Assembly: GCA_964460615.1 (NCBI GenBank)
Contig: CAYWPX010000011.1
Coordinates: forward strand, 1-56,215
Reading direction: 5' to 3'
From: an uncultured Planctomycetia bacterium
GTDB taxonomy: Bacteria; Omnitrophota; Gorgyraeia; CAYWPX01
DNA length: 56,215 nucleotides
Shown: piece after piece, positions 1 to 56,215 of the stretch
How the letters are laid out: each line of letters opens with the position of its first letter
How positions within the stretch are numbered: the stretch's first letter is position 1
Notes under the pieces: model-generated
Seen by the model: the letters and a program-made list of their open reading frames with translations, nothing else
Database searches by the model: none
Told to the model about the DNA's origin: nothing
Made by a program: the position numbers and the translations under genes

Positions 1-2830
1 GAATTAACTGGGATGATCTAAAGATAATGACAGAGGCAGGCATCAACTGGGCCGACTTCGAGCCATTAACTAGTGCTGGTATCAATTGGTTAGACTTAGC
101 TTCAATGTCTGAGGCAGGAATTAATTGGGATGATATAAATACATTAACTACAAAGGGCATTAATTGGGATGATATAGAGACAATGTCCACTGCAAATATT
201 AATTGGTCTGATCTAAATACAATGACAGAGGCCGGCATCAACTGGGCTGATTGGTCGCGTTTGAGTAAATCTGGAATTAATTGGTTGAATTTGAACCAAA
301 TGAGCGTTGTTAACTGGGATGCATTGCAGGCTATGTTGGATGTCGGAGTTAATTGGGCTGATCTTAAGACTATGACAGATATGGGTATAAATTGGACTGA
401 TTTAAATGTTTTAAGCGAGGCGGGAATAAATTGGTCAGATATTAGTATTATGTCTACTTCAGGAGTTAATTGGGTTGATTGGGGTAATTTAAGTGATGCA
501 GGGGTTAATTGGGCAAACTTGAAGTCTTTCAGTGAAACCGGCGTTAACTGGGCTGGTTTACAAGCGATGCTTGACGTTGGTGTGAATTGGGATTCTTTGA
601 AAGTTATGACTGATTCTGGCGTCAATTGGTCTGATTTGGCAGTAATGTCTGATGCTGGTGTCAATTGGTCTGACTTGAGTCTTATGTCGACAGCCGGAGT
701 TAACTGGTCTGATTGGGGTAATTTAAGTGATGCAGGCGTTAATTGGGAAAATCTGAGGTCATTTAGCGAGACTGGCGTTAACTGGATTGGATTGCAGGAC
801 ATGCTTTCTTCCGGTGTGAATTGGAACAGTCTTAGGATTATGAGTGAGTCGAATGTTAATTGGTCTGATTTTGCAGTGATGAGCGAGGCTGGTGTGAATT
901 GGAGCGATCTTGAGATCTTATCTACTGCTGGGATTAATTGGCAGGATTGGAATAATCTTAGTGCGGCGGGAGTTAATTGGACTAACTTGAAAGCTTTTAG
1001 CGAAACCGGCGTAAACTGGTCAGAGCTACAAAACATGCTTGATGCCGGTGTTAATTGGGATGGCTTAAAGACTATGTCTGATACCGGTATTAATTGGAAT
1101 GATATTCGAGTTCTTTCGGCTACGGGCATTAACTGGAGTAGTTTACAGCAGATGTCTGATGTAGGGATCAATTGGAATGATATTAAGGCGATGTCTGATT
1201 CGGGGGTTAATTGGCTTGATTGGGGAGCGCTGAGTTCCGCAGGAGTTAATTGGGAAAACTTAAAGTCTTTCAGCGAAACCGGTGTTAACTGGTCAGGCCT
1301 TCAAGAGATGTTAGCTGCCGGGGTTAATTGGGACGATTTGAAGATCATGACAGAGGCAGGTGTCAACTGGGGTGATTTAACAACAATGTCAGAAGCCGGC
1401 ATCAACTGGGTTGATATTAAGTCTATGTCAATTGCCGGAGTGAATTGGTCAGATTGGGCATCTCTGAGTAGCGCTAGTGTAAATTGGGAAAACTTAAGAG
1501 CGTTTAGCCAAACCGGAGTTAATTGGGATGCTCTCCAGGTTATGCTTGGTACAGGTGTCAATTGGGACGATTTGAAGGTTTTGACAGAAGCAGGAATTAA
1601 TTGGGGTGATTTTGAATCGATGAGCAATAGTAATATCAATTGGGCAACATTGAATACTATAACTACTGCAGGTGTTAATTGGTTAGATCTGCAGGTTATT
1701 TCTGAGAGCGGGATCAATTGGAATGATATTAGAAGTATGTCAGAAGCGGGTGTCAATTGGCAGGATGTTTCAGTTTTGGGAAATGCCGGCATCAACTGGG
1801 ATGATTTCGAAAGGCTGACTAATTCGGGTATCAACTGGTCAGGACTTATGACAATTAGTGAAACCGGAGTTAATTGGGATGATTTGAAGTTGATGTCTGA
1901 TGCCGGCATCAACTGGGCGGATTGGGCAGAATTAAGTTCTGTGGGTGCAAATTGGGACAATTTAAAAATTATTAGTGATACAGGTCTAAATTGGAATGAT
2001 CTTAAAGTGATGTTGGGGCAAAACATTAATTGGGGCAATTTCCAGATTATGTCAGAAGCCGGGATTAATTGGTCTGACATCACTGCTTTGACAGAGGCAG
2101 GCATCAATTGGTCGAATTTTACAACTATGACAGAAGCGGGTATCAACTGGATAGATATGGGAAATATGTCAAATAAAGGCGTCAATTGGTTAGATATAGC
2201 TTATTTTAGTTCAATAGGTGTTAACTGGGATGATCTGAAAATAATGGCAGATTCTAATATCAATTGGATAGATATAGGTGATATGTCTGAGGCCAATATT
2301 AATTGGAATACAATAACCGTTATGAGCGAGGCAGGAGTGAATTGGGATGGTATGAAGGCCATTACAGAAGCAGGGGTTAATTGGGAAGATCTTTCAAGAC
2401 TTTCTTTAGCCGGTATTAACTGGTCTGATTTAGTTGACATGACTGACGCCGGTGTTAACTGGCACGATCTGGCAAATCTATCTGCGTCAGGTATTAATTG
2501 GGCTGATATTAACCAGTTATCCAGTGCAGGAGTAAATTGGCAGGATATGAAGGTGTTGAGCGAAGCAGGCATCAACTGGGCGGATATGAAGACGTTAACA
2601 ACAATCGGAGTTAACTGGAGCGACCTTGGCTCTATGACTAAGGCTGGTATTAATTGGAATGACATGCAGGCAATGACAGAGGCCGGAGTAAATTGGCAGG
2701 ATTTGGGATACATGGCCGGTGCAGGCATTAATTGGACCAATGTACGCGGCCAAACAATTGCAGGCATAAATTGGACTGATTTGGCTTCAATGACAGCATC
2801 CAGTATTAACTGGGAAGGGATTAATACGCT
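1..2830 (+). repeat. Coding tandem repeat: 39-nt unit (13 aa) with a 234-nt (6-unit) higher-order repeat between about 462 and 1670
   Basis: Higher-order copies start at 462, 696, 930 (this one has 7 units, 273 nt), 1203 and 1437. Each begins GVNWxDWGxLSxAGVNWxNL[KR]xFSETGVNWxxLQxML. The nt strings at 462 and 696 align at an offset of exactly 234. Confidence 0.9.
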
Positions 2831-3545
2831 TAGTAAGAATGTAGATGGCATTATAGCCGATATTGATACGATAAGGACATTGGTTGAGGGTTTGGATGTT
2901 GATGCTTTGAATGTTTCTGTAAATAATATTCAGTCATTAGTAAATGATTTACAGGGTATAGATGTAACTCAACTACAGACTTCTTTAAGTGAAATAGTAG
3001 CTCTTATGGGTTCAGAGTCAGACTCGGTTTCGGGAACCACACTCTTCTCTAAGCTTAATAGTATAGAAGGATATGCAACCTTGATCGGCTCTACCTCTGA
3101 TACAGGCTCGCAGGAAACTGTTTTTGGCAAACTAGCTTCCTCAAAGAATTACGCTTCTAACGCAGCAGACGGCATAGAGGCTTTAAGGAATGATATCGGT
3201 AAAAAAGATATTAATGAATCCAGCTTATGGGAAAGAATAAATAGGATAAATGAAAATTTAGACGCGGTTAAAAATACTGCCAATTCAGTCTTAATGACGA
3301 AATCAGACGCCGAAACCTTGACAAAAAATATTATAGATTCTATGGTAAATGCTACCAATAAGGCCGCCGAGTCTATAGGGTTAAAAATGGAAGAAATAAA
3401 AGGATTAAATAAAGATCAGGTATCAAATATTACCTTAGTTAAAAATAAGATCAAAGAGGTAAAGGAAACGCTGGATGTTATATATAAGGCAAAAACTCAA
3501 GGCGGGGAAGGGGTAATGATAAAGACATGGTTCGAAACCCAGTAA
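3..3545 (+). CDS. Giant repeat protein (probable surface fibre or adhesin), 5' end cut by the window edge. Roughly 70 tandem 13-aa G-[IV]-N-W repeats, then a ~240-aa non-repeat, helix-prone tail.
   Basis: ORF track 27..3545. The same frame stays open back to nt 3 (I-N-W-D-D-L-K-I precedes the Met at 27), so that Met is internal. Repeat unit is G[IV]NWxD[LIW]xx[ML][ST][ED][AST]. Repeats end near nt 2830 (..SINWEGINTLSKN..). Confidence 0.85.
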   Translation: MNWDDLKIMTEAGINWADFEPLTSAGINWLDLASMSEAGINWDDINTLTTKGINWDDIETMSTANINWSDLNTMTEAGINWADWSRLSKSGINWLNLNQMSVVNWDALQAMLDVGVNWADLKTMTDMGINWTDLNVLSEAGINWSDISIMSTSGVNWVDWGNLSDAGVNWANLKSFSETGVNWAGLQAMLDVGVNWDSLKVMTDSGVNWSDLAVMSDAGVNWSDLSLMSTAGVNWSDWGNLSDAGVNWENLRSFSETGVNWIGLQDMLSSGVNWNSLRIMSESNVNWSDFAVMSEAGVNWSDLEILSTAGINWQDWNNLSAAGVNWTNLKAFSETGVNWSELQNMLDAGVNWDGLKTMSDTGINWNDIRVLSATGINWSSLQQMSDVGINWNDIKAMSDSGVNWLDWGALSSAGVNWENLKSFSETGVNWSGLQEMLAAGVNWDDLKIMTEAGVNWGDLTTMSEAGINWVDIKSMSIAGVNWSDWASLSSASVNWENLRAFSQTGVNWDALQVMLGTGVNWDDLKVLTEAGINWGDFESMSNSNINWATLNTITTAGVNWLDLQVISESGINWNDIRSMSEAGVNWQDVSVLGNAGINWDDFERLTNSGINWSGLMTISETGVNWDDLKLMSDAGINWADWAELSSVGANWDNLKIISDTGLNWNDLKVMLGQNINWGNFQIMSEAGINWSDITALTEAGINWSNFTTMTEAGINWIDMGNMSNKGVNWLDIAYFSSIGVNWDDLKIMADSNINWIDIGDMSEANINWNTITVMSEAGVNWDGMKAITEAGVNWEDLSRLSLAGINWSDLVDMTDAGVNWHDLANLSASGINWADINQLSSAGVNWQDMKVLSEAGINWADMKTLTTIGVNWSDLGSMTKAGINWNDMQAMTEAGVNWQDLGYMAGAGINWTNVRGQTIAGINWTDLASMTASSINWEGINTLSKNVDGIIADIDTIRTLVEGLDVDALNVSVNNIQSLVNDLQGIDVTQLQTSLSEIVALMGSESDSVSGTTLFSKLNSIEGYATLIGSTSDTGSQETVFGKLASSKNYASNAADGIEALRNDIGKKDINESSLWERINRINENLDAVKNTANSVLMTKSDAETLTKNIIDSMVNATNKAAESIGLKMEEIKGLNKDQVSNITLVKNKIKEVKETLDVIYKAKTQGGEGVMIKTWFETQ

Positions 3546-4882
3546 TGAATAAGATTATCCAATCGGTTATTTTATTGAATGTACTGATATGTTCGGCATT
3601 CTTTTTTTGTACTCATTCATTTGCCGATGTTGTTGCAAAAATCCTTGTTACCAATACTTCTGAGACTGAACAAGAGGTCCCTGTAAAATACCCGCTTCCT
3701 GCAGGCTTGCAGAAACAGGATATTATTGATTCAGGCGGGCTGAAAAGCGAATATGATGTTAAGACTGGAAATTTTTCTATTATTGGAAATGTAAAATTGG
3801 GTCCCAAGGAAAGCAAAACCATAAGAGTAGTTATTAGGGATGTTTGGAAAATCCCTGATTCAGAAATAAACGATCTAATTGTAATTTTAGAGGACAAAGT
3901 AAAATCCGTTAAAGATGAAAGTAAAAAAATGAGAGTTCAGCTTATAGCGGAAGGCATAAGAAATAAGCTTGTTGCGATACAAAGTAAACAGTCTGAATTT
4001 GCTGATGATGCGGAAAAGAGAATGCAGATATATTCCATAAACAGAAGCAAGCTAAAGGAAATCAAAGACCAGATTTTTTCTCTGGATAACATAGCCGAGT
4101 ATGAAACTGAAGATGTTGAAAGCAAGGATACCCTGAGTCTTGTCATAGAGGCTGAAAATACTTTGGATCAAAAAATGGAAGTCCCTATCAAGTATTATCT
4201 CCCTCAAGAGATTATCCCGGATTATATTGTTGAAAAAGCTGACTTTGATCTGAAATTCGACCCTTCGAAGAACCAGTTTTTTCTTGAGAAAAATGAAAGC
4301 TTTGAACCAAATGAAAAAAAGAAATTCAATATTGTTATAAAAAATATCTGGATTATATCCGAAGAACTTATTAATAATTATCTCAAAGAGGCAGGGGATT
4401 TAAATGAAAAGCTGCAAAAAGGCGCCTATGCTCAGATCGCTTCTTCAATATTCAACGAGATAAAAAGAAATGCCGCGCAAATAGTTGATTCACAAAGAAA
4501 ATCTGAATCAATAATGGAGTATATCTCTAATTTTAAAGGCAATCAGATATGCCTTGAGAACATTAAAGATGATCTGGATAAGCTTAGAAACCTTACTAAA
4601 GAGCAGAAGAAGGAAGAGGAGCTGGCAAAAAATAAAATTAAAAACGTTCTCAGAGATATAAACGTCCTTGAAAAACTTAAAAGATTCTCAGATACCCTGC
4701 TTAAAGGAAAGCTTTCTTCAATAGGAGTATGGAAAATAATACTATTTATTATAAGTTTTGTTATAATACTTACAACGTTTTTCTACACAGTGTGGTTCAT
4801 TAATCTAAAAAAAGAAGAAAAACGACAGATTAAAAAAGTTGATACTGAAGTAAAAAAACCGGAAACTGATAATAAAGAGTAA
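3545..4882 (+). CDS. Secreted, C-terminally membrane-anchored protein with two copies of a beta-rich module, each followed by a coiled-coil segment
   Basis: The ATG at 3545 overlaps the upstream TAA (TAATG). It yields MNKIIQSVILLNVLICSAFFFCTHSFA, a signal-peptide-like N-terminus. The track start at 3527 adds 6 aa. C-terminal TM: IGVWKIILFIISFVIILTTFFYTVWFI. Module 1 ..VTNTSETEQEVPVKYPLP..IRVVIRDVWKI.. parallels module 2 ..EAENTLDQKMEVPIKYYLP..FNIVIKNIWII.. Confidence 0.7.
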   Translation: MNKIIQSVILLNVLICSAFFFCTHSFADVVAKILVTNTSETEQEVPVKYPLPAGLQKQDIIDSGGLKSEYDVKTGNFSIIGNVKLGPKESKTIRVVIRDVWKIPDSEINDLIVILEDKVKSVKDESKKMRVQLIAEGIRNKLVAIQSKQSEFADDAEKRMQIYSINRSKLKEIKDQIFSLDNIAEYETEDVESKDTLSLVIEAENTLDQKMEVPIKYYLPQEIIPDYIVEKADFDLKFDPSKNQFFLEKNESFEPNEKKKFNIVIKNIWIISEELINNYLKEAGDLNEKLQKGAYAQIASSIFNEIKRNAAQIVDSQRKSESIMEYISNFKGNQICLENIKDDLDKLRNLTKEQKKEEELAKNKIKNVLRDINVLEKLKRFSDTLLKGKLSSIGVWKIILFIISFVIILTTFFYTVWFINLKKEEKRQIKKVDTEVKKPETDNKE

Positions 4883-4888
4883 TTTCTG

Positions 4889-4897
4889 TGATATAAT
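4889..4897 (+). promoter_or_regulatory. Candidate extended -10 element (TGATATAAT) 25 nt upstream of atpA
   Basis: TGnTATAAT match in the 39-nt gap before 4922. AT-rich DNA produces many chance matches. Confidence 0.3.
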
Positions 4898-4921
4898 ACC
4901 GATAATTGTTTTGGAGAATAA

Positions 4922-6448
4922 ATGTCTAATTTACAGTATAAAGAATATGGAGTTGTTAGAAAAATCAGAGGTTGTATTGTTACTGTTACAGGCCTCGAAA
5001 ATTGTATCAATGGCCAGCTTGTCAGGTTCGGCTTTGGTACGGAAGGTACGATAATTGGTTTTGATGAGGAAGAAACTCATGTACTTTTGGTAAAGGAAAA
5101 AGAATCTATTAAGACCGGCGATGCTGCCATAATGACCTTAGAGCCTTTTAATACCCCGGTAGGGAAAAATTTTGTAGGGAGGGTTGTAAATGTATTAGGC
5201 GAGCCAATGGATAACTTAGGTCCTTTGGCCCCTGATGCCTATTTTCCGATATTTGCGGATTCCCCGTCAGTTATGCAAAGAGAGGTAGTAAAAACTACTC
5301 TTGAGACGGGTATTAAACTGATAGATACTATGATACCTATTGGCAGAGGTCAAAGACAGTTGATACTTGGCGATAAAATGACAGGCAAAACTACCATAGG
5401 TACCGATATTATCTTAAATCAAAAAGGTAAGGATGTAATTTGTATATACTGTTGTATAGGAAAAGGCAAAGCGGCTCTAGATAGGGTTGTTAACCTGTTT
5501 AAGAGTAAAGATGCATTCCAGTATACTATTGTTGTTGCGGCAATGGCAGGCATTTCTCCCGGACAGCAGTATCTTGCACCGTACATTTCTTGCTCGCTCG
5601 GAGAGTACTTTATGAAAAAGGGCGGGCATGTATGCGTTATTTTTGATGATTTTACTAAACATGCGTGGGCTTATAGGGAAATATCACTTCTTTTGGGCAG
5701 GCCTCCCGGTAGGGAATCCTATCCCGGTGATATATTCTATCTCCATTCGCGTATGATAGAAAGAGCTGCTAAGCTTTCCAAAGAACTTGGCTTAGGGTCA
5801 ATGACTTTTTTCCCTATAGTCGAGCTTTTGGAAGGAGACCTTACGGGATACGTCTCTACAAATCTTGTTTCCATGACAGATGGACAGATATATCTCAGCA
5901 CTCCGCTTTTCAGTGAAGGTTTCCGTCCTGCGGTTGACAGCGGATTATCTGTATCTCGTATCGGTAATAAAGTCCAGTGGCCGGCAATGAAGAAGGTCAG
6001 CAAGTCCCTTAGGTTAGAGTATCTTCAATACAGGGATATATTAAAGACCTCAAGGTTAAAAGCCGGAGGCAAGAGCGAGGAGTCAATGGAACAGATGAAG
6101 GGCGGAGAAGTGTTGTCAGAGCTCCTTAAGCAGGATAAGGATAGCCCCTTAGATATGGAAGAAGAGATAGTGCTTTTTTATGGGTTAAGTAAAAAATATT
6201 TTCAAAGTCTAAATAGCAGTCAACTCAAAAAACTCCAAAAAGAGATTTATAAATACGCTAAAACAAATTGTCCCGATGCTATGAAAAAGCTTACTGAGAC
6301 CAAAGACCTTACACCTGATATAGAAGCGGAATTTGACAGAATTTATCAGGATTTTCTAAAGATATTGGAAGCCGAAGCATCAAGCGAAGAAAAAGAAGAG
6401 ATGGAAAAGGAAAGGAAAGTTAAGGCCGAAGCCCAGACTGTGGCCTAA
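4922..6448 (+). CDS. atpA: F-type ATPase alpha subunit (divergent)
   Basis: GRGQRQLILGDKMTGKTT matches the alpha P-loop region (canonical GDRQTGKT). 508 aa. GGAGAA RBS upstream. Confidence 0.9.
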   Translation: MSNLQYKEYGVVRKIRGCIVTVTGLENCINGQLVRFGFGTEGTIIGFDEEETHVLLVKEKESIKTGDAAIMTLEPFNTPVGKNFVGRVVNVLGEPMDNLGPLAPDAYFPIFADSPSVMQREVVKTTLETGIKLIDTMIPIGRGQRQLILGDKMTGKTTIGTDIILNQKGKDVICIYCCIGKGKAALDRVVNLFKSKDAFQYTIVVAAMAGISPGQQYLAPYISCSLGEYFMKKGGHVCVIFDDFTKHAWAYREISLLLGRPPGRESYPGDIFYLHSRMIERAAKLSKELGLGSMTFFPIVELLEGDLTGYVSTNLVSMTDGQIYLSTPLFSEGFRPAVDSGLSVSRIGNKVQWPAMKKVSKSLRLEYLQYRDILKTSRLKAGGKSEESMEQMKGGEVLSELLKQDKDSPLDMEEEIVLFYGLSKKYFQSLNSSQLKKLQKEIYKYAKTNCPDAMKKLTETKDLTPDIEAEFDRIYQDFLKILEAEASSEEKEEMEKERKVKAEAQTVA

Positions 6449-6452
6449 AATT

Positions 6453-6704
6453 ATGAGCGTACTAGGAAAATTCAAACTAAAAGTCATTAACCCTGACAGA
6501 ATGCTTTTTCAGGGAGATGTAACAACTGTTTTTTTGCAGGGGGATACTTGTGAGTTTGAGTTATTGGCTTATCATTATCCGGTCCTAAGCTTATTAAGGC
6601 AAGGCCAGGTTGTTATTGACTGGTCCCAATATATCCCGATAAGAAAAGGCTTAGTAAAATTTTTTAAAAATGATTGCACAATATTGGTGGAGTTAGACGA
6701 ATAA
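6453..6704 (+). CDS. atpC: F-type ATPase epsilon subunit, short form (N-terminal beta-sandwich only)
   Basis: KLKVINPDRMLFQGDVTTVFLQGDTCEFELLAYHYPVLSLL resembles the epsilon N-terminal domain. Only 83 aa, so there is no room for the C-terminal helical hairpin. Confidence 0.65.
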   Translation: MSVLGKFKLKVINPDRMLFQGDVTTVFLQGDTCEFELLAYHYPVLSLLRQGQVVIDWSQYIPIRKGLVKFFKNDCTILVELDE

Positions 6705-6707
6705 CAT

Positions 6708-6920
6708 ATGAATACATTAATCATATTATTTATCATGTTTATTGTTGTCGGCGGGCCGTCTGCGGTAATCGGTTTTTTAGGTTACGCGACTATTAAAGCC
6801 CTGGGGAGGAATCCGTCAGCCGCTTCAAAAATATTTATGGGGACGGTTTTGCTACTAGTTTTTGTCGAAGCAATATCTATTATTGCGCTTCTAGTTATAT
6901 TCCAGCTTTTTGGTACATAA
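6708..6920 (+). CDS. atpE: F-type ATPase c subunit (rotor ring proteolipid)
   Basis: 70 aa, two TM helices joined by the polar loop GRNPSAAS. Carboxylate in helix 2 (LVFVEAISII). Confidence 0.8.
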   Translation: MNTLIILFIMFIVVGGPSAVIGFLGYATIKALGRNPSAASKIFMGTVLLLVFVEAISIIALLVIFQLFGT

Positions 6921-6943
6921 AATTTTAATAGAAAGGCTATATT

Positions 6944-7681
6944 ATGTTTTTATTACAATTGATAATAGTCATGACGATAATGTTTGGTGTTGTTATTTTT
7001 ATATTAAAGAAAATGATGTATGGGGATACGCAAAGTGCAGTCAACCGCCTTAATGAATCTTATCAGGAGATTGAGAAAAAGAAACAAGAGATGGCTACTC
7101 TTATGCAAAAGATGGAGGAAGAATATAAGATAAAGAAGGAGGAGGGCGAGAAAATTGCTCTGCAGCTAAAAGACGCCGCTGAAGCGGAGATGCGCGAAAA
7201 ATATGATTCTTCAATTAAAAAAGCCAAAGATGAAGCCGAGAGGATTATCACTGACGCTGCCGGGATGAAGGACAGGATCCGAGAAGAAATTAGAAAAGAG
7301 GAGGACCTCAAGGAAATTTCTTATTGTGAAGAGCTTATTTCAGATACTCTAAAAAAGATCATTAGGGATAAATTTGATGATATTCTTATAGAAGATTTTG
7401 TCAATGACCTTAAAGATATCGATATGAGCCATGTGCCGCCTGCTATTAACGAAATAGAGATAGTCACCCGGGCTAAGTTGGCTGATGGTATTAAAAATAA
7501 GATTGTTGAATCAGTAAACAAAAAGACCCAGAAAAAAATAACTTTTAAAGAGACCATAGATCAAAAAATTATCGGCGGCGTAATTATTAAATTCGGAAGC
7601 CTTGTTTTAGACGGTAGCATTGCCGGAAAACTCAAAGAAAATACCATAGTAAAGAAGAAAAAGATAGACGAAAAAACCTAA
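6944..7681 (+). CDS. atpFH: F-type ATPase b subunit fused to a delta/OSCP-like C-terminal domain
   Basis: Single N-terminal TM (LLQLIIVMTIMFGVVIFIL), then a long charged coiled coil as in subunit b. The C-terminus ..IIGGVIIKFGSLVLDGSIAGKLKEN matches the delta C-terminal signature (GG..i..G....DgS....L). Confidence 0.7.
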   Translation: MFLLQLIIVMTIMFGVVIFILKKMMYGDTQSAVNRLNESYQEIEKKKQEMATLMQKMEEEYKIKKEEGEKIALQLKDAAEAEMREKYDSSIKKAKDEAERIITDAAGMKDRIREEIRKEEDLKEISYCEELISDTLKKIIRDKFDDILIEDFVNDLKDIDMSHVPPAINEIEIVTRAKLADGIKNKIVESVNKKTQKKITFKETIDQKIIGGVIIKFGSLVLDGSIAGKLKENTIVKKKKIDEKT

Positions 7682-7687
7682 AAGTTT

Positions 7688-8545
7688 ATGAGTAAAACTG
7701 CAAAAATCAAGTCAGATCTTGACGATATAACTAGTCTCGTTGAAATTATTCAGATCCTTAAAGACGTGGCCTCAAACCATTTTTATAATACTGCAAAAAG
7801 AAAAGAAAGGTTTGAGGAATTTGCTGAGGTTTTTACCGATTTTTTTAGGATGGTAAGTTTAGCAGAGGCAACAAGCCCGCTTGTTCATAGCCAGGTAGAT
7901 AAGGTAGCAATACTTGCTCTTACATCCGAAGGCGGGTTTATGGCTGAAATGACTGCAAAGGTTGTAAGGACCGCAGTGGCAGAGGCAGAGAAGTTTGATA
8001 CACACGAGTTTATTGTCATAGGTCAAAAGGGCGTCGAGAAGATGAGGACCATGACAACAAAAAAATTTACCAGTTTTGTAGGGATAGAAGATAAGGGGCT
8101 ATTTAAAACTGCCCTCGAGGTTAAAGATTATATTATACAACAGGTAGTCGAAGGGAACTATGGAAAGGTTTACGGAGTATATCCTAGGGCTAAGACAATA
8201 AATTTAATAAAGCCTTTTTCAGTTAAATTGCTTCCATCGGAAGAACTTATTACCAGACAAATTGAGATAAAAGATACGATTGAAAAGGTTATTGTTGAGT
8301 CAGATCTTAATAAAATTATACATTACCTTGCGGATATCTGGCTTACCTGCCGTCTTTATGAAATGCTTGAAGACTGTGTTGTGGCAGGTTTTGCTGCCCA
8401 AGCACAGCAATTAGAAGCAAGTTTGGAAAGGCTTAAAAAAGATAAGAAAGGGATTGCGCTTAATTTTGCTAAAGCAAAAAAAGGCGATATTGACAAAAGC
8501 TTAAGAGAGGTTTTTACAGCCTCGCTTATTACTGGAAGAAGGTAA
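7688..8545 (+). CDS. atpG: F-type ATPase gamma subunit (divergent)
   Basis: 285 aa. Position between b/delta and beta. N- and C-terminal helices typical of gamma (SDLDDITSLVEIIQILKDVAS..; ..LERLKKDKKGIALNFAKAKKGDIDKSLREVFTASL). Confidence 0.7.
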   Translation: MSKTAKIKSDLDDITSLVEIIQILKDVASNHFYNTAKRKERFEEFAEVFTDFFRMVSLAEATSPLVHSQVDKVAILALTSEGGFMAEMTAKVVRTAVAEAEKFDTHEFIVIGQKGVEKMRTMTTKKFTSFVGIEDKGLFKTALEVKDYIIQQVVEGNYGKVYGVYPRAKTINLIKPFSVKLLPSEELITRQIEIKDTIEKVIVESDLNKIIHYLADIWLTCRLYEMLEDCVVAGFAAQAQQLEASLERLKKDKKGIALNFAKAKKGDIDKSLREVFTASLITGRR

Positions 8546-8548
8546 TAA

Positions 8549-10069
<1,521 letters not shown>

Positions 10070-10072
10070 TAA

Positions 10073-12361
10073 ATGTATAATCTAGAAAAAGAACTTCCTG
10101 TAAGGCTTTTAGAAGAAAGTCTTATATCAAAAGAAGCTCTATCGAAAATAGAAAACGAATGCGGAAGCCTGGGCATCCCGTTTTCTTCTTACATTGTAAA
10201 TAATAAAACTATTCCTGATGAAAAGCTGCTGCCTATTGTGGCTGAAATACTAGGTCTCTCCTATGTAAATTTAAAAGAGACTCCCATAGATAATAAAGCC
10301 ATCAAGGCTGTTCCGGTAAAGTTTGCGTGGTATTATGAGTTTATTCCTATACAGCTGGAAGGTTCGAGGCTGACGATCGCAGTAAGCTGGCCTTTAAGCG
10401 TTAGGGTGCAGGATGAGATTCGCCTAAGCCTTGAGTATAATATCAGTACGGTATTAGCAAAAAAGGACCATATTGTGGAGATGCTAAAAATACATTATGG
10501 CTTGGGTTCTGATACTGTTGATAAAATGGTCCAGCATACAGAGGGATTGGCGGAAACTATAGAAGCCAAAGTCCATGGCGAGTATGCTTCTATAGAAGAC
10601 TTGGAAAAGATCGGCGAAGGCGCTTCAGTTATAAAACTTGTTAACCAAATTGTCCTAGATGCTTATAAAAAGAGGGCCACTGATATACATATTGAACCGT
10701 TCAGGGATAAGATACGCCTTAGGTACAGGATCGACGGGGTGCTTAGAGACCAGAAGATACCGGAAAACCTGAGGCATTTTCTTCTTCCTATCCTTTCACG
10801 TCTGAAGATCATGTCAGGTTTGGATATTTCCGAAAGAAGGATCCCGCAGGATGGCAAGACCACTGTTAAGACGCAGGAGCAGGTCCTTGACCTTAGGCTT
10901 TCATTTATACCTACTCCATATGGCGAGAGCGTAGTAATAAGGATCCTTCCCAGAAAAGTTTTTTATAAATTGGAAAATCTAGGATTTTCAAACGAGGATC
11001 AAAAGACAATAGAGTCACTTGTAAAAAAACCAAACGGAATATTATTTGTTGTCGGTCCTACAGGCTCCGGTAAAACTACTACTCTTTATTCTTGCCTTGA
11101 AAAAATCAACAAAATCGAAAAAAAAGTTGTTACTATCGAAGATCCGATAGAATATGAGATCGAAAACGTTACACAGATCCAGGTCAATCCGGATGCCGGG
11201 CTTACATTTGCAGTCGGGCTTAGAAGTATGTTAAGACATGACCCTGATATTGTAATGGTAGGAGAGGTGAGAGACAGAGAAACCGCAGAGATAGCTATAA
11301 GAGTGGCGCTTACAGGGCATCTTGTGCTTTCAACCGTTCATACAAATGACGCGGCAACAGGCGCAACGAGGCTAATAGAGATAGGCATTGAGCCGTATTT
11401 GGTAGCGTCGAGTGCGGAGGCATTTATTGCCCAGAGGCTTGTAAGAGTTATTTGTCCTTCATGCAAAAAAGAGTATAAAGATATTGACCCCGAAATGGTT
11501 AAAGACATTGCTTCCAGCCTTTCCATAAAAGATTCAGGTAAAATTAAGATATTTAAGGGCGCCGGATGCGCACAGTGCAATTTTACGGGATTTTACGGCA
11601 GAGTTGCGATATATGAGATATTATTGGTGACTCAAAATATTAAAAGATTAATAATGGAAAAAGGCTCTGCTTTAGAAATAAAATCAGAAGCTATAAAAAA
11701 TGGAATGAAAACCTTGCTGCAGGACGGTTGGCTTAAAGTCGTGAACGGACTTACTACTCCCGAAGAGGTTTTAAATGTTTGTCATAACTCAAAAGAAGAT
11801 AGGGTGCTAGAGGATAATATACCTTCATTAAATGTTAATCAAGAGAATGAAAAAGAACTGGTTATAAAGGAAGAAAATCTTAAGCCTGGCCAAGATGAAA
11901 GAAGGGTGCATCTGAGAGTACCTAAAAGAATTACGGTAAGATTCAGGCTTATTGAAAAGGCGAATGGAGAAATAATTAAGTTAAACAAAAAGGATTCCAA
12001 CCAGAAACCACAGGATATTTTCCTGAAAGGATTGCTTGACGACCAGCTAGTCGAAAAAGTAGATTCGTCTAGTTTTGTCGAAGTTTTAACCACGACTACC
12101 AATATTAGCGGAGGCGGGATGTCATTCGAGTCGCAATATCTTATCCCCGCTGAATCGATCTTAGAGATAAATTTTAATTTACCAGGCGATAATGAGCAGA
12201 TCCACTGTTTAGCTAAAGTTGTGAGAGTGGAAAAAGATCTCCCAAAGACTTTTTATATAGCTGTGTGCTATCTTGACCTATCAGGTATAATGCGTAAAAA
12301 AATCACCGATTTTGTTAATAGTGAATTCTCAAAAAGTAAAATAATAAAACTGGAAACCTAA
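10073..12361 (+). CDS. gspE: GspE/PilB-family secretion ATPase with a C-terminal PilZ-like domain
   Basis: T2SSE_N-like N-terminus, Walker A GPTGSGKTTT, tetracysteine CPSC..CAQC. The C-terminal ~190 aa carry RxxxR (RVHLR, nt 11904-11918) and NxSxxG (NISGGG, nt 12101-12118). Confidence 0.85.
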   Translation: MYNLEKELPVRLLEESLISKEALSKIENECGSLGIPFSSYIVNNKTIPDEKLLPIVAEILGLSYVNLKETPIDNKAIKAVPVKFAWYYEFIPIQLEGSRLTIAVSWPLSVRVQDEIRLSLEYNISTVLAKKDHIVEMLKIHYGLGSDTVDKMVQHTEGLAETIEAKVHGEYASIEDLEKIGEGASVIKLVNQIVLDAYKKRATDIHIEPFRDKIRLRYRIDGVLRDQKIPENLRHFLLPILSRLKIMSGLDISERRIPQDGKTTVKTQEQVLDLRLSFIPTPYGESVVIRILPRKVFYKLENLGFSNEDQKTIESLVKKPNGILFVVGPTGSGKTTTLYSCLEKINKIEKKVVTIEDPIEYEIENVTQIQVNPDAGLTFAVGLRSMLRHDPDIVMVGEVRDRETAEIAIRVALTGHLVLSTVHTNDAATGATRLIEIGIEPYLVASSAEAFIAQRLVRVICPSCKKEYKDIDPEMVKDIASSLSIKDSGKIKIFKGAGCAQCNFTGFYGRVAIYEILLVTQNIKRLIMEKGSALEIKSEAIKNGMKTLLQDGWLKVVNGLTTPEEVLNVCHNSKEDRVLEDNIPSLNVNQENEKELVIKEENLKPGQDERRVHLRVPKRITVRFRLIEKANGEIIKLNKKDSNQKPQDIFLKGLLDDQLVEKVDSSSFVEVLTTTTNISGGGMSFESQYLIPAESILEINFNLPGDNEQIHCLAKVVRVEKDLPKTFYIAVCYLDLSGIMRKKITDFVNSEFSKSKIIKLET

Positions 12362-12367
12362 TAAAAC

Positions 12368-13585
12368 ATGGCAATATTTGAATATAAAGCAAAAAGAGGC
12401 CCTGAAGATATCTTAGAAGGCAAGATGATAGCCGATACTTCTGATGAAGTTGTAGAGAGGCTGAATGAGAAAGGTTATGTCGCATTGTCAGTCAAAGAAA
12501 AAGGTATGCAAGAGGGTGAACCTGGCCCTTTAATCAAAAGGCAATCAGCAAGATTAAGCTTAAAGGAAAAAATATTTTTTTCTAGGCAGCTTGCCAGTCT
12601 ATTGAAATCAGGTATACCTATTTTAAAAGCTCTTCAGATCCTTTCGGAGCAGACAAGTAATAAGAAATTCAGTGTTTGTGTTGATAATATGGCAAACGAC
12701 ATAAAAAATGGCGAAACTCTTTCCTCTAGTTTAGGAAATTATTCAAAGATTTTTTCACCGTTTTATTTAGCAATGGTAAAAGCCGGAGAAGACAGCGGAG
12801 AGGTAGATACTTCTTTATTTAGGGTTACCGATTATTACTTAAAACAGGCGGAATTTAACTCTAAAATCAAGACGGCGTTAGCTTATCCTATCCTTATATT
12901 GGTTGTAGGATTTTTTACCGTATTATTTATGTTTACGAATGTTATTCCCAAGATCATACCCTTATTTTCTGATTTAGGAGCCGAGCTTCCGCTTCCTACC
13001 AAGATTCTTATTTCAACCAGTGATTTTATTAGGAATCATTGGTTTAACTTGAGTCTTTTTATTATAATATTTTTAGTAATTGTTTTTAGGGTTTCAAAGA
13101 ATAAACTTTTGAATGCTTATTTTTCCATGATCAGGCTGAAAACCCCGGTTTTAGGTGATTTTATATTAAAAGCAGAATTTGCACGTTTTGCCAGGGCTAT
13201 GGAAATGGCGCTTCACGACGGTATTCCCATTATTAAGGCTATGGATATCTCAATACCTATTATTGGGGAGGAAATAATAAAAGAGGAGCTCTTAAGATCA
13301 AGGGATGAGCTAGAAAAAGGAAGTTCTTTGGGAGAAGTCCTTAAATTATCAAGAGTTTTTCCTCCTTTTGTATTTAATCTAATAAGTGTTGGAGAAGAGT
13401 CGGGTAAAGTCGAAGAGTCATTTACCAATATTGCTGAGTCGTACGAAAGTGAATGTTCCGATGCTTTAAAAATTATGACCACATTGATTGAACCTATAAT
13501 GGTATTAGGAGTCGGGCTTGTGGTAGCTTTTATAGTGAGTGCGGTGCTTTTGCCTATATTCCAACTTAATTTTGTAACCCAATGA
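12368..13585 (+). CDS. gspF: GspF/PilC-family inner-membrane platform protein
   Basis: 405 aa. Duplicated T2SSF-type domain architecture with 3 TM segments. Position directly after gspE. Confidence 0.85.
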   Translation: MAIFEYKAKRGPEDILEGKMIADTSDEVVERLNEKGYVALSVKEKGMQEGEPGPLIKRQSARLSLKEKIFFSRQLASLLKSGIPILKALQILSEQTSNKKFSVCVDNMANDIKNGETLSSSLGNYSKIFSPFYLAMVKAGEDSGEVDTSLFRVTDYYLKQAEFNSKIKTALAYPILILVVGFFTVLFMFTNVIPKIIPLFSDLGAELPLPTKILISTSDFIRNHWFNLSLFIIIFLVIVFRVSKNKLLNAYFSMIRLKTPVLGDFILKAEFARFARAMEMALHDGIPIIKAMDISIPIIGEEIIKEELLRSRDELEKGSSLGEVLKLSRVFPPFVFNLISVGEESGKVEESFTNIAESYESECSDALKIMTTLIEPIMVLGVGLVVAFIVSAVLLPIFQLNFVTQ

Positions 13586-13603
13586 TAATGAAAGGAACAT
13601 TAA

Positions 13604-14062
13604 ATGCTAAAAGTTTTATCGAGACAATTTTTAAAAGGCAGATTTATTGGATGCAATAGGTCAGCGTTTACGCTTATCGAGATACTGTTAGTGGTTGTGA
13701 TCATAAGTGCGCTGGCTACGATGATATTACCTAGGCTTGCCGGAAGGTCGGAGAAAGCGAAAGAGAATATTGCCAAGACCGATGTAATTGCTAATATTCC
13801 AACGGCACTTAAATTATATGAGCTGGATAATGGTAATTACCCCACTACAGAACAGGGCCTAAAGAGCCTAATAACAAAACCTAGCACCCAGCCAGAACCG
13901 CAAAACTGGAATGGGCCCTATTTAGACAGAAAATCCCTTGCGGATCCATGGGGAAGAGAGTATGTGTACAAGTGTCCAAGTTCCCATGGCCTTGATTATG
14001 ATCTTTATTCATTAGGGAAATCCGGTAAAGATGATGATAAGGTTATAGGGAATTGGCAATAA
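13604..14062 (+). CDS. gspG: Major pseudopilin, GspG type
   Basis: Prepilin N-terminus ..RSA/FTLIEILLVVVIISALA. GspG body motifs LYELDNGNYPTTEQGL, GPYL, DPWGREYVYKCP, YDLYSLGKSGKDD. Confidence 0.85.
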   Translation: MLKVLSRQFLKGRFIGCNRSAFTLIEILLVVVIISALATMILPRLAGRSEKAKENIAKTDVIANIPTALKLYELDNGNYPTTEQGLKSLITKPSTQPEPQNWNGPYLDRKSLADPWGREYVYKCPSSHGLDYDLYSLGKSGKDDDKVIGNWQ

Positions 14063-14066
14063 TTAC

Positions 14067-14474
14067 ATGACAAATAGGACAAATATATATATCCCTACTT
14101 CCAAAATTAGAGGATTTACTTTCCTAGAAGTTCTTCTTGCCATTTCAATTTTCTCTTTCGGGGCAATTTATATTTTTACGATTTTTTCAAATACAAGCTC
14201 GGCCATGAGGCATCTCGGCAATAGAGCAACTGCTTTTCTGATCATGGATACAAAGGTTTGGGACGCTAAAGCGTATCTGGATACAAGTATTATCCCGGGT
14301 GGTTATAATTTATCGAGTAAAGAAGGAAATAACCCTGAATTTAATTGTAAATCCAATCTTTCTAGGTTAGAGCAGTACTCAAATATGTACAAACTGGATT
14401 TAAACATATCCTGGCGTGAACAGAATAAAAACATCAGTCTTAATAGAATTATCTATTTAAAGAAAAAAACATAA
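14067..14474 (+). CDS. Minor pseudopilin (GspI/H-like)
   Basis: Prepilin-type N-terminus IRG/FTFLEVLLAISIFSF. 135 aa. Confidence 0.6.
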   Translation: MTNRTNIYIPTSKIRGFTFLEVLLAISIFSFGAIYIFTIFSNTSSAMRHLGNRATAFLIMDTKVWDAKAYLDTSIIPGGYNLSSKEGNNPEFNCKSNLSRLEQYSNMYKLDLNISWREQNKNISLNRIIYLKKKT

Positions 14475-14475
14475 T

Positions 14476-15087
14476 ATGATCTATAAAAACAAAACTAAAA
14501 ACTCTTCGTTTACTCTTATAGAGCTTCTTTTATCCATCTCTATTCTTGCTGTAGCAGGGATTGGGGCATATAGAGTGTTATCAAGCGGTATATCCTTTCT
14601 GAAGTGGCAGAAGAACTTTCGTTTGCATGGAGATGTCGATATATTTTTCGAAAAATTTGCATATGATATCCGTAACAGCTGTTCGATTAATAATATAAAT
14701 TTTAGCGGGGATAAAACTAAAGCAATATTTGCTTTTCATGATCCGTCAGTCAATTTTCTTACAACAAAAGATGACTTTGATCTAAAGAAAGATATTGATT
14801 TGCTTTTATACAAAGTAGAGTATATTTTTGTCGCTGATAAGAAAGAATTAAGGCGAAGAGTGTATAGCTTGAAATCAGGAAAGCTTTTAAAGGACTCACG
14901 TATATTATCAGGAGTAGATAATTGCACATTTAGTTATTTTAGATTAGATAATTTTACAGGTAAAATATCAAAAATCAGCTTTTTGAACGGTTTTTTCCCC
15001 ATGGGCGTAGAGATTACAGTAAACCTGATGGAAAATAATAAAACCGTAACCCTGATCGATATTATTGATGTTCCGCAAATCTCATAA
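14476..15087 (+). CDS. Minor pseudopilin (GspJ-like)
   Basis: Prepilin-type N-terminus KNSS/FTLIELLLSISILAVAG. 203 aa. Confidence 0.6.
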   Translation: MIYKNKTKNSSFTLIELLLSISILAVAGIGAYRVLSSGISFLKWQKNFRLHGDVDIFFEKFAYDIRNSCSINNINFSGDKTKAIFAFHDPSVNFLTTKDDFDLKKDIDLLLYKVEYIFVADKKELRRRVYSLKSGKLLKDSRILSGVDNCTFSYFRLDNFTGKISKISFLNGFFPMGVEITVNLMENNKTVTLIDIIDVPQIS

Positions 15088-15089
15088 TC

Positions 15090-16130
15090 ATGATTAATAT
15101 TAACAATAAATCTACTTCCGGCAGTGTTCTGATATTGGTTTTATGGGTTATTATATTTCTCTTATTCATGGTAATAAGTTCTTCACAATTTACCCGGGAT
15201 GCCATGAAGGTTTCGGAAAAGATCGAGGCTAGAAAAAAACTTTATGATATTGCTTACTCAGGCATATTAGTCTCGATTGAAACGCTCAAGAATTTAGATA
15301 AAAAGGACAAGGATAGGGGCGTTGATTCATTGAATGATTATTGGGCAAATGATCCGGGCGTTTTTAAGGATATGAGAATAGGAAATGGCTATTTTGACAT
15401 CATTTATAATTATCCCGATAATAAGGGAGGATTATCAGAGATAAAATATGGGCTTCTCGATGAAGATAGAAAAATTAATGTAAATTTTGGTAATTTCGAT
15501 ACGCTGAAAAATATTTTTATTAACGTAGCCGGTTTGAATGAAGATAAATCAAAATTAATTGCCGGCGCTATAATTGATTGGAGGGACGGAGACAATATCT
15601 TTTACTCTGAGGAAGAGGGTACTATGAGCGAAAGTGCTTATTATTCCAATCATGGCTATGACTATATGCCGGCTAATAGTGATTTTAAAATGCTCGAAGA
15701 ATTATTGCTTATTAAGGATATAGATCTAAAAACCTATTTAAAGATAAGAGATTATTTGACAGTTTATTCAAATGGGCAAATAAATATAAATACCGCTTCG
15801 AATAAAGTTCTTGCTTCCTTGGGGGTCCAAGAAGATCTTGTTGAAAAAATAATTGTTTTTAGGGCTGGGCCGGATGCTGTTGAGGGTACTTCAGATGATA
15901 ATCTTTTTACGGTTACGGATCAGATAGTGTCAAAACTGGCTTTGCATACCGGTCTTACTAATGAAGAAATTGAAAATTTAAGTAAGTATATGGTAGAAGG
16001 GTATTTTAGTGTTACTTCTGATTATTTCAGGATATTTTGTATAAGCAATTTGGATAAAGGGAGTTTATATGGTAGAATTGTTTGTGTATTTAGTAAAGAT
16101 GGTCATATAAAATATTGGAGTTATCAGTAA
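15090..16130 (+). CDS. gspK: GspK-like minor pseudopilin
   Basis: N-terminal GSVLILVLWVIIFLLFM lacks Glu5, as in GspK. Also D-W-R-D-G-D, ELLLIKDID, TVYSNGQININTAS..VL..LG helix-hairpin-helix-like segment. Confidence 0.7.
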   Translation: MININNKSTSGSVLILVLWVIIFLLFMVISSSQFTRDAMKVSEKIEARKKLYDIAYSGILVSIETLKNLDKKDKDRGVDSLNDYWANDPGVFKDMRIGNGYFDIIYNYPDNKGGLSEIKYGLLDEDRKINVNFGNFDTLKNIFINVAGLNEDKSKLIAGAIIDWRDGDNIFYSEEEGTMSESAYYSNHGYDYMPANSDFKMLEELLLIKDIDLKTYLKIRDYLTVYSNGQININTASNKVLASLGVQEDLVEKIIVFRAGPDAVEGTSDDNLFTVTDQIVSKLALHTGLTNEEIENLSKYMVEGYFSVTSDYFRIFCISNLDKGSLYGRIVCVFSKDGHIKYWSYQ

Positions 16131-16137
16131 AGAGCTT

Positions 16138-17589
16138 ATGATTAATCTATTTGGCGGAAAAAGAAACTTCATCAGTATTGAAATTGATGAAAAGTATATT
16201 AAGATGGCTCATACAAGAGTCTCTGATGGCAAAAATGAAGTTATGGATTTTTTTGTCCATGACGTATCCAATGCGCCAGAAGATAGCATTGCAAATTTAA
16301 TAAAAGATTTTGTTAAGAAGGAACGCATTCCTAGCCCTAATGTAGTAAATATTATTCCTTCTAATTATGCAATATCGAAAAATATCGAGATCCCTTCCGT
16401 TGATAAAAAAGAGATCAAGGATATCCTTGATCTTCAGGCGGGGCGCCATACGCCTTATTCAAGGGATGAGATCGTGCTTTCTTACTCAGATGTAGGTATT
16501 TCGCATGGCAGATATACTAAAATATTGTTGGTGATCGTCAAAAAAGATATTGTGACGAAACGCTATGATATCCTGAAAAAAGGTTCACTAAAAGCAAATA
16601 GCGCAATTTTATCATCCGAAGCTGTATCAAAATTATGCTATAAGGCAAGCCCCGACAGGCCGAAGAATAAGCCGATCGTTGTGATACATATTGATAGCAT
16701 TAATTCGGATTTTACAGTCTTAGTTAATAACAAAAACCTTTATCTCAGATCTATACCTATAGGTTCTATCTATCTTCTTTCGAGGCCCGAAGAATCACAT
16801 AAGTTGTTTTTAGACGAAATAAAAAAATCATTGGATTCTTATCAAGCGGAAAATATTGAGGCTAGCCCTTATAAAATTTATTTTGCGGGAGCAGGTGAGG
16901 GCGTTACTAATTTAATAGCTTCGGAGATTACCAAGCTGACAAATATCCCTGCAGATGTATTGCTCTATCAAAAGATCTTTTCAATGCCTCAAAAAGCTTT
17001 AGAAACGCTTCAGAAAAATAAATTCGTCTCGCCTTTATCTGTAATAGCCGCATCGGCGATTATTAACGAAATAGACCTCGACCTTGTCCCTGAAGAGGTC
17101 AGGATCAGAAAAGAGCTTAAAAAAAGAGGCAAAAAGATTACGGAACTCGGAATACTTTTTATGTCATGTCTTGTTATTTTTTGCGGGATATTTGTTACAA
17201 ATCTTTTCCTAAAAAAAGCGTATCTTCAGAAAATATCAGTTAGTTTTACAAAAGAAGAAAAAGAAGCGCTATCCCTTACCGAGATATCGGAAAGAACCGG
17301 GACAGCTAAGCGTTTTATAAATCAGAAAGGTGAATCTCTGTTTGTTCTTACGGAGCTTTTTAACGCGATGCCAAAAGAAGTATTTTTAAGTTCAATCGCG
17401 TTGAATCCGGACAATTCACTCGTTGTTACCGGTACAGCGGATAGTATGTCGAGAGTATTTTCTCTAGTGACTGATTTGGAAAATAACAAGTTATTTAAAA
17501 ATGTAAAAGTTGATTTTACTAAAACCAAACGAATCAAAGATCAGGAAGTCGCAGACTTCGGATTGACATTTTTTTTAGAAGGTAAATAA
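16138..17589 (+). CDS. PilM-PilN fusion / GspL-like assembly protein (cytoplasmic actin-like domain, one TM, periplasmic domain)
   Basis: 483 aa. N-terminal ISIEIDEKYIKMAH as in the PilM first beta-strand. TM GILFMSCLVIFCGIFVTNLFL near aa 335-355. Position in the cluster. Confidence 0.6.
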   Translation: MINLFGGKRNFISIEIDEKYIKMAHTRVSDGKNEVMDFFVHDVSNAPEDSIANLIKDFVKKERIPSPNVVNIIPSNYAISKNIEIPSVDKKEIKDILDLQAGRHTPYSRDEIVLSYSDVGISHGRYTKILLVIVKKDIVTKRYDILKKGSLKANSAILSSEAVSKLCYKASPDRPKNKPIVVIHIDSINSDFTVLVNNKNLYLRSIPIGSIYLLSRPEESHKLFLDEIKKSLDSYQAENIEASPYKIYFAGAGEGVTNLIASEITKLTNIPADVLLYQKIFSMPQKALETLQKNKFVSPLSVIAASAIINEIDLDLVPEEVRIRKELKKRGKKITELGILFMSCLVIFCGIFVTNLFLKKAYLQKISVSFTKEEKEALSLTEISERTGTAKRFINQKGESLFVLTELFNAMPKEVFLSSIALNPDNSLVVTGTADSMSRVFSLVTDLENNKLFKNVKVDFTKTKRIKDQEVADFGLTFFLEGK

Positions 17590-17590
17590 T

Positions 17591-18268
17591 ATGCCTAATC
17601 CTATAGAAGCTTTTATATCGAGCCTTTCATCAAAAGAAAAGAAAGTTTTGTATATTGCCTCCGGAGTGGTGCTTTTAGCGCTTGTGGATAGGCTTGTGAT
17701 CGGTCCCGTATTAAAAGAGTCGCATATGACCGAAGAGAAGATCGCAAACGATATAATGAATGCCAAGAAAAACACTCTTTTTTTGCAATACGAAGGGAAG
17801 ATAAAGGCGGAAGATAAAGACTATGAGATATACTATACGAAAGAAGGGTATACAGAGGAAGAGTTGATTGCAACCTTTTTAAGCGAGGTTGAAGATTTTG
17901 CAAAATCAGCGAAGATTGCCCTTACCAATATAAATCCTGTAATTAGTGAGGAAAGAATGGGTTATACTCAGTTTAGCCTGACTATAGAATGTACTGGGTT
18001 AATGAAGAGTATTGTAGATTTTATTTATAATATAGATAGTTCCAAAAAACCAATAAAGGTAAGTTATTATAATATTTTGCCTAAGGACAGGAATACTTAT
18101 GAAGTTAAATGTACCATTACAATTATAAAAGCAATAATAATTCCAGGGCAAAATAGCGCAGTTAAGATCTCTGAATCAAAAAAAGAGACCCCAAGGGAAG
18201 CCCCAAAAGATGCTTCTAATAGCTCCGGTAAGGATGGGGCTGCTGTACCTAATGCCGAGAGCAAATAG
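17591..18268 (+). CDS. PilO/GspM-like bitopic assembly protein
   Basis: Single TM (VLYIASGVVLLALVDRLVIGPVL) then a ~150-aa periplasmic domain. 1-nt gap from the upstream gene. Assignment rests mostly on context. Confidence 0.4.
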   Translation: MPNPIEAFISSLSSKEKKVLYIASGVVLLALVDRLVIGPVLKESHMTEEKIANDIMNAKKNTLFLQYEGKIKAEDKDYEIYYTKEGYTEEELIATFLSEVEDFAKSAKIALTNINPVISEERMGYTQFSLTIECTGLMKSIVDFIYNIDSSKKPIKVSYYNILPKDRNTYEVKCTITIIKAIIIPGQNSAVKISESKKETPREAPKDASNSSGKDGAAVPNAESK

Positions 18269-18292
18269 TGCTAATAGTAAATTGGTGAAAAT

Positions 18293-19297
18293 TTGATTAG
18301 CTATAAAAAGATTTTCATAATATCGGTTCTGTGCGTGCCCATTTTTGCGACGTTGGCGTTTTCTGCGGTTATCAGCCCAACCCTAATAGAGATGGGTAAA
18401 GAGGCTGAGGGTTTATTTCAGAAGGGGTTTTATGTCGAATGTGAACTTCAGTGTAAAAAAATTCTGGAAATAGATCCAAATTTCTTCTATCCTTATTATG
18501 TTTTGGGAAAGATATATGCCCTGAGGGAGGGGCAAGAGGAGAAGTCGATCTTATATTTTTCCAAGGCAGTCGCTCTTAGCCCCGGCCAGATAGATATTTA
18601 TAACAGTATCGCCTATTTAAATAATAAACTCAACAGATTCGATGAAGCGATATCCATTCTCAAACAGGGCCTTAAATTGGATCCGACCAATTTTGAGATG
18701 AACCTTAATCTAGGCATAACATATTTGGTTAATAAACAGCAACCTTATGAAGCTGTTGAGTATCTTAAAGCAGCTGAATCCAAAAAGCCTGCTTATGACA
18801 GGGTAATTTATCTAGTTGGGGTAGTGTACTTTTTGACAAACCATGAAGGTTTAGCTGTGGATTATGTTACTAAATTAAGGAAAATAAAGAGCGATTTTCT
18901 TGCGAATCAATTGGAAGCTATTATGAGGCCGAAGGAAGAGATGAAACCTGCCACGGTAGATATGGCAGAGGTTATGAAAAACTATATTAGCCAACCTAAA
19001 TCCGGCCAGCAGATTATTACCCAAGATGGTAAAATAATGGTAATGCCGCAGGGCATCAAACCCGGTAAAATTACAATAGGCCCCGCTACTACGACCGGAA
19101 CCGGTGAAGGCAAGATTACTATTAAGCAGGAATACAGACAAAAAACCGCGGAAGATGATAAGCCGTCCGGCGAAACAAACAAAACTATTGAAAAGTCCAA
19201 TAGACCCGCAAATAGTAATGAAAAAGACCTCGAAGCCGATGAGCCAGCCTCAAATATTGATACCTCTGATCAAGATAAGCCCCTTGTTGCTAATTAA
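18293..19297 (+). CDS. TPR-repeat protein with signal/anchor sequence and low-complexity C-terminal tail (possible pilotin or PilF/PilW-like factor)
   Basis: TTG is the first canonical start after an in-frame TAA at 18278. N-terminal hydrophobic IFIISVLCVPIFATLAFSA. TPR-like repeats (..YYVLGKIYAL.., ..YNSIAYLNNKLNRFDEAI..). Confidence 0.6.
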   Translation: MISYKKIFIISVLCVPIFATLAFSAVISPTLIEMGKEAEGLFQKGFYVECELQCKKILEIDPNFFYPYYVLGKIYALREGQEEKSILYFSKAVALSPGQIDIYNSIAYLNNKLNRFDEAISILKQGLKLDPTNFEMNLNLGITYLVNKQQPYEAVEYLKAAESKKPAYDRVIYLVGVVYFLTNHEGLAVDYVTKLRKIKSDFLANQLEAIMRPKEEMKPATVDMAEVMKNYISQPKSGQQIITQDGKIMVMPQGIKPGKITIGPATTTGTGEGKITIKQEYRQKTAEDDKPSGETNKTIEKSNRPANSNEKDLEADEPASNIDTSDQDKPLVAN

Positions 19298-19301
19298 CTT
19301 T

Positions 19302-21773
19302 TTATTTTGTCCAGTCAATTTTGTATACGATTATCTTAGTATTTAAAACGGGGTTTTCGTTGTCAGAGAATAATTGAAAATGTTTAAACCCTATGCCGTT
19401 TAGATAATAAAGCCTATATAGAATCGATGAGAGGATACTTTCGGGAGCAATAATAGTGCTTGGGGGGCCAGAGGTTTTTTTTATAAATAATACAGAAAGC
19501 TTAATTATCGAATTCTGTAGACTTTTCTTAACCAGGTCGTTATTTTCAATATATATAATGCTTTGCACGGGGCCGGAAAGATTTTTATTAAAATTCGTTA
19601 AACGTGCTTCCATGGCGGGGAGGTTCAGCATTACCCCATTTCCAAAATACAGGATATCTTTTGTTCGTGTAGTTTCGTATGATTCTTCGCCTATATAGGT
19701 CATGCCTCCTGATATAGACCATATGTATGATATGTTATCCTTTGATCCCCTCCAGAATAAGTTTCCTTTTTTAAGTTCTTCCATTCTTTTAGCGTTCAAA
19801 GTTTTGGCTTTAACAAAATCCCAGTTTTTTATGTAATAAAGTCCTATGGTACTTTCTATAAGATCATTATATATAAAAATATAGGAAGGCGGAGGGGTGT
19901 CGTGCGTAAGTTTGAGTAGTTCATCAATTTTTGCTTCGTTCAAATATTCCGAAAGGGCATATCTTGCATCTATTTTATCGAGTGTGACCACTTTTTTTAT
20001 TATATCTACAGCTTTTTCAAGAGCAATGCCATTAGAAAGCAATAACTCAGTTGCTCGGTTTCCGCTATTATTTAGCATTCTAAATATACCAACAGACTCT
20101 TTTTCGTTATCAGCCAAGAAGGCGGTTGCCACCCAATAGGCCTGAGGGGTATTCATAGTGGCGCCGTCGAAGGTTACCCTTCTTTCGCCAATTGCTTTAA
20201 TAAAATGCCCAGGACACCACCAGGAGTTAATAATGCTATCCTTCGGAGTTTCGAGCCTTATCTTATCCAAGCTTTTTTCCCATACCTGATTGAATATAGG
20301 GTTTTGATTGGATGCGCTGACATGCCCGTAAACAAAAGGCGAAATAACGAGAAGCAGTAGAATCGGGTAAGCAAGGAATTTTGCATAACTATTCCTATTT
20401 TCGCTTAAACTGCTGAATACATTCTTTAGGAGTGCCAGGATCTTTGAGCAACCTATAGCCAGACATACCGAAGCAGGGACCAAGAAAAATATGGTAAATC
20501 GCTCTGCGCCTTTTGCCAGAGCGAATGTAATAATAAGATAGAATATAATGGTAACCTTGGTTTCATGGCTGTAATGTTTCTTCTTATCAAAAAATAAAAA
20601 CAGAGCCCCTATAAGAGCTATTATGATAAATACATATCCGCCAAGGATCTGAATTATCTTTGAAAGAGTCGGTATGTTCAATTCTCCTACGGTAACAAAT
20701 ATATCCGGCCATACATCTTTAGATAAAGATAGAAATGTAGAAGATATGCCGAATTGGTCTAGGATAACCCCCAGGAAACCTCTGGGGGTTAAAAATACAG
20801 AAGAAAATAGCGCTACAAAAATAATATATATAAAAAGTTTTTTGAGGGTTGATTTAACCGGGTTTTTCGAAAAAATATCCTTCACTATGAATAATACAAA
20901 CAAAAGGATAATCGATGCGGGCAAAAAAATCCAACCTTGCCAGAATAATGAGTACAAGCTCGAAATAAATGATAAAAGAATAGTCCATTTGATGTTTGAA
21001 TTATTTTTTATCGCAATTATGCTAATGAAAATAGCCATGATAAAAAACATCACGTTATAAGGATCGGTATCAAACCATCCGAAAGTTGAGCGCTGGATAA
21101 AAATAGGGGCAAGGCCAAAGAAGATACATGAAACAAAAATAGAAAAAATATCTATCCTCAAATAAATACATACTGTTATAAAGAGAATAATAGAAAGAAC
21201 GAAGAATACGAGAGGCACTGTTGCCAGCGATATTAGAAGAGGAATTTTATTATCAAAGAATTTGAATATTTTGTATACAAAAAGACCTATGTACGGATGT
21301 ATTTCAATGTTTCTCCAGAAACCCATCGGGGCCATCATCATCATATCAAGGTATTTACCGTTTTTTCGTGTTTCTGACAGATTGCCTTTTTCAAGCAGCC
21401 TTTTTGTTAAATAGTAATAATGATATGGATCGGATTCCAATAGGTAGAACTTAAAAAGCGAATTATTGTTGCTTGAAGGGATCTTGGAAAGCATTTTATT
21501 TAGGTTGGCAGAGTCTTTATTTATTATTTCCTTGAATTTAGCGTCTATAAGTTCTCTTTTTTTGATTTCACTAAGCCCCGGTTTTGAGATATCTACAGAT
21601 TCTTTTAAGGATTTTCTTAGGTTTATATAAGCGGCCAGCCTCGTAGCATTTAAATTTTGATTACGAATATTATGGGTTACAGGGTAAAGGCGGAAGTATA
21701 TGCCAATAGTTATTACGATAAGGGTAACTAGTATAAGGCCAATTTTTGGGGTAAAAAGTATTTTTTTTGACAT
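19302..21773 (-). CDS. STT3/PglB/AglB-family oligosaccharyltransferase-like GT-C membrane protein
   Basis: ESDPYHYYY (compare STT3 FDPYFNYR). RSTFGWFDTDPYN (compare PglB R..GYYDTDM; DTD at nt 21063-21071). INSWWCPGHFIKAIGERRVTFDG (compare WWDYGY...DG; nt 20205-20222). About 13 TM segments plus a soluble C-terminal domain. Confidence 0.7.
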   Translation of the reverse strand: MSKKILFTPKIGLILVTLIVITIGIYFRLYPVTHNIRNQNLNATRLAAYINLRKSLKESVDISKPGLSEIKKRELIDAKFKEIINKDSANLNKMLSKIPSSNNNSLFKFYLLESDPYHYYYLTKRLLEKGNLSETRKNGKYLDMMMMAPMGFWRNIEIHPYIGLFVYKIFKFFDNKIPLLISLATVPLVFFVLSIILFITVCIYLRIDIFSIFVSCIFFGLAPIFIQRSTFGWFDTDPYNVMFFIMAIFISIIAIKNNSNIKWTILLSFISSLYSLFWQGWIFLPASIILLFVLFIVKDIFSKNPVKSTLKKLFIYIIFVALFSSVFLTPRGFLGVILDQFGISSTFLSLSKDVWPDIFVTVGELNIPTLSKIIQILGGYVFIIIALIGALFLFFDKKKHYSHETKVTIIFYLIITFALAKGAERFTIFFLVPASVCLAIGCSKILALLKNVFSSLSENRNSYAKFLAYPILLLLVISPFVYGHVSASNQNPIFNQVWEKSLDKIRLETPKDSIINSWWCPGHFIKAIGERRVTFDGATMNTPQAYWVATAFLADNEKESVGIFRMLNNSGNRATELLLSNGIALEKAVDIIKKVVTLDKIDARYALSEYLNEAKIDELLKLTHDTPPPSYIFIYNDLIESTIGLYYIKNWDFVKAKTLNAKRMEELKKGNLFWRGSKDNISYIWSISGGMTYIGEESYETTRTKDILYFGNGVMLNLPAMEARLTNFNKNLSGPVQSIIYIENNDLVKKSLQNSIIKLSVLFIKKTSGPPSTIIAPESILSSILYRLYYLNGIGFKHFQLFSDNENPVLNTKIIVYKIDWTK

Positions 21774-21785
21774 CTTGGTTTAAAA

Positions 21786-23054
21786 TCAGGGCTTAGGTTT
21801 GTTATGAGAATTCTTAAAGACTTCATTTTTTTCAAAGTTATCTACTACGTAGGAGACTAAATCTTCCACTTCCTTTGGCGGAATAGAATTAGGTTGGATG
21901 CCGTTCAGGTCTAGTTCGGTGCCATTAAATAAATATGAATTTCCTGTTATCATGGCTATCATTGAACCATCATCAAATTTGAAGGTGCTCTTTAAAAATG
22001 CCATTCCAGCCGTAGGTTCTTTGCCTATTATTATGGCTCTTTTGTAGGCTTTGAATGTTCCGGCTAGTATTTCAGATGCGCTTCCGCTTTTCTTATCTAC
22101 TAATATAACGATCGGCCCTCCATAGTGGACATCGGATTTTGGAGCCACTAATCCTGCTTCCGGAGCATCTTTTTTCTTGTAATAAAATAGCCTTGTATTG
22201 GGAGGCAAAAATATCCCTGAAAGTTCATGAACTGCCAATGGCGGCCCTCCAGGATTATCCCGTACATCCAGGATTAATAGCTTGATGCCGTTTTTTTCAA
22301 ATTTTGCGATGTATTCTTTAAGGTCATCCGATGTTTTTTTGTTGAAAGAACTTATTTTGAGGCAATATATATCTTTGGTGTTTGTGGGGATGTTTGAAAC
22401 GGTTTCGTTAAAATATTCAGCACATACAACTTCAACTAATTTAGATTTTTTCTCACCATGTTTTATTATATCCAGTTTTACTACTGTCTTAAGAGGGGGA
22501 TAGAGTAAATCTTTGATTTTCTTTTCGTCAAGAGTTTTTACATCAATAGAATTGATCTTAATTATCAGATCTTCGGGGCGGATATCTTTGGCGTAAGCAT
22601 CAGAACGTATTTCAACCTTACTTATTAAATAACCATCTTTAGTTAGATTGCCTTTTATCCCTATCCCTAATTCATAGCCGTATACTTTTTTTTCGTATTC
22701 AGCAGCTTCTTTAGGAGGGATAAAAGTTGTAAATTTGTCCTGCGGGTTTTTTAATCGGTTTACCAGAAGGCCGGCTCCTATATAGGCTATATTGTCTATC
22801 TTTTTATCTTTTTCGGTAAGCTTGCTCAGGACGGTTTCTTTGTATTTATCGATATATTCATCGTAGGCTTCCTTTGAAACAGGTTTGTAGTAATTCTTGT
22901 CCATAGTATCGTACACTTTAGCCAGAAAATCCAGATAAGGCTTATAGTAATCGGGTGTATTTTTTTTTGGCAAGATGCCGCCGGATATAGCGGCTTGAGA
23001 TAATAAAAGACTGAGGGCTAATATAATAATAAATAGAAGAAAGTTTTTATTCAT
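21786..23054 (-). CDS. S41 family C-terminal processing peptidase with PDZ domain
   Basis: ILDVRDNPGGPP and VDKKSGSASEILAG (catalytic Ser context). Signal peptide MNKNFLLFIIILALSLLLSQA. Confidence 0.8.
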   Translation of the reverse strand: MNKNFLLFIIILALSLLLSQAAISGGILPKKNTPDYYKPYLDFLAKVYDTMDKNYYKPVSKEAYDEYIDKYKETVLSKLTEKDKKIDNIAYIGAGLLVNRLKNPQDKFTTFIPPKEAAEYEKKVYGYELGIGIKGNLTKDGYLISKVEIRSDAYAKDIRPEDLIIKINSIDVKTLDEKKIKDLLYPPLKTVVKLDIIKHGEKKSKLVEVVCAEYFNETVSNIPTNTKDIYCLKISSFNKKTSDDLKEYIAKFEKNGIKLLILDVRDNPGGPPLAVHELSGIFLPPNTRLFYYKKKDAPEAGLVAPKSDVHYGGPIVILVDKKSGSASEILAGTFKAYKRAIIIGKEPTAGMAFLKSTFKFDDGSMIAMITGNSYLFNGTELDLNGIQPNSIPPKEVEDLVSYVVDNFEKNEVFKNSHNKPKP

Positions 23055-23094
23055 ATTCTAAAAGTATAGCATTCGCTTAATGCTTTAGCAATAT

Positions 23095-24852
23095 CTAATT
23101 TTTTATAAGATTGTAAAAGATAAGATATAGAAGAATCGATAAAATAATGAATTGGATCAATTTGTAAATAATAAAATTTCTTCTATCTTTCTCAATTTTA
23201 GATCTTTCAAAAGGTTCTTCCAGCTTGAGGAACATAACTATTGATTTGGCTACGCTGGCTTCGGAAGGGGTGGGATCGGAATTGTCCTTGAATTCTTTAA
23301 TAACTTCTGCAGGTGGTTCAAAAAACTTGATCTTAAATTTTTTAGCCGGGTTCTGAGTAATGTTTTTTTCTCCAAGCGGTTCATCATTCTCGGCCTTATG
23401 ATCCGGGTAAACTGTCTTGTCGCTTATCGGCTTATATTTTTCTTCAAATAGCTTTACTGATAAATCATTAGTAAAGATAGTTGGATCGTAAACAAGCCAG
23501 TTTTGGCCGCTTTTCAGGTAAAGCGCAGCGTGCAGTTTATCCAAAGTTAATGAATTTATTGGGTCTGTCTGGATAAGGAACCCAATCAGGAATACCGGCT
23601 TAATATCCAGGTATCTCAGATATATATAAGAAAATGTTGATAAAACATCGCAATCTGCAATAAGGATTTTATTATTTTTTATAGCTATTTTTAAAACACT
23701 ATTCCATGTCTGGCCTTCTGATAGCAGAACCTCCTGTATCCCTATCTGATATCCAAAATATGAGTTGATTATGGCCGATACAGTAGCCAGCTTGAATTGA
23801 TCAGATTTATTTTTAGCTGAATCAAGGAATCCATGGATCTCGTCAGGCATATCTTCATATTCTTTTTGAAGCCAATCATTATCTTTTTCTTTGGTAAGTT
23901 TAGCCGAAAAATCAACGTTGTTTACCGATCTTCTAAGTAAATATGAGAGTTTAAATGGTTCCAGATCCTCGGATGCCTCCAAAATCCCTTCATTATCTAT
24001 AAAAAACCTGCTATTGTTTATGGATTTTATATCAAGATAACTGTTCAATAAAAATGGCAGTTGTATTTTCTGATGCTTATAGAGTCCATTTACCGGCATA
24101 GTGATCTTTAGTGTGGATTTGTCATCGGAAGGGTAGAAACGCAATTTTGATTTGCCGGAATCAATAAACCTTCCATCAGCAAATTCATCGTAGAACCTTA
24201 TTACAAAAAAGTCCCCATAATCCGCCCCCTCTAATTCGGCAAAACTTAAAAAATGGTCATCAGGCTTGCCTGTTTTTTGAGGGGAGGCCTGGCTAGTGTC
24301 TAAATTTGAGAGATTTCTAAAGGAATTTGTAGCCGGTTTGAAATCGTTTTTAAATATTTCGGGGCCTATTTGGAGGTTTTTATTGTCGTCCTCCATTTTG
24401 ATAATATCTTGAGGAAGGTCTTTCGGGTTATCCTCGTTTGAACCTTCAAATGTATCGGTTCTGGGGGTTTCCCCGGCATCTATTTTGTCTGAGCCCCGGT
24501 TTGCTTCGTAATCTTTTATTATCTCTGAGCGCAAGGCTTCCTGAAGGGCAAGGCTTTTATTGTATTTTACTAGGGCTTCTTTTTTGCTGTCCAGTTTGTA
24601 TTTATCGAGAAGGTTTTTAATATTTTTATTGGATGAAAGCTGGATAATGGTCATGATGGCTAAAGAAAGAACAAGGACAAGAGAAATTAAAAGAAAAACC
24701 TTCTTAAATTTAGACGGTGGTTTTTTCTTTAAAACTATTGGTTGGATTTCCTGTTGAAGCCCGAAACGAATGCGGTTTATTCCTAAAAAAACAAAAAATA
24801 TTATAAAAAAAGTTGCTATTGAAATTAACAGTATAAAAACCAATATTTCCAT
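23095..24852 (-). CDS. Membrane protein with transglutaminase-like (Cys-His-Asp) core
   Basis: ILIADCDVLSTFSYIYLRYLDIKPVFLIGF ... LHAALYLKSGQNWLVYDPT fits the TGc core pattern (C...H...D). N-terminal and C-terminal TM segments. Confidence 0.5.
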   Translation of the reverse strand: MEILVFILLISIATFFIIFFVFLGINRIRFGLQQEIQPIVLKKKPPSKFKKVFLLISLVLVLSLAIMTIIQLSSNKNIKNLLDKYKLDSKKEALVKYNKSLALQEALRSEIIKDYEANRGSDKIDAGETPRTDTFEGSNEDNPKDLPQDIIKMEDDNKNLQIGPEIFKNDFKPATNSFRNLSNLDTSQASPQKTGKPDDHFLSFAELEGADYGDFFVIRFYDEFADGRFIDSGKSKLRFYPSDDKSTLKITMPVNGLYKHQKIQLPFLLNSYLDIKSINNSRFFIDNEGILEASEDLEPFKLSYLLRRSVNNVDFSAKLTKEKDNDWLQKEYEDMPDEIHGFLDSAKNKSDQFKLATVSAIINSYFGYQIGIQEVLLSEGQTWNSVLKIAIKNNKILIADCDVLSTFSYIYLRYLDIKPVFLIGFLIQTDPINSLTLDKLHAALYLKSGQNWLVYDPTIFTNDLSVKLFEEKYKPISDKTVYPDHKAENDEPLGEKNITQNPAKKFKIKFFEPPAEVIKEFKDNSDPTPSEASVAKSIVMFLKLEEPFERSKIEKDRRNFIIYKLIQFIILSILLYLIFYNLIKN

Positions 24853-24975
24853 AGGTTTTCCGGTATTTTATATTTTATTTGGGAAAATATAATTTACTCT
24901 GGTCCTGAAAAGGGTTATAATAATAAATAATGACATCGATTTAATTATATCATAATACAATACAAAAGTATAATT

Positions 24976-26172
24976 ATGGAAAGAAAAATCACCATTTTTG
25001 TTGCTGCCATTATCATATCTATCTTTCTTTGCATGGCGCATAGGTCTTATGGCTCTTCAGAAGAAGCCCAGTATAAGCTGAATGAAGAAGCGCTAAAGAT
25101 GATGAAGGCCGGGAATTTTGAAGGCGCAATAAATGCTTTAAAAGCAGCGTTAAGTTATAATCCTTCCAACAAAGTCATTTCGAAAAATCTTGCTGTGGCT
25201 TATAATAACTATGGATTTAGCCTTATGAAGAAGGGGTTAGTGAACCAAGGCATAGAAAAACTTGAAAATTCTCTTTATTATGACCCTGATAATCCATATA
25301 CGCTTTATAATATTGCACAGGCATATTATGGGGTTCAGAATATGACTAAGGCCAAGGAGTACCTGGATAGAGCGTATAAGATAAATAAAGATATAAAAGG
25401 GCTTTCAGGATTACTGGATAAAATTAATAAAGAATCTAAAGTCGAGGTAGGGTTTGAAAAGACAGACACAGCGCATTTTATTATTGCTGCTTCCGGTGAT
25501 ATAAATGTCTCCAGCCTTTCATATATAAGGACATATCTGGAGGAGGCTTATGGCAGGATAGGAATGTTTTTGGACTATTACCCGGCAAATAAGACTATAG
25601 CGGTCCTGTATTCTGAAGCGAATTATGAAGCGGCGCTTAAAGGTAAGCCGCACTGGACATTGGCAATATATGATGGAAAAGTGAGGATCCCTGTCAATAA
25701 ATTTAAATATACAAATGATGAGGTAATCAAAATTATATATCATGAATATGCCCATGCGCTTGTTTTTAGCGTGACAAAGGGGAACTGCCCTTTATGGCTT
25801 AATGAAGGAATAGCCAGTAAGGCAGAAGATTATGTAAAACCTATGGATAGGGATTTAATAAAAAAATATATGGATCGATTTGGGGTAATTGATGTTAGAA
25901 AAATCCCCAATGATCTGTCTAAGATAAAAAACGTTGAATTAGCCACGTCAATTTATATTGAGTCATATTTATTGGTCGATTATATAGTTGAAAGGTTTGG
26001 GAATAGCAGCCTGATACAGATCCTAAAATATCTGGGCAAAGGCTTAAATATAGGCTCTGCAATAAAAACAGTGCTTAAAAAAGATGCTGACCAATTTCAG
26101 AATGATTGGGAAGCCTACGTAAAAGAAAAATACGGTATAAGTGATATTAGAAAAGACAAAACAAATAACTAA
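24976..26172 (+). CDS. Secreted TPR protein with C-terminal MA-clan metallopeptidase-like domain
   Basis: TPR-like repeats in the N-terminal half. HEYAHAL (HExxH) followed by WLNEGIA, as in the peptidase_MA_2 type. Confidence 0.6.
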   Translation: MERKITIFVAAIIISIFLCMAHRSYGSSEEAQYKLNEEALKMMKAGNFEGAINALKAALSYNPSNKVISKNLAVAYNNYGFSLMKKGLVNQGIEKLENSLYYDPDNPYTLYNIAQAYYGVQNMTKAKEYLDRAYKINKDIKGLSGLLDKINKESKVEVGFEKTDTAHFIIAASGDINVSSLSYIRTYLEEAYGRIGMFLDYYPANKTIAVLYSEANYEAALKGKPHWTLAIYDGKVRIPVNKFKYTNDEVIKIIYHEYAHALVFSVTKGNCPLWLNEGIASKAEDYVKPMDRDLIKKYMDRFGVIDVRKIPNDLSKIKNVELATSIYIESYLLVDYIVERFGNSSLIQILKYLGKGLNIGSAIKTVLKKDADQFQNDWEAYVKEKYGISDIRKDKTNN

Positions 26173-26184
26173 AAAGCAAATTAT

Positions 26185-27174
26185 ATGAAAACCAAGATCT
26201 CTGTAATAGTACCTATTTACAACGATTCTATGTATGTAAAAGGGTGCCTCGATGCCTTAGTCAGTCAAACTGGGGCAAAGCTGGGAGAGGATTATGAAAT
26301 TATTGTTGTCGATGACGGATCTACCGATAAGACATTTGAGATTGTATCCGAATTTCCTGTGAAGATTATAAGATTCCCGCATAACACCGGAAAGGTAAAT
26401 GTAAGGAAAAAAGGCGCCGAGAGTGCCCGGTTTGATACTCTTCTTTTTATTGATGCAAGAATTCGTATTAGTGAGGATTGCCTTAAGAATTTTTGGGAAA
26501 TAGGATATACGCCTGTTATAGCTGCGGAGTATTTAAACATAGAAAAAGACAATTTAGATCCTGAGAAAAGGTTCTTTTATTTAGTAAGACGGGCATGGTT
26601 TTACCCTTATTATCCTTTTGAAAAGGGCAAAGAATTTAGTTATATAACAAGAGAAAATTTTTACAGATCTCCTAAAGGCGCAGGATGTCTTTTTATCGAT
26701 AAAAGTCTTTTTCTTGAGAGCCTGCCTATCAAATTTGACAAAAATACAAATGATGATACAGGAGTGTTTAAGAAAATTGTTTTTGATAAAGGGATAAATA
26801 TTATGAGATCCCGAAAACTTAAGATAACATATTTGCATCGCAGTGAATCAGCGGAACTTTTAGGCTGGGTAAGGAGAAGAGGAGTTACTTTTTTCGATTT
26901 TTATCTAAAGCACAATATTTTTTTGAATATTGTTGTTATGTTGCCATTATTTATAATAGTGTTGGCGCTTCTCGGGCTTTGCTATTGGCCGGTAAATATG
27001 TTTATAACTCTAGCTTTGCTTGTAGTTATTTATTGTTTAATATCCTGTCTAATGTCCGAGAGGCCGGCGGATGTCTTTATTCTAGTCCCGAGGCTATTTA
27101 ACTATACATTATCTTTTTATAAAGGGATTTTAGAAGGGTTATTTCTTAGTTTTAAATCCACTTATCTTAAATGA
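26185..27174 (+). CDS. Family 2 glycosyltransferase with C-terminal TM segments
   Basis: ISVIVPIYNDSMYVKGCLDAL..YEIIVVDDGSTDKT. Confidence 0.8.
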   Translation: MKTKISVIVPIYNDSMYVKGCLDALVSQTGAKLGEDYEIIVVDDGSTDKTFEIVSEFPVKIIRFPHNTGKVNVRKKGAESARFDTLLFIDARIRISEDCLKNFWEIGYTPVIAAEYLNIEKDNLDPEKRFFYLVRRAWFYPYYPFEKGKEFSYITRENFYRSPKGAGCLFIDKSLFLESLPIKFDKNTNDDTGVFKKIVFDKGINIMRSRKLKITYLHRSESAELLGWVRRRGVTFFDFYLKHNIFLNIVVMLPLFIIVLALLGLCYWPVNMFITLALLVVIYCLISCLMSERPADVFILVPRLFNYTLSFYKGILEGLFLSFKSTYLK

Positions 27175-28086
27175 TTTATTATTTAAGAATATGTAGATAG
27201 AGATCCCTCCCAATATAAAAGTCCAAAGAATAGTAATTATCCTGTCAACCGATGCCACAGCAGTTCCTGCAATAAATGTTGTCCCGAGCAATTTGGATAT
27301 AATGCCAGCTGTTATTTCCCTTATTCCCAGCCCGGACGGGGTAATGGGGATAAGCGCTGTAAGGGATGATAAAAGGGTAACAACAAGACATGAGAAAAAC
27401 GGAAGATCAAAAGAAGTGATCTTAAAGATTAAAAATAGCCTTACTCCCGAAAGGATCAATATCAAAACATTTATCAGAAATAACTTTATAAGTACTGAAT
27501 TTGATTTCTTAAGTTCATTTCTCAGTACCATGGCTGTTTGAATAAAATTGATTAATTTGTTCGGGTGGCTGGTCAACTTGATTTTGTTGGGGATCAAGAA
27601 GCCTGCAATTGAAAAAAAAGATATCATAATGAATATTACCAATAGAATTGAGTTAAAAATAGAATATTTAAGATATATTATTCCCATGCTTATTATCCCG
27701 AGCACCCCAAGAGCTAAAATAGATATGACATTCATGATCCCGATAAAGGAAGTGAATTTCGTAAATGAAAGGCTGTGTTTGTTCTTCAGATAGATAGCTT
27801 TAGACACAATCCCGCCGTATATCGGAAGGTAATTAATAAGCGATACGATACAGTCCAAGCCAAACCATTCATAAAAGGCCAGTTTAAGCGAAAAATAATC
27901 AAAATATATTTTAGTAAGAAGCCCTCTTAAATAAAAAGAAGATATTGTTAAAAGAGATAGGAGGGTTATGTTCAAAGCGGATATTTTTTCAAGAAAAAGA
28001 AAATCCTCGGGGTTTCTTTTTATATAGATACCCGCCAGAATAAAAATTATTATTAATATAACCCAAGAGATTATTTTTTTTATCAT
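27139..28086 (-). CDS. LPG-synthase-TM / flippase-like family integral membrane protein
   Basis: Polytopic. LIPITPSGLGIREITAG matches the family motif P..PGGlGv.E. Confidence 0.6.
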   Translation of the reverse strand: MIKKIISWVILIIIFILAGIYIKRNPEDFLFLEKISALNITLLSLLTISSFYLRGLLTKIYFDYFSLKLAFYEWFGLDCIVSLINYLPIYGGIVSKAIYLKNKHSLSFTKFTSFIGIMNVISILALGVLGIISMGIIYLKYSIFNSILLVIFIMISFFSIAGFLIPNKIKLTSHPNKLINFIQTAMVLRNELKKSNSVLIKLFLINVLILILSGVRLFLIFKITSFDLPFFSCLVVTLLSSLTALIPITPSGLGIREITAGIISKLLGTTFIAGTAVASVDRIITILWTFILGGISIYIFLNNKSFKISGFKTKK

Positions 28087-29183
28087 TTAATAATACTTTC
28101 TAAATTATCGACAATAATTTGAGAGGGGGATATGTCCCTGGCAATGCCCGGACGCCTGAGGTTTTTGTAATTTTTAAGGAAATTTTCTATTATGTTGTTA
28201 TCAAATCCTGAAAGCACAGCGTTATTTGTTAGACCTTCGTTTCTTTCTGTTTTTGACCTTGCAATAAGGCAGGGAACTCCGAGAAAGTAACTCTCTTCTT
28301 GGATACTTCCGCCGTCAGTCACTAAAAATTCTGAGTCATTAAGCAGCCTGACAAAATCATTGTAATCGACAAAATTAAACAACTTTACTCTTTTTATTTT
28401 GGATAATCTATCCATTAACTTCATACGTCTAAGACTTTTTTTTGTCGGCTGGTGCATTATAAAGGCTATATTATTGTTTTTGGAAATGGTTTCGGCAAGG
28501 CCCAATATTAATGTAAGCCTTTTTTTTGAATTTATGTTTTCGAATCTGTGTATTGACATGACAACGTATGGCCTTAGATATGAAGTTTCTAAGCCCTGTT
28601 TTTTATTTAGTATATAGTCTATTGAATCAAGCACTGTATTGGCCTTAACATTAAATATTTTTCCTTTAACCTTCATATTAATAAGATTTTTTTCTCCGTC
28701 TGTGGAAGGAGAAAAAAGATAATCAGATGCATACATAGTAATGATCCTTATCAGCTCTTCAGGGAATGGGTTAAAGATGTCAAAACTCCTTAGGCCGGCT
28801 TCCAAATGGCCTACCTTCAGGCCGCAGGATTTGGCTATCATCAAGCCCAACAGAGTGGAGAGGGTATCGCCGTGTATAAGGCATACTCCATTTTTGTCGT
28901 TATTAAATACAGACTGAAGGAGTTTTTTTCTTGAGAAAATAATCTTGCCAAATATGCTAAATATCCACATGAAAGCCCTAACGAGTGAGTTGATATTTGA
29001 AAATCCCGTATCCAGGGACACATCGGGGTCTTTTATGTTAAAAATTTTTCTTAAATTAGGAGTTATGTCTTTATGCTGGCAGGTATCAATAAGGCGGTAG
29101 GGGATAGATCTCTTATCAAGCTCTTTAATAACAGGAGCGACTTTTATGAATTGGGCCTTTGTGCCTATTAAAATATGGATCAT
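28083..29183 (-). CDS. UDP-N-acetylglucosamine 2-epimerase family enzyme
   Basis: ILIGTKAQFIKVAPVIKEL, HGDTLSTLLG, HLEAGLRSFD..PFPEE, TDGGSIQEE..GVPCL..R..TER. Confidence 0.8.
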   Translation of the reverse strand: MIHILIGTKAQFIKVAPVIKELDKRSIPYRLIDTCQHKDITPNLRKIFNIKDPDVSLDTGFSNINSLVRAFMWIFSIFGKIIFSRKKLLQSVFNNDKNGVCLIHGDTLSTLLGLMIAKSCGLKVGHLEAGLRSFDIFNPFPEELIRIITMYASDYLFSPSTDGEKNLINMKVKGKIFNVKANTVLDSIDYILNKKQGLETSYLRPYVVMSIHRFENINSKKRLTLILGLAETISKNNNIAFIMHQPTKKSLRRMKLMDRLSKIKRVKLFNFVDYNDFVRLLNDSEFLVTDGGSIQEESYFLGVPCLIARSKTERNEGLTNNAVLSGFDNNIIENFLKNYKNLRRPGIARDISPSQIIVDNLESIIK

Positions 29184-29193
29184 AGAGTAAAAA

Positions 29194-29994
29194 CTATTTC
29201 CTGTTTATTGCTAGAAGGTCGAGAGAATTTTTATCAGATTTTTCAGCGACTTTATATATGGCAAACGGATCCAAATCCAGCCTGTAATCCGGATTGCAGT
29301 TTTTTTGTTTTCTTAATATCAAATGTATAAATTTAACGATTCTTGATGTAATCCAAGTCGGGATAATTCTTCTTAAGTTAAATAAATCGAGATTGGCAAT
29401 TTTTTGATTTTGGATAATGCGTTTTTTTTCTATAGAGAAGGTATTTTCATCGGATGAGATGCCGAATACTTCTGTTTTTTGGAATATCTTGCCTAAAAGT
29501 TCTTCCAGTTCTGAAAATGTGTATTCTCTTATATGGAAAATATTCCATGGTTTTTGATTTTCACCTAATCGTAAGGTTTTATTCGGGGTAGTGAGTATGA
29601 ATATGCCGTTATTTTTTAGGACTCGCTTTATCTCAGATAAGAAATTTAAATCATTTTTCACATGCTCAATTACGTGAAAAGAAGTAATAACATCAAAAGT
29701 GTTATCGCCGAAAGGGATTGTAATACCGTCGTACAGCCTGAATTCGCAATTTGATTTTTTGTATTTCAGGTCGCCGTTTGCTATTGCTTCGGAGGATATA
29801 TCAAGTCCGATGACTTTGTTTGCTTTTGTCGAAATAATACTTGTCCCGTATCCGGCTCCGCATCCAAGGTCAAGGCAGAAGCTTGAAGATGTTATTTTAT
29901 CCAGACACCATTTGTAGATAAAAATTTCTTTCAGATAAAGGTTATATTCTTCCTGTGATAGTACCTGCTCAGGAGTTATCCTGTCTCCGCCCAT
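29194..29994 (-). CDS. Class I SAM-dependent methyltransferase
   Basis: LDLGCGAGYGT motif I and DVITSFHVIEH. Confidence 0.75.
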   Translation of the reverse strand: MGGDRITPEQVLSQEEYNLYLKEIFIYKWCLDKITSSSFCLDLGCGAGYGTSIISTKANKVIGLDISSEAIANGDLKYKKSNCEFRLYDGITIPFGDNTFDVITSFHVIEHVKNDLNFLSEIKRVLKNNGIFILTTPNKTLRLGENQKPWNIFHIREYTFSELEELLGKIFQKTEVFGISSDENTFSIEKKRIIQNQKIANLDLFNLRRIIPTWITSRIVKFIHLILRKQKNCNPDYRLDLDPFAIYKVAEKSDKNSLDLLAINRK

Positions 29995-29996
29995 AA

Positions 29997-30863
29997 TTAT
30001 TCTCCTTCGCTTCTTTCCAATCTAAGCTGTGCTATCTGTTCAGCTATAAGTCCCATAAGGAATATCATAATACCGGTTGTTATAAATAAAATTGAAAACC
30101 CCGTGTATTTTTCATGCAGTATAAATATCTTTATGAAGGCATGCCCGAATCCTATTGTAAAGGATACGAGGCTTGCCGGGACAAATATTCTTAAGGGGTT
30201 GAATAGGGTAGCTATTTTCATTATGATGAGTAAGAACCGGCTGCCGTCAGCCACAAGGTTAATTTTGCTTTTTCCCGCTCTTTTGGTAACCTCGATAGGG
30301 ATGTAGCCAACGCTATATCCTGCCCTAAAAAGAGCCATGGTGATCGTAGAAGGGTATGAGAAGGTGTTGGGAAGCAGGTATACAAATTTTTTTGCAATAT
30401 CAGCTTTGATTGCGCGAAAACCTGAGGTAAGGTCTTGGATATTTTTCATTACCAAGTAAGAGGCAAATTTATTGTAAAATATGTTTGCCCAGCGTCTGTG
30501 CATGGGTGCGCCGTGTGATCTAATTCTGGCGCCCACTATCATATCATATTCACCTATTAGCTTTAGCATTTTTGGTATATCCGATGGATTGTGCTGGCCA
30601 TCAGCGTCCATGAGGACGATTATATCCCCTTTGGCGGCCCTTATGCCGCTTTTTATGGCGGCACCATTACCGATATTGTAGGGATGCCTTATTACTTTAG
30701 TTTTGGTTTTTCTAAGGATCTCGGAGCTGCCGTCAGTTGAACCATCATCCACGGCTATTATTTCATAGTCAAAGCCTGAAAGCGTTTTTTCTATACGCTC
30801 AAGAATAGATACAAGAGATTCAGCTTCGTTATATACAGGTAAAATTATACTTATCTTAGCCAT
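29997..30863 (-). CDS. Polyprenol-phosphate glycosyltransferase (GT2; GtrB/ArnC/DPM1-like) with two C-terminal TM helices
   Basis: ISIILPVYNEAESL, YEIIAVDDGSTDGS, LMDADGQHNP. C-terminal hydrophobic segments. Confidence 0.8.
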   Translation of the reverse strand: MAKISIILPVYNEAESLVSILERIEKTLSGFDYEIIAVDDGSTDGSSEILRKTKTKVIRHPYNIGNGAAIKSGIRAAKGDIIVLMDADGQHNPSDIPKMLKLIGEYDMIVGARIRSHGAPMHRRWANIFYNKFASYLVMKNIQDLTSGFRAIKADIAKKFVYLLPNTFSYPSTITMALFRAGYSVGYIPIEVTKRAGKSKINLVADGSRFLLIIMKIATLFNPLRIFVPASLVSFTIGFGHAFIKIFILHEKYTGFSILFITTGIMIFLMGLIAEQIAQLRLERSEGE

Positions 30864-30872
30864 AAACTCTCC

Positions 30873-32972
30873 TTATAGTATTTTAAATACAGTCCCGGCG
30901 TCTCCCGCTTCTTTTAGTATTTTAAAATATTTTGGCGATTTTTTCATCATCTCTTTCTTTATCATCAGAAGCCTGGCATTGAAGATAAACTTGCTCTGCT
31001 TCTTGTCTTCCGGAAGGGTGTTATTTACATCATTAAATTCTCTTAAGATGCTCGAGCCGTCTATGACCAGATATTCATAGCCTTTTCTCTTTAAAAAAGC
31101 GTAATTGTCTTCCATGGATTTTTCTATATCTTTTTTAGAGTAATCGCTAACCTCTTTATCCCAAGGAAAAGATACCATATCAAAAACTATGGGAACGCAT
31201 TGGTCTGTATAAAAAGCATATACTTTTGAATTTTTAGGAAGAAAATTTTTGACCCACGTATATAGGAACCTGCTTTCCGATATTTGTAAATATCCTTCGT
31301 TCCACTCATTTGTATTCAGTATGTATTTACTAAAATACCATGTAGGAAGGGTAGATACCATAAGAATAACCAATATCAATATCTGTATATGCCGTTTTAG
31401 CCAAGACCTGGATAGAATTTTTAATAGCGCAAATGTACCGAATATCGCAGTTGAGAATGCAAAAAAACTCCACATCCTGAACGGAACTATGTGAACCGAA
31501 AAACTTGCGCCCATAACACCCAAGAATGTGAATATTATCCAAACAAAACAGGTGCTAAAGTTTTTATTTTCATCGGTAAATAGTCTTTCCATATTTGCCA
31601 AAATATAGAATATTCCTATTAACGCAAGTATAATTGGAATTATCCCGATGCCATAGGGGTTTTGAATAAAATTTCCTATATTCTTAAGTATTATAAAATG
31701 ATGCAGCCCGTATTCCATAGAGGCTGAGCCGAAAAGAGGGATCAGTTTTTTGGGTATCATCAAAAAAGCAATCACAAGGATCATAAATATAAGAAATAAA
31801 GCAGGTTTAAATAAACTTTTTTTAAACAGCGATTTTAAGGTATTTTTTTTGATATCATAAATCAATAATAAAAGGAAAATGATAAATATTGCTATGCCGA
31901 TAGTTAACTTAAAATGCGGACTTTTTATTGCACCTTGAATTATATTAATAACTATGGAGATGCCTCCCGGCGCAGTGTTATCAATAAGAACGCTTTTTTT
32001 GAATCTGATGATGGACGGCAACCAGAAAACTAGTCCGCTAAGAAGCAACCCGAAGCCTCCTACTTTAAGAGATAATCTGTCGATTTTAGACTGAGAAAAT
32101 GACCTGGTAACAAAATAGATAAATAACATAATGGTTATGATAAAACTTGAGTAAAAATGGGTGATCCATATAGACGCAAAAATTATTATTGCAGGCATTT
32201 GCCATGACCGGTCGTTCTCAGCTTTTAATAAAGCGTAGAAAAAAAGCGGCAATAGCACCATCGCAAGATTTAACGAGAACATAAAATGCGTCAGCCACGC
32301 CGGCATAGAAAAAATAAGAGCTGTAGCCAGCAGGGCATACCATCTGTCTTTCAGGAGTTTATTGGCGAAATAAAAGAAGAAAGGTATGCTTAGGGAGATA
32401 AATAGGCTATTAAAAAATTTCATGCACCAGTTTATGCTGGGTGATATCTGGTTTATGAGCCCCATTATTATCTGATACGCCTGAGGATATGGCTGGGCTA
32501 CATCCGTAAACCTGAAATTGGTTGAGAAGGTTTTATTTACAGCGATGTATTTTGCTGCTGAGGCGAATATCCATGGGTCATTGTCTTCGAACCATGGGTA
32601 AGCAAAGCTTCCCTTTAGGTACATATATAAAGTGGCGAAGAATAAAAGGATCAATAAGAGGTTTGTCCAGGATATCGATTCTTTAGTGATTTTTGATATA
32701 TCTATCCTGATGGAGGATTTTTTGAAATAATGAGAACCCTCAATGAGTAAAATCGCCGCAAAAAATAAAAGAAAGTATTTGTAATCGATAGGTATATTCA
32801 ATAGGTTAAATACTGTTCCCAAAATAGGAATAAAGGCCAGTATTAGCCCCGTAGAGACGAAAAATCTTTCTAAGCAGTCTTCCTCAGGCTTAAATTTTAT
32901 TGAGAGGGTTAGTCGTGGTTTTCTAAAGGCAAACAAAAGCGTTAACGCGGAAAATATAAGGATTGGCAACAT
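30873..32972 (-). CDS. GT-C fold polytopic glycosyltransferase (PMT/ArnT/STT3-like superfamily)
   Basis: 699 aa with more than 12 TM segments. First-loop acidic motif YPWFEDNDPWIF. Soluble C-terminal domain. Directly upstream of a GtrB-like gene. Confidence 0.55.
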   Translation of the reverse strand: MLPILIFSALTLLFAFRKPRLTLSIKFKPEEDCLERFFVSTGLILAFIPILGTVFNLLNIPIDYKYFLLFFAAILLIEGSHYFKKSSIRIDISKITKESISWTNLLLILLFFATLYMYLKGSFAYPWFEDNDPWIFASAAKYIAVNKTFSTNFRFTDVAQPYPQAYQIIMGLINQISPSINWCMKFFNSLFISLSIPFFFYFANKLLKDRWYALLATALIFSMPAWLTHFMFSLNLAMVLLPLFFYALLKAENDRSWQMPAIIIFASIWITHFYSSFIITIMLFIYFVTRSFSQSKIDRLSLKVGGFGLLLSGLVFWLPSIIRFKKSVLIDNTAPGGISIVINIIQGAIKSPHFKLTIGIAIFIIFLLLLIYDIKKNTLKSLFKKSLFKPALFLIFMILVIAFLMIPKKLIPLFGSASMEYGLHHFIILKNIGNFIQNPYGIGIIPIILALIGIFYILANMERLFTDENKNFSTCFVWIIFTFLGVMGASFSVHIVPFRMWSFFAFSTAIFGTFALLKILSRSWLKRHIQILILVILMVSTLPTWYFSKYILNTNEWNEGYLQISESRFLYTWVKNFLPKNSKVYAFYTDQCVPIVFDMVSFPWDKEVSDYSKKDIEKSMEDNYAFLKRKGYEYLVIDGSSILREFNDVNNTLPEDKKQSKFIFNARLLMIKKEMMKKSPKYFKILKEAGDAGTVFKIL

Positions 32973-33027
32973 TTATAGTTCTTTTGTTGAAAAATGGTTA
33001 AAAAGCGTTATAATAATATAAAAGCAT

Positions 33028-33249
33028 ATGCAAACAAAACATAAACTTATAGTAGCCCGCGAATTAATAATATTTTTAATTACTATTGCCATAGGGCTTG
33101 TTTTCTTTGGTATAGGGGAGACCAGCTCAAGCGCTTTATCAAAAAAGATAGGCATTCTTATAATGAGTTTCGGATATCTTTTTTATGTTATGGTAATTTT
33201 AGCAATACAATGGTTTAAATACTGCAGCAAATATCCTATCCAAAAATAA
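33028..33249 (+). CDS. Possible small two-TM membrane protein
   Basis: 73-aa ORF with two hydrophobic stretches and a TATAAT a few nt upstream. No recognisable family. Confidence 0.25.
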   Translation: MQTKHKLIVARELIIFLITIAIGLVFFGIGETSSSALSKKIGILIMSFGYLFYVMVILAIQWFKYCSKYPIQK

Positions 33250-33254
33250 TCTTT

Positions 33255-33743
33255 TTAAACTATGTCAAGCGGTTTAAAGAATTGCATTCCTATCCTAAGG
33301 CCTTTTGGGGTTAAGATGGTGTACCTTATTTTTGCAGGTCTATAGGGAAAAGAAATCTTTTTATCATAGCACGATGTCTCTATATCTACGCCTTTTGGTA
33401 TATAATATGGCGATAAGACAGCCATTCCGTGCCTGGATAGATCCAATAATTCAGCTGCAAATATGACATTTTCACCCAATGCAGGTATGCCGGCCGTATC
33501 AAGGACAGGGGCTTTTATAGATACTAAAATATCTCTGTATTGCCTTCGTTTTTCTCTTCTGGACTCTGCTAGGCGGTTAATTGCTTTGAGATCATACCTT
33601 TCGTATTCCATTCTTTTACGAAGTTCTATTTGAACCGCTTTGGAATATGAGAAAAAACCTACTATTACCCCTACAGCAAATCCAATAGCCAGAGTAACCG
33701 GGATAAGGAAAAAAGGGTGAATATAGAAGTTAATTATTGGCAT
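33255..33743 (-). CDS. Membrane-anchored PilZ domain protein
   Basis: N-terminal TM. RREKR (RxxxR) and DLSRHG (DxSxxG) about 30 aa apart. Confidence 0.7.
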   Translation of the reverse strand: MPIINFYIHPFFLIPVTLAIGFAVGVIVGFFSYSKAVQIELRKRMEYERYDLKAINRLAESRREKRRQYRDILVSIKAPVLDTAGIPALGENVIFAAELLDLSRHGMAVLSPYYIPKGVDIETSCYDKKISFPYRPAKIRYTILTPKGLRIGMQFFKPLDIV

Positions 33744-33880
33744 ATGTCCTAATTATAGAGTATGTTAGAAAACTAGTCAATTTATTTTTCTTTATAAGCT
33801 TTTGGGATGAATTTTGTATAATAAGACATAATAAAAAGCAAAGAAAGACGTTCCTGTAAATTTAAATTCTTAGAATTTGG

Positions 33881-33961
33881 TTGACTATTAATAACGTGTG
33901 GAAGTATAATTTTAGATAAGATAATCACGCGTTATTAATAACGTGTGGAAGTATAATTTTA
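33881..33961 (+). promoter_or_regulatory. Duplicated promoter/operator: perfect 28-nt direct repeat (33887-33914 and 33934-33961), each with TATAAT. First copy is preceded by TTGACT; second is embedded in a 22-nt near-palindrome.
   Basis: ATTAATAACGTGTGGAAGTATAATTTTA occurs twice at an offset of 47 nt. TTGACT at 33881-33886 lies 18 nt before TATAAT at 33905-33910. CACGCGTTATTAATAACGTGTG (33927-33948) is palindromic except for one position per arm. Confidence 0.55.
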
Positions 33962-34011
33962 AGTAAGGCAGTTAATATCCTAATACAAATTAAGAGGGAT
34001 CCCTTAATAAT

Positions 34012-34455
34012 TTGGTGAAAACGCTATTACTGAAGGATATAATGACCAAAAACCCCGTATCCTTGAATGAGGATGACTCATTCAGCAGGGTTGAGGAATT
34101 AATAAGAGAGCGCCGGATAAGACACATCCCTATTGTAGACAAAAATAATATCTTAAAGGGTATTATAACCCAAAGAGACCTCTACCGAGTATGCCCTCCC
34201 CGCAAAACCATTGAGGGCGATTTTGTCTATGACCATGAAGAGCTGGGAAAATTCCTTCTTAAATATACTATGACGCCGGACCCTTTCAGTTTAGAGCCGG
34301 AAGATACGCTTGAATATTCCATAGAAATAATGGTTTCCAAAAAATATGGCTGCATACCAATAGCGGATAAAAATAAAAAGTTAATAGGTATTATTACGCA
34401 CATAGATATCTTAAAGGCAATATTAAAATCAGGGATACTTAAAGTAAATAAGTAG
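34012..34455 (+). CDS. CBS domain pair protein
   Basis: LLKDIMTKNPVSL.. and ..YTMTPDPFSLEPEDTL.., each followed by IPI(V/A)DKN..L.GIIT..D. TTG start (GTG at 34015 is also possible). Confidence 0.8.
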   Translation: MVKTLLLKDIMTKNPVSLNEDDSFSRVEELIRERRIRHIPIVDKNNILKGIITQRDLYRVCPPRKTIEGDFVYDHEELGKFLLKYTMTPDPFSLEPEDTLEYSIEIMVSKKYGCIPIADKNKKLIGIITHIDILKAILKSGILKVNK

Positions 34456-34517
34456 ATTTTCATGATTTTATCATGTCCCCAAAATGGGGACAATGTAATT
34501 TTTTAAGGAGGAAATTT

Positions 34518-34865
34518 ATGAAAAGGTTTTTTGCGGCGGCGAGTGTATTGATGGTATTATTTGTATTTATAGCCGGCGTCTCTTTCGCGGCAGCAGAAAA
34601 ATCTGCCAAACTTGACAAGGAGATGCTTGGCAAAGTTAAAGAGTTTTTGAATAAAAGAGGCCGGGAAGCTATCACAGTGTTAGACGGAGAGTCAACTAAG
34701 ATAGAGAACGGCTATTTTCTTAAGGTTAACGGGGTCGATAAATCAATCAACAAAAATTACTATATCGAAATATTTTGTAATGATGATTATTCGATATGGT
34801 CGCTTTTGGCTTGTATAGACAAGGCGGATAAGAAGCCTTTGCTTAAGTCCAAAAAAACTAAGTAG
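34518..34865 (+). CDS. Small secreted protein of unknown function
   Basis: AAGGAGG RBS 7 nt before the ATG at 34518. MKRFFAAASVLMVLFVFIAGVSFAAA signal peptide. The track start at 34473 is probably too early. Confidence 0.6.
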   Translation: MKRFFAAASVLMVLFVFIAGVSFAAAEKSAKLDKEMLGKVKEFLNKRGREAITVLDGESTKIENGYFLKVNGVDKSINKNYYIEIFCNDDYSIWSLLACIDKADKKPLLKSKKTK

Positions 34866-34972
34866 TTTTTGTCAGTAATCTCTTATTGTAATAGCTGTAT
34901 GCAATAAGTTTATATTTAAGGCCGGCTAATATTATGCATATTTAAAACCAACCTTGTATCAAGGAGAAAATT

Positions 34973-37456
34973 ATGCCAAATGCCAAAAAGGTTACCAAAT
35001 CCAAATGGAAGGTAATTCAAAAAGGCATGACACCTGATGCGATCGAGCTTTCTTTCCGGGTTAATCGAGAATACGCCCTGTCAAAAGATGAATATACCGT
35101 AACTCCTCACGATAATTTTCTTGCCCTTGCTATCGCGATCCGCGATAGAATTGTCGAGCGATGGATCAAGACCCAACAGGAATATCACAAAAAAAATAAA
35201 AAAAGAGTCTATTATTTCTCCTTAGAGTTCCTTATAGGGAGGCTACTTGGAAGCAACTCCTATAATCTCGGTATAGAAAAAGAGGTTGAAGAGGCCATGA
35301 AGGATCTGGGGCTTGATTTTGACGAAATACGCGAGCTCGAGGTAGATGCAGGGCTTGGGAATGGCGGCCTCGGGAGGCTTGCAGCATGTTTTCTGGATTC
35401 TATGGCCACACTTGGTATTCCCGCGCATGGTTACGGCATAAGATATGAATATGGTATTTTCAATCAAAAGATAAAAGATGGTTTTCAGGTGGAGATACCG
35501 GACCAGTGGCTAAAAGACGGCAGCCCCTGGGAATTTGCTCGTCCGGAGTATACCACGAGGGTCAGATATTATGGCAGGGTTGAGAATTATTCAGATGAAT
35601 CCGGGGCTCTTAGGTTCAAGTGGGTTGATACGTACGATGTTCTAGCAGTTCCTTTTGATACGCCGATAGTAGGCTATGAGAATGATACAATAAATACTCT
35701 GAGGCTTTGGTCGGCCAGGCCTACAGAGGAGTTTGACCTGGAGTATTTCAACAGCGGAGATTATGAAAAGGCGGTCCATGAAAAGGTCCTTTCAGAAAAT
35801 ATTACAAAGGTCCTTTATCCTGACGATGATAATAACCAGGGTAAGGAGCTCAGGCTTAAGCAGGAATATTTCTTTATAGCGTCTTCTATCTTTGACATTA
35901 TAAGGCGTTTTAAGTCAGAGAATGAAGACCTTAGAAAGCTCCCGGATAAAGTGGCGATCCAGCTTAATGATACTCATCCGTCTCTGGCCATACCGGAGCT
36001 TATGAGGATACTATTGGATGATTATAGGATGGATTGGGAAACCAGTTGGGATATAACCACAAAAGTATTTGCCTATACGAACCATACGGTAATGCCGGAG
36101 GCCTTAGAATTTTGGTCGGTGGAGCTTTTAACAAAACTGCTTCCAAGGCATATGCAGATTATTTATGAGATAAATGCGCGGTTTTTAGACGATGTTTCAG
36201 AAAAATACCCTGCCGATATGGATAAGCTTGGTCAAATGTCGCTTATTCAGGAGGGGCCAGTAAAATTGGTCAGGATGGCAAATCTTGCGATCGTCGGAAG
36301 CCACTCCGTTAACGGTGTCTCAAAACTTCATTCGAAATTGTTAAAAACCAAATTATTCAGCGACTTTAACGATTTTTCACCTCATAAATTTAATAATAAA
36401 ACAAACGGTATTACGCAAAGAAGATGGCTCTTGAAATCAAATACAGGGCTCTCGGTTCTTATAAGCGAGGCTATCGGAGATGTATGGGAAAGAGATTATG
36501 ATAAAATAGAAAAGTTATCGGCCTTTAAAAATAAAAATGCTTTTAGAAAGCGGTGGCAGGATATTAAAAGCGGCAATAAGAAGAATCTGGCCGGTTTCAT
36601 CAAGGATAGTAACGGTATAATCGTTGACCCTGATTCGATGTTCGATGTTCAGGTAAAAAGGATTCATGAGTATAAAAGGCAGCTTTTGTTCGCCTTTTAT
36701 ATTATTTCTCAATATCTGAGGATAAAAAATGAACCTGAAAAATTTATTCAACCCCGAACATTTATACTCGGCGGTAAGGCTGCCCCGGGCTATTATATGG
36801 CAAAGCTGATAATAAAATTCTTAAATAATGTCGCCCATGTCATTAACCATGATAAATCCCTGAAAGATAAGATCAAGATGGTATTTTTGGAAAATTACAG
36901 AGTTTCATTGGCGGAAAAGATCTTTCCGGCAAGCGAATTATCCGAGCAGATATCTACCGCCGGGATGGAAGCTTCGGGAACAGGAAATATGAAATTTATG
37001 GTTAATGGCGCGCTTACTATTGGGACTCTTGACGGTGCAAACGTAGAAATGTCCGAAAAATTGGGTGAAGATAATATTTTTATTTTTGGCCACAAAGCCC
37101 ATGAGGTAGATGAGCTGAAAAATCGCGGGTATTCACCAAAAGATTTCATTAGTAACTCACCGATATTAAAAGACATATTTCATCTGATGGAAACGAATTT
37201 TTTCTCATTTTATACTCCCGGAATATTCGACCCTATCATTAACTCTATAAGAAATTATGACACTTTTTTGATTTGCGCGGATTTTGAGTCATATTTAGCG
37301 AAGCAGGATGAAATATCGAGATTTTATCTGGATAAAGACGGTTGGACGGAAAAATCCATACTTAATGTGGCCAGATCGGGCTATTTCTCCAGTGACCGTA
37401 CCATAAAAGAATATGCAAAGGATATCTGGAAAGTAGATATTGTGGAAAACCGATAG
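34973..37456 (+). CDS. glgP: Glycogen/maltodextrin phosphorylase (GT35, long classical type)
   Basis: 827 aa. EASGTGNMKFMVNGALTIGTLDGANVE (PLP-Lys motif), GLGNGGLGRLAACFLDS, NDTHP. Confidence 0.95.
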   Translation: MPNAKKVTKSKWKVIQKGMTPDAIELSFRVNREYALSKDEYTVTPHDNFLALAIAIRDRIVERWIKTQQEYHKKNKKRVYYFSLEFLIGRLLGSNSYNLGIEKEVEEAMKDLGLDFDEIRELEVDAGLGNGGLGRLAACFLDSMATLGIPAHGYGIRYEYGIFNQKIKDGFQVEIPDQWLKDGSPWEFARPEYTTRVRYYGRVENYSDESGALRFKWVDTYDVLAVPFDTPIVGYENDTINTLRLWSARPTEEFDLEYFNSGDYEKAVHEKVLSENITKVLYPDDDNNQGKELRLKQEYFFIASSIFDIIRRFKSENEDLRKLPDKVAIQLNDTHPSLAIPELMRILLDDYRMDWETSWDITTKVFAYTNHTVMPEALEFWSVELLTKLLPRHMQIIYEINARFLDDVSEKYPADMDKLGQMSLIQEGPVKLVRMANLAIVGSHSVNGVSKLHSKLLKTKLFSDFNDFSPHKFNNKTNGITQRRWLLKSNTGLSVLISEAIGDVWERDYDKIEKLSAFKNKNAFRKRWQDIKSGNKKNLAGFIKDSNGIIVDPDSMFDVQVKRIHEYKRQLLFAFYIISQYLRIKNEPEKFIQPRTFILGGKAAPGYYMAKLIIKFLNNVAHVINHDKSLKDKIKMVFLENYRVSLAEKIFPASELSEQISTAGMEASGTGNMKFMVNGALTIGTLDGANVEMSEKLGEDNIFIFGHKAHEVDELKNRGYSPKDFISNSPILKDIFHLMETNFFSFYTPGIFDPIINSIRNYDTFLICADFESYLAKQDEISRFYLDKDGWTEKSILNVARSGYFSSDRTIKEYAKDIWKVDIVENR

Positions 37457-37462
37457 CCAGTG

Positions 37463-37471
37463 TGGTATAAT
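37463..37471 (+). promoter_or_regulatory. Candidate extended -10 (TGGTATAAT) upstream of the response regulator gene
   Basis: TGnTATAAT match in the 59-nt gap between glgP and 37516. Confidence 0.3.
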
Positions 37472-37515
37472 ACTTTGTTTTTATAGCAAGTGACAGGATC
37501 CTAAAAGGGGGAGAG

Positions 37516-38265
37516 ATGGCTAATAAAAAGATTTTAATTGTTGATGATGAACATGATGTTTCAAAGTTGCTTGAGACAAGGCTGAAGGCAAAAGGCTACG
37601 ATGTGGATCTGGCAATAAATGGCAAAGAAGGGTTAGATAAAGTAAAGACTTTTAACCCGGACTTGATCATTTTGGATATTCTTATGCCTGTTATGGACGG
37701 GTTCGAGTTTTTTAAGACTATTAAAAAAGATCAGATAAAATCTACTATTCCGATCATGGTAATAAGCGCCAGGACTGCCATGAAAGATACTTTTGAGGCA
37801 ATAGGGGCTGATGAGTTTCTGGAGAAGCCGTTTGATAACGAAGATTTTACAAAAAAAGTAGATAGTCTTTTGGCTAACAAGGCAATTTTGTGGACTCAGA
37901 ATCCCTATGTTTCGGGGAAAGTCGGTGATGCCATCAAATCTTTTGGTTATGAGATGATGAACGTCGAAGACGAAGCAAGTTTTTTCAGAGAGATCAATAG
38001 CAACCGGTATAAAGTGATCATTTCTCATTTGGCCCTTGTAACAAGTTTACCCAAGGAATTTGTTTTTAAGATACGTTCTTCAAAGAACAGAAATTCAAAA
38101 ATTATCATCTATTCTGACGCGCATGTAAAAGGCACCGAAAATAATAATACCGATGTAATTGACGGTATGAGGATAAAGTGGTCTGCTGCGAACATAAATC
38201 TGTTTTTTGACTCCAGGATCATAGGAACGGGATTTAAGGAACTGATAAAAGGTATCCTAGGATAA
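37516..38265 (+). CDS. Response regulator: CheY-like receiver plus a C-terminal ~120-aa domain resembling a degenerate receiver
   Basis: KILIVDDEHDV..PDLIILDILMPVMDGFEF..ISA..GADEFLEKPF. The C-terminal half has a receiver-like pattern, but VIISHL stands where the phospho-Asp strand would be. Confidence 0.8.
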   Translation: MANKKILIVDDEHDVSKLLETRLKAKGYDVDLAINGKEGLDKVKTFNPDLIILDILMPVMDGFEFFKTIKKDQIKSTIPIMVISARTAMKDTFEAIGADEFLEKPFDNEDFTKKVDSLLANKAILWTQNPYVSGKVGDAIKSFGYEMMNVEDEASFFREINSNRYKVIISHLALVTSLPKEFVFKIRSSKNRNSKIIIYSDAHVKGTENNNTDVIDGMRIKWSAANINLFFDSRIIGTGFKELIKGILG

Positions 38266-38268
38266 ATA

Positions 38269-39255
38269 GTGGTAAAGATAATATTTGTATTATTTCTTAT
38301 TGGAATTTTATATTTTCAGTCGAATATCTCTTTTTGTTCGGCCGATCTTATCAGGACCAAGGATGGGGCTTCAGTAAGCGGAGTTGTGATAGAGGAGAAA
38401 CCGGATGAGGTGCTTTTCTGGACTACCCAAGGCGAAAAAGTAATTAAAAAGAGCGATATTGATAATATTGACTACAGTAGCGAAGAAGATAATATTATTT
38501 CTATGGCTGATGACGCAAAGGCCAAATCGGATTATGTGAAGGCATATTATCTTTATCAGAAGGTCTTCAGGCTTAACCTTAATTCAAAACCCGCCATAGA
38601 CGGTATGAAAGCTGTTCAGAAGTACCTCAATGTTCCCAAAGAAGGCGATGCAATAAGTACCTATAGTAACCGTTTTCAAGGCGCCGGCAATGATACGCTC
38701 ACTGACGACGAAGCTTTGTCGGATAACGCCAGCCAGACGGAGGATGTGCTTAATAAATTTGGGATCATTATAGGCGGATCCGACAACAAGACCTATTATT
38801 TAAAAACAAAGGTTCTGGATGTCAGGCCGGATTCGCGTGGCGCTAAGGCAGGAGTACAAATAAATGATTATGTTGTAGGAGTAGGGACTACCCCTACCGA
38901 TTATCTGGGGCTTTTTGGAACGGTAAGCCTCATGCTTGACCAGGATAAGGGGAAATTAGATATTACATTAGAGCGCGAAGTCCAGATCTGGTTTAGCGGC
39001 TCCGGCAGATTGAAAGATTATTCAGAGTTTAGTCCTAAAGGTTTTACGCTTGAAAAAGCCGGGAAAGGTTTTGTGGTCGGGAGTATTGATCAGAGCTCAG
39101 CTGCCTACAGAACTGGCCTAAGAGACGGCGATGTTATTGTCTCAATTGATAATAATTTTGTAATATCATTGTCTAAAGAAGAAGTTTTTGGTCTGATAGA
39201 TAAGAATGGGCTTGCTTATTCAACTGTAACAATAAGGCGCAAAGTTACCCTATAA
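38269..39255 (+). CDS. Secreted protein with two PDZ-like domains
   Basis: GTG start. Signal-like MVKIIFVLFLIGILYFQSNISFCSA. VLDVRPDSRGAKAGVQINDYVVGVG and VGSIDQSSAAYRTGLRDGDVIVSIDN. Confidence 0.6.
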   Translation: MVKIIFVLFLIGILYFQSNISFCSADLIRTKDGASVSGVVIEEKPDEVLFWTTQGEKVIKKSDIDNIDYSSEEDNIISMADDAKAKSDYVKAYYLYQKVFRLNLNSKPAIDGMKAVQKYLNVPKEGDAISTYSNRFQGAGNDTLTDDEALSDNASQTEDVLNKFGIIIGGSDNKTYYLKTKVLDVRPDSRGAKAGVQINDYVVGVGTTPTDYLGLFGTVSLMLDQDKGKLDITLEREVQIWFSGSGRLKDYSEFSPKGFTLEKAGKGFVVGSIDQSSAAYRTGLRDGDVIVSIDNNFVISLSKEEVFGLIDKNGLAYSTVTIRRKVTL

Positions 39256-39597
39256 ATTAATTTATTACGTTTAATACCTGAAGAATAGGAATGCTGTTTC
39301 TAAGGGCTTGCTAAGTGCGATTTGTCAAAGACTCTATTTTTAAAGCATCAATTTATATCTCTATTAGGTCGTCAAAGAACAATAGTCTGAAGCACTAATA
39401 ATTTTAAATTTATTCCCTGGCACAAAAATCCTTGAGGAAATTTTTTATAGATCGGATCCTTACGGATTTTATCGGCAGAATAGGGGTTTAATTCTTTAGG
39501 TTCTCACCATATAAAGATTTTTAAAAAACAGGCAGATTGATTTGGAAGGAAAGAGTCTCTTAATAATTCAATAATTGTTTTTTACTGGTTTGATTAA

Positions 39598-39632
39598 CCT
39601 TGGAGTGTCAATAAGTCCAAGGAATTTTTTTT
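39598..39632 (+). terminator. Intrinsic-terminator-like hairpin plus T8 tract, abutting the RBS of the next gene
   Basis: CCTTGGA (39598-39604) pairs with TCCAAGG (39616-39622), followed by TTTTTTTT at 39625-39632. AGGAG at 39633-39637 and ATG at 39645. Confidence 0.5.
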
Positions 39633-39644
39633 AGGAGTTCGTAA

Positions 39645-40379
39645 ATGCATAAGAAAATATTTGTATTAAGTATCAGTGTGCTTTTAGTTTTATGCGCTAT
39701 TTTCTATTTTAATAAAAGTAATGTCCCCGCGCCTAAGGAGAGTATTCCTAATATCTCAAGTATCTCAAGGCTTGGTGAGGAGATACTCTATGATATTGAG
39801 CTTAACAAAGTATTTATCGGGCAGGCAAAATTTACGCAGCTTCCCCCGGAAGAACTTGATGGCGCGATGGTAGACGTAGCTAAGTTTGAAACTAACATAG
39901 TTAGCTTTAGCGATGTGGAAAAAATATACAGCGACCCAAAAACCTTTCTTCCTCTTAGGGTTGAGCGCGAAGTAATACAATGGCCGATGAAAGAAAAGAT
40001 AATCGAGTACTATGACCAGAAAAATTTTAGTGTCAGGATAAAAAAAATAGAACCTCCCAATGGCGAGGATATCCTGATAAAAAGAGACAGCCCTTTGCAA
40101 CACGGCATATTGCTTCCTTTCTATCTGAGGAACATATCTGGGCTTAACATCGGATGGACTTTTTTGGCCAGGCTTCCGAAAGACGAATTTACCATTACCC
40201 TTATTTCCAAAGAGAAGATCAGGGTTCCAGCTGGCGAGTTTGATACATATCACTTCGAAAGTTCTCCAAAAAAATTTGAAGTATGGATCACAACGGATGA
40301 ATATAAAACGCCGGTTAAAATAAAAGGATCGGGCGTCTTTAACCACGTTCTTAATATGAAAAAACATACCATAAGATGA
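39645..40379 (+). CDS. DUF3108-like secreted/anchored protein
   Basis: N-terminal anchor IFVLSISVLLVLCAIFYF. EILYDIELNKVFIGQAKF.. and ..VPAGEFDTYHFES..FEVWITTDEYKTPVKIKG resemble the DUF3108 pattern. Confidence 0.55.
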   Translation: MHKKIFVLSISVLLVLCAIFYFNKSNVPAPKESIPNISSISRLGEEILYDIELNKVFIGQAKFTQLPPEELDGAMVDVAKFETNIVSFSDVEKIYSDPKTFLPLRVEREVIQWPMKEKIIEYYDQKNFSVRIKKIEPPNGEDILIKRDSPLQHGILLPFYLRNISGLNIGWTFLARLPKDEFTITLISKEKIRVPAGEFDTYHFESSPKKFEVWITTDEYKTPVKIKGSGVFNHVLNMKKHTIR

Positions 40380-40855
40380 AACATTTAATACTGGATGGAT
40401 ATAATGTTATTCACAAGATCCCCCGCTTAGGCCTGTTGGCTTCTAAAAGTCTGAGGGAAAGCAGAGAGGCTCTTTGTTTTTTTATCAATGAATGGAAAAG
40501 AGACGCTAGATATAAGGGCAGGGTTACGATTGTTTTTGACGGGCAAGACGATGCGGCACCAGGTTTTGAAAATGCCGCTATTTATGGCATAAATATTATC
40601 TATTCTAAGGGCAGTATAGATGCGGACAAAAAGATCATTTCTATGATAAAAAATTCTTCCAAGCCGTCTGATATTACGGTTATTTCGGATGATAACTATG
40701 TCAGAAATAATTCTAAGGCCCATGGCGCTAATGTTAATGGGGTAAAGTTTTTAATAGATGGTGCTCCCAGTAAAGAAGCAGGGCCGGATAAAGCAATAGA
40801 TCCCAAAGCGGAATCGGAAATAAATGAGTATCTTAAAAAGATCTGGAAAATTTAG
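40376..40855 (+). CDS. NYN-domain YacP/Rae1-like putative ribonuclease
   Basis: HLILDGYNVIHKIPRL.. and VTIVFDG.. as in the YacP family. ATGA overlap with the upstream gene. Confidence 0.65.
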   Translation: MKHLILDGYNVIHKIPRLGLLASKSLRESREALCFFINEWKRDARYKGRVTIVFDGQDDAAPGFENAAIYGINIIYSKGSIDADKKIISMIKNSSKPSDITVISDDNYVRNNSKAHGANVNGVKFLIDGAPSKEAGPDKAIDPKAESEINEYLKKIWKI

Positions 40856-40856
40856 C

Positions 40857-41360
40857 ATGGCAGGGATTGCCAGGGTACTTGTATCGGTTTGGGTAGTTAT
40901 TTGCCTAAAAGAAGGTATGGTTTGGGCGGGTGCTAAGCCTGATAGCGGTGCAGCAAAAGAGTGCATATCCTTTGTGAATATGCTTGAATCAGAGAAGATG
41001 ATGTTATTTGATAAAGTAAATAAAAATAAGCTGATCAGGCAATTTATGAAGACCAAAAACCTGGTTGATAGATTTGACAAAAATTACTATATGGATCTGG
41101 CCGGGGTAACAAGAATACCGGTGCTTGAGACTGAAAGTATGCTAAAGAGCAGTACCTCACGGGAAGATTTTATTTTGAAGTCCGAAAAAAGGCTTAATAG
41201 GAAGTTAAAACCAGATCAGATCCAAAAAATGGAAGCGCTTAGGTCCAAGAGGAAGGATATGATCCTCCCGTATTGGAAGAGCTTCTCGGTGAAGGCTTCC
41301 AAAGCTTATAATATTGATTATCAGGATATTATGAAAGTGGTAGAAAAATTGGAATTTTGA
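40857..41360 (+). CDS. Hypothetical secreted protein
   Basis: The ATG at 40857 gives MAGIARVLVSVWVVICLKEGMVWAGA (signal-like). The track start at 40824 overlaps the upstream gene. Confidence 0.45.
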   Translation: MAGIARVLVSVWVVICLKEGMVWAGAKPDSGAAKECISFVNMLESEKMMLFDKVNKNKLIRQFMKTKNLVDRFDKNYYMDLAGVTRIPVLETESMLKSSTSREDFILKSEKRLNRKLKPDQIQKMEALRSKRKDMILPYWKSFSVKASKAYNIDYQDIMKVVEKLEF

Positions 41361-41479
41361 TCTATGTTCCGTCATTCTCTAAAATTATCTTGCGATTTAA
41401 GAATATATGGTTTAGAATTTATGTTAGGAAGCCTATAAAACTAAATATTCAGATTTCTTTTTAACCCCAGGGTTTTATA

Positions 41480-43489
41480 ATGGAAAAAAGTAAATTAGTT
41501 TCGGAATTTTTATCGTTAGTTGACGTAGATAACTTTGATGATGTTTATTCAAAAGATATTTTCGAGGACAATTTTTTTGGTATGCCTTTAGGGCTTATTG
41601 TGGATGCCGAAAAGCGCCTCAGATCCTCCCACGAAAGGCACATAGCCTATTTTTCTATGGAATATGGTTTGGGGTCGGGTTTTTATAATAGGTTTAAGTC
41701 CAACCGCCAAATCTCATCTAATAACAATGCCTTTGAGAACGAGATCTTTTCCAACCAAAGGTTCATTGACTATTATTTTACGATAAAGATCGGCGATTTG
41801 ATAGGTCTTCCGATCTATAGCGGCGGTTTGGGGGTGCTTGCAGGGGATACGGTCAAAACAATGGCCGATTATAAGCTTCCGGCAGTCTGCTTGGGGATGC
41901 TGTGGAAATCCGGATATTTCAGGCAAAAATTCTGGTTCAAATACGGGCAGGTTCCCGAAGAGATGAATTGGGACCAATACACGTATCCCGGCTTAATACC
42001 TTTAAAGAATAAGATCAAGATCTCTTTAAAAAATGAAGACATATATCTAAAGATATGGAAATACTATGTGTATAGCTACAAGCATGACGGAGTTGTCCCT
42101 CTTATATTGCTTGATTCTGATGTCGAAGAGAACAATGAGAAAAACCGCACCCTCACCAATCAGCTCTATAAAAGCGATAATGCCTGGATCAAGGCGATGC
42201 AGAGGATAATTCTCGGTATGGGCGGGGCACTTGCCTTAAAGGAGCTTGGGTATAATATAGATATATATCATCTGAACGAAGGCCATGCGGTTTTCGCATT
42301 TTTGGGCAAGGCGAGAGAATGGGGTTTTAAGAATATCGAAGAGCTTAAGAAACATTTTGTCTATACCTGCCATACGCCGGTTGAGGCGGGCCATGATAAA
42401 TTTACTCAAAGCGAATTAAAAAAGATCTTCGACGAAGAAGATCTTTCCCTTTTAGAAAAGTACGGTAAGGATTCCCAGCATACGATAAATCTAACTTTAC
42501 TTGCCATGAATGTTTCTTCCATAATAAATGCAGTATCATTAAATCACCAGAAGGTAATGCATATACAGTTCCCAAAATATAAAGATAGAATAAAATTTGT
42601 TACAAATGGAGTCCATCCTTACACCTGGATCACAGAGCCATTTATGGAATTGTACAATAAGTTTCCTCAGGTTTTTGAGGATGTAAGATCAAACCCGATG
42701 GTTTTAAAAAGAGCTGAGGAGCTGAGGCCGAGCCGTGAATTCAGGAGCAAATTATGGCAGACTCACCAGGTTAATAAGGCCAACCTTTGCGGTCTATTGG
42801 ATAAATGGAGATTCAACAAAGATGTTTTTACTATCTGTTGGGCAAGGCGCGTGGCTGCATATAAACGGCCGAGCCTTATATTAAGCGACGTTAATAGATT
42901 GATAGATATCTCAAAAAAGATAGGCCCCATACAGATAATCTTTGCAGGGAAAGCGCACCCGGCGGATAATCTCGGATTTACTTATATAAATGAGATGCTT
43001 GATAAGGTCGATTCACTCAGCGATGTTTACGATAATTTGAAGATCGCGATCCTGGAAAATTATAATATGAGCCTGGCGAGGATCCTTGCTTCAAGCGTAG
43101 ACGTTTGGCTCAATAATCCCCTGCCTCCGTTTGAGGCATCAGGCACCAGCGGTATGAAAGCTTTGCTTAACGGAGTAATACAGTTCAGTACTTTTGACGG
43201 ATGGGTCGCTGAAGGCGCTTCCAAAAAAATAGGCACGATTTTCGGATATAGAAATGAAGAAGGCCAGATCGGAGATGAGCGTAATCTTCACATAGAAGAA
43301 GATTCGATAAAGCTTTATGATGCCTTGGAAGAGATGGCAAGGCTCTATTATGCAACTAATGACCTTGGCAAGGTGGACCTAAATTCAAAGTGGATTGATA
43401 CAATGATAAATTGCATCATTGCGGGAAGTTATTTCAATACCTACAGAATGCTTGATGAATATAAAAGCGATATCTGGAAGCTAGCTTAG
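41480..43489 (+). CDS. Alpha-glucan phosphorylase, short GT35 type
   Basis: 669 aa. YFSMEYGL, GGLGVLAGD, LNEGHA, EASGTSGMKALLNG (PLP-Lys motif). Confidence 0.9.
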   Translation: MEKSKLVSEFLSLVDVDNFDDVYSKDIFEDNFFGMPLGLIVDAEKRLRSSHERHIAYFSMEYGLGSGFYNRFKSNRQISSNNNAFENEIFSNQRFIDYYFTIKIGDLIGLPIYSGGLGVLAGDTVKTMADYKLPAVCLGMLWKSGYFRQKFWFKYGQVPEEMNWDQYTYPGLIPLKNKIKISLKNEDIYLKIWKYYVYSYKHDGVVPLILLDSDVEENNEKNRTLTNQLYKSDNAWIKAMQRIILGMGGALALKELGYNIDIYHLNEGHAVFAFLGKAREWGFKNIEELKKHFVYTCHTPVEAGHDKFTQSELKKIFDEEDLSLLEKYGKDSQHTINLTLLAMNVSSIINAVSLNHQKVMHIQFPKYKDRIKFVTNGVHPYTWITEPFMELYNKFPQVFEDVRSNPMVLKRAEELRPSREFRSKLWQTHQVNKANLCGLLDKWRFNKDVFTICWARRVAAYKRPSLILSDVNRLIDISKKIGPIQIIFAGKAHPADNLGFTYINEMLDKVDSLSDVYDNLKIAILENYNMSLARILASSVDVWLNNPLPPFEASGTSGMKALLNGVIQFSTFDGWVAEGASKKIGTIFGYRNEEGQIGDERNLHIEEDSIKLYDALEEMARLYYATNDLGKVDLNSKWIDTMINCIIAGSYFNTYRMLDEYKSDIWKLA

Positions 43490-43565
43490 TTATTGCTATA
43501 ATTGCAGATTAAGGGTATACTGGCTAATAACATAAATTGATTTTTTGTAGAGGAAAAACTATAGA

Positions 43566-43937
43566 ATGGACAGGAAGAGAATACTTATTGTAGATGATGA
43601 GCCTGACTTAGTAGAGATCATCAAAAAACGCCTTGAGATGAACAACTATAAAGTTGTTGTTGCTTATAATGGCTTGGAAGGGCTTAACAAGGCTCGTACT
43701 GAAAAGCCGGACCTTATTATTCTAGACCTTATGCTTCCAGAGATAAATGGATTTGAGGTGTGTCGGCTCTTAAAATACGACGATAAATTTAAGTGCATCC
43801 CGATCATCATACTAAGTGTCAGAGAACAGGAAAAAGATATGAAGTTAGGGAAAGAGGTTGGAAGCGACGCCTATCTAACCAAGCCTTTTGACCCTGGTGT
43901 GCTTCTTGAGAAAATCGAATCCCTGATCCAAAAATGA
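43566..43937 (+). CDS. Stand-alone CheY-like receiver protein
   Basis: RILIVDDEPDL..PDLIILDLMLPEINGFEV..ILS..GSDAYLTKPF. 123 aa. Confidence 0.9.
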   Translation: MDRKRILIVDDEPDLVEIIKKRLEMNNYKVVVAYNGLEGLNKARTEKPDLIILDLMLPEINGFEVCRLLKYDDKFKCIPIIILSVREQEKDMKLGKEVGSDAYLTKPFDPGVLLEKIESLIQK

Positions 43938-43951
43938 TAAATTTTGATCAA

Positions 43952-43986
43952 AAGGCCCTCTTTGTTAAAGGGGGCCTTTTGTTTTT
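43952..43986 (+). terminator. Rho-independent terminator
   Basis: AAGGCCCTCTTT pairs with AAAGGGGGCCTT (12 bp with one G-U), followed by TTTTGTTTTT. Confidence 0.85.
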
Positions 43987-44202
43987 ATTCTATTATCTGC
44001 TTGCTTTAAATATCCGAAGGTATTAAAGCGGTGACGAAGCTTTAGCTCTCTTTAAAAAAATGCCATCGGCCGGTTTCAAGAAAAAAGCAATCTAATTTCA
44101 CAAATATTTTTCGGACAGCTCCCATGCCTTTGAGTTTCCTTGTGGAATAGAGATCATAAAAATGTCGAATAAAAAAGCTTAATTCATGAGGCAAGATAAT
44201 TG

Positions 44203-44231
44203 TTGACTAAACTTGATTAATAAGGTATTAT
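44203..44231 (+). promoter_or_regulatory. Candidate sigma70-type promoter (TTGACT, 17 nt spacer, TATTAT)
   Basis: TTGACT at 44203-44208 and TATTAT at 44226-44231. Lies about 20-60 nt upstream of the permease start candidates. Confidence 0.45.
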
Positions 44232-44252
44232 TATTAGGTCTTCCGGTAGTGT

Positions 44253-46295
44253 ATGCTGGAAGACTTTTTTATTTTCAGAAAGGTTCTATTGATGAACGGC
44301 GAAAAAGAGACGATTTATAAGAAGATCAAGGATCTGGTTATCGGAAAGGCAAGGAATCCGGAAGATCCTAAGCTTTTTCATAAGCTTTCTTTAATAGCGT
44401 TTTTTGCATGGGTAGGGTTCGGGTCGGATGGGATATCGTCAAGCTGTTATGGCCCCGAAGAAGCCTTTTTGGCTTTGGGCAGCCATATGTTTTTGGGTAT
44501 TTTTGTAGCAATTTTGACAGCTATAACTATTTTTGCAATAAGTTCTAGTTATCAACAGATAATTGAGTTATTTCCATCAGGCGGAGGAGGGTATCTCGTA
44601 GCCAGCAAGCTCCTTTCCCCAAATATAGGCATGGTCTCAGGTTGCGCGCTTTTGATAGACTATGTTCTTACCATTACCATTTCAATAGCAAGCGGCGCTG
44701 ATGCGTTATTTAGTTTTTTGCCCCCGGAATTTTATTCGTATAAAATTATTTTTGCTATATTGGGAATAGCAATCCTTACGGTATTGAATATGAGAGGGGT
44801 AAAAGAGTCTGTGATCCCGTTAGTCCCTATTTTTCTTGCATTTATTATTACACATGCTTTCGCAATATTATATGTTTTCTTTACGCATGCATCGGATTTT
44901 CAGGGGCTTGCTTCTAATACAATAAACGATGCCAAATTAGCCTCAAATGAACTCGGCCTGTTCGGAATGATATTTCTAGTTCTTAAGGCTTACAGTATGG
45001 GTGCCGGAACTTTTACAGGGATAGAGGCAGTAAGTAACGGGATACCTATTCTTAGAGAACCAAGGGTCCAGACTGCCAAAAAGACAATGCGGTATATGAG
45101 TATATCCCTTGCTTTTATGGCGGCGGGACTTATGATAGGGTATTTATTATTCAGGGTTACCCCTATCCACGGCAAGACACTTAATGCGATATTCTTTGAA
45201 AACGTTACAGCTAATTGGGTAGCTCCCTGGAATTATTTATTCATATTTTTAGCGCTCTTATCGGAGTCGGTGCTTTTGTTTTTTGCGGCACAGACAGGGT
45301 TTTTCGGAGGGCCGAGGGTTCTGGCGAATATGGCTCAGGACAGATGGTTCCCTTCAAGATTCGCGATCTTGAGCGAGCGGTTTGTTATACATAACGGCAT
45401 CCTCCTAATGGGAATAGCGGCGCTTGTTATAATGATAGGGAGCAAGGGTTCGGTAAAATTCCTAGTCATTCTTTACAGTATAAACGTTTTTATAACATTT
45501 TTATTGTCACAACTAGGTATGGTGAGGTATTGGTGGGATTCAAGAAAAAAAATTAGTCAGTGGAAAAGGAAAATTTTTGTAAGCGGGACAGGCCTTACTC
45601 TGACAGCTTTTATTTTATTTTCAGTTATAATATTAAAGTTTCACGAAGGCGGATGGATAACGATATTTATCACAAGCATCCTGATCCTTTTGGCGATACT
45701 GGTGAAAAGACATTATAATTCGACCTTCAAACTCTTTAAAAGGCTTGATAATCTGATAAGCGTTACTGACGACGCTATAAAGCAGTTCGATAAAGATAAC
45801 TCAAAAAAAGCTTTTTATCCTCCTCAGCCTGACCTCAGCGCAAAGACGGCGGTCATATTGATAAGCGGTTACAATGGGCCGGGGCTCCATACATTATTCA
45901 ATGTATTGAGGCTATTCGGCGGGAATTTCAAGAATTTTATTTTTGTCCATGTGGGCGTCATGGATGCAGGGAACTTTAAAGGTAAGGAAGAGATCGAGAG
46001 TTTAAAAGTCCACGTAGACAGTGAACTGGCAAAATACATAAAATTTATGCATAGCCAGGGATACTATGCAGAGGCCCTTTCAGGTATAGGCACTGATGTA
46101 GTGGAGGAGACCACAGGTATCGCCTATCAGATATTTGAGAGATTCCCGAATGCGGTGTTTTTCGGAGGTCAGGTGGTTTTTCCTAAAGATACCTTCTTTA
46201 CAAGATTCCTTCATAACTATACTACATTTGCGATCCAGAGAAAGCTTTATCAGGAGGGGATACCGTTCCTCCTTATGCCTCTGAGGGTAAGTTAA
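44253..46295 (+). CDS. APC-superfamily permease with ~200-aa cytoplasmic C-terminal domain (start may be 44292)
   Basis: About 12 TM segments. N-terminal ..AWVGFGSDGISSSCYGPEEAF.. is typical of an APC subfamily. MNGEKE at 44292 has AGAAAGG upstream. Confidence 0.7.
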   Translation: MLEDFFIFRKVLLMNGEKETIYKKIKDLVIGKARNPEDPKLFHKLSLIAFFAWVGFGSDGISSSCYGPEEAFLALGSHMFLGIFVAILTAITIFAISSSYQQIIELFPSGGGGYLVASKLLSPNIGMVSGCALLIDYVLTITISIASGADALFSFLPPEFYSYKIIFAILGIAILTVLNMRGVKESVIPLVPIFLAFIITHAFAILYVFFTHASDFQGLASNTINDAKLASNELGLFGMIFLVLKAYSMGAGTFTGIEAVSNGIPILREPRVQTAKKTMRYMSISLAFMAAGLMIGYLLFRVTPIHGKTLNAIFFENVTANWVAPWNYLFIFLALLSESVLLFFAAQTGFFGGPRVLANMAQDRWFPSRFAILSERFVIHNGILLMGIAALVIMIGSKGSVKFLVILYSINVFITFLLSQLGMVRYWWDSRKKISQWKRKIFVSGTGLTLTAFILFSVIILKFHEGGWITIFITSILILLAILVKRHYNSTFKLFKRLDNLISVTDDAIKQFDKDNSKKAFYPPQPDLSAKTAVILISGYNGPGLHTLFNVLRLFGGNFKNFIFVHVGVMDAGNFKGKEEIESLKVHVDSELAKYIKFMHSQGYYAEALSGIGTDVVEETTGIAYQIFERFPNAVFFGGQVVFPKDTFFTRFLHNYTTFAIQRKLYQEGIPFLLMPLRVS

Positions 46296-46406
46296 TTTTT
46301 TTTAGGTTAAATGATTAGGTAATTGTCATTATTAATTTTTTGATATATAATATCTGAAAAGGGCAACGATCAGATATGTATACAAACATTTTTTTAAATA
46401 ATTTTT

Positions 46407-46438
46407 CCCAAACAAATTTTTTGTTTGGGATTTTTTTT
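46407..46438 (+). terminator. Rho-independent terminator
   Basis: CCCAAACAA (46407-46415) pairs with TTGTTTGGG (46421-46429), followed by A + T8. Confidence 0.8.
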
Positions 46439-46441
46439 ACC

Positions 46442-46564
46442 CAGATTTTGTTTGCTCCGCCTCATGGCAGAGCAGGCAAAATCTGCCCAAAGGGCCGCCT
46501 AGGTTAAATCTCGAAGAGATTTAACTTGCATAGGCGGGGTACCCAGATTCTTGAAAAGAATCTG
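46442..46564 (+). ncRNA. Candidate structured cis-regulatory RNA leader, copy A (three hairpins), upstream of the TolC-like gene
   Basis: H1: 46442-46457 pairs with 46470-46485 (16 bp including 2 G-U, 12-nt loop). Conserved junction CCCAAAGGG. H2: CCGCCTA (46495-46501) pairs with TAGGCGG (46531-46537), enclosing GTTAAATCTC-GAA-GAGATTTAAC. Then GGTA. H3: CAGATTCTT-GAAA-AGAATCTG (46544-46564). Homologous to 52989-53108. Confidence 0.55.
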
Positions 46565-46583
46565 TTCCCTATGAAAATATAAA

Positions 46584-47981
46584 ATGATAAAACATACGAA
46601 TTTAAATAAGATCAGCGCATTTATCAATATTATAATTATATCTATGCTGGTATTCGCGATAGACGGATATAGCGCTGAATTACTGGATAAGGGTTCTAGC
46701 GTTGTATTTTCTCTGGAAGAGACCATAAAGACTGCCTACAAAAACAATAGGGATATCCAGATCGCTGAATATGAAGTGAGGGCTTCAAAAGCAGGCATTC
46801 TGGATGCTACAAGCGAATTCCTTCCAAAAGTTGAGCTCGATGCAAACTACAGGCTAAATGCCGCTTCTCTCGGGACTTTGGCAAGCGGTCTTGGGACTAA
46901 TTCCAAAAAGGACATAGGGGTTTACGCCGGGTACAAGAATGACAATTTCCTTGGGCTCAATCTTGAAGAATCGGTTTACGACGGCGGCAAATCTATAGCT
47001 AATTTCGAGCAGTCAAAGATTAACTTTACAATACAAAAAGAGACTCTTCGCGCCAAAAAACTTGATATAGAATTTGAAGCAAAAAGATTATTTTACGGTC
47101 TGCTTCTGGCATACGAGACTGAGCGTATTGCAAAGGATCTTGTGGACCAGGCCGAGGACCATTATCAGGATGTAAAAAAGAAGTTTGAGCATGGTACATC
47201 TTCAAGGTTTGACCTATTGCAGTCAAAGGTCCACGTATCCTTAGTGATACCGGAACTGGTCAAAGCGACAAATTCCGTCGACCTCATAAAATCCGAGTTA
47301 AAGAAACTTCTCAGCCTTAATATGAGGGACGATATTAAGTTAAAAGGCGAGCTGAGTTATTCGCTTATTAATATCGATGAAGAGAGTTTTTTGGCTGAGG
47401 CATGTAAGAATAAGCCTGAGATGATACTTAAATTCTTAGGCATTGACATGAATAAGTGGTCGATCGACATGGCAAAGTCCGGCATGCGCCCAAAATTAAG
47501 CCTCGATGCTGACTATAGCTACAGGACGGGAAATCTTAATAATATGATAAACCCCCGGCATAATAACTGGAGTTTCGGAGTGGCGGTAGTACTCCCAATA
47601 TTTGACGGATTTTCCTCCAAGGCCAAGGTAGATGAAGCGAAGGCAAAATACGCCGAAGCGGTTCTTTCAAAAGAAGATATGACAGACCAGATAGCGGTAG
47701 AAATCAGGCGCGGCTGTCTTGACCTTGTGCAGGCTGAAAGCATAATAAACTCCCAAAAAGACAGCATTATAGAAGCCCAGGAGGCTCTTAAGATAGCCAA
47801 TGTAAGCTACGAATACGGGGTCGGGACAAATCTCGATGTCATAGATGCGGAAGTTTCTCTTAGTCAGGTCCAGACAAATCTCTATCAGGCAATTTATGAC
47901 TATCTGATGGCCCAGGCGTATTTAGACAGGACTATGGGAAAAGAATATATAAAAGACCTTAAACTAACTTCAACAAAATAA
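46584..47981 (+). CDS. TolC-like outer-membrane efflux protein (OEP family)
   Basis: 465 aa, signal-like N-terminus. Duplicated OEP repeats with motifs such as LSLEETIKTAYKNNRDIQIA, GGK..A....S, and ..NVSYEYGVGTNLDVIDAE..L. Confidence 0.8.
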   Translation: MIKHTNLNKISAFINIIIISMLVFAIDGYSAELLDKGSSVVFSLEETIKTAYKNNRDIQIAEYEVRASKAGILDATSEFLPKVELDANYRLNAASLGTLASGLGTNSKKDIGVYAGYKNDNFLGLNLEESVYDGGKSIANFEQSKINFTIQKETLRAKKLDIEFEAKRLFYGLLLAYETERIAKDLVDQAEDHYQDVKKKFEHGTSSRFDLLQSKVHVSLVIPELVKATNSVDLIKSELKKLLSLNMRDDIKLKGELSYSLINIDEESFLAEACKNKPEMILKFLGIDMNKWSIDMAKSGMRPKLSLDADYSYRTGNLNNMINPRHNNWSFGVAVVLPIFDGFSSKAKVDEAKAKYAEAVLSKEDMTDQIAVEIRRGCLDLVQAESIINSQKDSIIEAQEALKIANVSYEYGVGTNLDVIDAEVSLSQVQTNLYQAIYDYLMAQAYLDRTMGKEYIKDLKLTSTK

Positions 47982-48025
47982 TTTTTTTAAACAATTATCA
48001 GCATAAATTTATTTAGGAGAATAAA

Positions 48026-48886
48026 ATGGACCCAAAAATCCTGGAAAAATTAAAAAGTAAAAAAAAGATTTTTATATTAGGATTGATCATTATCTTGATA
48101 ATGGTTTTTGCCGCTATTTTAATATTACAGAGAGAGGGAATTTATAATAAAGTAATAAAAGTCTCGGGGAATATTGAAGGAGATGACGTCAAATTCTCTT
48201 TTAGGGTCCAGGGGCAGATAACGGACCTTTTTACAGATGAGGGAAAGGTGGTAAAAGTGGGCGACGTAGTTGCCAAGCTTAATACCGACGAGCTCTCCAG
48301 GATAAAAGACGAAGCTGAGGCGTCCTTAAAAGCCGAAGAGTACAGGAATAAGCTTGCTGAGGATGATTATTTCAGGGCTGAGAAACTATTTGAGGTAGGT
48401 TCGATTTCGGCGCAGAAAAGGGATTCTTTTAAGACTGCCGCAGATTCCACCAAAGCAAATATTGACCAGCTGGAAGCGTCTCTGGAGCTGGCTAAGACAA
48501 GACTGGGCTTTACGGATCTAATTTCGACGCTTAATGGTTATGTAATAGTAAAATCGGCTTTACCCGGCGAGGTTGTGCAGATAGGCGCTCCGGTATTTAC
48601 GGCGATCGATCTTAATAATATCTGGCTAACGGCTTATATAAATGAAACTGATCTAGGGAAAGTGAAACTTGGGCAGAAGGCATATATTAAAACTGACGCA
48701 TATAAGAATAAGAAATACGAGGGATACATATCTTTTATATCTCCGCAGGAGGAATTTACTCCCAAATTCATCCAGACACAGGAAGAGCGCGTGAAGATGG
48801 TTTACAGGATAAAGATAAGAGCCGATAATAAAGACCTTGAGCTTAAGCCCGGGATGCCTGCCGACGGGTTTATCATATTAGAATAA
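48026..48886 (+). CDS. HlyD-family periplasmic adaptor (YbhG-like)
   Basis: N-terminal TM. ..VSGNIEGDDVKFSFRVQGQI.., coiled-coil hairpin, ..LKPGMPADGFIILE. Confidence 0.8.
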   Translation: MDPKILEKLKSKKKIFILGLIIILIMVFAAILILQREGIYNKVIKVSGNIEGDDVKFSFRVQGQITDLFTDEGKVVKVGDVVAKLNTDELSRIKDEAEASLKAEEYRNKLAEDDYFRAEKLFEVGSISAQKRDSFKTAADSTKANIDQLEASLELAKTRLGFTDLISTLNGYVIVKSALPGEVVQIGAPVFTAIDLNNIWLTAYINETDLGKVKLGQKAYIKTDAYKNKKYEGYISFISPQEEFTPKFIQTQEERVKMVYRIKIRADNKDLELKPGMPADGFIILE

Positions 48887-48887
48887 T

Positions 48888-49619
48888 ATGCCCACAATAA
48901 AGACTGTCAATTTGACCAGAAAATTTGGCAGCAATACCGCCGTAGATAATCTCTCGTTAGAGATAGAAGAGGGTGAGATATTTGGCCTTGTCGGCCCTGA
49001 CGGAGCCGGTAAGACCACCACCATGCGGCTTCTTACAGGTATCCTCGACCCTACATCGGGCGACGCCTGGGTCTATGGTAAACATATCGTAAAAGAATCC
49101 GAGCCCCTCAAAGAAAATATTGCCTACATGTCCCAGCGCTTCGGGCTTTATGAAGACCTCACCGTATTGGAAAATATCAATTTTTACGCCGATATTTATT
49201 GTGTCCCCAAAAAAGAACGGGCTAAAAGCATAGAAAAGTTACTGGGTTTTAGTAACCTCACACCTTTTAAAGACCGACTCGCCGGAAATCTTTCCGGAGG
49301 CATGAAGCAAAAACTTGGGCTTGCTTGTTCTCTAATACATACACCGAAAGTACTTTTTCTGGATGAGCCTACAAACGGCGTAGACCCTGTTTCAAGGCGT
49401 GATTTCTGGCAGATACTCTACCAGCTCCTAAAAGAAAAAGTAACAATTCTATTTTCCACCTCATACTTGGATGAAGCGGAGCGCTGCAAAAGAGTGGCGC
49501 TCATCCATAAAGGAAAACTTCTAAAGTGCGATATCCCCCAAAACATAAAAAATGAATGTAACGCAAAGAGCCTGGAAGAAGCATTTATAAAAACAATAAA
49601 TAAATATGAAAAAAAATGA
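48888..49619 (+). CDS. ABC transporter ATP-binding protein 1
   Basis: GPDGAGKTT, LSGGMKQKL, LFLDEPT. Confidence 0.9.
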   Translation: MPTIKTVNLTRKFGSNTAVDNLSLEIEEGEIFGLVGPDGAGKTTTMRLLTGILDPTSGDAWVYGKHIVKESEPLKENIAYMSQRFGLYEDLTVLENINFYADIYCVPKKERAKSIEKLLGFSNLTPFKDRLAGNLSGGMKQKLGLACSLIHTPKVLFLDEPTNGVDPVSRRDFWQILYQLLKEKVTILFSTSYLDEAERCKRVALIHKGKLLKCDIPQNIKNECNAKSLEEAFIKTINKYEKK

Positions 49620-50553
49620 TTTTGCAGTAAGCGTAAATAAGCTCGAAAAAAAGTTCGGCAAATTCACCGCCGTAAATAAGATCGATTTTGAGGTTCCTCG
49701 CGGCGAGATATTTGGTTTTTTGGGCCCCAACGGCGCAGGTAAATCCACTACCATAAGGATGCTCTGCGGGATCGTTACACCTACTTCAGGTGAGGGTCAG
49801 GTGGGCGGGTTTAACGTTATAAATGAACAGGAGCTCATAAAAGAACATATTGGGTATATGTCCCAGAAATTCTCTCTTTATGAGGATCTGACCGTCGAAG
49901 AGAATATAGATTTTTATAGCGGGATATATAAGATCCCAAAAGCAAAGAAAGCTGAGAGAAAAGAGTGGATCATCAAAATGGCTGACCTTGAAAGTTTCAG
50001 GCATAGCCTTACAAAAACACTTTCTGGCGGCTGGAAACAAAGATTGGCTCTTGGATGCGCCATAATCCACGAACCGAAAATTATTTTTCTTGATGAGCCG
50101 ACCTCAGGAGTAGACCCCATAGCAAGAGCGAGTTTCTGGAGCCTTATAAAAGATATGTCAAGCGAGGGAGTAACTGTTTTTGTGACGACACATTATATGG
50201 ACGAGGCGGAAAACTGCAACAGGATCGCCCTTATATATAAAGGCAACATCATTGCGATGGGCGGGCCAAAAGACCTCAAGACTAGCTATATGAAAAGCGA
50301 TTGCCTGGAGATATCTTTATCGGATTCTGAAGAATGGATAGATAAATTAAGTTCTCTGGATACGGTGGAGGAGACAGCACTTTTTGGATTAAATATCCAT
50401 GCCCTTGTAAAAGATTCTAAAATATCCATACCTTTGATCGAGAAATTTCTCAAAGAATCCAATGCCAAAGATTTTAGAGTCAAGAAGATCGATCCGTCGC
50501 TCGAAGACGTCTTTGTGTCATTGATTGAAAATTACGATAAAGAGCATAAATAG
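49606..50553 (+). CDS. ABC transporter ATP-binding protein 2
   Basis: GPNGAGKST, LSGGWKQRL, IFLDEPT. 14-nt overlap with the upstream gene. Confidence 0.9.
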   Translation: MKKNDFAVSVNKLEKKFGKFTAVNKIDFEVPRGEIFGFLGPNGAGKSTTIRMLCGIVTPTSGEGQVGGFNVINEQELIKEHIGYMSQKFSLYEDLTVEENIDFYSGIYKIPKAKKAERKEWIIKMADLESFRHSLTKTLSGGWKQRLALGCAIIHEPKIIFLDEPTSGVDPIARASFWSLIKDMSSEGVTVFVTTHYMDEAENCNRIALIYKGNIIAMGGPKDLKTSYMKSDCLEISLSDSEEWIDKLSSLDTVEETALFGLNIHALVKDSKISIPLIEKFLKESNAKDFRVKKIDPSLEDVFVSLIENYDKEHK

Positions 50554-50555
50554 AC

Positions 50556-51686
50556 ATGAACCTGAAAAGAATAGCCGCACTTGCAAAAAAAGAATTTGTC
50601 CAGATAAGCCGGGACCCAAGAAGCCTTGCCATGGCAATCGTGATACCTTTACTTATGATCATACTTTTTGGTTCGGCTTTGTCGCTGGATGTAAACAATG
50701 TACCGATGGTCATCTGGGACCAGGATAATTCCATGGTATCCCAGAATTTCATCAAAAATTTCAAATTTTCGAAATATTTTAACATCGTCGCCTACTTTGA
50801 TAATTATAAAGACCTTGAAAATTATATCGACAGAGGCAAGGCGATCATGGCCATGGTAATACCAAAGGATTTTTCGCGGTATCTTAATTCCAGCGCCCCC
50901 GCGCCCCTCCAACTGATTGTTGACGGAAGCGACTCTAATACAGCTACTATCGGCCTTGGCTATGTAAATTCGGTTGTTTCAAAATATAATCTTGATCTAG
51001 CAGTCAAAACTTACAAAAAAGCGGGAGTAACGACGATACCGGTATTGGAATTCAGGCCCAGGATCTGGTTTAACCCTGATCTAAATAGCAGGGTATTTAT
51101 TATCCCGGGCCTCATTGCGGTAATCATGATGGTTATAGCAGCACTTCTTACATCTTTGACTGTTGCAAGAGAATGGGAGAGGGGAACAATGGAGCAATTG
51201 ATCGCTACTCCTGTAAAAGCCGGCGAGCTTATAGTAGGAAAATTCATCCCCTATTTTGTAATAGGCTTTATTGATCTCTTAATAGCGGTGTTCATGGCAC
51301 AATTTGTATTTTTGGTTCCATTAAGAGGGAGTCTTATTTTACTTTTTATTCTAAGCAGTGTATTTCTTACAGGCGTACTCACTATGGGTATACTTATTTC
51401 AATCGGCACAAAAAATCAGCTTTTAGCAAGTCAAATAGCCATTATTAGTACATTTATCCCCGCATTTTTATTATCAGGGTTCATGTACGCCATTTCCAAT
51501 ATGCCTCCGGTAATTCAACTTATTACCCATATAATTCCGGCAAGATATTTCATTACAATATTAAGAGGGATATATCTTAAGGGCGTGGGAATAGAGATAT
51601 TGTGGACGCAGGCGCTATTTTTAATAATCTTTGCTTTTATTATGGTGGCTATAGCGAAGCTAAAATTTAAAAAGAAAGTTTTTTAG
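50556..51686 (+). CDS. ABC-2 type permease (YbhS/YbhR-like)
   Basis: N-terminal KKEFVQISRDPRSL, large periplasmic loop, REWERGTMEQLIATP, 5 C-terminal TM segments. Confidence 0.85.
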   Translation: MNLKRIAALAKKEFVQISRDPRSLAMAIVIPLLMIILFGSALSLDVNNVPMVIWDQDNSMVSQNFIKNFKFSKYFNIVAYFDNYKDLENYIDRGKAIMAMVIPKDFSRYLNSSAPAPLQLIVDGSDSNTATIGLGYVNSVVSKYNLDLAVKTYKKAGVTTIPVLEFRPRIWFNPDLNSRVFIIPGLIAVIMMVIAALLTSLTVAREWERGTMEQLIATPVKAGELIVGKFIPYFVIGFIDLLIAVFMAQFVFLVPLRGSLILLFILSSVFLTGVLTMGILISIGTKNQLLASQIAIISTFIPAFLLSGFMYAISNMPPVIQLITHIIPARYFITILRGIYLKGVGIEILWTQALFLIIFAFIMVAIAKLKFKKKVF

Positions 51687-51689
51687 ATC

Positions 51690-52820
51690 ATGTTCGAGCG
51701 AATAATAACTATCCTAAGAAAAGAGTTCAAGCAGATACTTCGCGATCCGAGGATGAGGGTCACTATGTTTATTGCGCCGCTTTTCCAGCTCTTGGTATTC
51801 GGCTTTGCCGCCACCACAGATGTAAGCCATATTCCTACGGCGATATACGACCTTGATAATACCCCTCAATCAAGATCGATCATAAGGGATTTTAGTTATT
51901 CGGAATATTTCAATGTAAAATATTATATCAATAACGACAAAGACCAGCTGTATCTGGTGGATAAGTCGCTAGTGAATGTTGTTATAAGGTTTAACCGTGG
52001 TTTCGCTCAGGATCTCGAAGGACTCAAAGGCGCAAAGGTGCAGTTTATTCTCGACGGCACAGACTCTAATACGGCTGCTATAATTTTAAGTTATGCCAAT
52101 GTAATAATGAATAAGTTTACGACAGAATTTATGAAAACGCAGATCATGCCCGTCATACAAAAAGTCCCCCAGGTCCCAAAGATTGACCTGAGGTCTAGGG
52201 CCTGGTTTAATGAAAATCTTGAATCAAGGTTATTTTATATCCCGGGAGTTATTGCGCTTATTATATCAATCATGAGCCTTTTATTGACCTCGATGGCTAT
52301 TGTTAGAGAGAAAGAGGTGGGGACTATAGAGCAGTTGATGGTGAGTCCCCTTAAGCCTTATGAGCTTATTTTGGGCAAGCTTCTTCCGTTCGGGATTATC
52401 GCTATTGTAGATGTCGTGCTTGTAACGATTTTAGGGGTATTTGTATTTGATATTCCATTGAGAGGCAGTTTGACCTTACTATTTTTTTCAACGCTTGTGT
52501 ATCTACTTACTACGCTTGGGGTGGGGCTATTTATTTCCACTATTTCAGCCACACAGCAGGAAGCGATGATGAGCGTATTTTTATTCTTCTTTCCGGTAAA
52601 TCTTCTTTCTGGATTCATGTTTCCCATCTTCAACATGCCTCCTATAACCCAGTACATAACTTATTTAAATCCGCTAAGATATTATCTGATTATTCTAAGA
52701 GGAGTATTCCTAAAAGGCATCGGGATAAAGATCCTCTGGCCGGAGATCCTGATACTTTTAGTTATGGGTGTCGGGGTAATCTACATAAGCTCGCTTAGGT
52801 TCCATAAGAGGCTGGGGTAA
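51690..52820 (+). CDS. ABC-2 type permease (YbhS/YbhR-like), paralog
   Basis: RKEFKQILRDPRM, REKEVGTIEQLMVSP. Same architecture as the previous gene. Confidence 0.85.
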   Translation: MFERIITILRKEFKQILRDPRMRVTMFIAPLFQLLVFGFAATTDVSHIPTAIYDLDNTPQSRSIIRDFSYSEYFNVKYYINNDKDQLYLVDKSLVNVVIRFNRGFAQDLEGLKGAKVQFILDGTDSNTAAIILSYANVIMNKFTTEFMKTQIMPVIQKVPQVPKIDLRSRAWFNENLESRLFYIPGVIALIISIMSLLLTSMAIVREKEVGTIEQLMVSPLKPYELILGKLLPFGIIAIVDVVLVTILGVFVFDIPLRGSLTLLFFSTLVYLLTTLGVGLFISTISATQQEAMMSVFLFFFPVNLLSGFMFPIFNMPPITQYITYLNPLRYYLIILRGVFLKGIGIKILWPEILILLVMGVGVIYISSLRFHKRLG

Positions 52821-52988
52821 GATTGTTATTCTTTCCAATAAAGCAAATAATAATATACCAACACAAATAATTATACTAAAATATCACGATTTTGTTAATT
52901 GTAACAAAAGCTAAATATGCCTTGTTTTAGGCTATTTCATTGGGTATACTTGTATTAAAAGACATATATTAGCATTTCCCTTTTAACC

Positions 52989-53108
52989 AAATTTTGCTTA
53001 TTATTTCTAGGGTAAGCAAAATTTCCCTAAGGGCCGCTTGCGAAAAACTCGTAAGAGTTTTGAGCCGATTAGCGGGGTATTCCGGATTTTTCTAGAAAAA
53101 GCCGGAAT
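52989..53108 (+). ncRNA. Candidate structured cis-regulatory RNA leader, copy B, upstream of the 923-aa secreted protein gene
   Basis: H1: AAATTTTGCTTA (52989-53000) pairs with TAAGCAAAATTT (53013-53024), 12-nt loop. Junction CCCTAAGGG. H2: CCGCT (53034-53038) pairs with AGCGG (53071-53075), enclosing AAAACTC-GTAA-GAGTTTT. Then GGTA. H3: ATTCCGG (53079-53085) pairs with CCGGAAT (53102-53108). Confidence 0.55.
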
Positions 53109-53139
53109 AAAATAGTCATTTAACTAAAAGGGTGTAGAA

Positions 53140-55911
53140 ATGTCCACAAAATTCGCTAGTGGATTTCTAAAAGTTTTTTTATTAGCACTTATTTTGCTGA
53201 TTTTGGAAGGCAATCTTGTGCTTTCTAATGGGGCTGAACTAGCTGCTAAATATACCAATAAGCCCATCTCAATTGACGGCCAAATAAATGAATCCGCATG
53301 GAATTCTACCAGCTTTACCACCTACGCAACGCATCCAATTGCCAATGACTCCACAACCGCAAATGTAAAGCTTCTCTGGGACGAAAAATACTTATATGCA
53401 GCAATTGATGTAACTGATGAATACGTTGAAACCGCCAGTCAGGAATGGAACGACGATTCAGTCACTCTAACCATGAAAAATGGTATTTATGCTTCCAAGA
53501 ATCGCCAGGATATTAGAGGGACGGGTGAGGGAGCAGCAGTGAGAGCAGTGCTTCCAAAATCCGGAACGATAATAGATAATAATTCCAATATAGATGCAGG
53601 CTTTACAATTGAAATGAAAATCCCCTGGTCTTCAATAATGTTTATTCCCAATATTGGCGGTGTAGTGAATATTGATTTTCTGAGTGTGGATCACGACAAA
53701 AACCCAGGTGGTAACTATTACGATCCTGCTACGGTTTTTTCTAAGCTTTCCTGGGACGGCGACAAAAATCCCGATACAACTTTAAATGCTTTGGTTTTAG
53801 AAGGGATAGATACTCCACCCGCCCAATCGGCAACCAATCCTCCAAACACCGATAACGCATGTGATTTCTATGGTTTTGATGCTGGGTTAAGGTCTGGTGA
53901 TGTGATTTCTTTAAAAGATTCGCTTGGTAATGAGTTGGGTTATGGAACCTTAAACGAAGACGGTAAGTATGGTTTTGTGACAGCCCTCGGGGACGACCTT
54001 GAAACCGTTTTAGATGAGGGATTTACTGAAGACGAGACTGTTTATATATATAAAAATGGTTCCAAACTTCCTTATGCTGGTAAGTGGCATAAGGGCGCAA
54101 CGATGAGGCTTGATAGCCTGGTAAATACCAATAAAGCCCCTACGTTTTATAATATTGGCAATCAAACTGGCCCGGCAACAAAACTTCTCCAATTTTCTGT
54201 AATGGCTTATGATGCAGATGGTGACTTTTTAACATGGAAATCCGAAAATCTTCCAGAGGGTTCTGTGTTTGATTCTTCAAATGCTGAATTTAGCTGGACT
54301 CCCACGGCCTATGAGGCGGGAACATATGTAGTATATTTTGAAGTGAGCGACGGGATAAATGAACCAATTGGCCAGTATGTTTCTATAAACATAACTACAG
54401 AAAAAGATTTGGTCTCAATTGAAGCAGAAGATCTTACTAATCTAAACCATGAGATTATCTATGACGTATCTATTGGTGCCTGGGCAAATGCCTATGTTAT
54501 AACCACTAATTTTAAGACAAGTTCGCATAATTTTGTGTTGCCGAAATATGGCAATTATACTATATGGGTCCGGATGAGCGGGATTAGCGATAATAGCGAT
54601 GCTGTAAAATTAAATATTGATTCGAAAGTAGATCTGATTTTGGGTGATGAAACGGGGAATAATTACTCAGGTTTTAAGTGGGTTAATTTTAAAAATGGTG
54701 ATGTAAATAATAAAATCTCTCTTTTACTTTACAAAGGGAAGCATGTTCTAAATTTAGTTGATTGCGAAGCCGGGGTAAAGATAGATTCGATAATCATTAC
54801 CAATAATTTTAGCTACCTGCCAACGGAAATTCCTCCTAATATTTCGACTGGTTCATGGGAAAATGTAGTGAGCGATGGATTTGGCGATATTAAGAACCAC
54901 GAGGCAAAATTGATGCAATTTGAAGGAGCCCTATACGCTTCTACTTCCAATGCCAATCTTCATCCGGCGATATTTAAATCTGAAGATGGGGAAAACTTTG
55001 AGAAGGTTTACGAGCTTAAGACTCCGTATAGTCATGGGTATTACATGTATAGGACTTTGGATTTGAAATATTTAGATATCGGGGATAACTCGGGTCTCTA
55101 TGCATTGTCCGACGACTGGTATGGGAGTTGTTATTTGACCTACATGAATCAGGCGGGAACTTTCTCGACGCTAACGCTTGGCAACAGGGACTGGTGGGCA
55201 AAGGATATGATATCGTTTGGCAATTTTGTCTATGCAGGATTTTATAATGACTGGAATCTGTGGTTTACTATGCGAAAAACTGCTTCTCCCATGAATCTAA
55301 ATATTAAGACCAGTTGGCAGGCGGCTTCTTTGGCAGCATTTGGTAAAGACGCGAGCGGGAAACAGCATGCCAATATGGACGCGGAATCTTCGTGTGTTTT
55401 TAAAGGCTATCTCTATGTAGGCACATATAACAATGGCTACTTCGGCAGGACTACTACAGGCGCTCAAATCTGGAGAACAAATGACGGAACAAACTGGCAG
55501 CAGGTAGTAGGCAATGGCTTTGGAAGTACATCTAGGTCCAGCATATCCCAGATGGTAGTCTTTGGTGGATATCTATATGCTACTACAGCCATACCTTTTG
55601 GATCCAACTATATCTACAGGACCAAAGACGGTACAACATGGGAATTGGCCTTCCAGGGTATGGGCAATGAACCATACTTCGGAGATATTACTACTTATAT
55701 GGGAAGACTGTATATCACCACCTACAACTGGGGTGGAAGGGTATACTCATCCCTAGACGGTAAGATATGGACTCCTGTAAGCGACCATTACATAAATAAT
55801 GATTCTACAAATTCCTTAGTCGGGGATTTGGAGATTTTTAAAGGCGCATTATATGTAAATACGCGTAATGGGAAAAATGGGACGAATGTGTTTAGGGCGG
55901 AAATTGAATAA
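53140..55911 (+). CDS. Large secreted multidomain protein: CBM9/DOMON-like domain, Ig/cadherin-like domain, CBM-like domain, C-terminal beta-propeller-like repeats
   Basis: Signal/anchor FLKVFLLALILLILEGNLVLSNGA. ISIDGQINESAWN..LLWDEKYLYAAIDVTDE..NDDSV (CBM9-like). APTFYNIGNQT..MAYDADGDFLTW..EFSWTPT..GTYVVYFEVSDG (Ig-like). Six or more repeats of the type F.G.LY..T.N in the C-terminal 350 aa. Confidence 0.7.
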   Translation: MSTKFASGFLKVFLLALILLILEGNLVLSNGAELAAKYTNKPISIDGQINESAWNSTSFTTYATHPIANDSTTANVKLLWDEKYLYAAIDVTDEYVETASQEWNDDSVTLTMKNGIYASKNRQDIRGTGEGAAVRAVLPKSGTIIDNNSNIDAGFTIEMKIPWSSIMFIPNIGGVVNIDFLSVDHDKNPGGNYYDPATVFSKLSWDGDKNPDTTLNALVLEGIDTPPAQSATNPPNTDNACDFYGFDAGLRSGDVISLKDSLGNELGYGTLNEDGKYGFVTALGDDLETVLDEGFTEDETVYIYKNGSKLPYAGKWHKGATMRLDSLVNTNKAPTFYNIGNQTGPATKLLQFSVMAYDADGDFLTWKSENLPEGSVFDSSNAEFSWTPTAYEAGTYVVYFEVSDGINEPIGQYVSINITTEKDLVSIEAEDLTNLNHEIIYDVSIGAWANAYVITTNFKTSSHNFVLPKYGNYTIWVRMSGISDNSDAVKLNIDSKVDLILGDETGNNYSGFKWVNFKNGDVNNKISLLLYKGKHVLNLVDCEAGVKIDSIIITNNFSYLPTEIPPNISTGSWENVVSDGFGDIKNHEAKLMQFEGALYASTSNANLHPAIFKSEDGENFEKVYELKTPYSHGYYMYRTLDLKYLDIGDNSGLYALSDDWYGSCYLTYMNQAGTFSTLTLGNRDWWAKDMISFGNFVYAGFYNDWNLWFTMRKTASPMNLNIKTSWQAASLAAFGKDASGKQHANMDAESSCVFKGYLYVGTYNNGYFGRTTTGAQIWRTNDGTNWQQVVGNGFGSTSRSSISQMVVFGGYLYATTAIPFGSNYIYRTKDGTTWELAFQGMGNEPYFGDITTYMGRLYITTYNWGGRVYSSLDGKIWTPVSDHYINNDSTNSLVGDLEIFKGALYVNTRNGKNGTNVFRAEIE

Positions 55912-55928
55912 ATTAGTTCATGGCTCAT

Positions 55929-55976
55929 AGCTCTCGGCTCATGGGAAAAGGAAAAAACAGCTGAAAGCTGAGAGCT
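55929..55976 (+). terminator. Stem-loop after the stop codon (11 bp, A-rich 26-nt loop), no T tract
   Basis: AGCTCTCGGCT (55929-55939) pairs with AGCTGAGAGCT (55966-55976) with one G-U. The 3' arm is part of the triplicated AGCTGA(n). Confidence 0.3.
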
Positions 55977-56037
55977 GATAACTAACGTAAATACTTATTG
56001 AATTTATACTTATAAATTGATATATTGGAGAAAACAA

Positions 56038-56215
56038 ATGCCAAATCAAAAGAAAAAAAATATAAAGTTTTTTCTTTTTTTCCTAGCGTTAAGCTTGATT
56101 TTACCTTTTTATGCCTATTCCGCTACCTTTGACCTTCCGCTCATAAAGGGATGGAGCTTAGTCTCGCTTCCTCTGGTGCCAGATAATTCTGATATATCGT
56201 CCGTATTTAGCCCTA
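56038..56215 (+). CDS. Secreted protein, 3' end cut by the window edge
   Basis: GGAGAA RBS then ATG at 56038. MPNQKKKNIKFFLFFLALSLILPFYAYSA signal peptide. The frame is open to the end of the window. Not in the ORF track because no stop codon is reached. Confidence 0.55.
   Translation, partial: MPNQKKKNIKFFLFFLALSLILPFYAYSATFDLPLIKGWSLVSLPLVPDNSDISSVFSP

Follow-up and report, generated by a model that had tools for sequence, protein, structure and literature searches.

What is an F-type ATPase doing between a giant repeat protein and a pseudopilus machine, and do the genes of all three belong together? The question is raised by a plus-strand train of 17 genes that in the ORF list spans positions 3-19297, about 19 kb, of a 56,215-nucleotide stretch of DNA (the window, meaning the whole stretch that was analysed) from an ultra-small Omnitrophota bacterium (Table 1). 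An initial sequence-only reading had described this run and its spacing, and all of its values were reproduced from the ORF coordinates: from first to last the junctions measure -1, 39, 4, 3, 23, 6, 6, 3, 6, 18, 4, 1, 2, 7, 1 and 24 nt. The -1 junction is, as read from the sequence, a TAATG overlap at 3543-3547, and the beta stop (10069) and gspE start (10073) are indeed 3 nt apart. The gaps are also as free of terminators as had been claimed, since a terminator scan of the plus strand finds four terminator-like sites (8507, 8748, 11188 and 17336), each within a gene, and none in the inter-gene gaps of the train. Beyond gene 17 lies an STT3-like gene in convergent orientation. A 17-gene run alone could arise by chance in a compact genome, and synteny is the test of this.

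Table 1. Features of the train, with gene identities checked against Pfam and NCBIfam; scores in bits.
Gene	Position	Strand	Feature	Length (aa)	Matches and remarks
1	3..3545	+	Long secreted repeat protein (adhesin or fibre)	1180 (C-terminal part)	N-terminus outside window
2	3545..4882	+	"Anchor" protein g02, one membrane-spanning helix	445	Not in any known family
	4887..4895	+	Candidate extended -10, TGaTATAAT		In 39-nt gap before alpha; consensus match
	4911-4914	+	GGAG ribosome-binding site		Downstream of candidate extended -10, before alpha
3	4922..6448	+	F-type ATPase alpha	508	PF00006/PF00306; TIGR00962
4	6453..6704	+	Epsilon, beta-sandwich domain only	83	PF02823 positions 1-78 of 80
5	6708..6920	+	c subunit, two TM helices	70	PF00137 28.6 (cut-off 24)
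6	6944..7681	+	b-delta fusion	245	PF00213 positions 102-167 of 172; PF00430 weak
7	7688..8545	+	Gamma, divergent	285	PF00231 79.9 (cut-off 39.9)
8	8552..10069	+	F-type ATPase beta	505	Pfam; TIGR01039
9	10073..12361	+	GspE/PilB-type assembly ATPase (+PilZ)	762	PF00437, PF05157, PF07238
10	12368..13585	+	GspF/PilC platform protein	405	PF00482 twice
11	13604..14062	+	Major pseudopilin, GspG type	152	PF08334, N_methyl
12	14067-14474	+	Minor pseudopilin	135	N_methyl motif
13	14476-15087	+	Minor pseudopilin	203	N_methyl motif
14	15090..16130	+	GspK-like minor pseudopilin	346	PF21687 T2SSK_1st
15	16138..17589	+	PilM-PilN fusion	483	PF11104, PF05137; TIGR01175
16	17591..18268	+	PilO/GspM-like platform protein	225	PF04350, PF10741 weak, below cut-off
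17	18293..19297	+	Periplasmic TPR protein, TTG start	334	TPR families

Conservation of the order repeat protein, anchor, atp and gsp genes in relatives is what would be expected if the train is a unit, and for the beta-gspE junction it was found almost throughout. Among the 64 related Omnitrophota-type loci with enough sequence downstream of beta, 63 have gspE directly 3' of beta, and because of this the adjacency is more than chance. The gap from beta hit to gspE hit has a median of 115 nt in Omnitrophota-type loci. The closest beta matches come from Omnitrophota MAGs and SAGs (76-83% identity), and the adjacency is kept down to 49% and across three atp gene orders, so that the train behaves as a unit over diverged loci. 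Further upstream, 25 of 36 loci have an anchor-protein homologue ahead of their atp genes, and the C-terminal module of the repeat protein is shared. Mantel correlations of the beta identity matrix with those of GspE, GspF, PilMN and g02 are 0.82-0.92 (0.87 with alpha), values that may mirror shared species phylogeny alone, the genes compared being all linked.

The atp and pilus parts are nevertheless separable, as opposite-strand signalling genes lie between beta and gspE in locus L045 and pntAB follows beta in locus L029. Co-transcription of the two parts, as initially proposed, is therefore not obligatory. The suggestion of an internal promoter before alpha has gained support, in that three relatives that have diverged (L004, L006 and L081) also have a candidate TGnTATAAT 35-45 nt 5' of alpha, conserved at -40 to -47.

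The combination had been taken for one not yet described, which is wrong. Seymour et al. 2023 (PMC10066038) report "symbiotic", non-respiratory F-type ATPase genes beside type-4a pilus (T4aP) clusters in every Omnitrophota class, with this clade co-located with T4aP within 10 kb on 57 of 66 contigs and distinguished from a "respiratory" one, and the ATPase/pilus pairing has thus been known since 2023. The locus in the window fits their definition, since it belongs to the same phylum and its divergent F-type alpha and beta genes are less than 10 kb from a type-4 pilus cluster, the ATPase and GspE/PilB-type genes being here 3 nt apart; the train is a "symbiotic F-type ATPase/T4aP locus" in the sense of these authors. 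It differs from their account in two respects: they place alpha with Mycoplasma type 2/3 ATPases, whereas alpha and beta of the window have the scores of canonical atpA/atpD and stay below the cut-offs of the Mycoplasma models, and they describe the pilus part as T4aP, whereas the pseudopilins here are of GspG/I/J/K type. A KO table of PMC10066038 includes a genome with K02111 and K02112 and without K02108. Its main text does not contain the terms "subunit a", "a-subunit", "c-subunit" or "atpB", and subunit content, upstream adhesin, anchor protein and c-di-GMP domains are not described in the portions of that paper considered here. Added here are the absence of subunit a, loss of the c carboxylate, canonical alpha and beta, the T2SS-like nature of the pilus part, the membership of the upstream adhesin and single-TM protein, and the link to c-di-GMP.

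Alpha carries the Walker A motif and arginine finger in its translation, and beta the Walker A and catalytic Glu (GERIREGNE) motifs. Both exceed the cut-offs of the canonical models (alpha 513 against 484 for TIGR00962 atpA; beta 548 against 463 for TIGR01039 atpD), and the top PDB matches of beta are canonical F1 beta subunits, beneath all of which ranks the M. mobile G1-ATPase beta (9io5_A). The Mycoplasma-type models NF045863, NF045858, NF045936 and NF045934 are failed, with scores that trail those for atpA/atpD; the MMOB1660/1670 and MSC_0619/0618 models give 400, 434, 288 and 408 bits (cut-offs 600, 850, 520 and 570). By their scores, alpha and beta appear to be canonical rather than of Mycoplasma type.

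With the canonical F1Fo operon (atpIBEFHAGDC) the window shares alpha, beta, gamma, the epsilon N-domain, c, b/delta elements and intact catalytic motifs. It differs in having neither subunit a nor atpI, and in an A-C-E-F/H-G-D order embedded in a secretion/pilus operon. Alpha lacks the first ~20 canonical residues, which form the delta-binding tail (PDB alignments begin at chain residue ~22); beta has a low-complexity N-terminal extension of ~50 aa; and epsilon lacks the C-terminal domain of inhibitory helices (TIGR01216 positions 2-79 of 130, under cut-off). The b-delta fusion consists of an N-terminal TM helix, a coiled coil and the C-terminal part of delta/OSCP only (TIGR01145 positions 94-167), so that a single fusion stands where F1Fo has a peripheral stalk of a b dimer and a full delta on the alpha N-termini. 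The c subunit has the loop ALGRNPSAA and Glu54 in TM2, and matches no NCBIfam model. Gamma reaches 63 against a cut-off of 194 for TIGR01146; in all, gamma, epsilon, delta and c are far under the NCBIfam equivalog cut-offs or unmatched, while gamma, epsilon and c exceed those of Pfam (PF00231, PF02823 and PF00137).

Subunit a is absent from the atp part of the train and of about 75 related loci, and no Omnitrophota-type locus has an ORF with several TM helices among its atp genes, in contrast to the canonical operon of locus L078, which contains atpI/atpB-like 4-TM ORFs. Nor was atpB found across the whole window; subunit a could be encoded outside the cluster, elsewhere in the genome. Of the 55 c homologues aligned, 8 have Q, T, A or G in place of the Glu in clusters that are otherwise intact, which suggests that the c-ring carboxylate is dispensable. 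It is kept in the other 47, the window (E54) included, which would fit a ring that is still ion-coupled. Because subunit a is absent and the c carboxylate has been lost in several lineages, the description "energy-converting", used in the sequence-only reading, is doubtful in the chemiosmotic sense.

Two other kinds of F-type cluster invite comparison. N-ATPases (atpDCQRBEFAG) resemble the window in that a long b of ~245 aa replaces a separate delta, with a weak full-length alignment to TIGR03321, and the window beta is 46% identical to those of L079 and L080, both presumed N-ATPase operons from gene order only. In L079 and L080, alpha lies about 3 kb downstream of beta. N-ATPases have a subunit a, AtpQ/AtpR and an ion-binding c subunit; with no a, Q or R genes and scores of 477 for TIGR03324 (cut-off 750) and 478 for TIGR03305 (cut-off 752), an N-ATPase identity was rejected. 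The Mycoplasma mobile gliding motor (G1-ATPase, MMOB1660/1670) and the type 2/3 clusters are likewise F1-derived and, as the window ATPase may be, non-chemiosmotic. They too have an N-terminal extension on beta, and their ATPase is genetically tied to very large surface proteins, thought to drive host-cell movement or attachment. To our knowledge, the Mycoplasma clusters are not membrane rotors, having no recognisable c, epsilon or b-delta, and carry no pilus or T2SS genes.

The downstream part is T2SS-like, with GspG/I/J/K pseudopilins and a GspL-like PilM-N fusion. It resembles T2SS and type IVa pilus systems in its GspE/PilB, GspF/PilC, GspG, GspI/J/K-like, PilM-N, GspM/PilO-like and PilW/Tgl-like TPR proteins, and differs from them in the C-terminal PilZ domain of GspE and in the linkage to an F-type ATPase. 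GspE has an MshEN-type N-domain and a PilZ domain with RRVHLR and NISGGG motifs, and is near-tied between TIGR02533 (gspE, 545) and TIGR02538 (pilB, 544; cut-off 676), under both cut-offs. Gsp models are the best or joint-best for the GspE, GspF, GspI/J/K, GspL and GspM set, with scores below equivalog cut-offs, as for GspF (TIGR02120, 328; cut-off 424) and the GspK-like protein (NF037980, 80.8). The two minor pseudopilins before the latter are closest to GspI and GspJ, with weak matches to TIGR01707 and TIGR01711. GspG exceeds the cut-off of its T2SS model (TIGR01710, 137.6 against 88.85), and the major pilin is thus of this type rather than the PilA type of type IVa pili. GspL and GspM are represented by the PilM-PilN fusion, with a GspL-like architecture of cytoplasmic actin-like domain, TM helix and periplasmic domain, and by the PilO-like protein, whose gene position is conserved across loci. 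The TPR protein, weakly similar to PilW/Tgl (TIGR02521, NF033762), closes the train and has homologues in the same place in close loci. The pilus part is locally incomplete because no secretin (GspD, PilQ), GspC, prepilin peptidase (GspO) or retraction ATPase (PilT) is found within the window; GspD, GspC and GspO may be encoded elsewhere in the genome.

The two upstream genes belong with the module, as a variable-domain adhesin with a conserved C-terminus and a novel single-TM protein. The repeat protein contains 73 copies of a 13-residue unit, xAG(V/I)NWxD(L/I)xx(M/L)(S/T), followed by a helical C-terminal module that spans about 2838-3542 and ends in ...MIKTWFETQ. Its homologue in L081 extends over at least 2889 aa with ~200 repeats before it runs off the contig. 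In 49 representative proteins, measuring 1292-3065 aa when complete, the module occupies the very C-terminal end, and it is shared by large upstream proteins, the N-terminal parts of which are unrelated; one homologue (P0140) has a signal peptide and Ig-like domains. A Pfam match of the repeat protein to Lysostaphin_N is below cut-off and was taken as a repeat artefact. The anchor protein g02 starts with a signal peptide, followed by two units of beta-sandwich plus three-helix bundle; a long helix then leads to a TM helix near the C-terminus, beyond which only a short charged tail (LKKEEKR) remains in the cytoplasm. It has no Pfam or NCBIfam match, and its AF2 model (pLDDT 78) no PDB match at E<0.001. 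One subclade lacks g02. The PilZ domain fused to GspE is retained in 18 loci, and in 15 others a REC-GGDEF gene is found inside the cluster; through one or the other, the cluster appears to be linked to c-di-GMP.

How these genes work together can be explained in several ways. That they are chance neighbours in a compact genome, independent transcription units with unrelated functions, is barely conceivable: small genomes often have short gaps and runs of genes on one strand, and there is a candidate promoter before alpha, but the conservation of beta and gspE in 63/64 loci over 49-83% beta identity refutes this for practical purposes, and the co-location was independently reported (PMC10066038). 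It is improbable, if less so, that the ATPase is a housekeeping F1Fo ATP synthase with its a subunit elsewhere, brought beside a pilus/T2SS operon of uncoupled function by a phylum-specific gene order. Such an enzyme would account for alpha and beta passing the atpA/atpD cut-offs, for the canonical F1 structures at the top of the PDB matches, for the Glu kept in c of the window and most homologues, and for the parting of the atp and pilus genes in L029 and L045; split atp operons are also known in other bacteria. It would not account for the lack of subunit a in ~75 clusters, the repeated loss of the c carboxylate or an adjacency that outlasts rearrangement within the atp part. Moreover, the "respiratory" clade is set apart by Seymour et al. 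(PMC10066038), and, according to a 2026 preprint, most Gorgyraeia have V/A-type ATPase subunits, with F-type gamma detected in 30 of 176 complete genomes only. The missing epsilon C-terminal domain, delta N-terminal domain and alpha N-terminal tail, and the scores of gamma, epsilon, delta and c far under family cut-offs, also argue against a housekeeping synthase.

Slightly less probable again is that the a-less complex works not as a torque motor but as an engine that exports or unfolds proteins. The analogy is to FliH-FliI-FliJ of flagellar and injectisome (type III) export, where an F1-like ATPase, its stalk resembling b-delta and its rod gamma, is attached to a secretion apparatus. Here the engine would move either the long adhesin or the pseudopilins through the inner membrane or out of it, the c-ring serving as docking ring or conduit. 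A b-delta-like fusion architecture has been proposed for FliH, and the b-delta fusion of the window matches it; the ATPase is encoded beside a secretion-type apparatus, adjoins in many loci an exported protein of >1000-2900 aa, and lacks subunit a. The flagellar/injectisome ATPase is however a homo-hexamer without c-ring or epsilon that belongs to another secretion system, whereas an alpha3beta3 hetero-hexamer with gamma, epsilon and c is typical of torque-generating rotary enzymes. P0140, the sole full-length adhesin homologue examined, has an ordinary Sec signal peptide, and we know of no precedent for a c-ring as protein conduit.

We favour, at about even chances, a non-chemiosmotic rotary module that hydrolyses ATP in the dedicated service of an adhesion/secretion machine of the envelope, the train being conserved as one functional unit of Omnitrophota. 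The ATPase would be a complete F-type rotary enzyme minus subunit a, with a catalytically competent alpha3beta3, gamma, a truncated epsilon and a c-ring, held by a membrane-anchored stalk of a single b-delta with the C-terminal domain of delta. Having no a subunit, it would therefore have no ion path, and we infer from the gene content that it most likely runs in the hydrolysis direction only, as an ATP-driven motor turning a gamma-epsilon-c rotor against the stator. Physical coupling and the rotor's partner are likewise deduced: the motor would be dedicated to the adjoining T2SS-like pseudopilus machine (GspE/F/G/I/J/K, GspL-like PilM-N and GspM/PilO-like) and to a Sec-exported adhesin or fibre with variable heads or hundreds of 13-residue repeats, the conserved C-terminal module of which is probably held at the inner membrane by the single-pass periplasmic g02. 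Together they could form an attachment organelle, deployed or actuated on host or prey cells under the control of c-di-GMP.

A bolder and more doubtful proposal is that the a-less F-type complex is a new ATP-driven rotary envelope machine, in which the gamma-epsilon-c rotor, free of an ion path, would act as a mechanical gear, coupled via g02 and/or the GspF/GspL platform, on the pseudopilus and on a repeat fibre of several thousand residues. If true, ultra-small bacteria that live as predators or parasites would use this machine to power attachment, movement or contact with prey. F1-type rotary catalysis would then have been recruited for surface mechanics a second time, independently of Mycoplasma and for the first time with the c-ring retained, and other PVC lineages may share in it.

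Comparison of the train with related loci shows a conserved module, consisting of a putative adhesin (g01), a putative anchor protein (g02), an F-type ATPase without a recognisable subunit a, and a pseudopilus machine resembling a type II secretion system (T2SS). The ORF list gives seventeen + strand reading frames in window 3-19297, the first of which is truncated by the left edge of the window. The junctions listed in the sequence-only reading are reproduced exactly from the ORF coordinates (-1, 39, 4, 3, 23, 6, 6, 3, 6, 18, 4, 1, 2, 7, 1 and 24 nt), as are the 3 nt between the beta stop and the gspE start. Its statement that the gaps carry no terminator also agrees with a consensus scan, in which the four + strand terminator-like sites of the region are all intragenic and none lies in a gap. 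Rfam and tRNA scans of the window had no matches, so no riboswitch or attenuator is involved.

Features of the window and of related loci; gene identities are from Pfam and NCBIfam, with equivalog cut-offs applied
Feature	Coordinates	Strand	Description
Gene 1 (g01)	3-3545	+	Repeat protein
g01/g02 overlap	3543-3547		TAATG
Gene 2 (g02)	3545-4882	+	No Pfam or NCBIfam family
Candidate extended -10	4887-4895		TGaTATAAT
Gene 3		+	ATPase alpha
Gene 4		+	Epsilon, beta-sandwich domain only, 83 aa
Gene 5		+	c subunit, 70 aa
Gene 6		+	b-delta fusion, 245 aa, delta/OSCP C-terminal part only
Gene 7		+	Gamma
Gene 8	stop at 10069	+	Beta
Gene 9	start at 10073	+	GspE/PilB, MshEN-type N-domain and C-terminal PilZ
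Gene 10		+	GspF
Gene 11		+	GspG-type major pseudopilin; sole pilus component exceeding its equivalog cut-off
Genes 12, 13		+	Two minor pseudopilins, nearest to GspI and GspJ
Gene 14		+	GspK-like
Gene 15		+	PilM-PilN fusion (GspL architecture)
Gene 16		+	PilO/GspM-like
Gene 17		+	TPR protein, weak PilW/Tgl similarity
STT3-like gene	19302-21773	-	Large oligosaccharyltransferase-like protein, 823 aa, convergent with train
Peptidase gene	24976-26172	+	TPR and Peptidase_MA_2 protein, 5.7 kb beyond train
Glycosyltransferase region	26185-32972		Two GT2 glycosyltransferases, UDP-GlcNAc 2-epimerase, methyltransferase, LPG-synthase-TM-like protein; two large family-less proteins (585 and 699 aa)
PilZ gene	33255-33743	-	Stand-alone PilZ-domain protein, 162 aa
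Phosphorylase genes	34973-37456, 41480-43489	+	Glycogen/carbohydrate phosphorylase family, one full length, one divergent
Exporter cluster	46584-52820	+	Six genes: OEP outer-membrane factor, HlyD-type adaptor, two ABC ATPases, two ABC-2 permeases
CBM9-like gene	53140-55911	+	923 aa, CBM9-like and Ig/cadherin-like domains
L029, after beta	7196-10380		pntAB transhydrogenase
L045, insertion	6739-10657		4.6 kb between beta and gspE
L007, tandem alpha	4769-7652		Two alpha paralogues
L083, extra ORF	4522-5247		241 aa, no Pfam family, between anchor gene and alpha (close relative)

The train ends at 19297, where the convergent STT3-like gene starts. The remaining window genes encode glycosylation enzymes, two glycogen phosphorylase-like proteins, response regulators, the stand-alone PilZ protein and an ABC-2/HlyD/OEP exporter. 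The STT3-like gene and the glycosyltransferase region may constitute a protein or envelope glycosylation locus. The phosphorylase genes are interspersed with two response-regulator genes and genes for a PDZ protein, a DUF3108 protein and a YacP-like NYN protein, and the CBM9-like gene possibly encodes a further surface carbohydrate-binding protein. The + strand carries the majority of window genes; GC skew is above zero in almost all 2-kb bins, and its cumulative value climbs steadily. This is in keeping with a position of the window within one replichore, the + strand being the leading one.

The nearest relatives of the beta subunit are proteins of Omnitrophota MAGs and single-cell genomes (76-83% identity). 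We fetched 80 loci around beta homologues, designated L, and mapped all 17 train proteins onto each. Of the Omnitrophota-type loci, 64 reach 1.5 kb or more beyond beta; in 63 of these gspE is directly 3' of beta on the same strand, with a median gap between matches of 115 nt (a 1-nt overlap in L022). This adjacency spans beta identities of 49-83% and holds for each of three orders of the atp genes: that of the window (alpha-eps-c-bdelta-gamma-beta), its variant in which alpha is present as two tandem paralogues, and eps-c-bdelta-alpha-gamma-beta. The arrangement is absent from four outgroup loci, namely one canonical operon, one Nitrospirota locus and two presumed N-ATPase operons, so called from gene order alone. 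The only two breaks are in L029, where transhydrogenase genes follow beta, and in L045, where the insertion encodes a Sel1-repeat protein and, on the opposite strand, a response regulator and a PAS hybrid histidine kinase. The sequence-only reading had proposed co-transcription or translational coupling from the tight spacing: the atp-gsp adjacency behind that proposal is conserved in relatives, and obligatory co-transcription is contradicted by L029 and L045. Between beta and each of GspE, GspF, PilMN and g02, the pairwise-identity matrices give Mantel r values of 0.82-0.92, as strong as the value between beta and alpha (0.87). This would fit inheritance as a unit and, there being no unlinked control gene in the comparison, may equally follow the species tree; for the same reason the correlations were discarded as proof of coupling.

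The tandem alpha genes characterise a subgroup of loci (L007-L025), in which they are followed by eps-c-bdelta-gamma-beta-gspE, and in L007 the arginine finger of the second copy is replaced by Ile (SMSI vs SVSR). Many MAGs of this subgroup bear the label Kiritimatiellia, Verrucomicrobiota or Planctomycetia instead of Omnitrophota; the labels may be mistaken, or other PVC lineages may have the system as well.

The possible extended -10 noted upstream of alpha is present as a perfect TGnTATAAT, followed by a GGAG ribosome-binding site. It is kept in three related loci (L004, L006 and L081) despite diverged surrounding spacers, so the idea of separate transcription gains ground: this conservation supports a candidate promoter before alpha from which the ATPase-pilus part may be transcribed alone.

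The sequence-only reading did not recognise the combination as a described system, and in this it is superseded. Passages of Seymour et al. 2023 (PMC10066038) report a non-respiratory "symbiotic" F-type ATPase adjoining type-4a pilus clusters. Its carriers are 56 of the 111 Velamenicoccia species, Ca. Velamenicoccus archaeovorus LiM among them, and members of every other class; in 57 of 66 contigs ATPase and pilus genes lie no more than 10 kb apart. The window adds a further member to this locus type, known since 2023 and uncharacterised. The same passages give no account of subunit inventory, upstream genes or c-di-GMP domains, and the terms "subunit a", "a-subunit", "c-subunit" and "atpB" are not used in the main text. 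The Tad/T2SS-like locus of West-Roberts et al. 2023, which does not mention ATP synthase, was rejected as a counterpart, being a different cluster that adjoins giant genes. What is new here is the subunit-level anatomy and an extended parts list of the locus type.

A secretin, prepilin peptidase, PilT and subunit a were found neither in the train nor in the rest of the 56-kb window, and the train has no room for a subunit a gene because every gap is 39 nt or less. A crude transmembrane (TM) test, applied at cluster level, found no multi-TM ORF among the atp genes of about 75 related loci; the same test found atpI/atpB-like 4-TM ORFs in a canonical Erysipelotrichaceae operon (L078). Subunit c is well conserved, with the loop ALGRNPSAA. 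The carboxylate in its TM2 is indispensable in ion-coupled enzymes. It is retained in the window (E54), and Gln, Thr, Ala or Gly takes its place in 8 of 55 homologues, which belong to several subgroups and lie in otherwise intact clusters; several lineages do without it, making it apparently dispensable. Epsilon has no C-terminal helices, which inhibit hydrolysis in canonical bacterial enzymes. The N-terminal domain of delta is absent, the OSCP match of Pfam and NCBIfam covering positions 102-167 only, and this loss is matched by alpha, which starts at about canonical residue 22 and has no tail to bind that domain. The peripheral stalk is reduced: part of the stator attachment is lost. The hydrolysis inhibitor is lost too.

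Both upstream genes also belong to the system. Of 36 loci with sufficient flanking sequence, 25 have a g02 homologue immediately 5' of the atp genes. In the AF2 model of g02 (pLDDT 78), a signal peptide is followed by a beta-sandwich and three-helix bundle unit, which occurs twice; a long helix comes next, and at the C-terminus is a TM helix whose charged tail is conserved. A Foldseek search of the model against PDB found nothing at E<0.001. In the window, g01 has 73 copies of a 13-residue repeat, and its homologue in L081 has about 200 in at least 2889 aa, still cut off by the contig end. All contigs examined terminate inside this gene (window 1-3545, L004, L005, L006, L019, L028, L081 and L082); the repeat probably breaks short-read assemblies. 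Distant loci have a large ORF 5' of g02 with quite different repeats or Ig-like domains, sharing the helical C-terminal module of g01 (TLFGK/R-L motifs and a terminal ...PV(V/I)xxW(F/L)E). Among 1.8 billion representative proteins searched, 49 have this module, invariably at the extreme C-terminus; the full-length ones are of 1292-3065 aa. P0140, one of these proteins, combines a Sec signal peptide with Kre9/KNH Ig-like domains, and a second one has a ConA-like lectin domain and GINW repeats. These features match those of a modular adhesin that is exported and keeps a conserved docking end. Matches of g01 to Lysostaphin_N (56.1, under the cut-off of 60) and of protein P0153 to Ntox33 were dismissed as artefacts of the 13-residue repeats. 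A short-helix solenoid for g01 was set aside with its unreliable single-sequence AF2 model (pLDDT 49.8), and g01 is long but not demonstrably one of the giant (>20 kb) Omnitrophota ORFs, full-length relatives being of 1.3-3 kaa and the closest of at least 2.9 kaa.

The machine is likely to be under c-di-GMP control, given the PilZ domain on GspE, the REC-GGDEF genes in clusters and the stand-alone PilZ protein of the window. The GspE PilZ domain carries RRxxxR and NxSxxG motifs in the window and 17 other loci. A disjoint set of 15 distant loci without g02 has a REC-GGDEF diguanylate cyclase gene in the position of the anchor gene, directly 5' of eps-c-bdelta-alpha-gamma-beta (L047, L048, L051, L053-L059, L063-L065, L068 and L076); some of these also carry a Peptidase_MA_2 gene there, and L048, L051 and L065 thus encode, within the cluster, the peptidase family of the window protein at 24976-26172. 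A reading of the MshEN domain as a c-di-GMP binder was set aside, since the GspE N-terminus fits the first half of the published motif poorly.

The enzyme would on this anatomy be an ATP-hydrolysing motor only, in which a gamma-epsilon-c rotor would turn against alpha3beta3 held by b-delta. Its work would be passed to the neighbouring apparatus, either the inner-membrane platform or, via g02, the adhesin, and would serve to deploy or actuate an attachment organelle. We give this reading, taken whole, an even chance of being right; we are much more confident that the genes make up one functional module, and less so as to the rotor's partner. Of the rival readings, a housekeeping ATP synthase whose a subunit is encoded elsewhere is unlikely, as is an export engine like FliH/FliI/FliJ, and chance adjacency in a compact genome is very improbable beside the recurrence of gspE after beta.

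Alpha and beta are catalytically ordinary and pass the NCBIfam equivalog cut-offs for atpA (513 vs 484) and atpD (548 vs 463). Both are below the cut-offs of the NCBIfam models for Mycoplasma gliding (MMOB1660/1670), MSC_0618/0619 and N-ATPase, and the M. mobile G1-ATPase beta ranked under all canonical F1 betas when beta was compared with solved structures; by similarity scores, the published grouping of Mycoplasma type 2/3 with the Omnitrophota ATPase is not reproduced here. Gamma, epsilon, delta and c are strongly divergent, either far under their NCBIfam cut-offs or without a match. In the portion of the KO table of Seymour et al. (PMC10066038) considered here, K02111 and K02112 occur without K02108/09/10/13/15 in one genome, and a second genome is complete for the set.

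The finding of this gene combination is real and biologically striking. The absent a subunit, dispensable c carboxylate and truncated stalk, together with the modular adhesin and its docking module, the new anchor protein and the c-di-GMP inputs, make it directly testable which role an a-less F-type ATPase has within a pilus/secretion operon. Ion coupling is the textbook property of rotary F-type ATPases; if the reading is true, a widespread variant that is channel-less, keeps its c-ring and is genetically linked to a secretion/pilus machine and a very large adhesin would be a rotary ATPase turned to mechanical or export work. This would bear on the relationships among F/V-ATPases, type III export ATPases and Mycoplasma gliding motors, and on the means by which ultra-small Omnitrophota adhere to other cells and exploit them.

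Follow-up and report, generated by a model that had tools for sequence, protein, structure and literature searches.

A usually giant protein of tandem 13-residue units, predicted to form helix-turn repeats, heads the F-type-ATPase-plus-pilus/secretion cluster of Omnitrophota

Omnitrophota are widespread, uncultivated, ultra-small bacteria, and other cells are believed to be their hosts or their prey. Mycoplasma mobile carries the giant surface proteins Gli123, Gli349 and Gli521, and its surface 'legs' are driven by an F1-like ATPase; the ATPase clusters of Mycoplasma reportedly lack the c and b/delta subunits. Its gliding machinery resembles the locus described here in that a small, host-dependent bacterium combines an F1-like ATPase cluster with surface proteins of very large size; however, Omnitrophota are diderm and possess a secretin. 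The main genomic clue to attachment in Omnitrophota is an ATPase-plus-pilus locus, already published as the 'symbiotic' F-type ATPase/T4aP locus, in which the ATPase cluster adjoins PilB/PilC/pilin genes; in the main text of that study, the locus was proposed for attachment and motility on host cells, and the alpha subunit was grouped with Mycoplasma type-2/3 ATPases (Seymour et al. 2023, PMC10066038). A text search of the same main text did not find the word 'repeat'. A second related group is formed by giant Omnitrophota genes, which the preprint texts describe as long, signal-peptide-bearing, repeat-rich and located beside T2SS/pilus-like genes, and the products of which were proposed to mediate prey or host adhesion (bioRxiv 10.1101/2023.11.21.568195; 10.64898/2026.06.07.730766). 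Those encoded near T2SS-like loci were proposed by West-Roberts et al. (bioRxiv 10.1101/2023.11.21.568195) to be adhesion or cell-wall-degrading factors. According to these texts, the giant proteins contain Pfam domains (dockerin, TSP3, LamG, NHL, WD, peptidases) or a predicted beta-helix, whereas the array protein described below has no Pfam match and its units are predicted to be helical. Keyword searches returned no 13-residue N-W repeat from the text of either preprint, and neither 'ATP synthase' nor 'F-type' from that of bioRxiv 10.1101/2023.11.21.568195.

The window, that is, the whole stretch of 56,215 nt analysed here, contains a locus of the type published by Seymour et al. 2023 (an F-ATPase within 10 kb of type-4 pilus genes), with the ATPase genes at 4922-10069 and GspE/PilB directly after them at 10073 (Table 1). 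To this locus type we add two unannotated and almost invariably present genes at its head (66/68 informative loci), encoding a putative fibre protein made of 13-residue units and a membrane-anchored partner. Together with 'pilus' genes that score as T2SS and an ATPase cluster that yielded no a-subunit gene, these provide a concrete parts list for the apparatus.

Table 1. Coordinates of the features of the locus in the window (nt)
Feature	Position	Strand	Remark
N-W array	3..2840	+	73 units of 13 aa, first unit clipped by the window edge
Irregular 11-residue unit GINWLNLNQMS	273..305	+	without positions 12-13
6-unit higher-order repeat region (78 aa / 234 nt)	462..1670	+	Tandem Repeats Finder, spacings, lag identity
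Final array unit	2802-2840	+	SINWEGINTLSKN
Non-repeat C-terminal tail	2841..3545	+	234 aa + stop codon
Tail motif [LI]-x-G-S-x-S-D-x(5-6)-T-[LV]-F-[SG]-K-L	3003..3134	+	two copies, LMGSESDSVSGTTLFSKL and LIGSTSDTGSQETVFGKL
C-terminal strand-like motif VMIKTWFE	3513..3536	+	family consensus VVVK[ST]WFE, then 1-5 mostly acidic residues and stop
Neighbour gene, directly 3' of the array gene	3545..4882	+	ATG at nt 3545; alternative ATG at nt 3527
F-type ATPase-like cluster	4922..10069	+	
ATPase alpha	4922-6448	+	
ATPase epsilon	6453-6704	+	
ATPase c subunit	6708-6920	+	
ATPase b/delta fusion	6944-7681	+	
ATPase gamma	7688-8545	+	
ATPase beta	8552-10069	+	
T2SS/T4P-like gene block	10073..19297	+	
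GspE/PilB	10073-12361	+	with MshEN and PilZ domains
GspF/PilC	12368-13585	+	
GspG	13604-14062	+	
Two minor pseudopilins	14067-15087	+	
GspK-like	15090-16130	+	
PilM-PilN fusion	16138-17589	+	
Protein of no named family	17591-18268	+	
TPR protein	18293-19297	+	

The array gene (3-3545, + strand) encodes 1180 aa plus a stop codon in the window, with a single Pro and no Cys. As the initial annotation had read it, the gene runs off the 5' edge of the window and overlaps the next gene in TAATG (nt 3543-3547). The open reading frame contains 73 N-W dipeptides, and 71 of their 72 spacings are exactly 13 residues, in agreement with the earlier estimate of about 70 copies with one shorter unit; the sole exception is a spacing of 11 residues, where GINWLNLNQMS is followed by VVNW. 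By comparison, shuffling the 947-aa array with its composition kept gave a mean of 9.8 and a maximum of 20 N-W dipeptides. The tally over the 71 regular units yielded the consensus G-[IV]-N-W-x-D-[LI]-x-x-[ML]-[ST]-x-A, with G at position 1 (62/71), V (37/71) or I (32/71) at position 2, invariant N and W at positions 3 and 4 (71/71 each), D (47/71) or N (9/71) at position 6, L, I, W, F or M at position 7, M (37), L (22), F (6) or I (5) at position 10, S (43) or T (18) at position 11, and A (38/71) at position 13. These positional tallies bear out what was initially described: two residues ahead of N-W stands a Gly, two behind it an acidic residue or Asn, and about six behind it a hydrophobic residue or Met. 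The array end, initially placed at nt 2830, lies at nt 2840. The conserved Gly is encoded by all four codons (22/17/16/8) and Ser11 by the AGY and TCN families about equally, and this synonymous diversity at conserved residues indicates that the array is under protein-level selection.

A higher-order organization is superimposed on part of the array. Units with D-W-G/N/A begin at nt 462, 696, 930, 1203 and 1437, which recovers the super-repeat starts noticed before, and they are spaced by 234, 234, 273 and 234 nt, the block from nt 930 consisting of seven units. Tandem Repeats Finder gave a 234-nt period over nt 429-1061, and protein identity within aa 153-557 was 0.61 at a lag of 78 aa versus 0.41-0.48 at other lags. 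Higher-order periods of six, two or three units are also present in other lineages. The 11-residue unit was considered as a conserved N-proximal landmark of the family (..GVNWxE[TQ][IV]NWDNL..) and was rejected as a sporadic two-residue deletion, because a similar sporadic 11-mer sits elsewhere in locus L020.

Among relatives, the array protein turns out to be the constant, usually giant, first gene product of the Omnitrophota F-type-ATPase-plus-pilus/secretion cluster. The family was defined by at least six tandem 13-residue units of the form G-[IV]-N-W-x-[DNSG]-[ILMVF]-x-x-[LM]-[ST], a tail usually ending in VVVK[ST]WFE, and a location upstream of the neighbour and ATPase genes; the window protein belongs to it, with its 73 units, its tail ending in VMIKTWFETQ and the neighbour gene at 3545. 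The closest loci were Omnitrophota genome bins. Across 80 loci the recurrent order, sequence permitting, was array, neighbour, alpha, epsilon, c, b/delta, gamma, beta, GspE and GspF. Sixty-eight of these species-level loci were informative, having at least 1 kb of sequence upstream of the neighbour gene, and in 66 of them the array gene was directly upstream of the neighbour gene, with the array, neighbour and ATPase genes contiguous and co-oriented; what had been seen in one contig, an array gene heading an ATPase-pilus cluster, is true generally. The other two (L072 and L080) have the neighbour gene and the ATPase cluster with the upstream array gene absent. The distance from the array-gene stop to the neighbour match was at most 100 nt in about 50 of the 66 loci.

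The 6,114 units collected from 77 loci share the invariant N-W and the same sense-strand consensus. Complete genes contain 42 units (L001/P0001) or 31-33 units (L002/P0005). In seven loci, one of them a complete chromosome record (L052, OY759724.1), about 200 units span the entire 10-kb flank. The largest count comes from L004: at least 487 units, in an ORF that covers at least 6,674 aa and remains open where the locus sequence stops. Array size in relatives ranges from 31 to at least 487 units, and the 1180 aa in the window are probably a minority of the full gene, given the at least 200 to at least 487 units of relatives on long contigs. In complete relatives, a Sec signal peptide is followed by an Ig-like domain and a further beta-rich part (N-terminal 'head', ~300 aa), then by the array and a tail of ~150-365 aa mostly ending in VVVK[ST]WFE; signal-peptide-like N-termini were recognized by eye in P0002-P0008 and L004. 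A profile search of 1.84 billion representatives retrieved 492 protein clusters at E <=1e-3, of which 34 reached E <=1e-30.

Each unit is predicted, with good support, to form an amphipathic helix of ~9 residues (W4 to position 12) followed by the four-residue turn A13-G1-[IV]2-N3. This is based on two AlphaFold2 runs, a direct-coupling analysis and a capping-motif reading of the consensus. The structure prediction of 10-20 units proposed in the initial annotation was carried out with 12 units, using in-register unit stacks of 24 rows (first run) and 61 rows (second run) as inputs. Both runs gave 12 helices for 12 units, covering residues 4-12 in nearly every unit; the confidence values were pLDDT 52 and pTM 0.33 for 24 rows and pLDDT 57 and pTM 0.27 for 61 rows, because of which the tertiary models are untrustworthy. 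Of the solenoid or fibre suggested at first, one short helix per unit is well supported, while the three-dimensional packing is left at pLDDT 52-57. Mean-field direct-coupling analysis of 5,492 six-unit segments placed the pairs 6-9 (i+3, score 4.4) and 8-12 (i+4, score 3.9) at the top, with all others below 2; further leading couplings between variable positions were 6-13 (i+7), 9-12, 9-13, 5-8, 5-9 and the adjacent 8-9. The near-invariant N3 and W4 columns also gave high-ranking couplings, which we read as pseudocount artefacts. The 6-9 coupling is compensatory: Asp/Glu at position 9 is enriched 3.7- to 7.9-fold when position 6 is not Asp, and the combination of D6 with an acidic residue (D or E) at position 9 occurs at 0.09-0.22 times the expected frequency. 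Neither mutual-information nor direct-coupling analysis gave inter-unit contacts; the only correlations between units were at the same position, owing to duplication history. Under the general helix-capping rules (Schellman C-cap, hydrophobic staple, capping box), the consensus appears to fit a Schellman C-cap with Gly at C', [IV]2 at C'' and [ML]10 at C3, a hydrophobic staple with [IV]2 at N' and [LI]7 at N4, and a capping box formed by N3 and D6.

The suspicion that the repeat belongs to no known family was upheld by every library searched. The array protein had no match in NCBIfam, nothing meaningful in PHROGs and no match in PDB sequence and profile searches, and the Pfam alpha-solenoid families (TPR, HEAT, Sel1, LRV, pentapeptide) gave nothing above noise. 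Foldseek, also proposed as a check, was run against the PDB with the low-confidence AlphaFold2 models and found no structural family, its best match being a designed alpha/alpha toroid at E 1.7 for the first model, with zero matches for the second; a literature text search for the repeat motif found no relevant paper. In Pfam, Lysostaphin_N (PF25533) came near its cut-off of 60 with 56.1 bits over the whole protein (0 stretches passing) and 32.5 bits for a 12-unit piece. The repeat of that family is also 13 residues long, and is not known to contain Trp or an N-W motif; the 56 bits arise from the shared 13-residue period, and we read the match as a coincidence of periodicity and not as homology. 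The segment [VI]-N-x-x-D-[LI]-x-x-[LM] presumably resembles the second half of a dockerin loop with its exiting helix, which we take as a lead only. The array consensus differs in having no counterpart of the first loop half, D-x-[DN]-x-D-G (positions 1, 3, 5), and the dockerin/EF-hand candidate was rejected after the Dockerin_1 and EF-hand profiles gave no match on array segments at E up to 10. Alpha-solenoids (TPR, HEAT, Sel1, leucine-rich repeat variant) resemble the array in their tandem short helices and tight turns, and their A/B helix pairs recall the alternating two-unit (26-aa) pattern of several lineages; however, the array has 13 aa per helix, whereas solenoids have 34-47 aa per helix pair. 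The novelty of the repeat holds, and we regard it as an undescribed 13-residue helix-turn repeat.

The array is followed by a Ser/Thr-rich, helical, coiled-coil-like tail that is conserved family-wide. Its internal motif, present twice in the window, occurs in 2-4 copies in relatives. Nearly all of the 66 tails listed end in the VVVK[ST]WFE type, with two tails lacking it, and a divergent tail group ends in AVV[TQK][AS]W[ML]E. The neighbour protein contains a signal peptide, two beta-rich-plus-helical internal modules and, at the C-terminal side, a transmembrane helix in which Trp, Ile, Phe and Thr are conserved, followed by a short K/E-rich cytoplasmic end. It belongs to no known family, and its profiles had no significant match in the PDB or Pfam, apart from a weak DUF11 in 4 of 46 members.

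On balance, we favour the explanation that the window ORF encodes the last 1180 aa of an exported Omnitrophota fibre protein of far greater length, which may serve as a surface tether or adhesin held by the neighbour. The analysis shows the repeat with its helical secondary structure, confines it to this locus type, and gives the range of sizes and the order of domains; the rod packing, the surface location, the anchoring through the neighbour and the adhesive role are inferred. Within a unit, Asn3 would be the N-cap, Trp4, [LI]7 and [ML]10 with [ST]11 would make up one conserved helix face, and positions 5, 8, 9 and 12 would form the variable, solvent-facing side, while a tight A-G-[IV] turn would connect successive helices. 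Hundreds of such helices could pack via the conserved face into an elongated rod or ribbon, the length of which would be set by unit copy number and may amount, as a rough estimate, to tens to hundreds of nanometres. The protein would be exported via the Sec pathway, and the neighbour, a membrane-anchored protein translated together with it, would fix its C-terminal tail to the cell envelope. From there the shaft would extend outward with the head at its N-terminal tip, the probable route being through, or next to, the T2SS-like secretin and pseudopilus machine encoded in the same locus. Outside, the protein would attach the cell to others as a tether or adhesin. The adjoining ATPase cluster would be part of the same apparatus; no gene for an a subunit was found in it.

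The fibre could also be homo-oligomeric, e.g. a trimer like phage fibres or the stalks of trimeric autotransporters, with helices packing between chains; we consider this unlikely, though worth keeping in mind, and if it were so, monomer structure predictions would be uninformative. In the PDB, the best match to the tail profile is the coiled-coil neck of DC-SIGNR, with its repeats of 23 residues (3jqh, E = 1e-10), a designed coiled coil comes second (E = 1.6e-6), and the weaker matches include GCN4-fused adhesin stalk constructs and a trimeric autotransporter fragment; however, all of these are of the generic coiled-coil type, and beyond the first two they are weak (E >=0.005). The low monomer pLDDT despite a clean alignment would fit an absent partner chain. 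Phage tail-fibre or virion-protein domains are found in distant proteins that contain GxNW-type units, which fits a fibre on either reading, and one of these proteins is encoded on a viral contig; a scan of viral contigs with the window protein returned no relatives. An oligomer would in any case concern only the quaternary structure and is compatible with the exported, neighbour-held fibre that we prefer.

Downstream of the ATPase cluster, the 'pilus' genes look like T2SS genes by score. The pilin reaches 137.6 bits with the GspG equivalog (cut-off 88.85), GspF, GspK and GspI are the best matches yet sub-cut-off, and GspE and PilB tie. A secretin and a GspC-like gene were found upstream of the array gene in L001, and the window begins 3' of that point. 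The components used to recognize a type II secretion system (GspG, GspE, GspF and GspK in the window, the secretin in L001) are found in canonical order. Alternatively, the array protein could be the main cargo of a T2SS-like machine, i.e. a released or loosely bound matrix, sheath or polysaccharide-binding protein and not an anchored tether, the Trp-rich units of which would bind glycans. This we find doubtful. Carbohydrate binding by aromatic-rich short repeats, such as choline- and glucan-binding repeats, speaks in its favour, as do the pilin score, the T2SS order E-F-G-..-K and the GspC-like and secretin genes of L001. The text on giant Omnitrophota proteins near T2SS-like loci, with adhesion or cell-wall degradation as proposed roles, points the same way (bioRxiv 10.1101/2023.11.21.568195). 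However, Trp4 shares its face of the helix with the conserved [LI]7 and [ML]10 and is therefore more likely buried than exposed, the array matched no carbohydrate-binding family in Pfam, and the conserved C-terminal motif with the ever-adjacent membrane-anchored neighbour argues for retention on the cell.

In the ATPase cluster of the window, as in those of the relatives, no a-subunit ORF was found, while c and b/delta are kept. An improbable reading, in our judgement, takes the array protein as the mechanical output of a new motor, in which a rotary ATPase composed of alpha3beta3-gamma-epsilon, a c-ring and a b/delta stator would send force through the single-pass neighbour to the fibre and so pull, twist or reel it, the analogy being the F1-like ATPase of the Mycoplasma mobile 'legs'. 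The strict contiguity and co-orientation of the array, neighbour and ATPase genes (66/68 loci), the lack of an a-subunit ORF in the cluster and the conserved residues in the neighbour's transmembrane helix would suit such a machine; still, the physical link between ATPase and fibre is conjecture, and the absence of the a subunit covers the 56-kb window, so that a copy may lie elsewhere in the genome. Against the NCBIfam models of the Mycoplasma gliding ATPase, alpha reaches E = 1e-119 and beta E = 1e-129, both short of the cut-offs (400/600 and 434/850), but they also exceed the ordinary atpA and atpD cut-offs (alpha 513 vs 484). The placement of the alpha subunit with Mycoplasma type-2/3 ATPases, as given in the main text of the locus description, is in line with the former (Seymour et al. 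2023, PMC10066038). NCBIfam and Pfam library scans, which may hold no Gli models, gave no similarity of the array protein to Gli349, Gli521 or Gli123. A more specific version, in which an ATPase with a c-ring and no a subunit works mechanically on the N-W array, as a new-fold rod of hundreds of single-helix units around a continuous Trp/Leu/Met core, via the single-pass neighbour and a T2SS-like conduit, is a long shot. If true, the array would be the filament through which an envelope machine not recognized before transmits force, with the ATPase pulling, twisting or reeling it, and that machine would join type IV pili and the Mycoplasma gliding legs as a third ATPase-driven device for surface motility or predation.

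It is hardly credible that the array results from faulty assembly (repeats collapsed or joined into chimeras) or faulty annotation (a wrong-strand gene call): nearly all short-read contigs end within it and its antisense strand is also open (minus-strand ORFs 1301-2185 and 2201-2851 in the window; a 2,526-aa antisense ORF in L004), but the sense consensus recurs across all 77 loci, codon usage at conserved residues points to protein-level selection, the sense frame is uninterrupted for at least 6,674 aa in L004, it runs on into a conserved tail with translational coupling to the neighbour gene, and the ~200 units of L052 stand in a complete chromosome record. The array evidently breaks assemblies, since 56 of the 57 contig-limited loci have it starting no more than 50 nt from the contig end; the early warning about short-read assemblies was well placed, and the unit copy number from any single one of them, the window included, is unreliable. 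In six genome bins, the N-terminal and C-terminal parts of the gene were found at the ends of two separate contigs. As a consequence of contigs ending at the gene, protein catalogues lack it or contain a shortened version, and a gene can be mis-called in its antisense frame. The array unit is among the shortest regular helix-turn repeats seen, and its sharp capping signature and thousands of natural variants make it attractive for structure determination and design.

The gene at the 5' edge of the window encodes tandem 13-residue units (numbered here G1-[VI]2-N3-W4-x5-D6-[LI]7-x8-x9-[ML]10-[ST]11-x12-A13) followed by a non-repeat tail, all in a single frame that is open at the edge, as the initial annotation had stated. 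The N-W ladder with a 13-residue period was confirmed, with 71 of the 72 spacings being exactly 13 residues; the proposed copy number of about 70 was nearly right (73 N-W dipeptides), while the array ends slightly beyond the proposed extent of 3-2830. Same-composition shuffles yielded a mean of about 10 NW dipeptides and a maximum of 20. Across the 71 regular units, the consensus is G (62), V/I (69), N (71), W (71), x and D (47) or N (9) in the first half, and L/I/W/F/M, x, x, M/L/F/I (70), S/T (61), E/D/x and A/S/T (60) in the second. The 6-unit super-repeat and its five starting points also held up: Tandem Repeats Finder called a 234-nt period, and identity was 0.61 at a lag of 78 aa vs 0.41-0.48 at other lags. 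The array contains 8.4% Trp, 12% Asn, no Cys and one Pro, and has a net charge of -85. Selection for the conserved residues acts on the protein, because the conserved Gly is spread over all of its four codons in numbers of 22/17/16/8, and AGY and TCN codons are about equally frequent at Ser11. The strand opposite the array is likewise open and encodes ..QFTPA.. repeats, as in a 2,526-aa antisense ORF of L004 (11305-18885, minus strand), one of the related genome loci (denoted L; protein homologues are denoted P), and gene callers could annotate this wrong strand.

The earlier reading of the repeat as matching no known family was borne out by all searches. For the whole array protein, Pfam returned only Lysostaphin_N, likewise a 13-residue repeat, at 56.1 bits against a cut-off of 60 and with no stretch passing; 12-unit pieces searched at E up to 10 gave only noise, with dockerin, EF-hand, TPR and HEAT all absent. 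NCBIfam gave no match at all, and PHROGs no meaningful one. The PDB gave no match to a single array sequence, and the best hit of a 136-row array profile (E = 1e-3) was a flagellin stretch at chance level; Foldseek found nothing resembling the AlphaFold2 models of the array. A text search of the literature for the motif retrieved no relevant paper. The ATPase/pilus locus type has already been published by Seymour et al. 2023 (PMC10066038), in the main text of which the word 'repeat' does not occur. By keyword, the N-W repeat is absent from two preprints on giant Omnitrophota genes (bioRxiv 10.1101/2023.11.21.568195 and 10.64898/2026.06.07.730766), and 'ATP synthase' and 'F-type' are absent from the first of them. 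Giant, repetitive proteins that are exported and encoded next to secretion genes are already known from Omnitrophota; the N-W 13-mer family is undescribed.

Features of the array gene, its gene cluster and other genes mentioned in the text (window positions)
Feature	Position (nt)	Strand	Remarks
Array-protein ORF	3-3545	+	1180 codons, open at 5' edge
Irregular unit GINWLNLNQMS	273-305	+	sole 11-residue spacing
6-unit super-repeat (78 aa / 234 nt)	blocks from 462, 696, 930, 1203, 1437	+	
Array 3' limit	2840	+	then 234-aa tail ending ..GVMIKTWFETQ*
Antisense ORF, 294 aa	1301-2185	-	
Antisense ORF, 216 aa	2201-2851	-	
Neighbour	3545-4882	+	two modules, each beta-rich plus helical, between a signal peptide and a C-terminal transmembrane helix; matches no known family
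F1 alpha	4922-6448	+	
epsilon	6453-6704	+	
c subunit	6708-6920	+	70 aa
b/delta fusion	6944-7681	+	
gamma	7688-8545	+	
beta	8552-10069	+	
GspE/PilB	10073-12361	+	MshEN and PilZ domains
GspF/PilC	12368-13585	+	
GspG	13604-14062	+	above NCBIfam equivalog cut-off
Two minor pseudopilins	14067-15087	+	
GspK-like	15090-16130	+	
PilM-PilN fusion	16138-17589	+	
STT3-family oligosaccharyltransferase	19302-21773	-	adjoins cluster
Stand-alone PilZ-domain protein	33255-33743	-	
923-aa protein	53140-55911	+	CBM9-like and Ig-like domains

A census of 80 species-level genome loci, made with the window alpha subunit as query, showed the order neighbour, alpha, epsilon, c, b/delta, gamma, beta, GspE, GspF to be constant wherever the sequence sufficed. 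The N-W array lay directly upstream of the neighbour in 66 of the 68 loci with at least 1 kb of upstream sequence, which bears out the initial annotation that this protein heads the ATPase-pilus cluster. The two exceptions (L072 and L080) have the neighbour and the ATPase cluster, preceded instead by a sensor-like 805-aa ORF and unrelated genes. In seven loci, one of them the complete chromosome OY759724.1, about 200 units span the entire 10-kb flank, which is a lower bound. With this recurrence, and with one array on a complete chromosome, an assembly or annotation artefact is very improbable: that the array exists is all but certain, whereas its copy number may still be affected. The warning that short-read assemblies mishandle such arrays proved justified, since in 56 of the 57 contig-limited array-bearing loci the array begins within 50 nt of the contig end. 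Just two genes lie entirely inside their loci, with 42 units (L001/P0001) and 31-33 units (L002/P0005). In L004, an N-terminus leads into at least 487 units, and the ORF, at least 6,674 aa long, has no stop before the locus ends. The N-terminal-domain scan gave 12 loci, and six genome bins have the gene split between two contig ends, one with the N-terminal part and the other with the C-terminal part and the ATPase. Therefore, the 73 units of the window are a lower bound, and short-read copy numbers are unreliable. Among 1.84 billion representative proteins, a profile search gave 492 clusters at E<=1e-3 and 34 at E<=1e-30, mostly short fragments. Many bins (L014, L017, L019, L023-L025, L037 and others) carry the submitter labels 'uncultured Planctomycetales/Planctomycetia' or 'Elusimicrobia', which are probably imprecise for bins with an Omnitrophota-type locus.

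Twelve units (nt 462-929) were modelled in two AlphaFold2 runs, with 24 and 61 array segments stacked in register. In both runs nearly every unit has a helix over residues 4-12, and A13-G1-[IV]2-N3 makes a 4-residue turn; their confidence was low (pLDDT 52 and 57, pTM 0.33 and 0.27), and they are therefore usable for secondary structure only. Sequence statistics on 6,114 units pooled from 77 loci support the helix independently, with mutual information and mean-field direct-coupling analysis applied to six-unit segments. By far the strongest couplings were 6-9 (i+3) and 8-12 (i+4), followed among variable positions by 6-13 (i+7), 9-12, 9-13, 5-8 and 5-9 as well as the adjacent 8-9, a spacing that reads as an alpha-helix signature. 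High ranks also went to couplings among the near-invariant columns N3 and W4, which we read as pseudocount artefacts. The 6-9 pair is compensatory: units without Asp6 are 3.7- to 7.9-fold enriched in Asp or Glu at position 9, and units with Asp6 and a second acidic residue at 9 occur at only 0.09-0.22 of the expected frequency. One helix face is made up of the variable positions 5, 8, 9 and 12, and the other of the conserved W4, [LI]7, [ML]10 and [ST]11. We take the C-cap to be of the Schellman type (G1 at C', [IV]2 at C'', [ML]10 at C3), presumably followed directly by a hydrophobic staple ([IV]2 at N', [LI]7 at N4), and N3 (N-cap) and D6 (N3 position) to form a capping box; by general capping rules this accounts for every conserved position. 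Direct-coupling analysis of six-unit segments resolved no inter-unit contacts, because residues at the interface vary too little to show covariation. The initial suggestion of a solenoid or fibre is supported in part, by one predicted short helix per unit. Identity between units at variable positions peaks at lags 6 and 12, secondarily at 2 and 4; the best lag is 6 in 18 loci (window included), 2 in nine and 3 in eight, and in some arrays there is a very strong alternation of two unit types (L061, 0.66 vs 0.22). These periods could reflect block amplification, a structural super-period commensurate with six units, or both.

The homologues from the protein search were all from Omnitrophota where the source was named. 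Complete or N-terminal copies (P0002-P0008 and L004) start with signal-peptide-like sequences (e.g., ..FIVSQALA|QY, ..SIPAQA|AI), and then carry an Ig-like domain (..QPVV.V.D..GN.V...L.GT....GVA.F..L.I...G..YTL.A..), a second beta-rich domain, a few TINW 15-mers, the array (N-proximal landmark ..GVNWxE[TQ][IV]NWDNL..) and the tail; P0001 has an extra LamG domain. The motif [IF]-[YF]-x-GGSYDG-[SY] follows the predicted cleavage site in P0002, P0006 (two copies), P0007 and L004. In the 66 loci, tails of 153-365 aa contain 2-4 copies of [LI]xG..D.....T[LV]FGK[LI] and then long helical segments, and most end with ..KL[DE]EI[ND]AK[LI].A[LI][KR]E....VVVK[ST]WFE plus a few acidic residues; a divergent group ends with AVV[TQK][AS]W[ML]E, and two lack the C-terminal motif. 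The tail profile matches the DC-SIGNR 23-residue coiled-coil neck (3jqh, E = 1e-10) and other coiled coils, which suggests a stalk that may oligomerise. The two modules of the neighbour are internally similar, each starting with (K/S)(I/L)(L/V)V.N.S...(E/Q)..VP(V/I)KY(P/Y)LP and ending with I(V/R)(V/I)I(R/K)(D/N)(V/I)W before long helices; W402, I405, F411 and W423 of its transmembrane helix are invariant or nearly so, and four of 46 neighbour homologues match Pfam DUF11 weakly.

The array protein best fits a Sec-exported fibre, in which an adhesive-looking N-terminal head would be carried on a shaft of helix-turn units, variable and often enormous in length, above a coiled-coil-like base. The neighbour, which is membrane-anchored and co-translated with the fibre, would probably hold the conserved strand at the fibre's C-terminus. 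That the protein is exposed at the surface, passes through the secretin, is anchored, oligomerises or is linked to the ATPase is in each case inferred. If stacked helices advance about 0.5-1 nm per unit, as general helix-packing dimensions suggest, 73 units would extend very roughly 35-70 nm and 487 units 240-490 nm, a length comparable to the size of these ultra-small cells. Alternatively, the units could pack between chains in an oligomeric fibre, which the coiled-coil tail brings to mind and which we consider rather unlikely.

By their profile scores, the genes described in print as a 'type-4a pilus' (window 10073-18268) look like a type II secretion system, with GspG above its equivalog cut-off, GspF, GspK and GspI as best hits, and the order E-F-G-x-x-K followed by a PilM-PilN fusion resembling GspL. 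In L001, a secretin and a GspC-like gene (4173-6568) precede the array gene, which puts the array/neighbour/ATPase module between the gspD and gspE positions. Such a setting would also suit a released type II cargo or glycan binder; set beside the conserved C-terminus and the membrane-anchored neighbour, this is unlikely. The MshEN domain at the N-terminus and PilZ domain at the C-terminus of GspE/PilB suggest that cyclic-di-GMP may control this machine. Alpha and beta exceed the ordinary atpA and atpD cut-offs and score strongly, below cut-off, with Mycoplasma gliding-ATPase models, and no a-subunit gene was found in the ATPase cluster of the window (4922-10069) or of the related loci (L001-L091). 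That the array protein is the force-transmitting filament of a new motor is a distinctly improbable reading. As an exported fibre, it would be the missing 'output' component of this enigmatic ATPase/secretion apparatus, and it is of high specialist interest because it would supply that component and has an unusually short, regular helical repeat. Overall, the initial observation stands, and its interpretation is supported and extended.

A small ORF of 51-75 aa lies between c and b/delta in L001 and L002 and is absent in the window. N-W-[ST] forms an N-x-S/T sequon on the invariant Asn in 40% of the 6,114 pooled units and in 20 of 71 in the window; N-glycosylation of the fibre is possible, although Ser/Thr is also favoured at the first turn of a helix. 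An STT3-family gene adjoins the cluster, and in L001 as well as L002 the secretin is preceded by glycosyltransferase, DUF2304 and methyltransferase genes. The stand-alone PilZ-domain protein and the 923-aa protein could have a surface or attachment link. Among distant relatives, P0009, P0010 and P0013 have 8-12 similar 13-mers with GLUG/M26_N-type N-termini and Ig domains, and in P0012, P0015, P0016 and P0018 13-mers (GINWxxIxExxLx) and 10-11-mers follow each other in alternation. Outside the repeat, P0012 (710 aa, on the predicted viral contig L104, IMG/VR UViG_3300038975_000008) matches a PHROG virion structural protein family, P0018 and P0019 match tail-fibre and other virion protein families, and the sole match of P0015 is a family of unknown function. 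The motif thus also serves in other elongated extracellular proteins.
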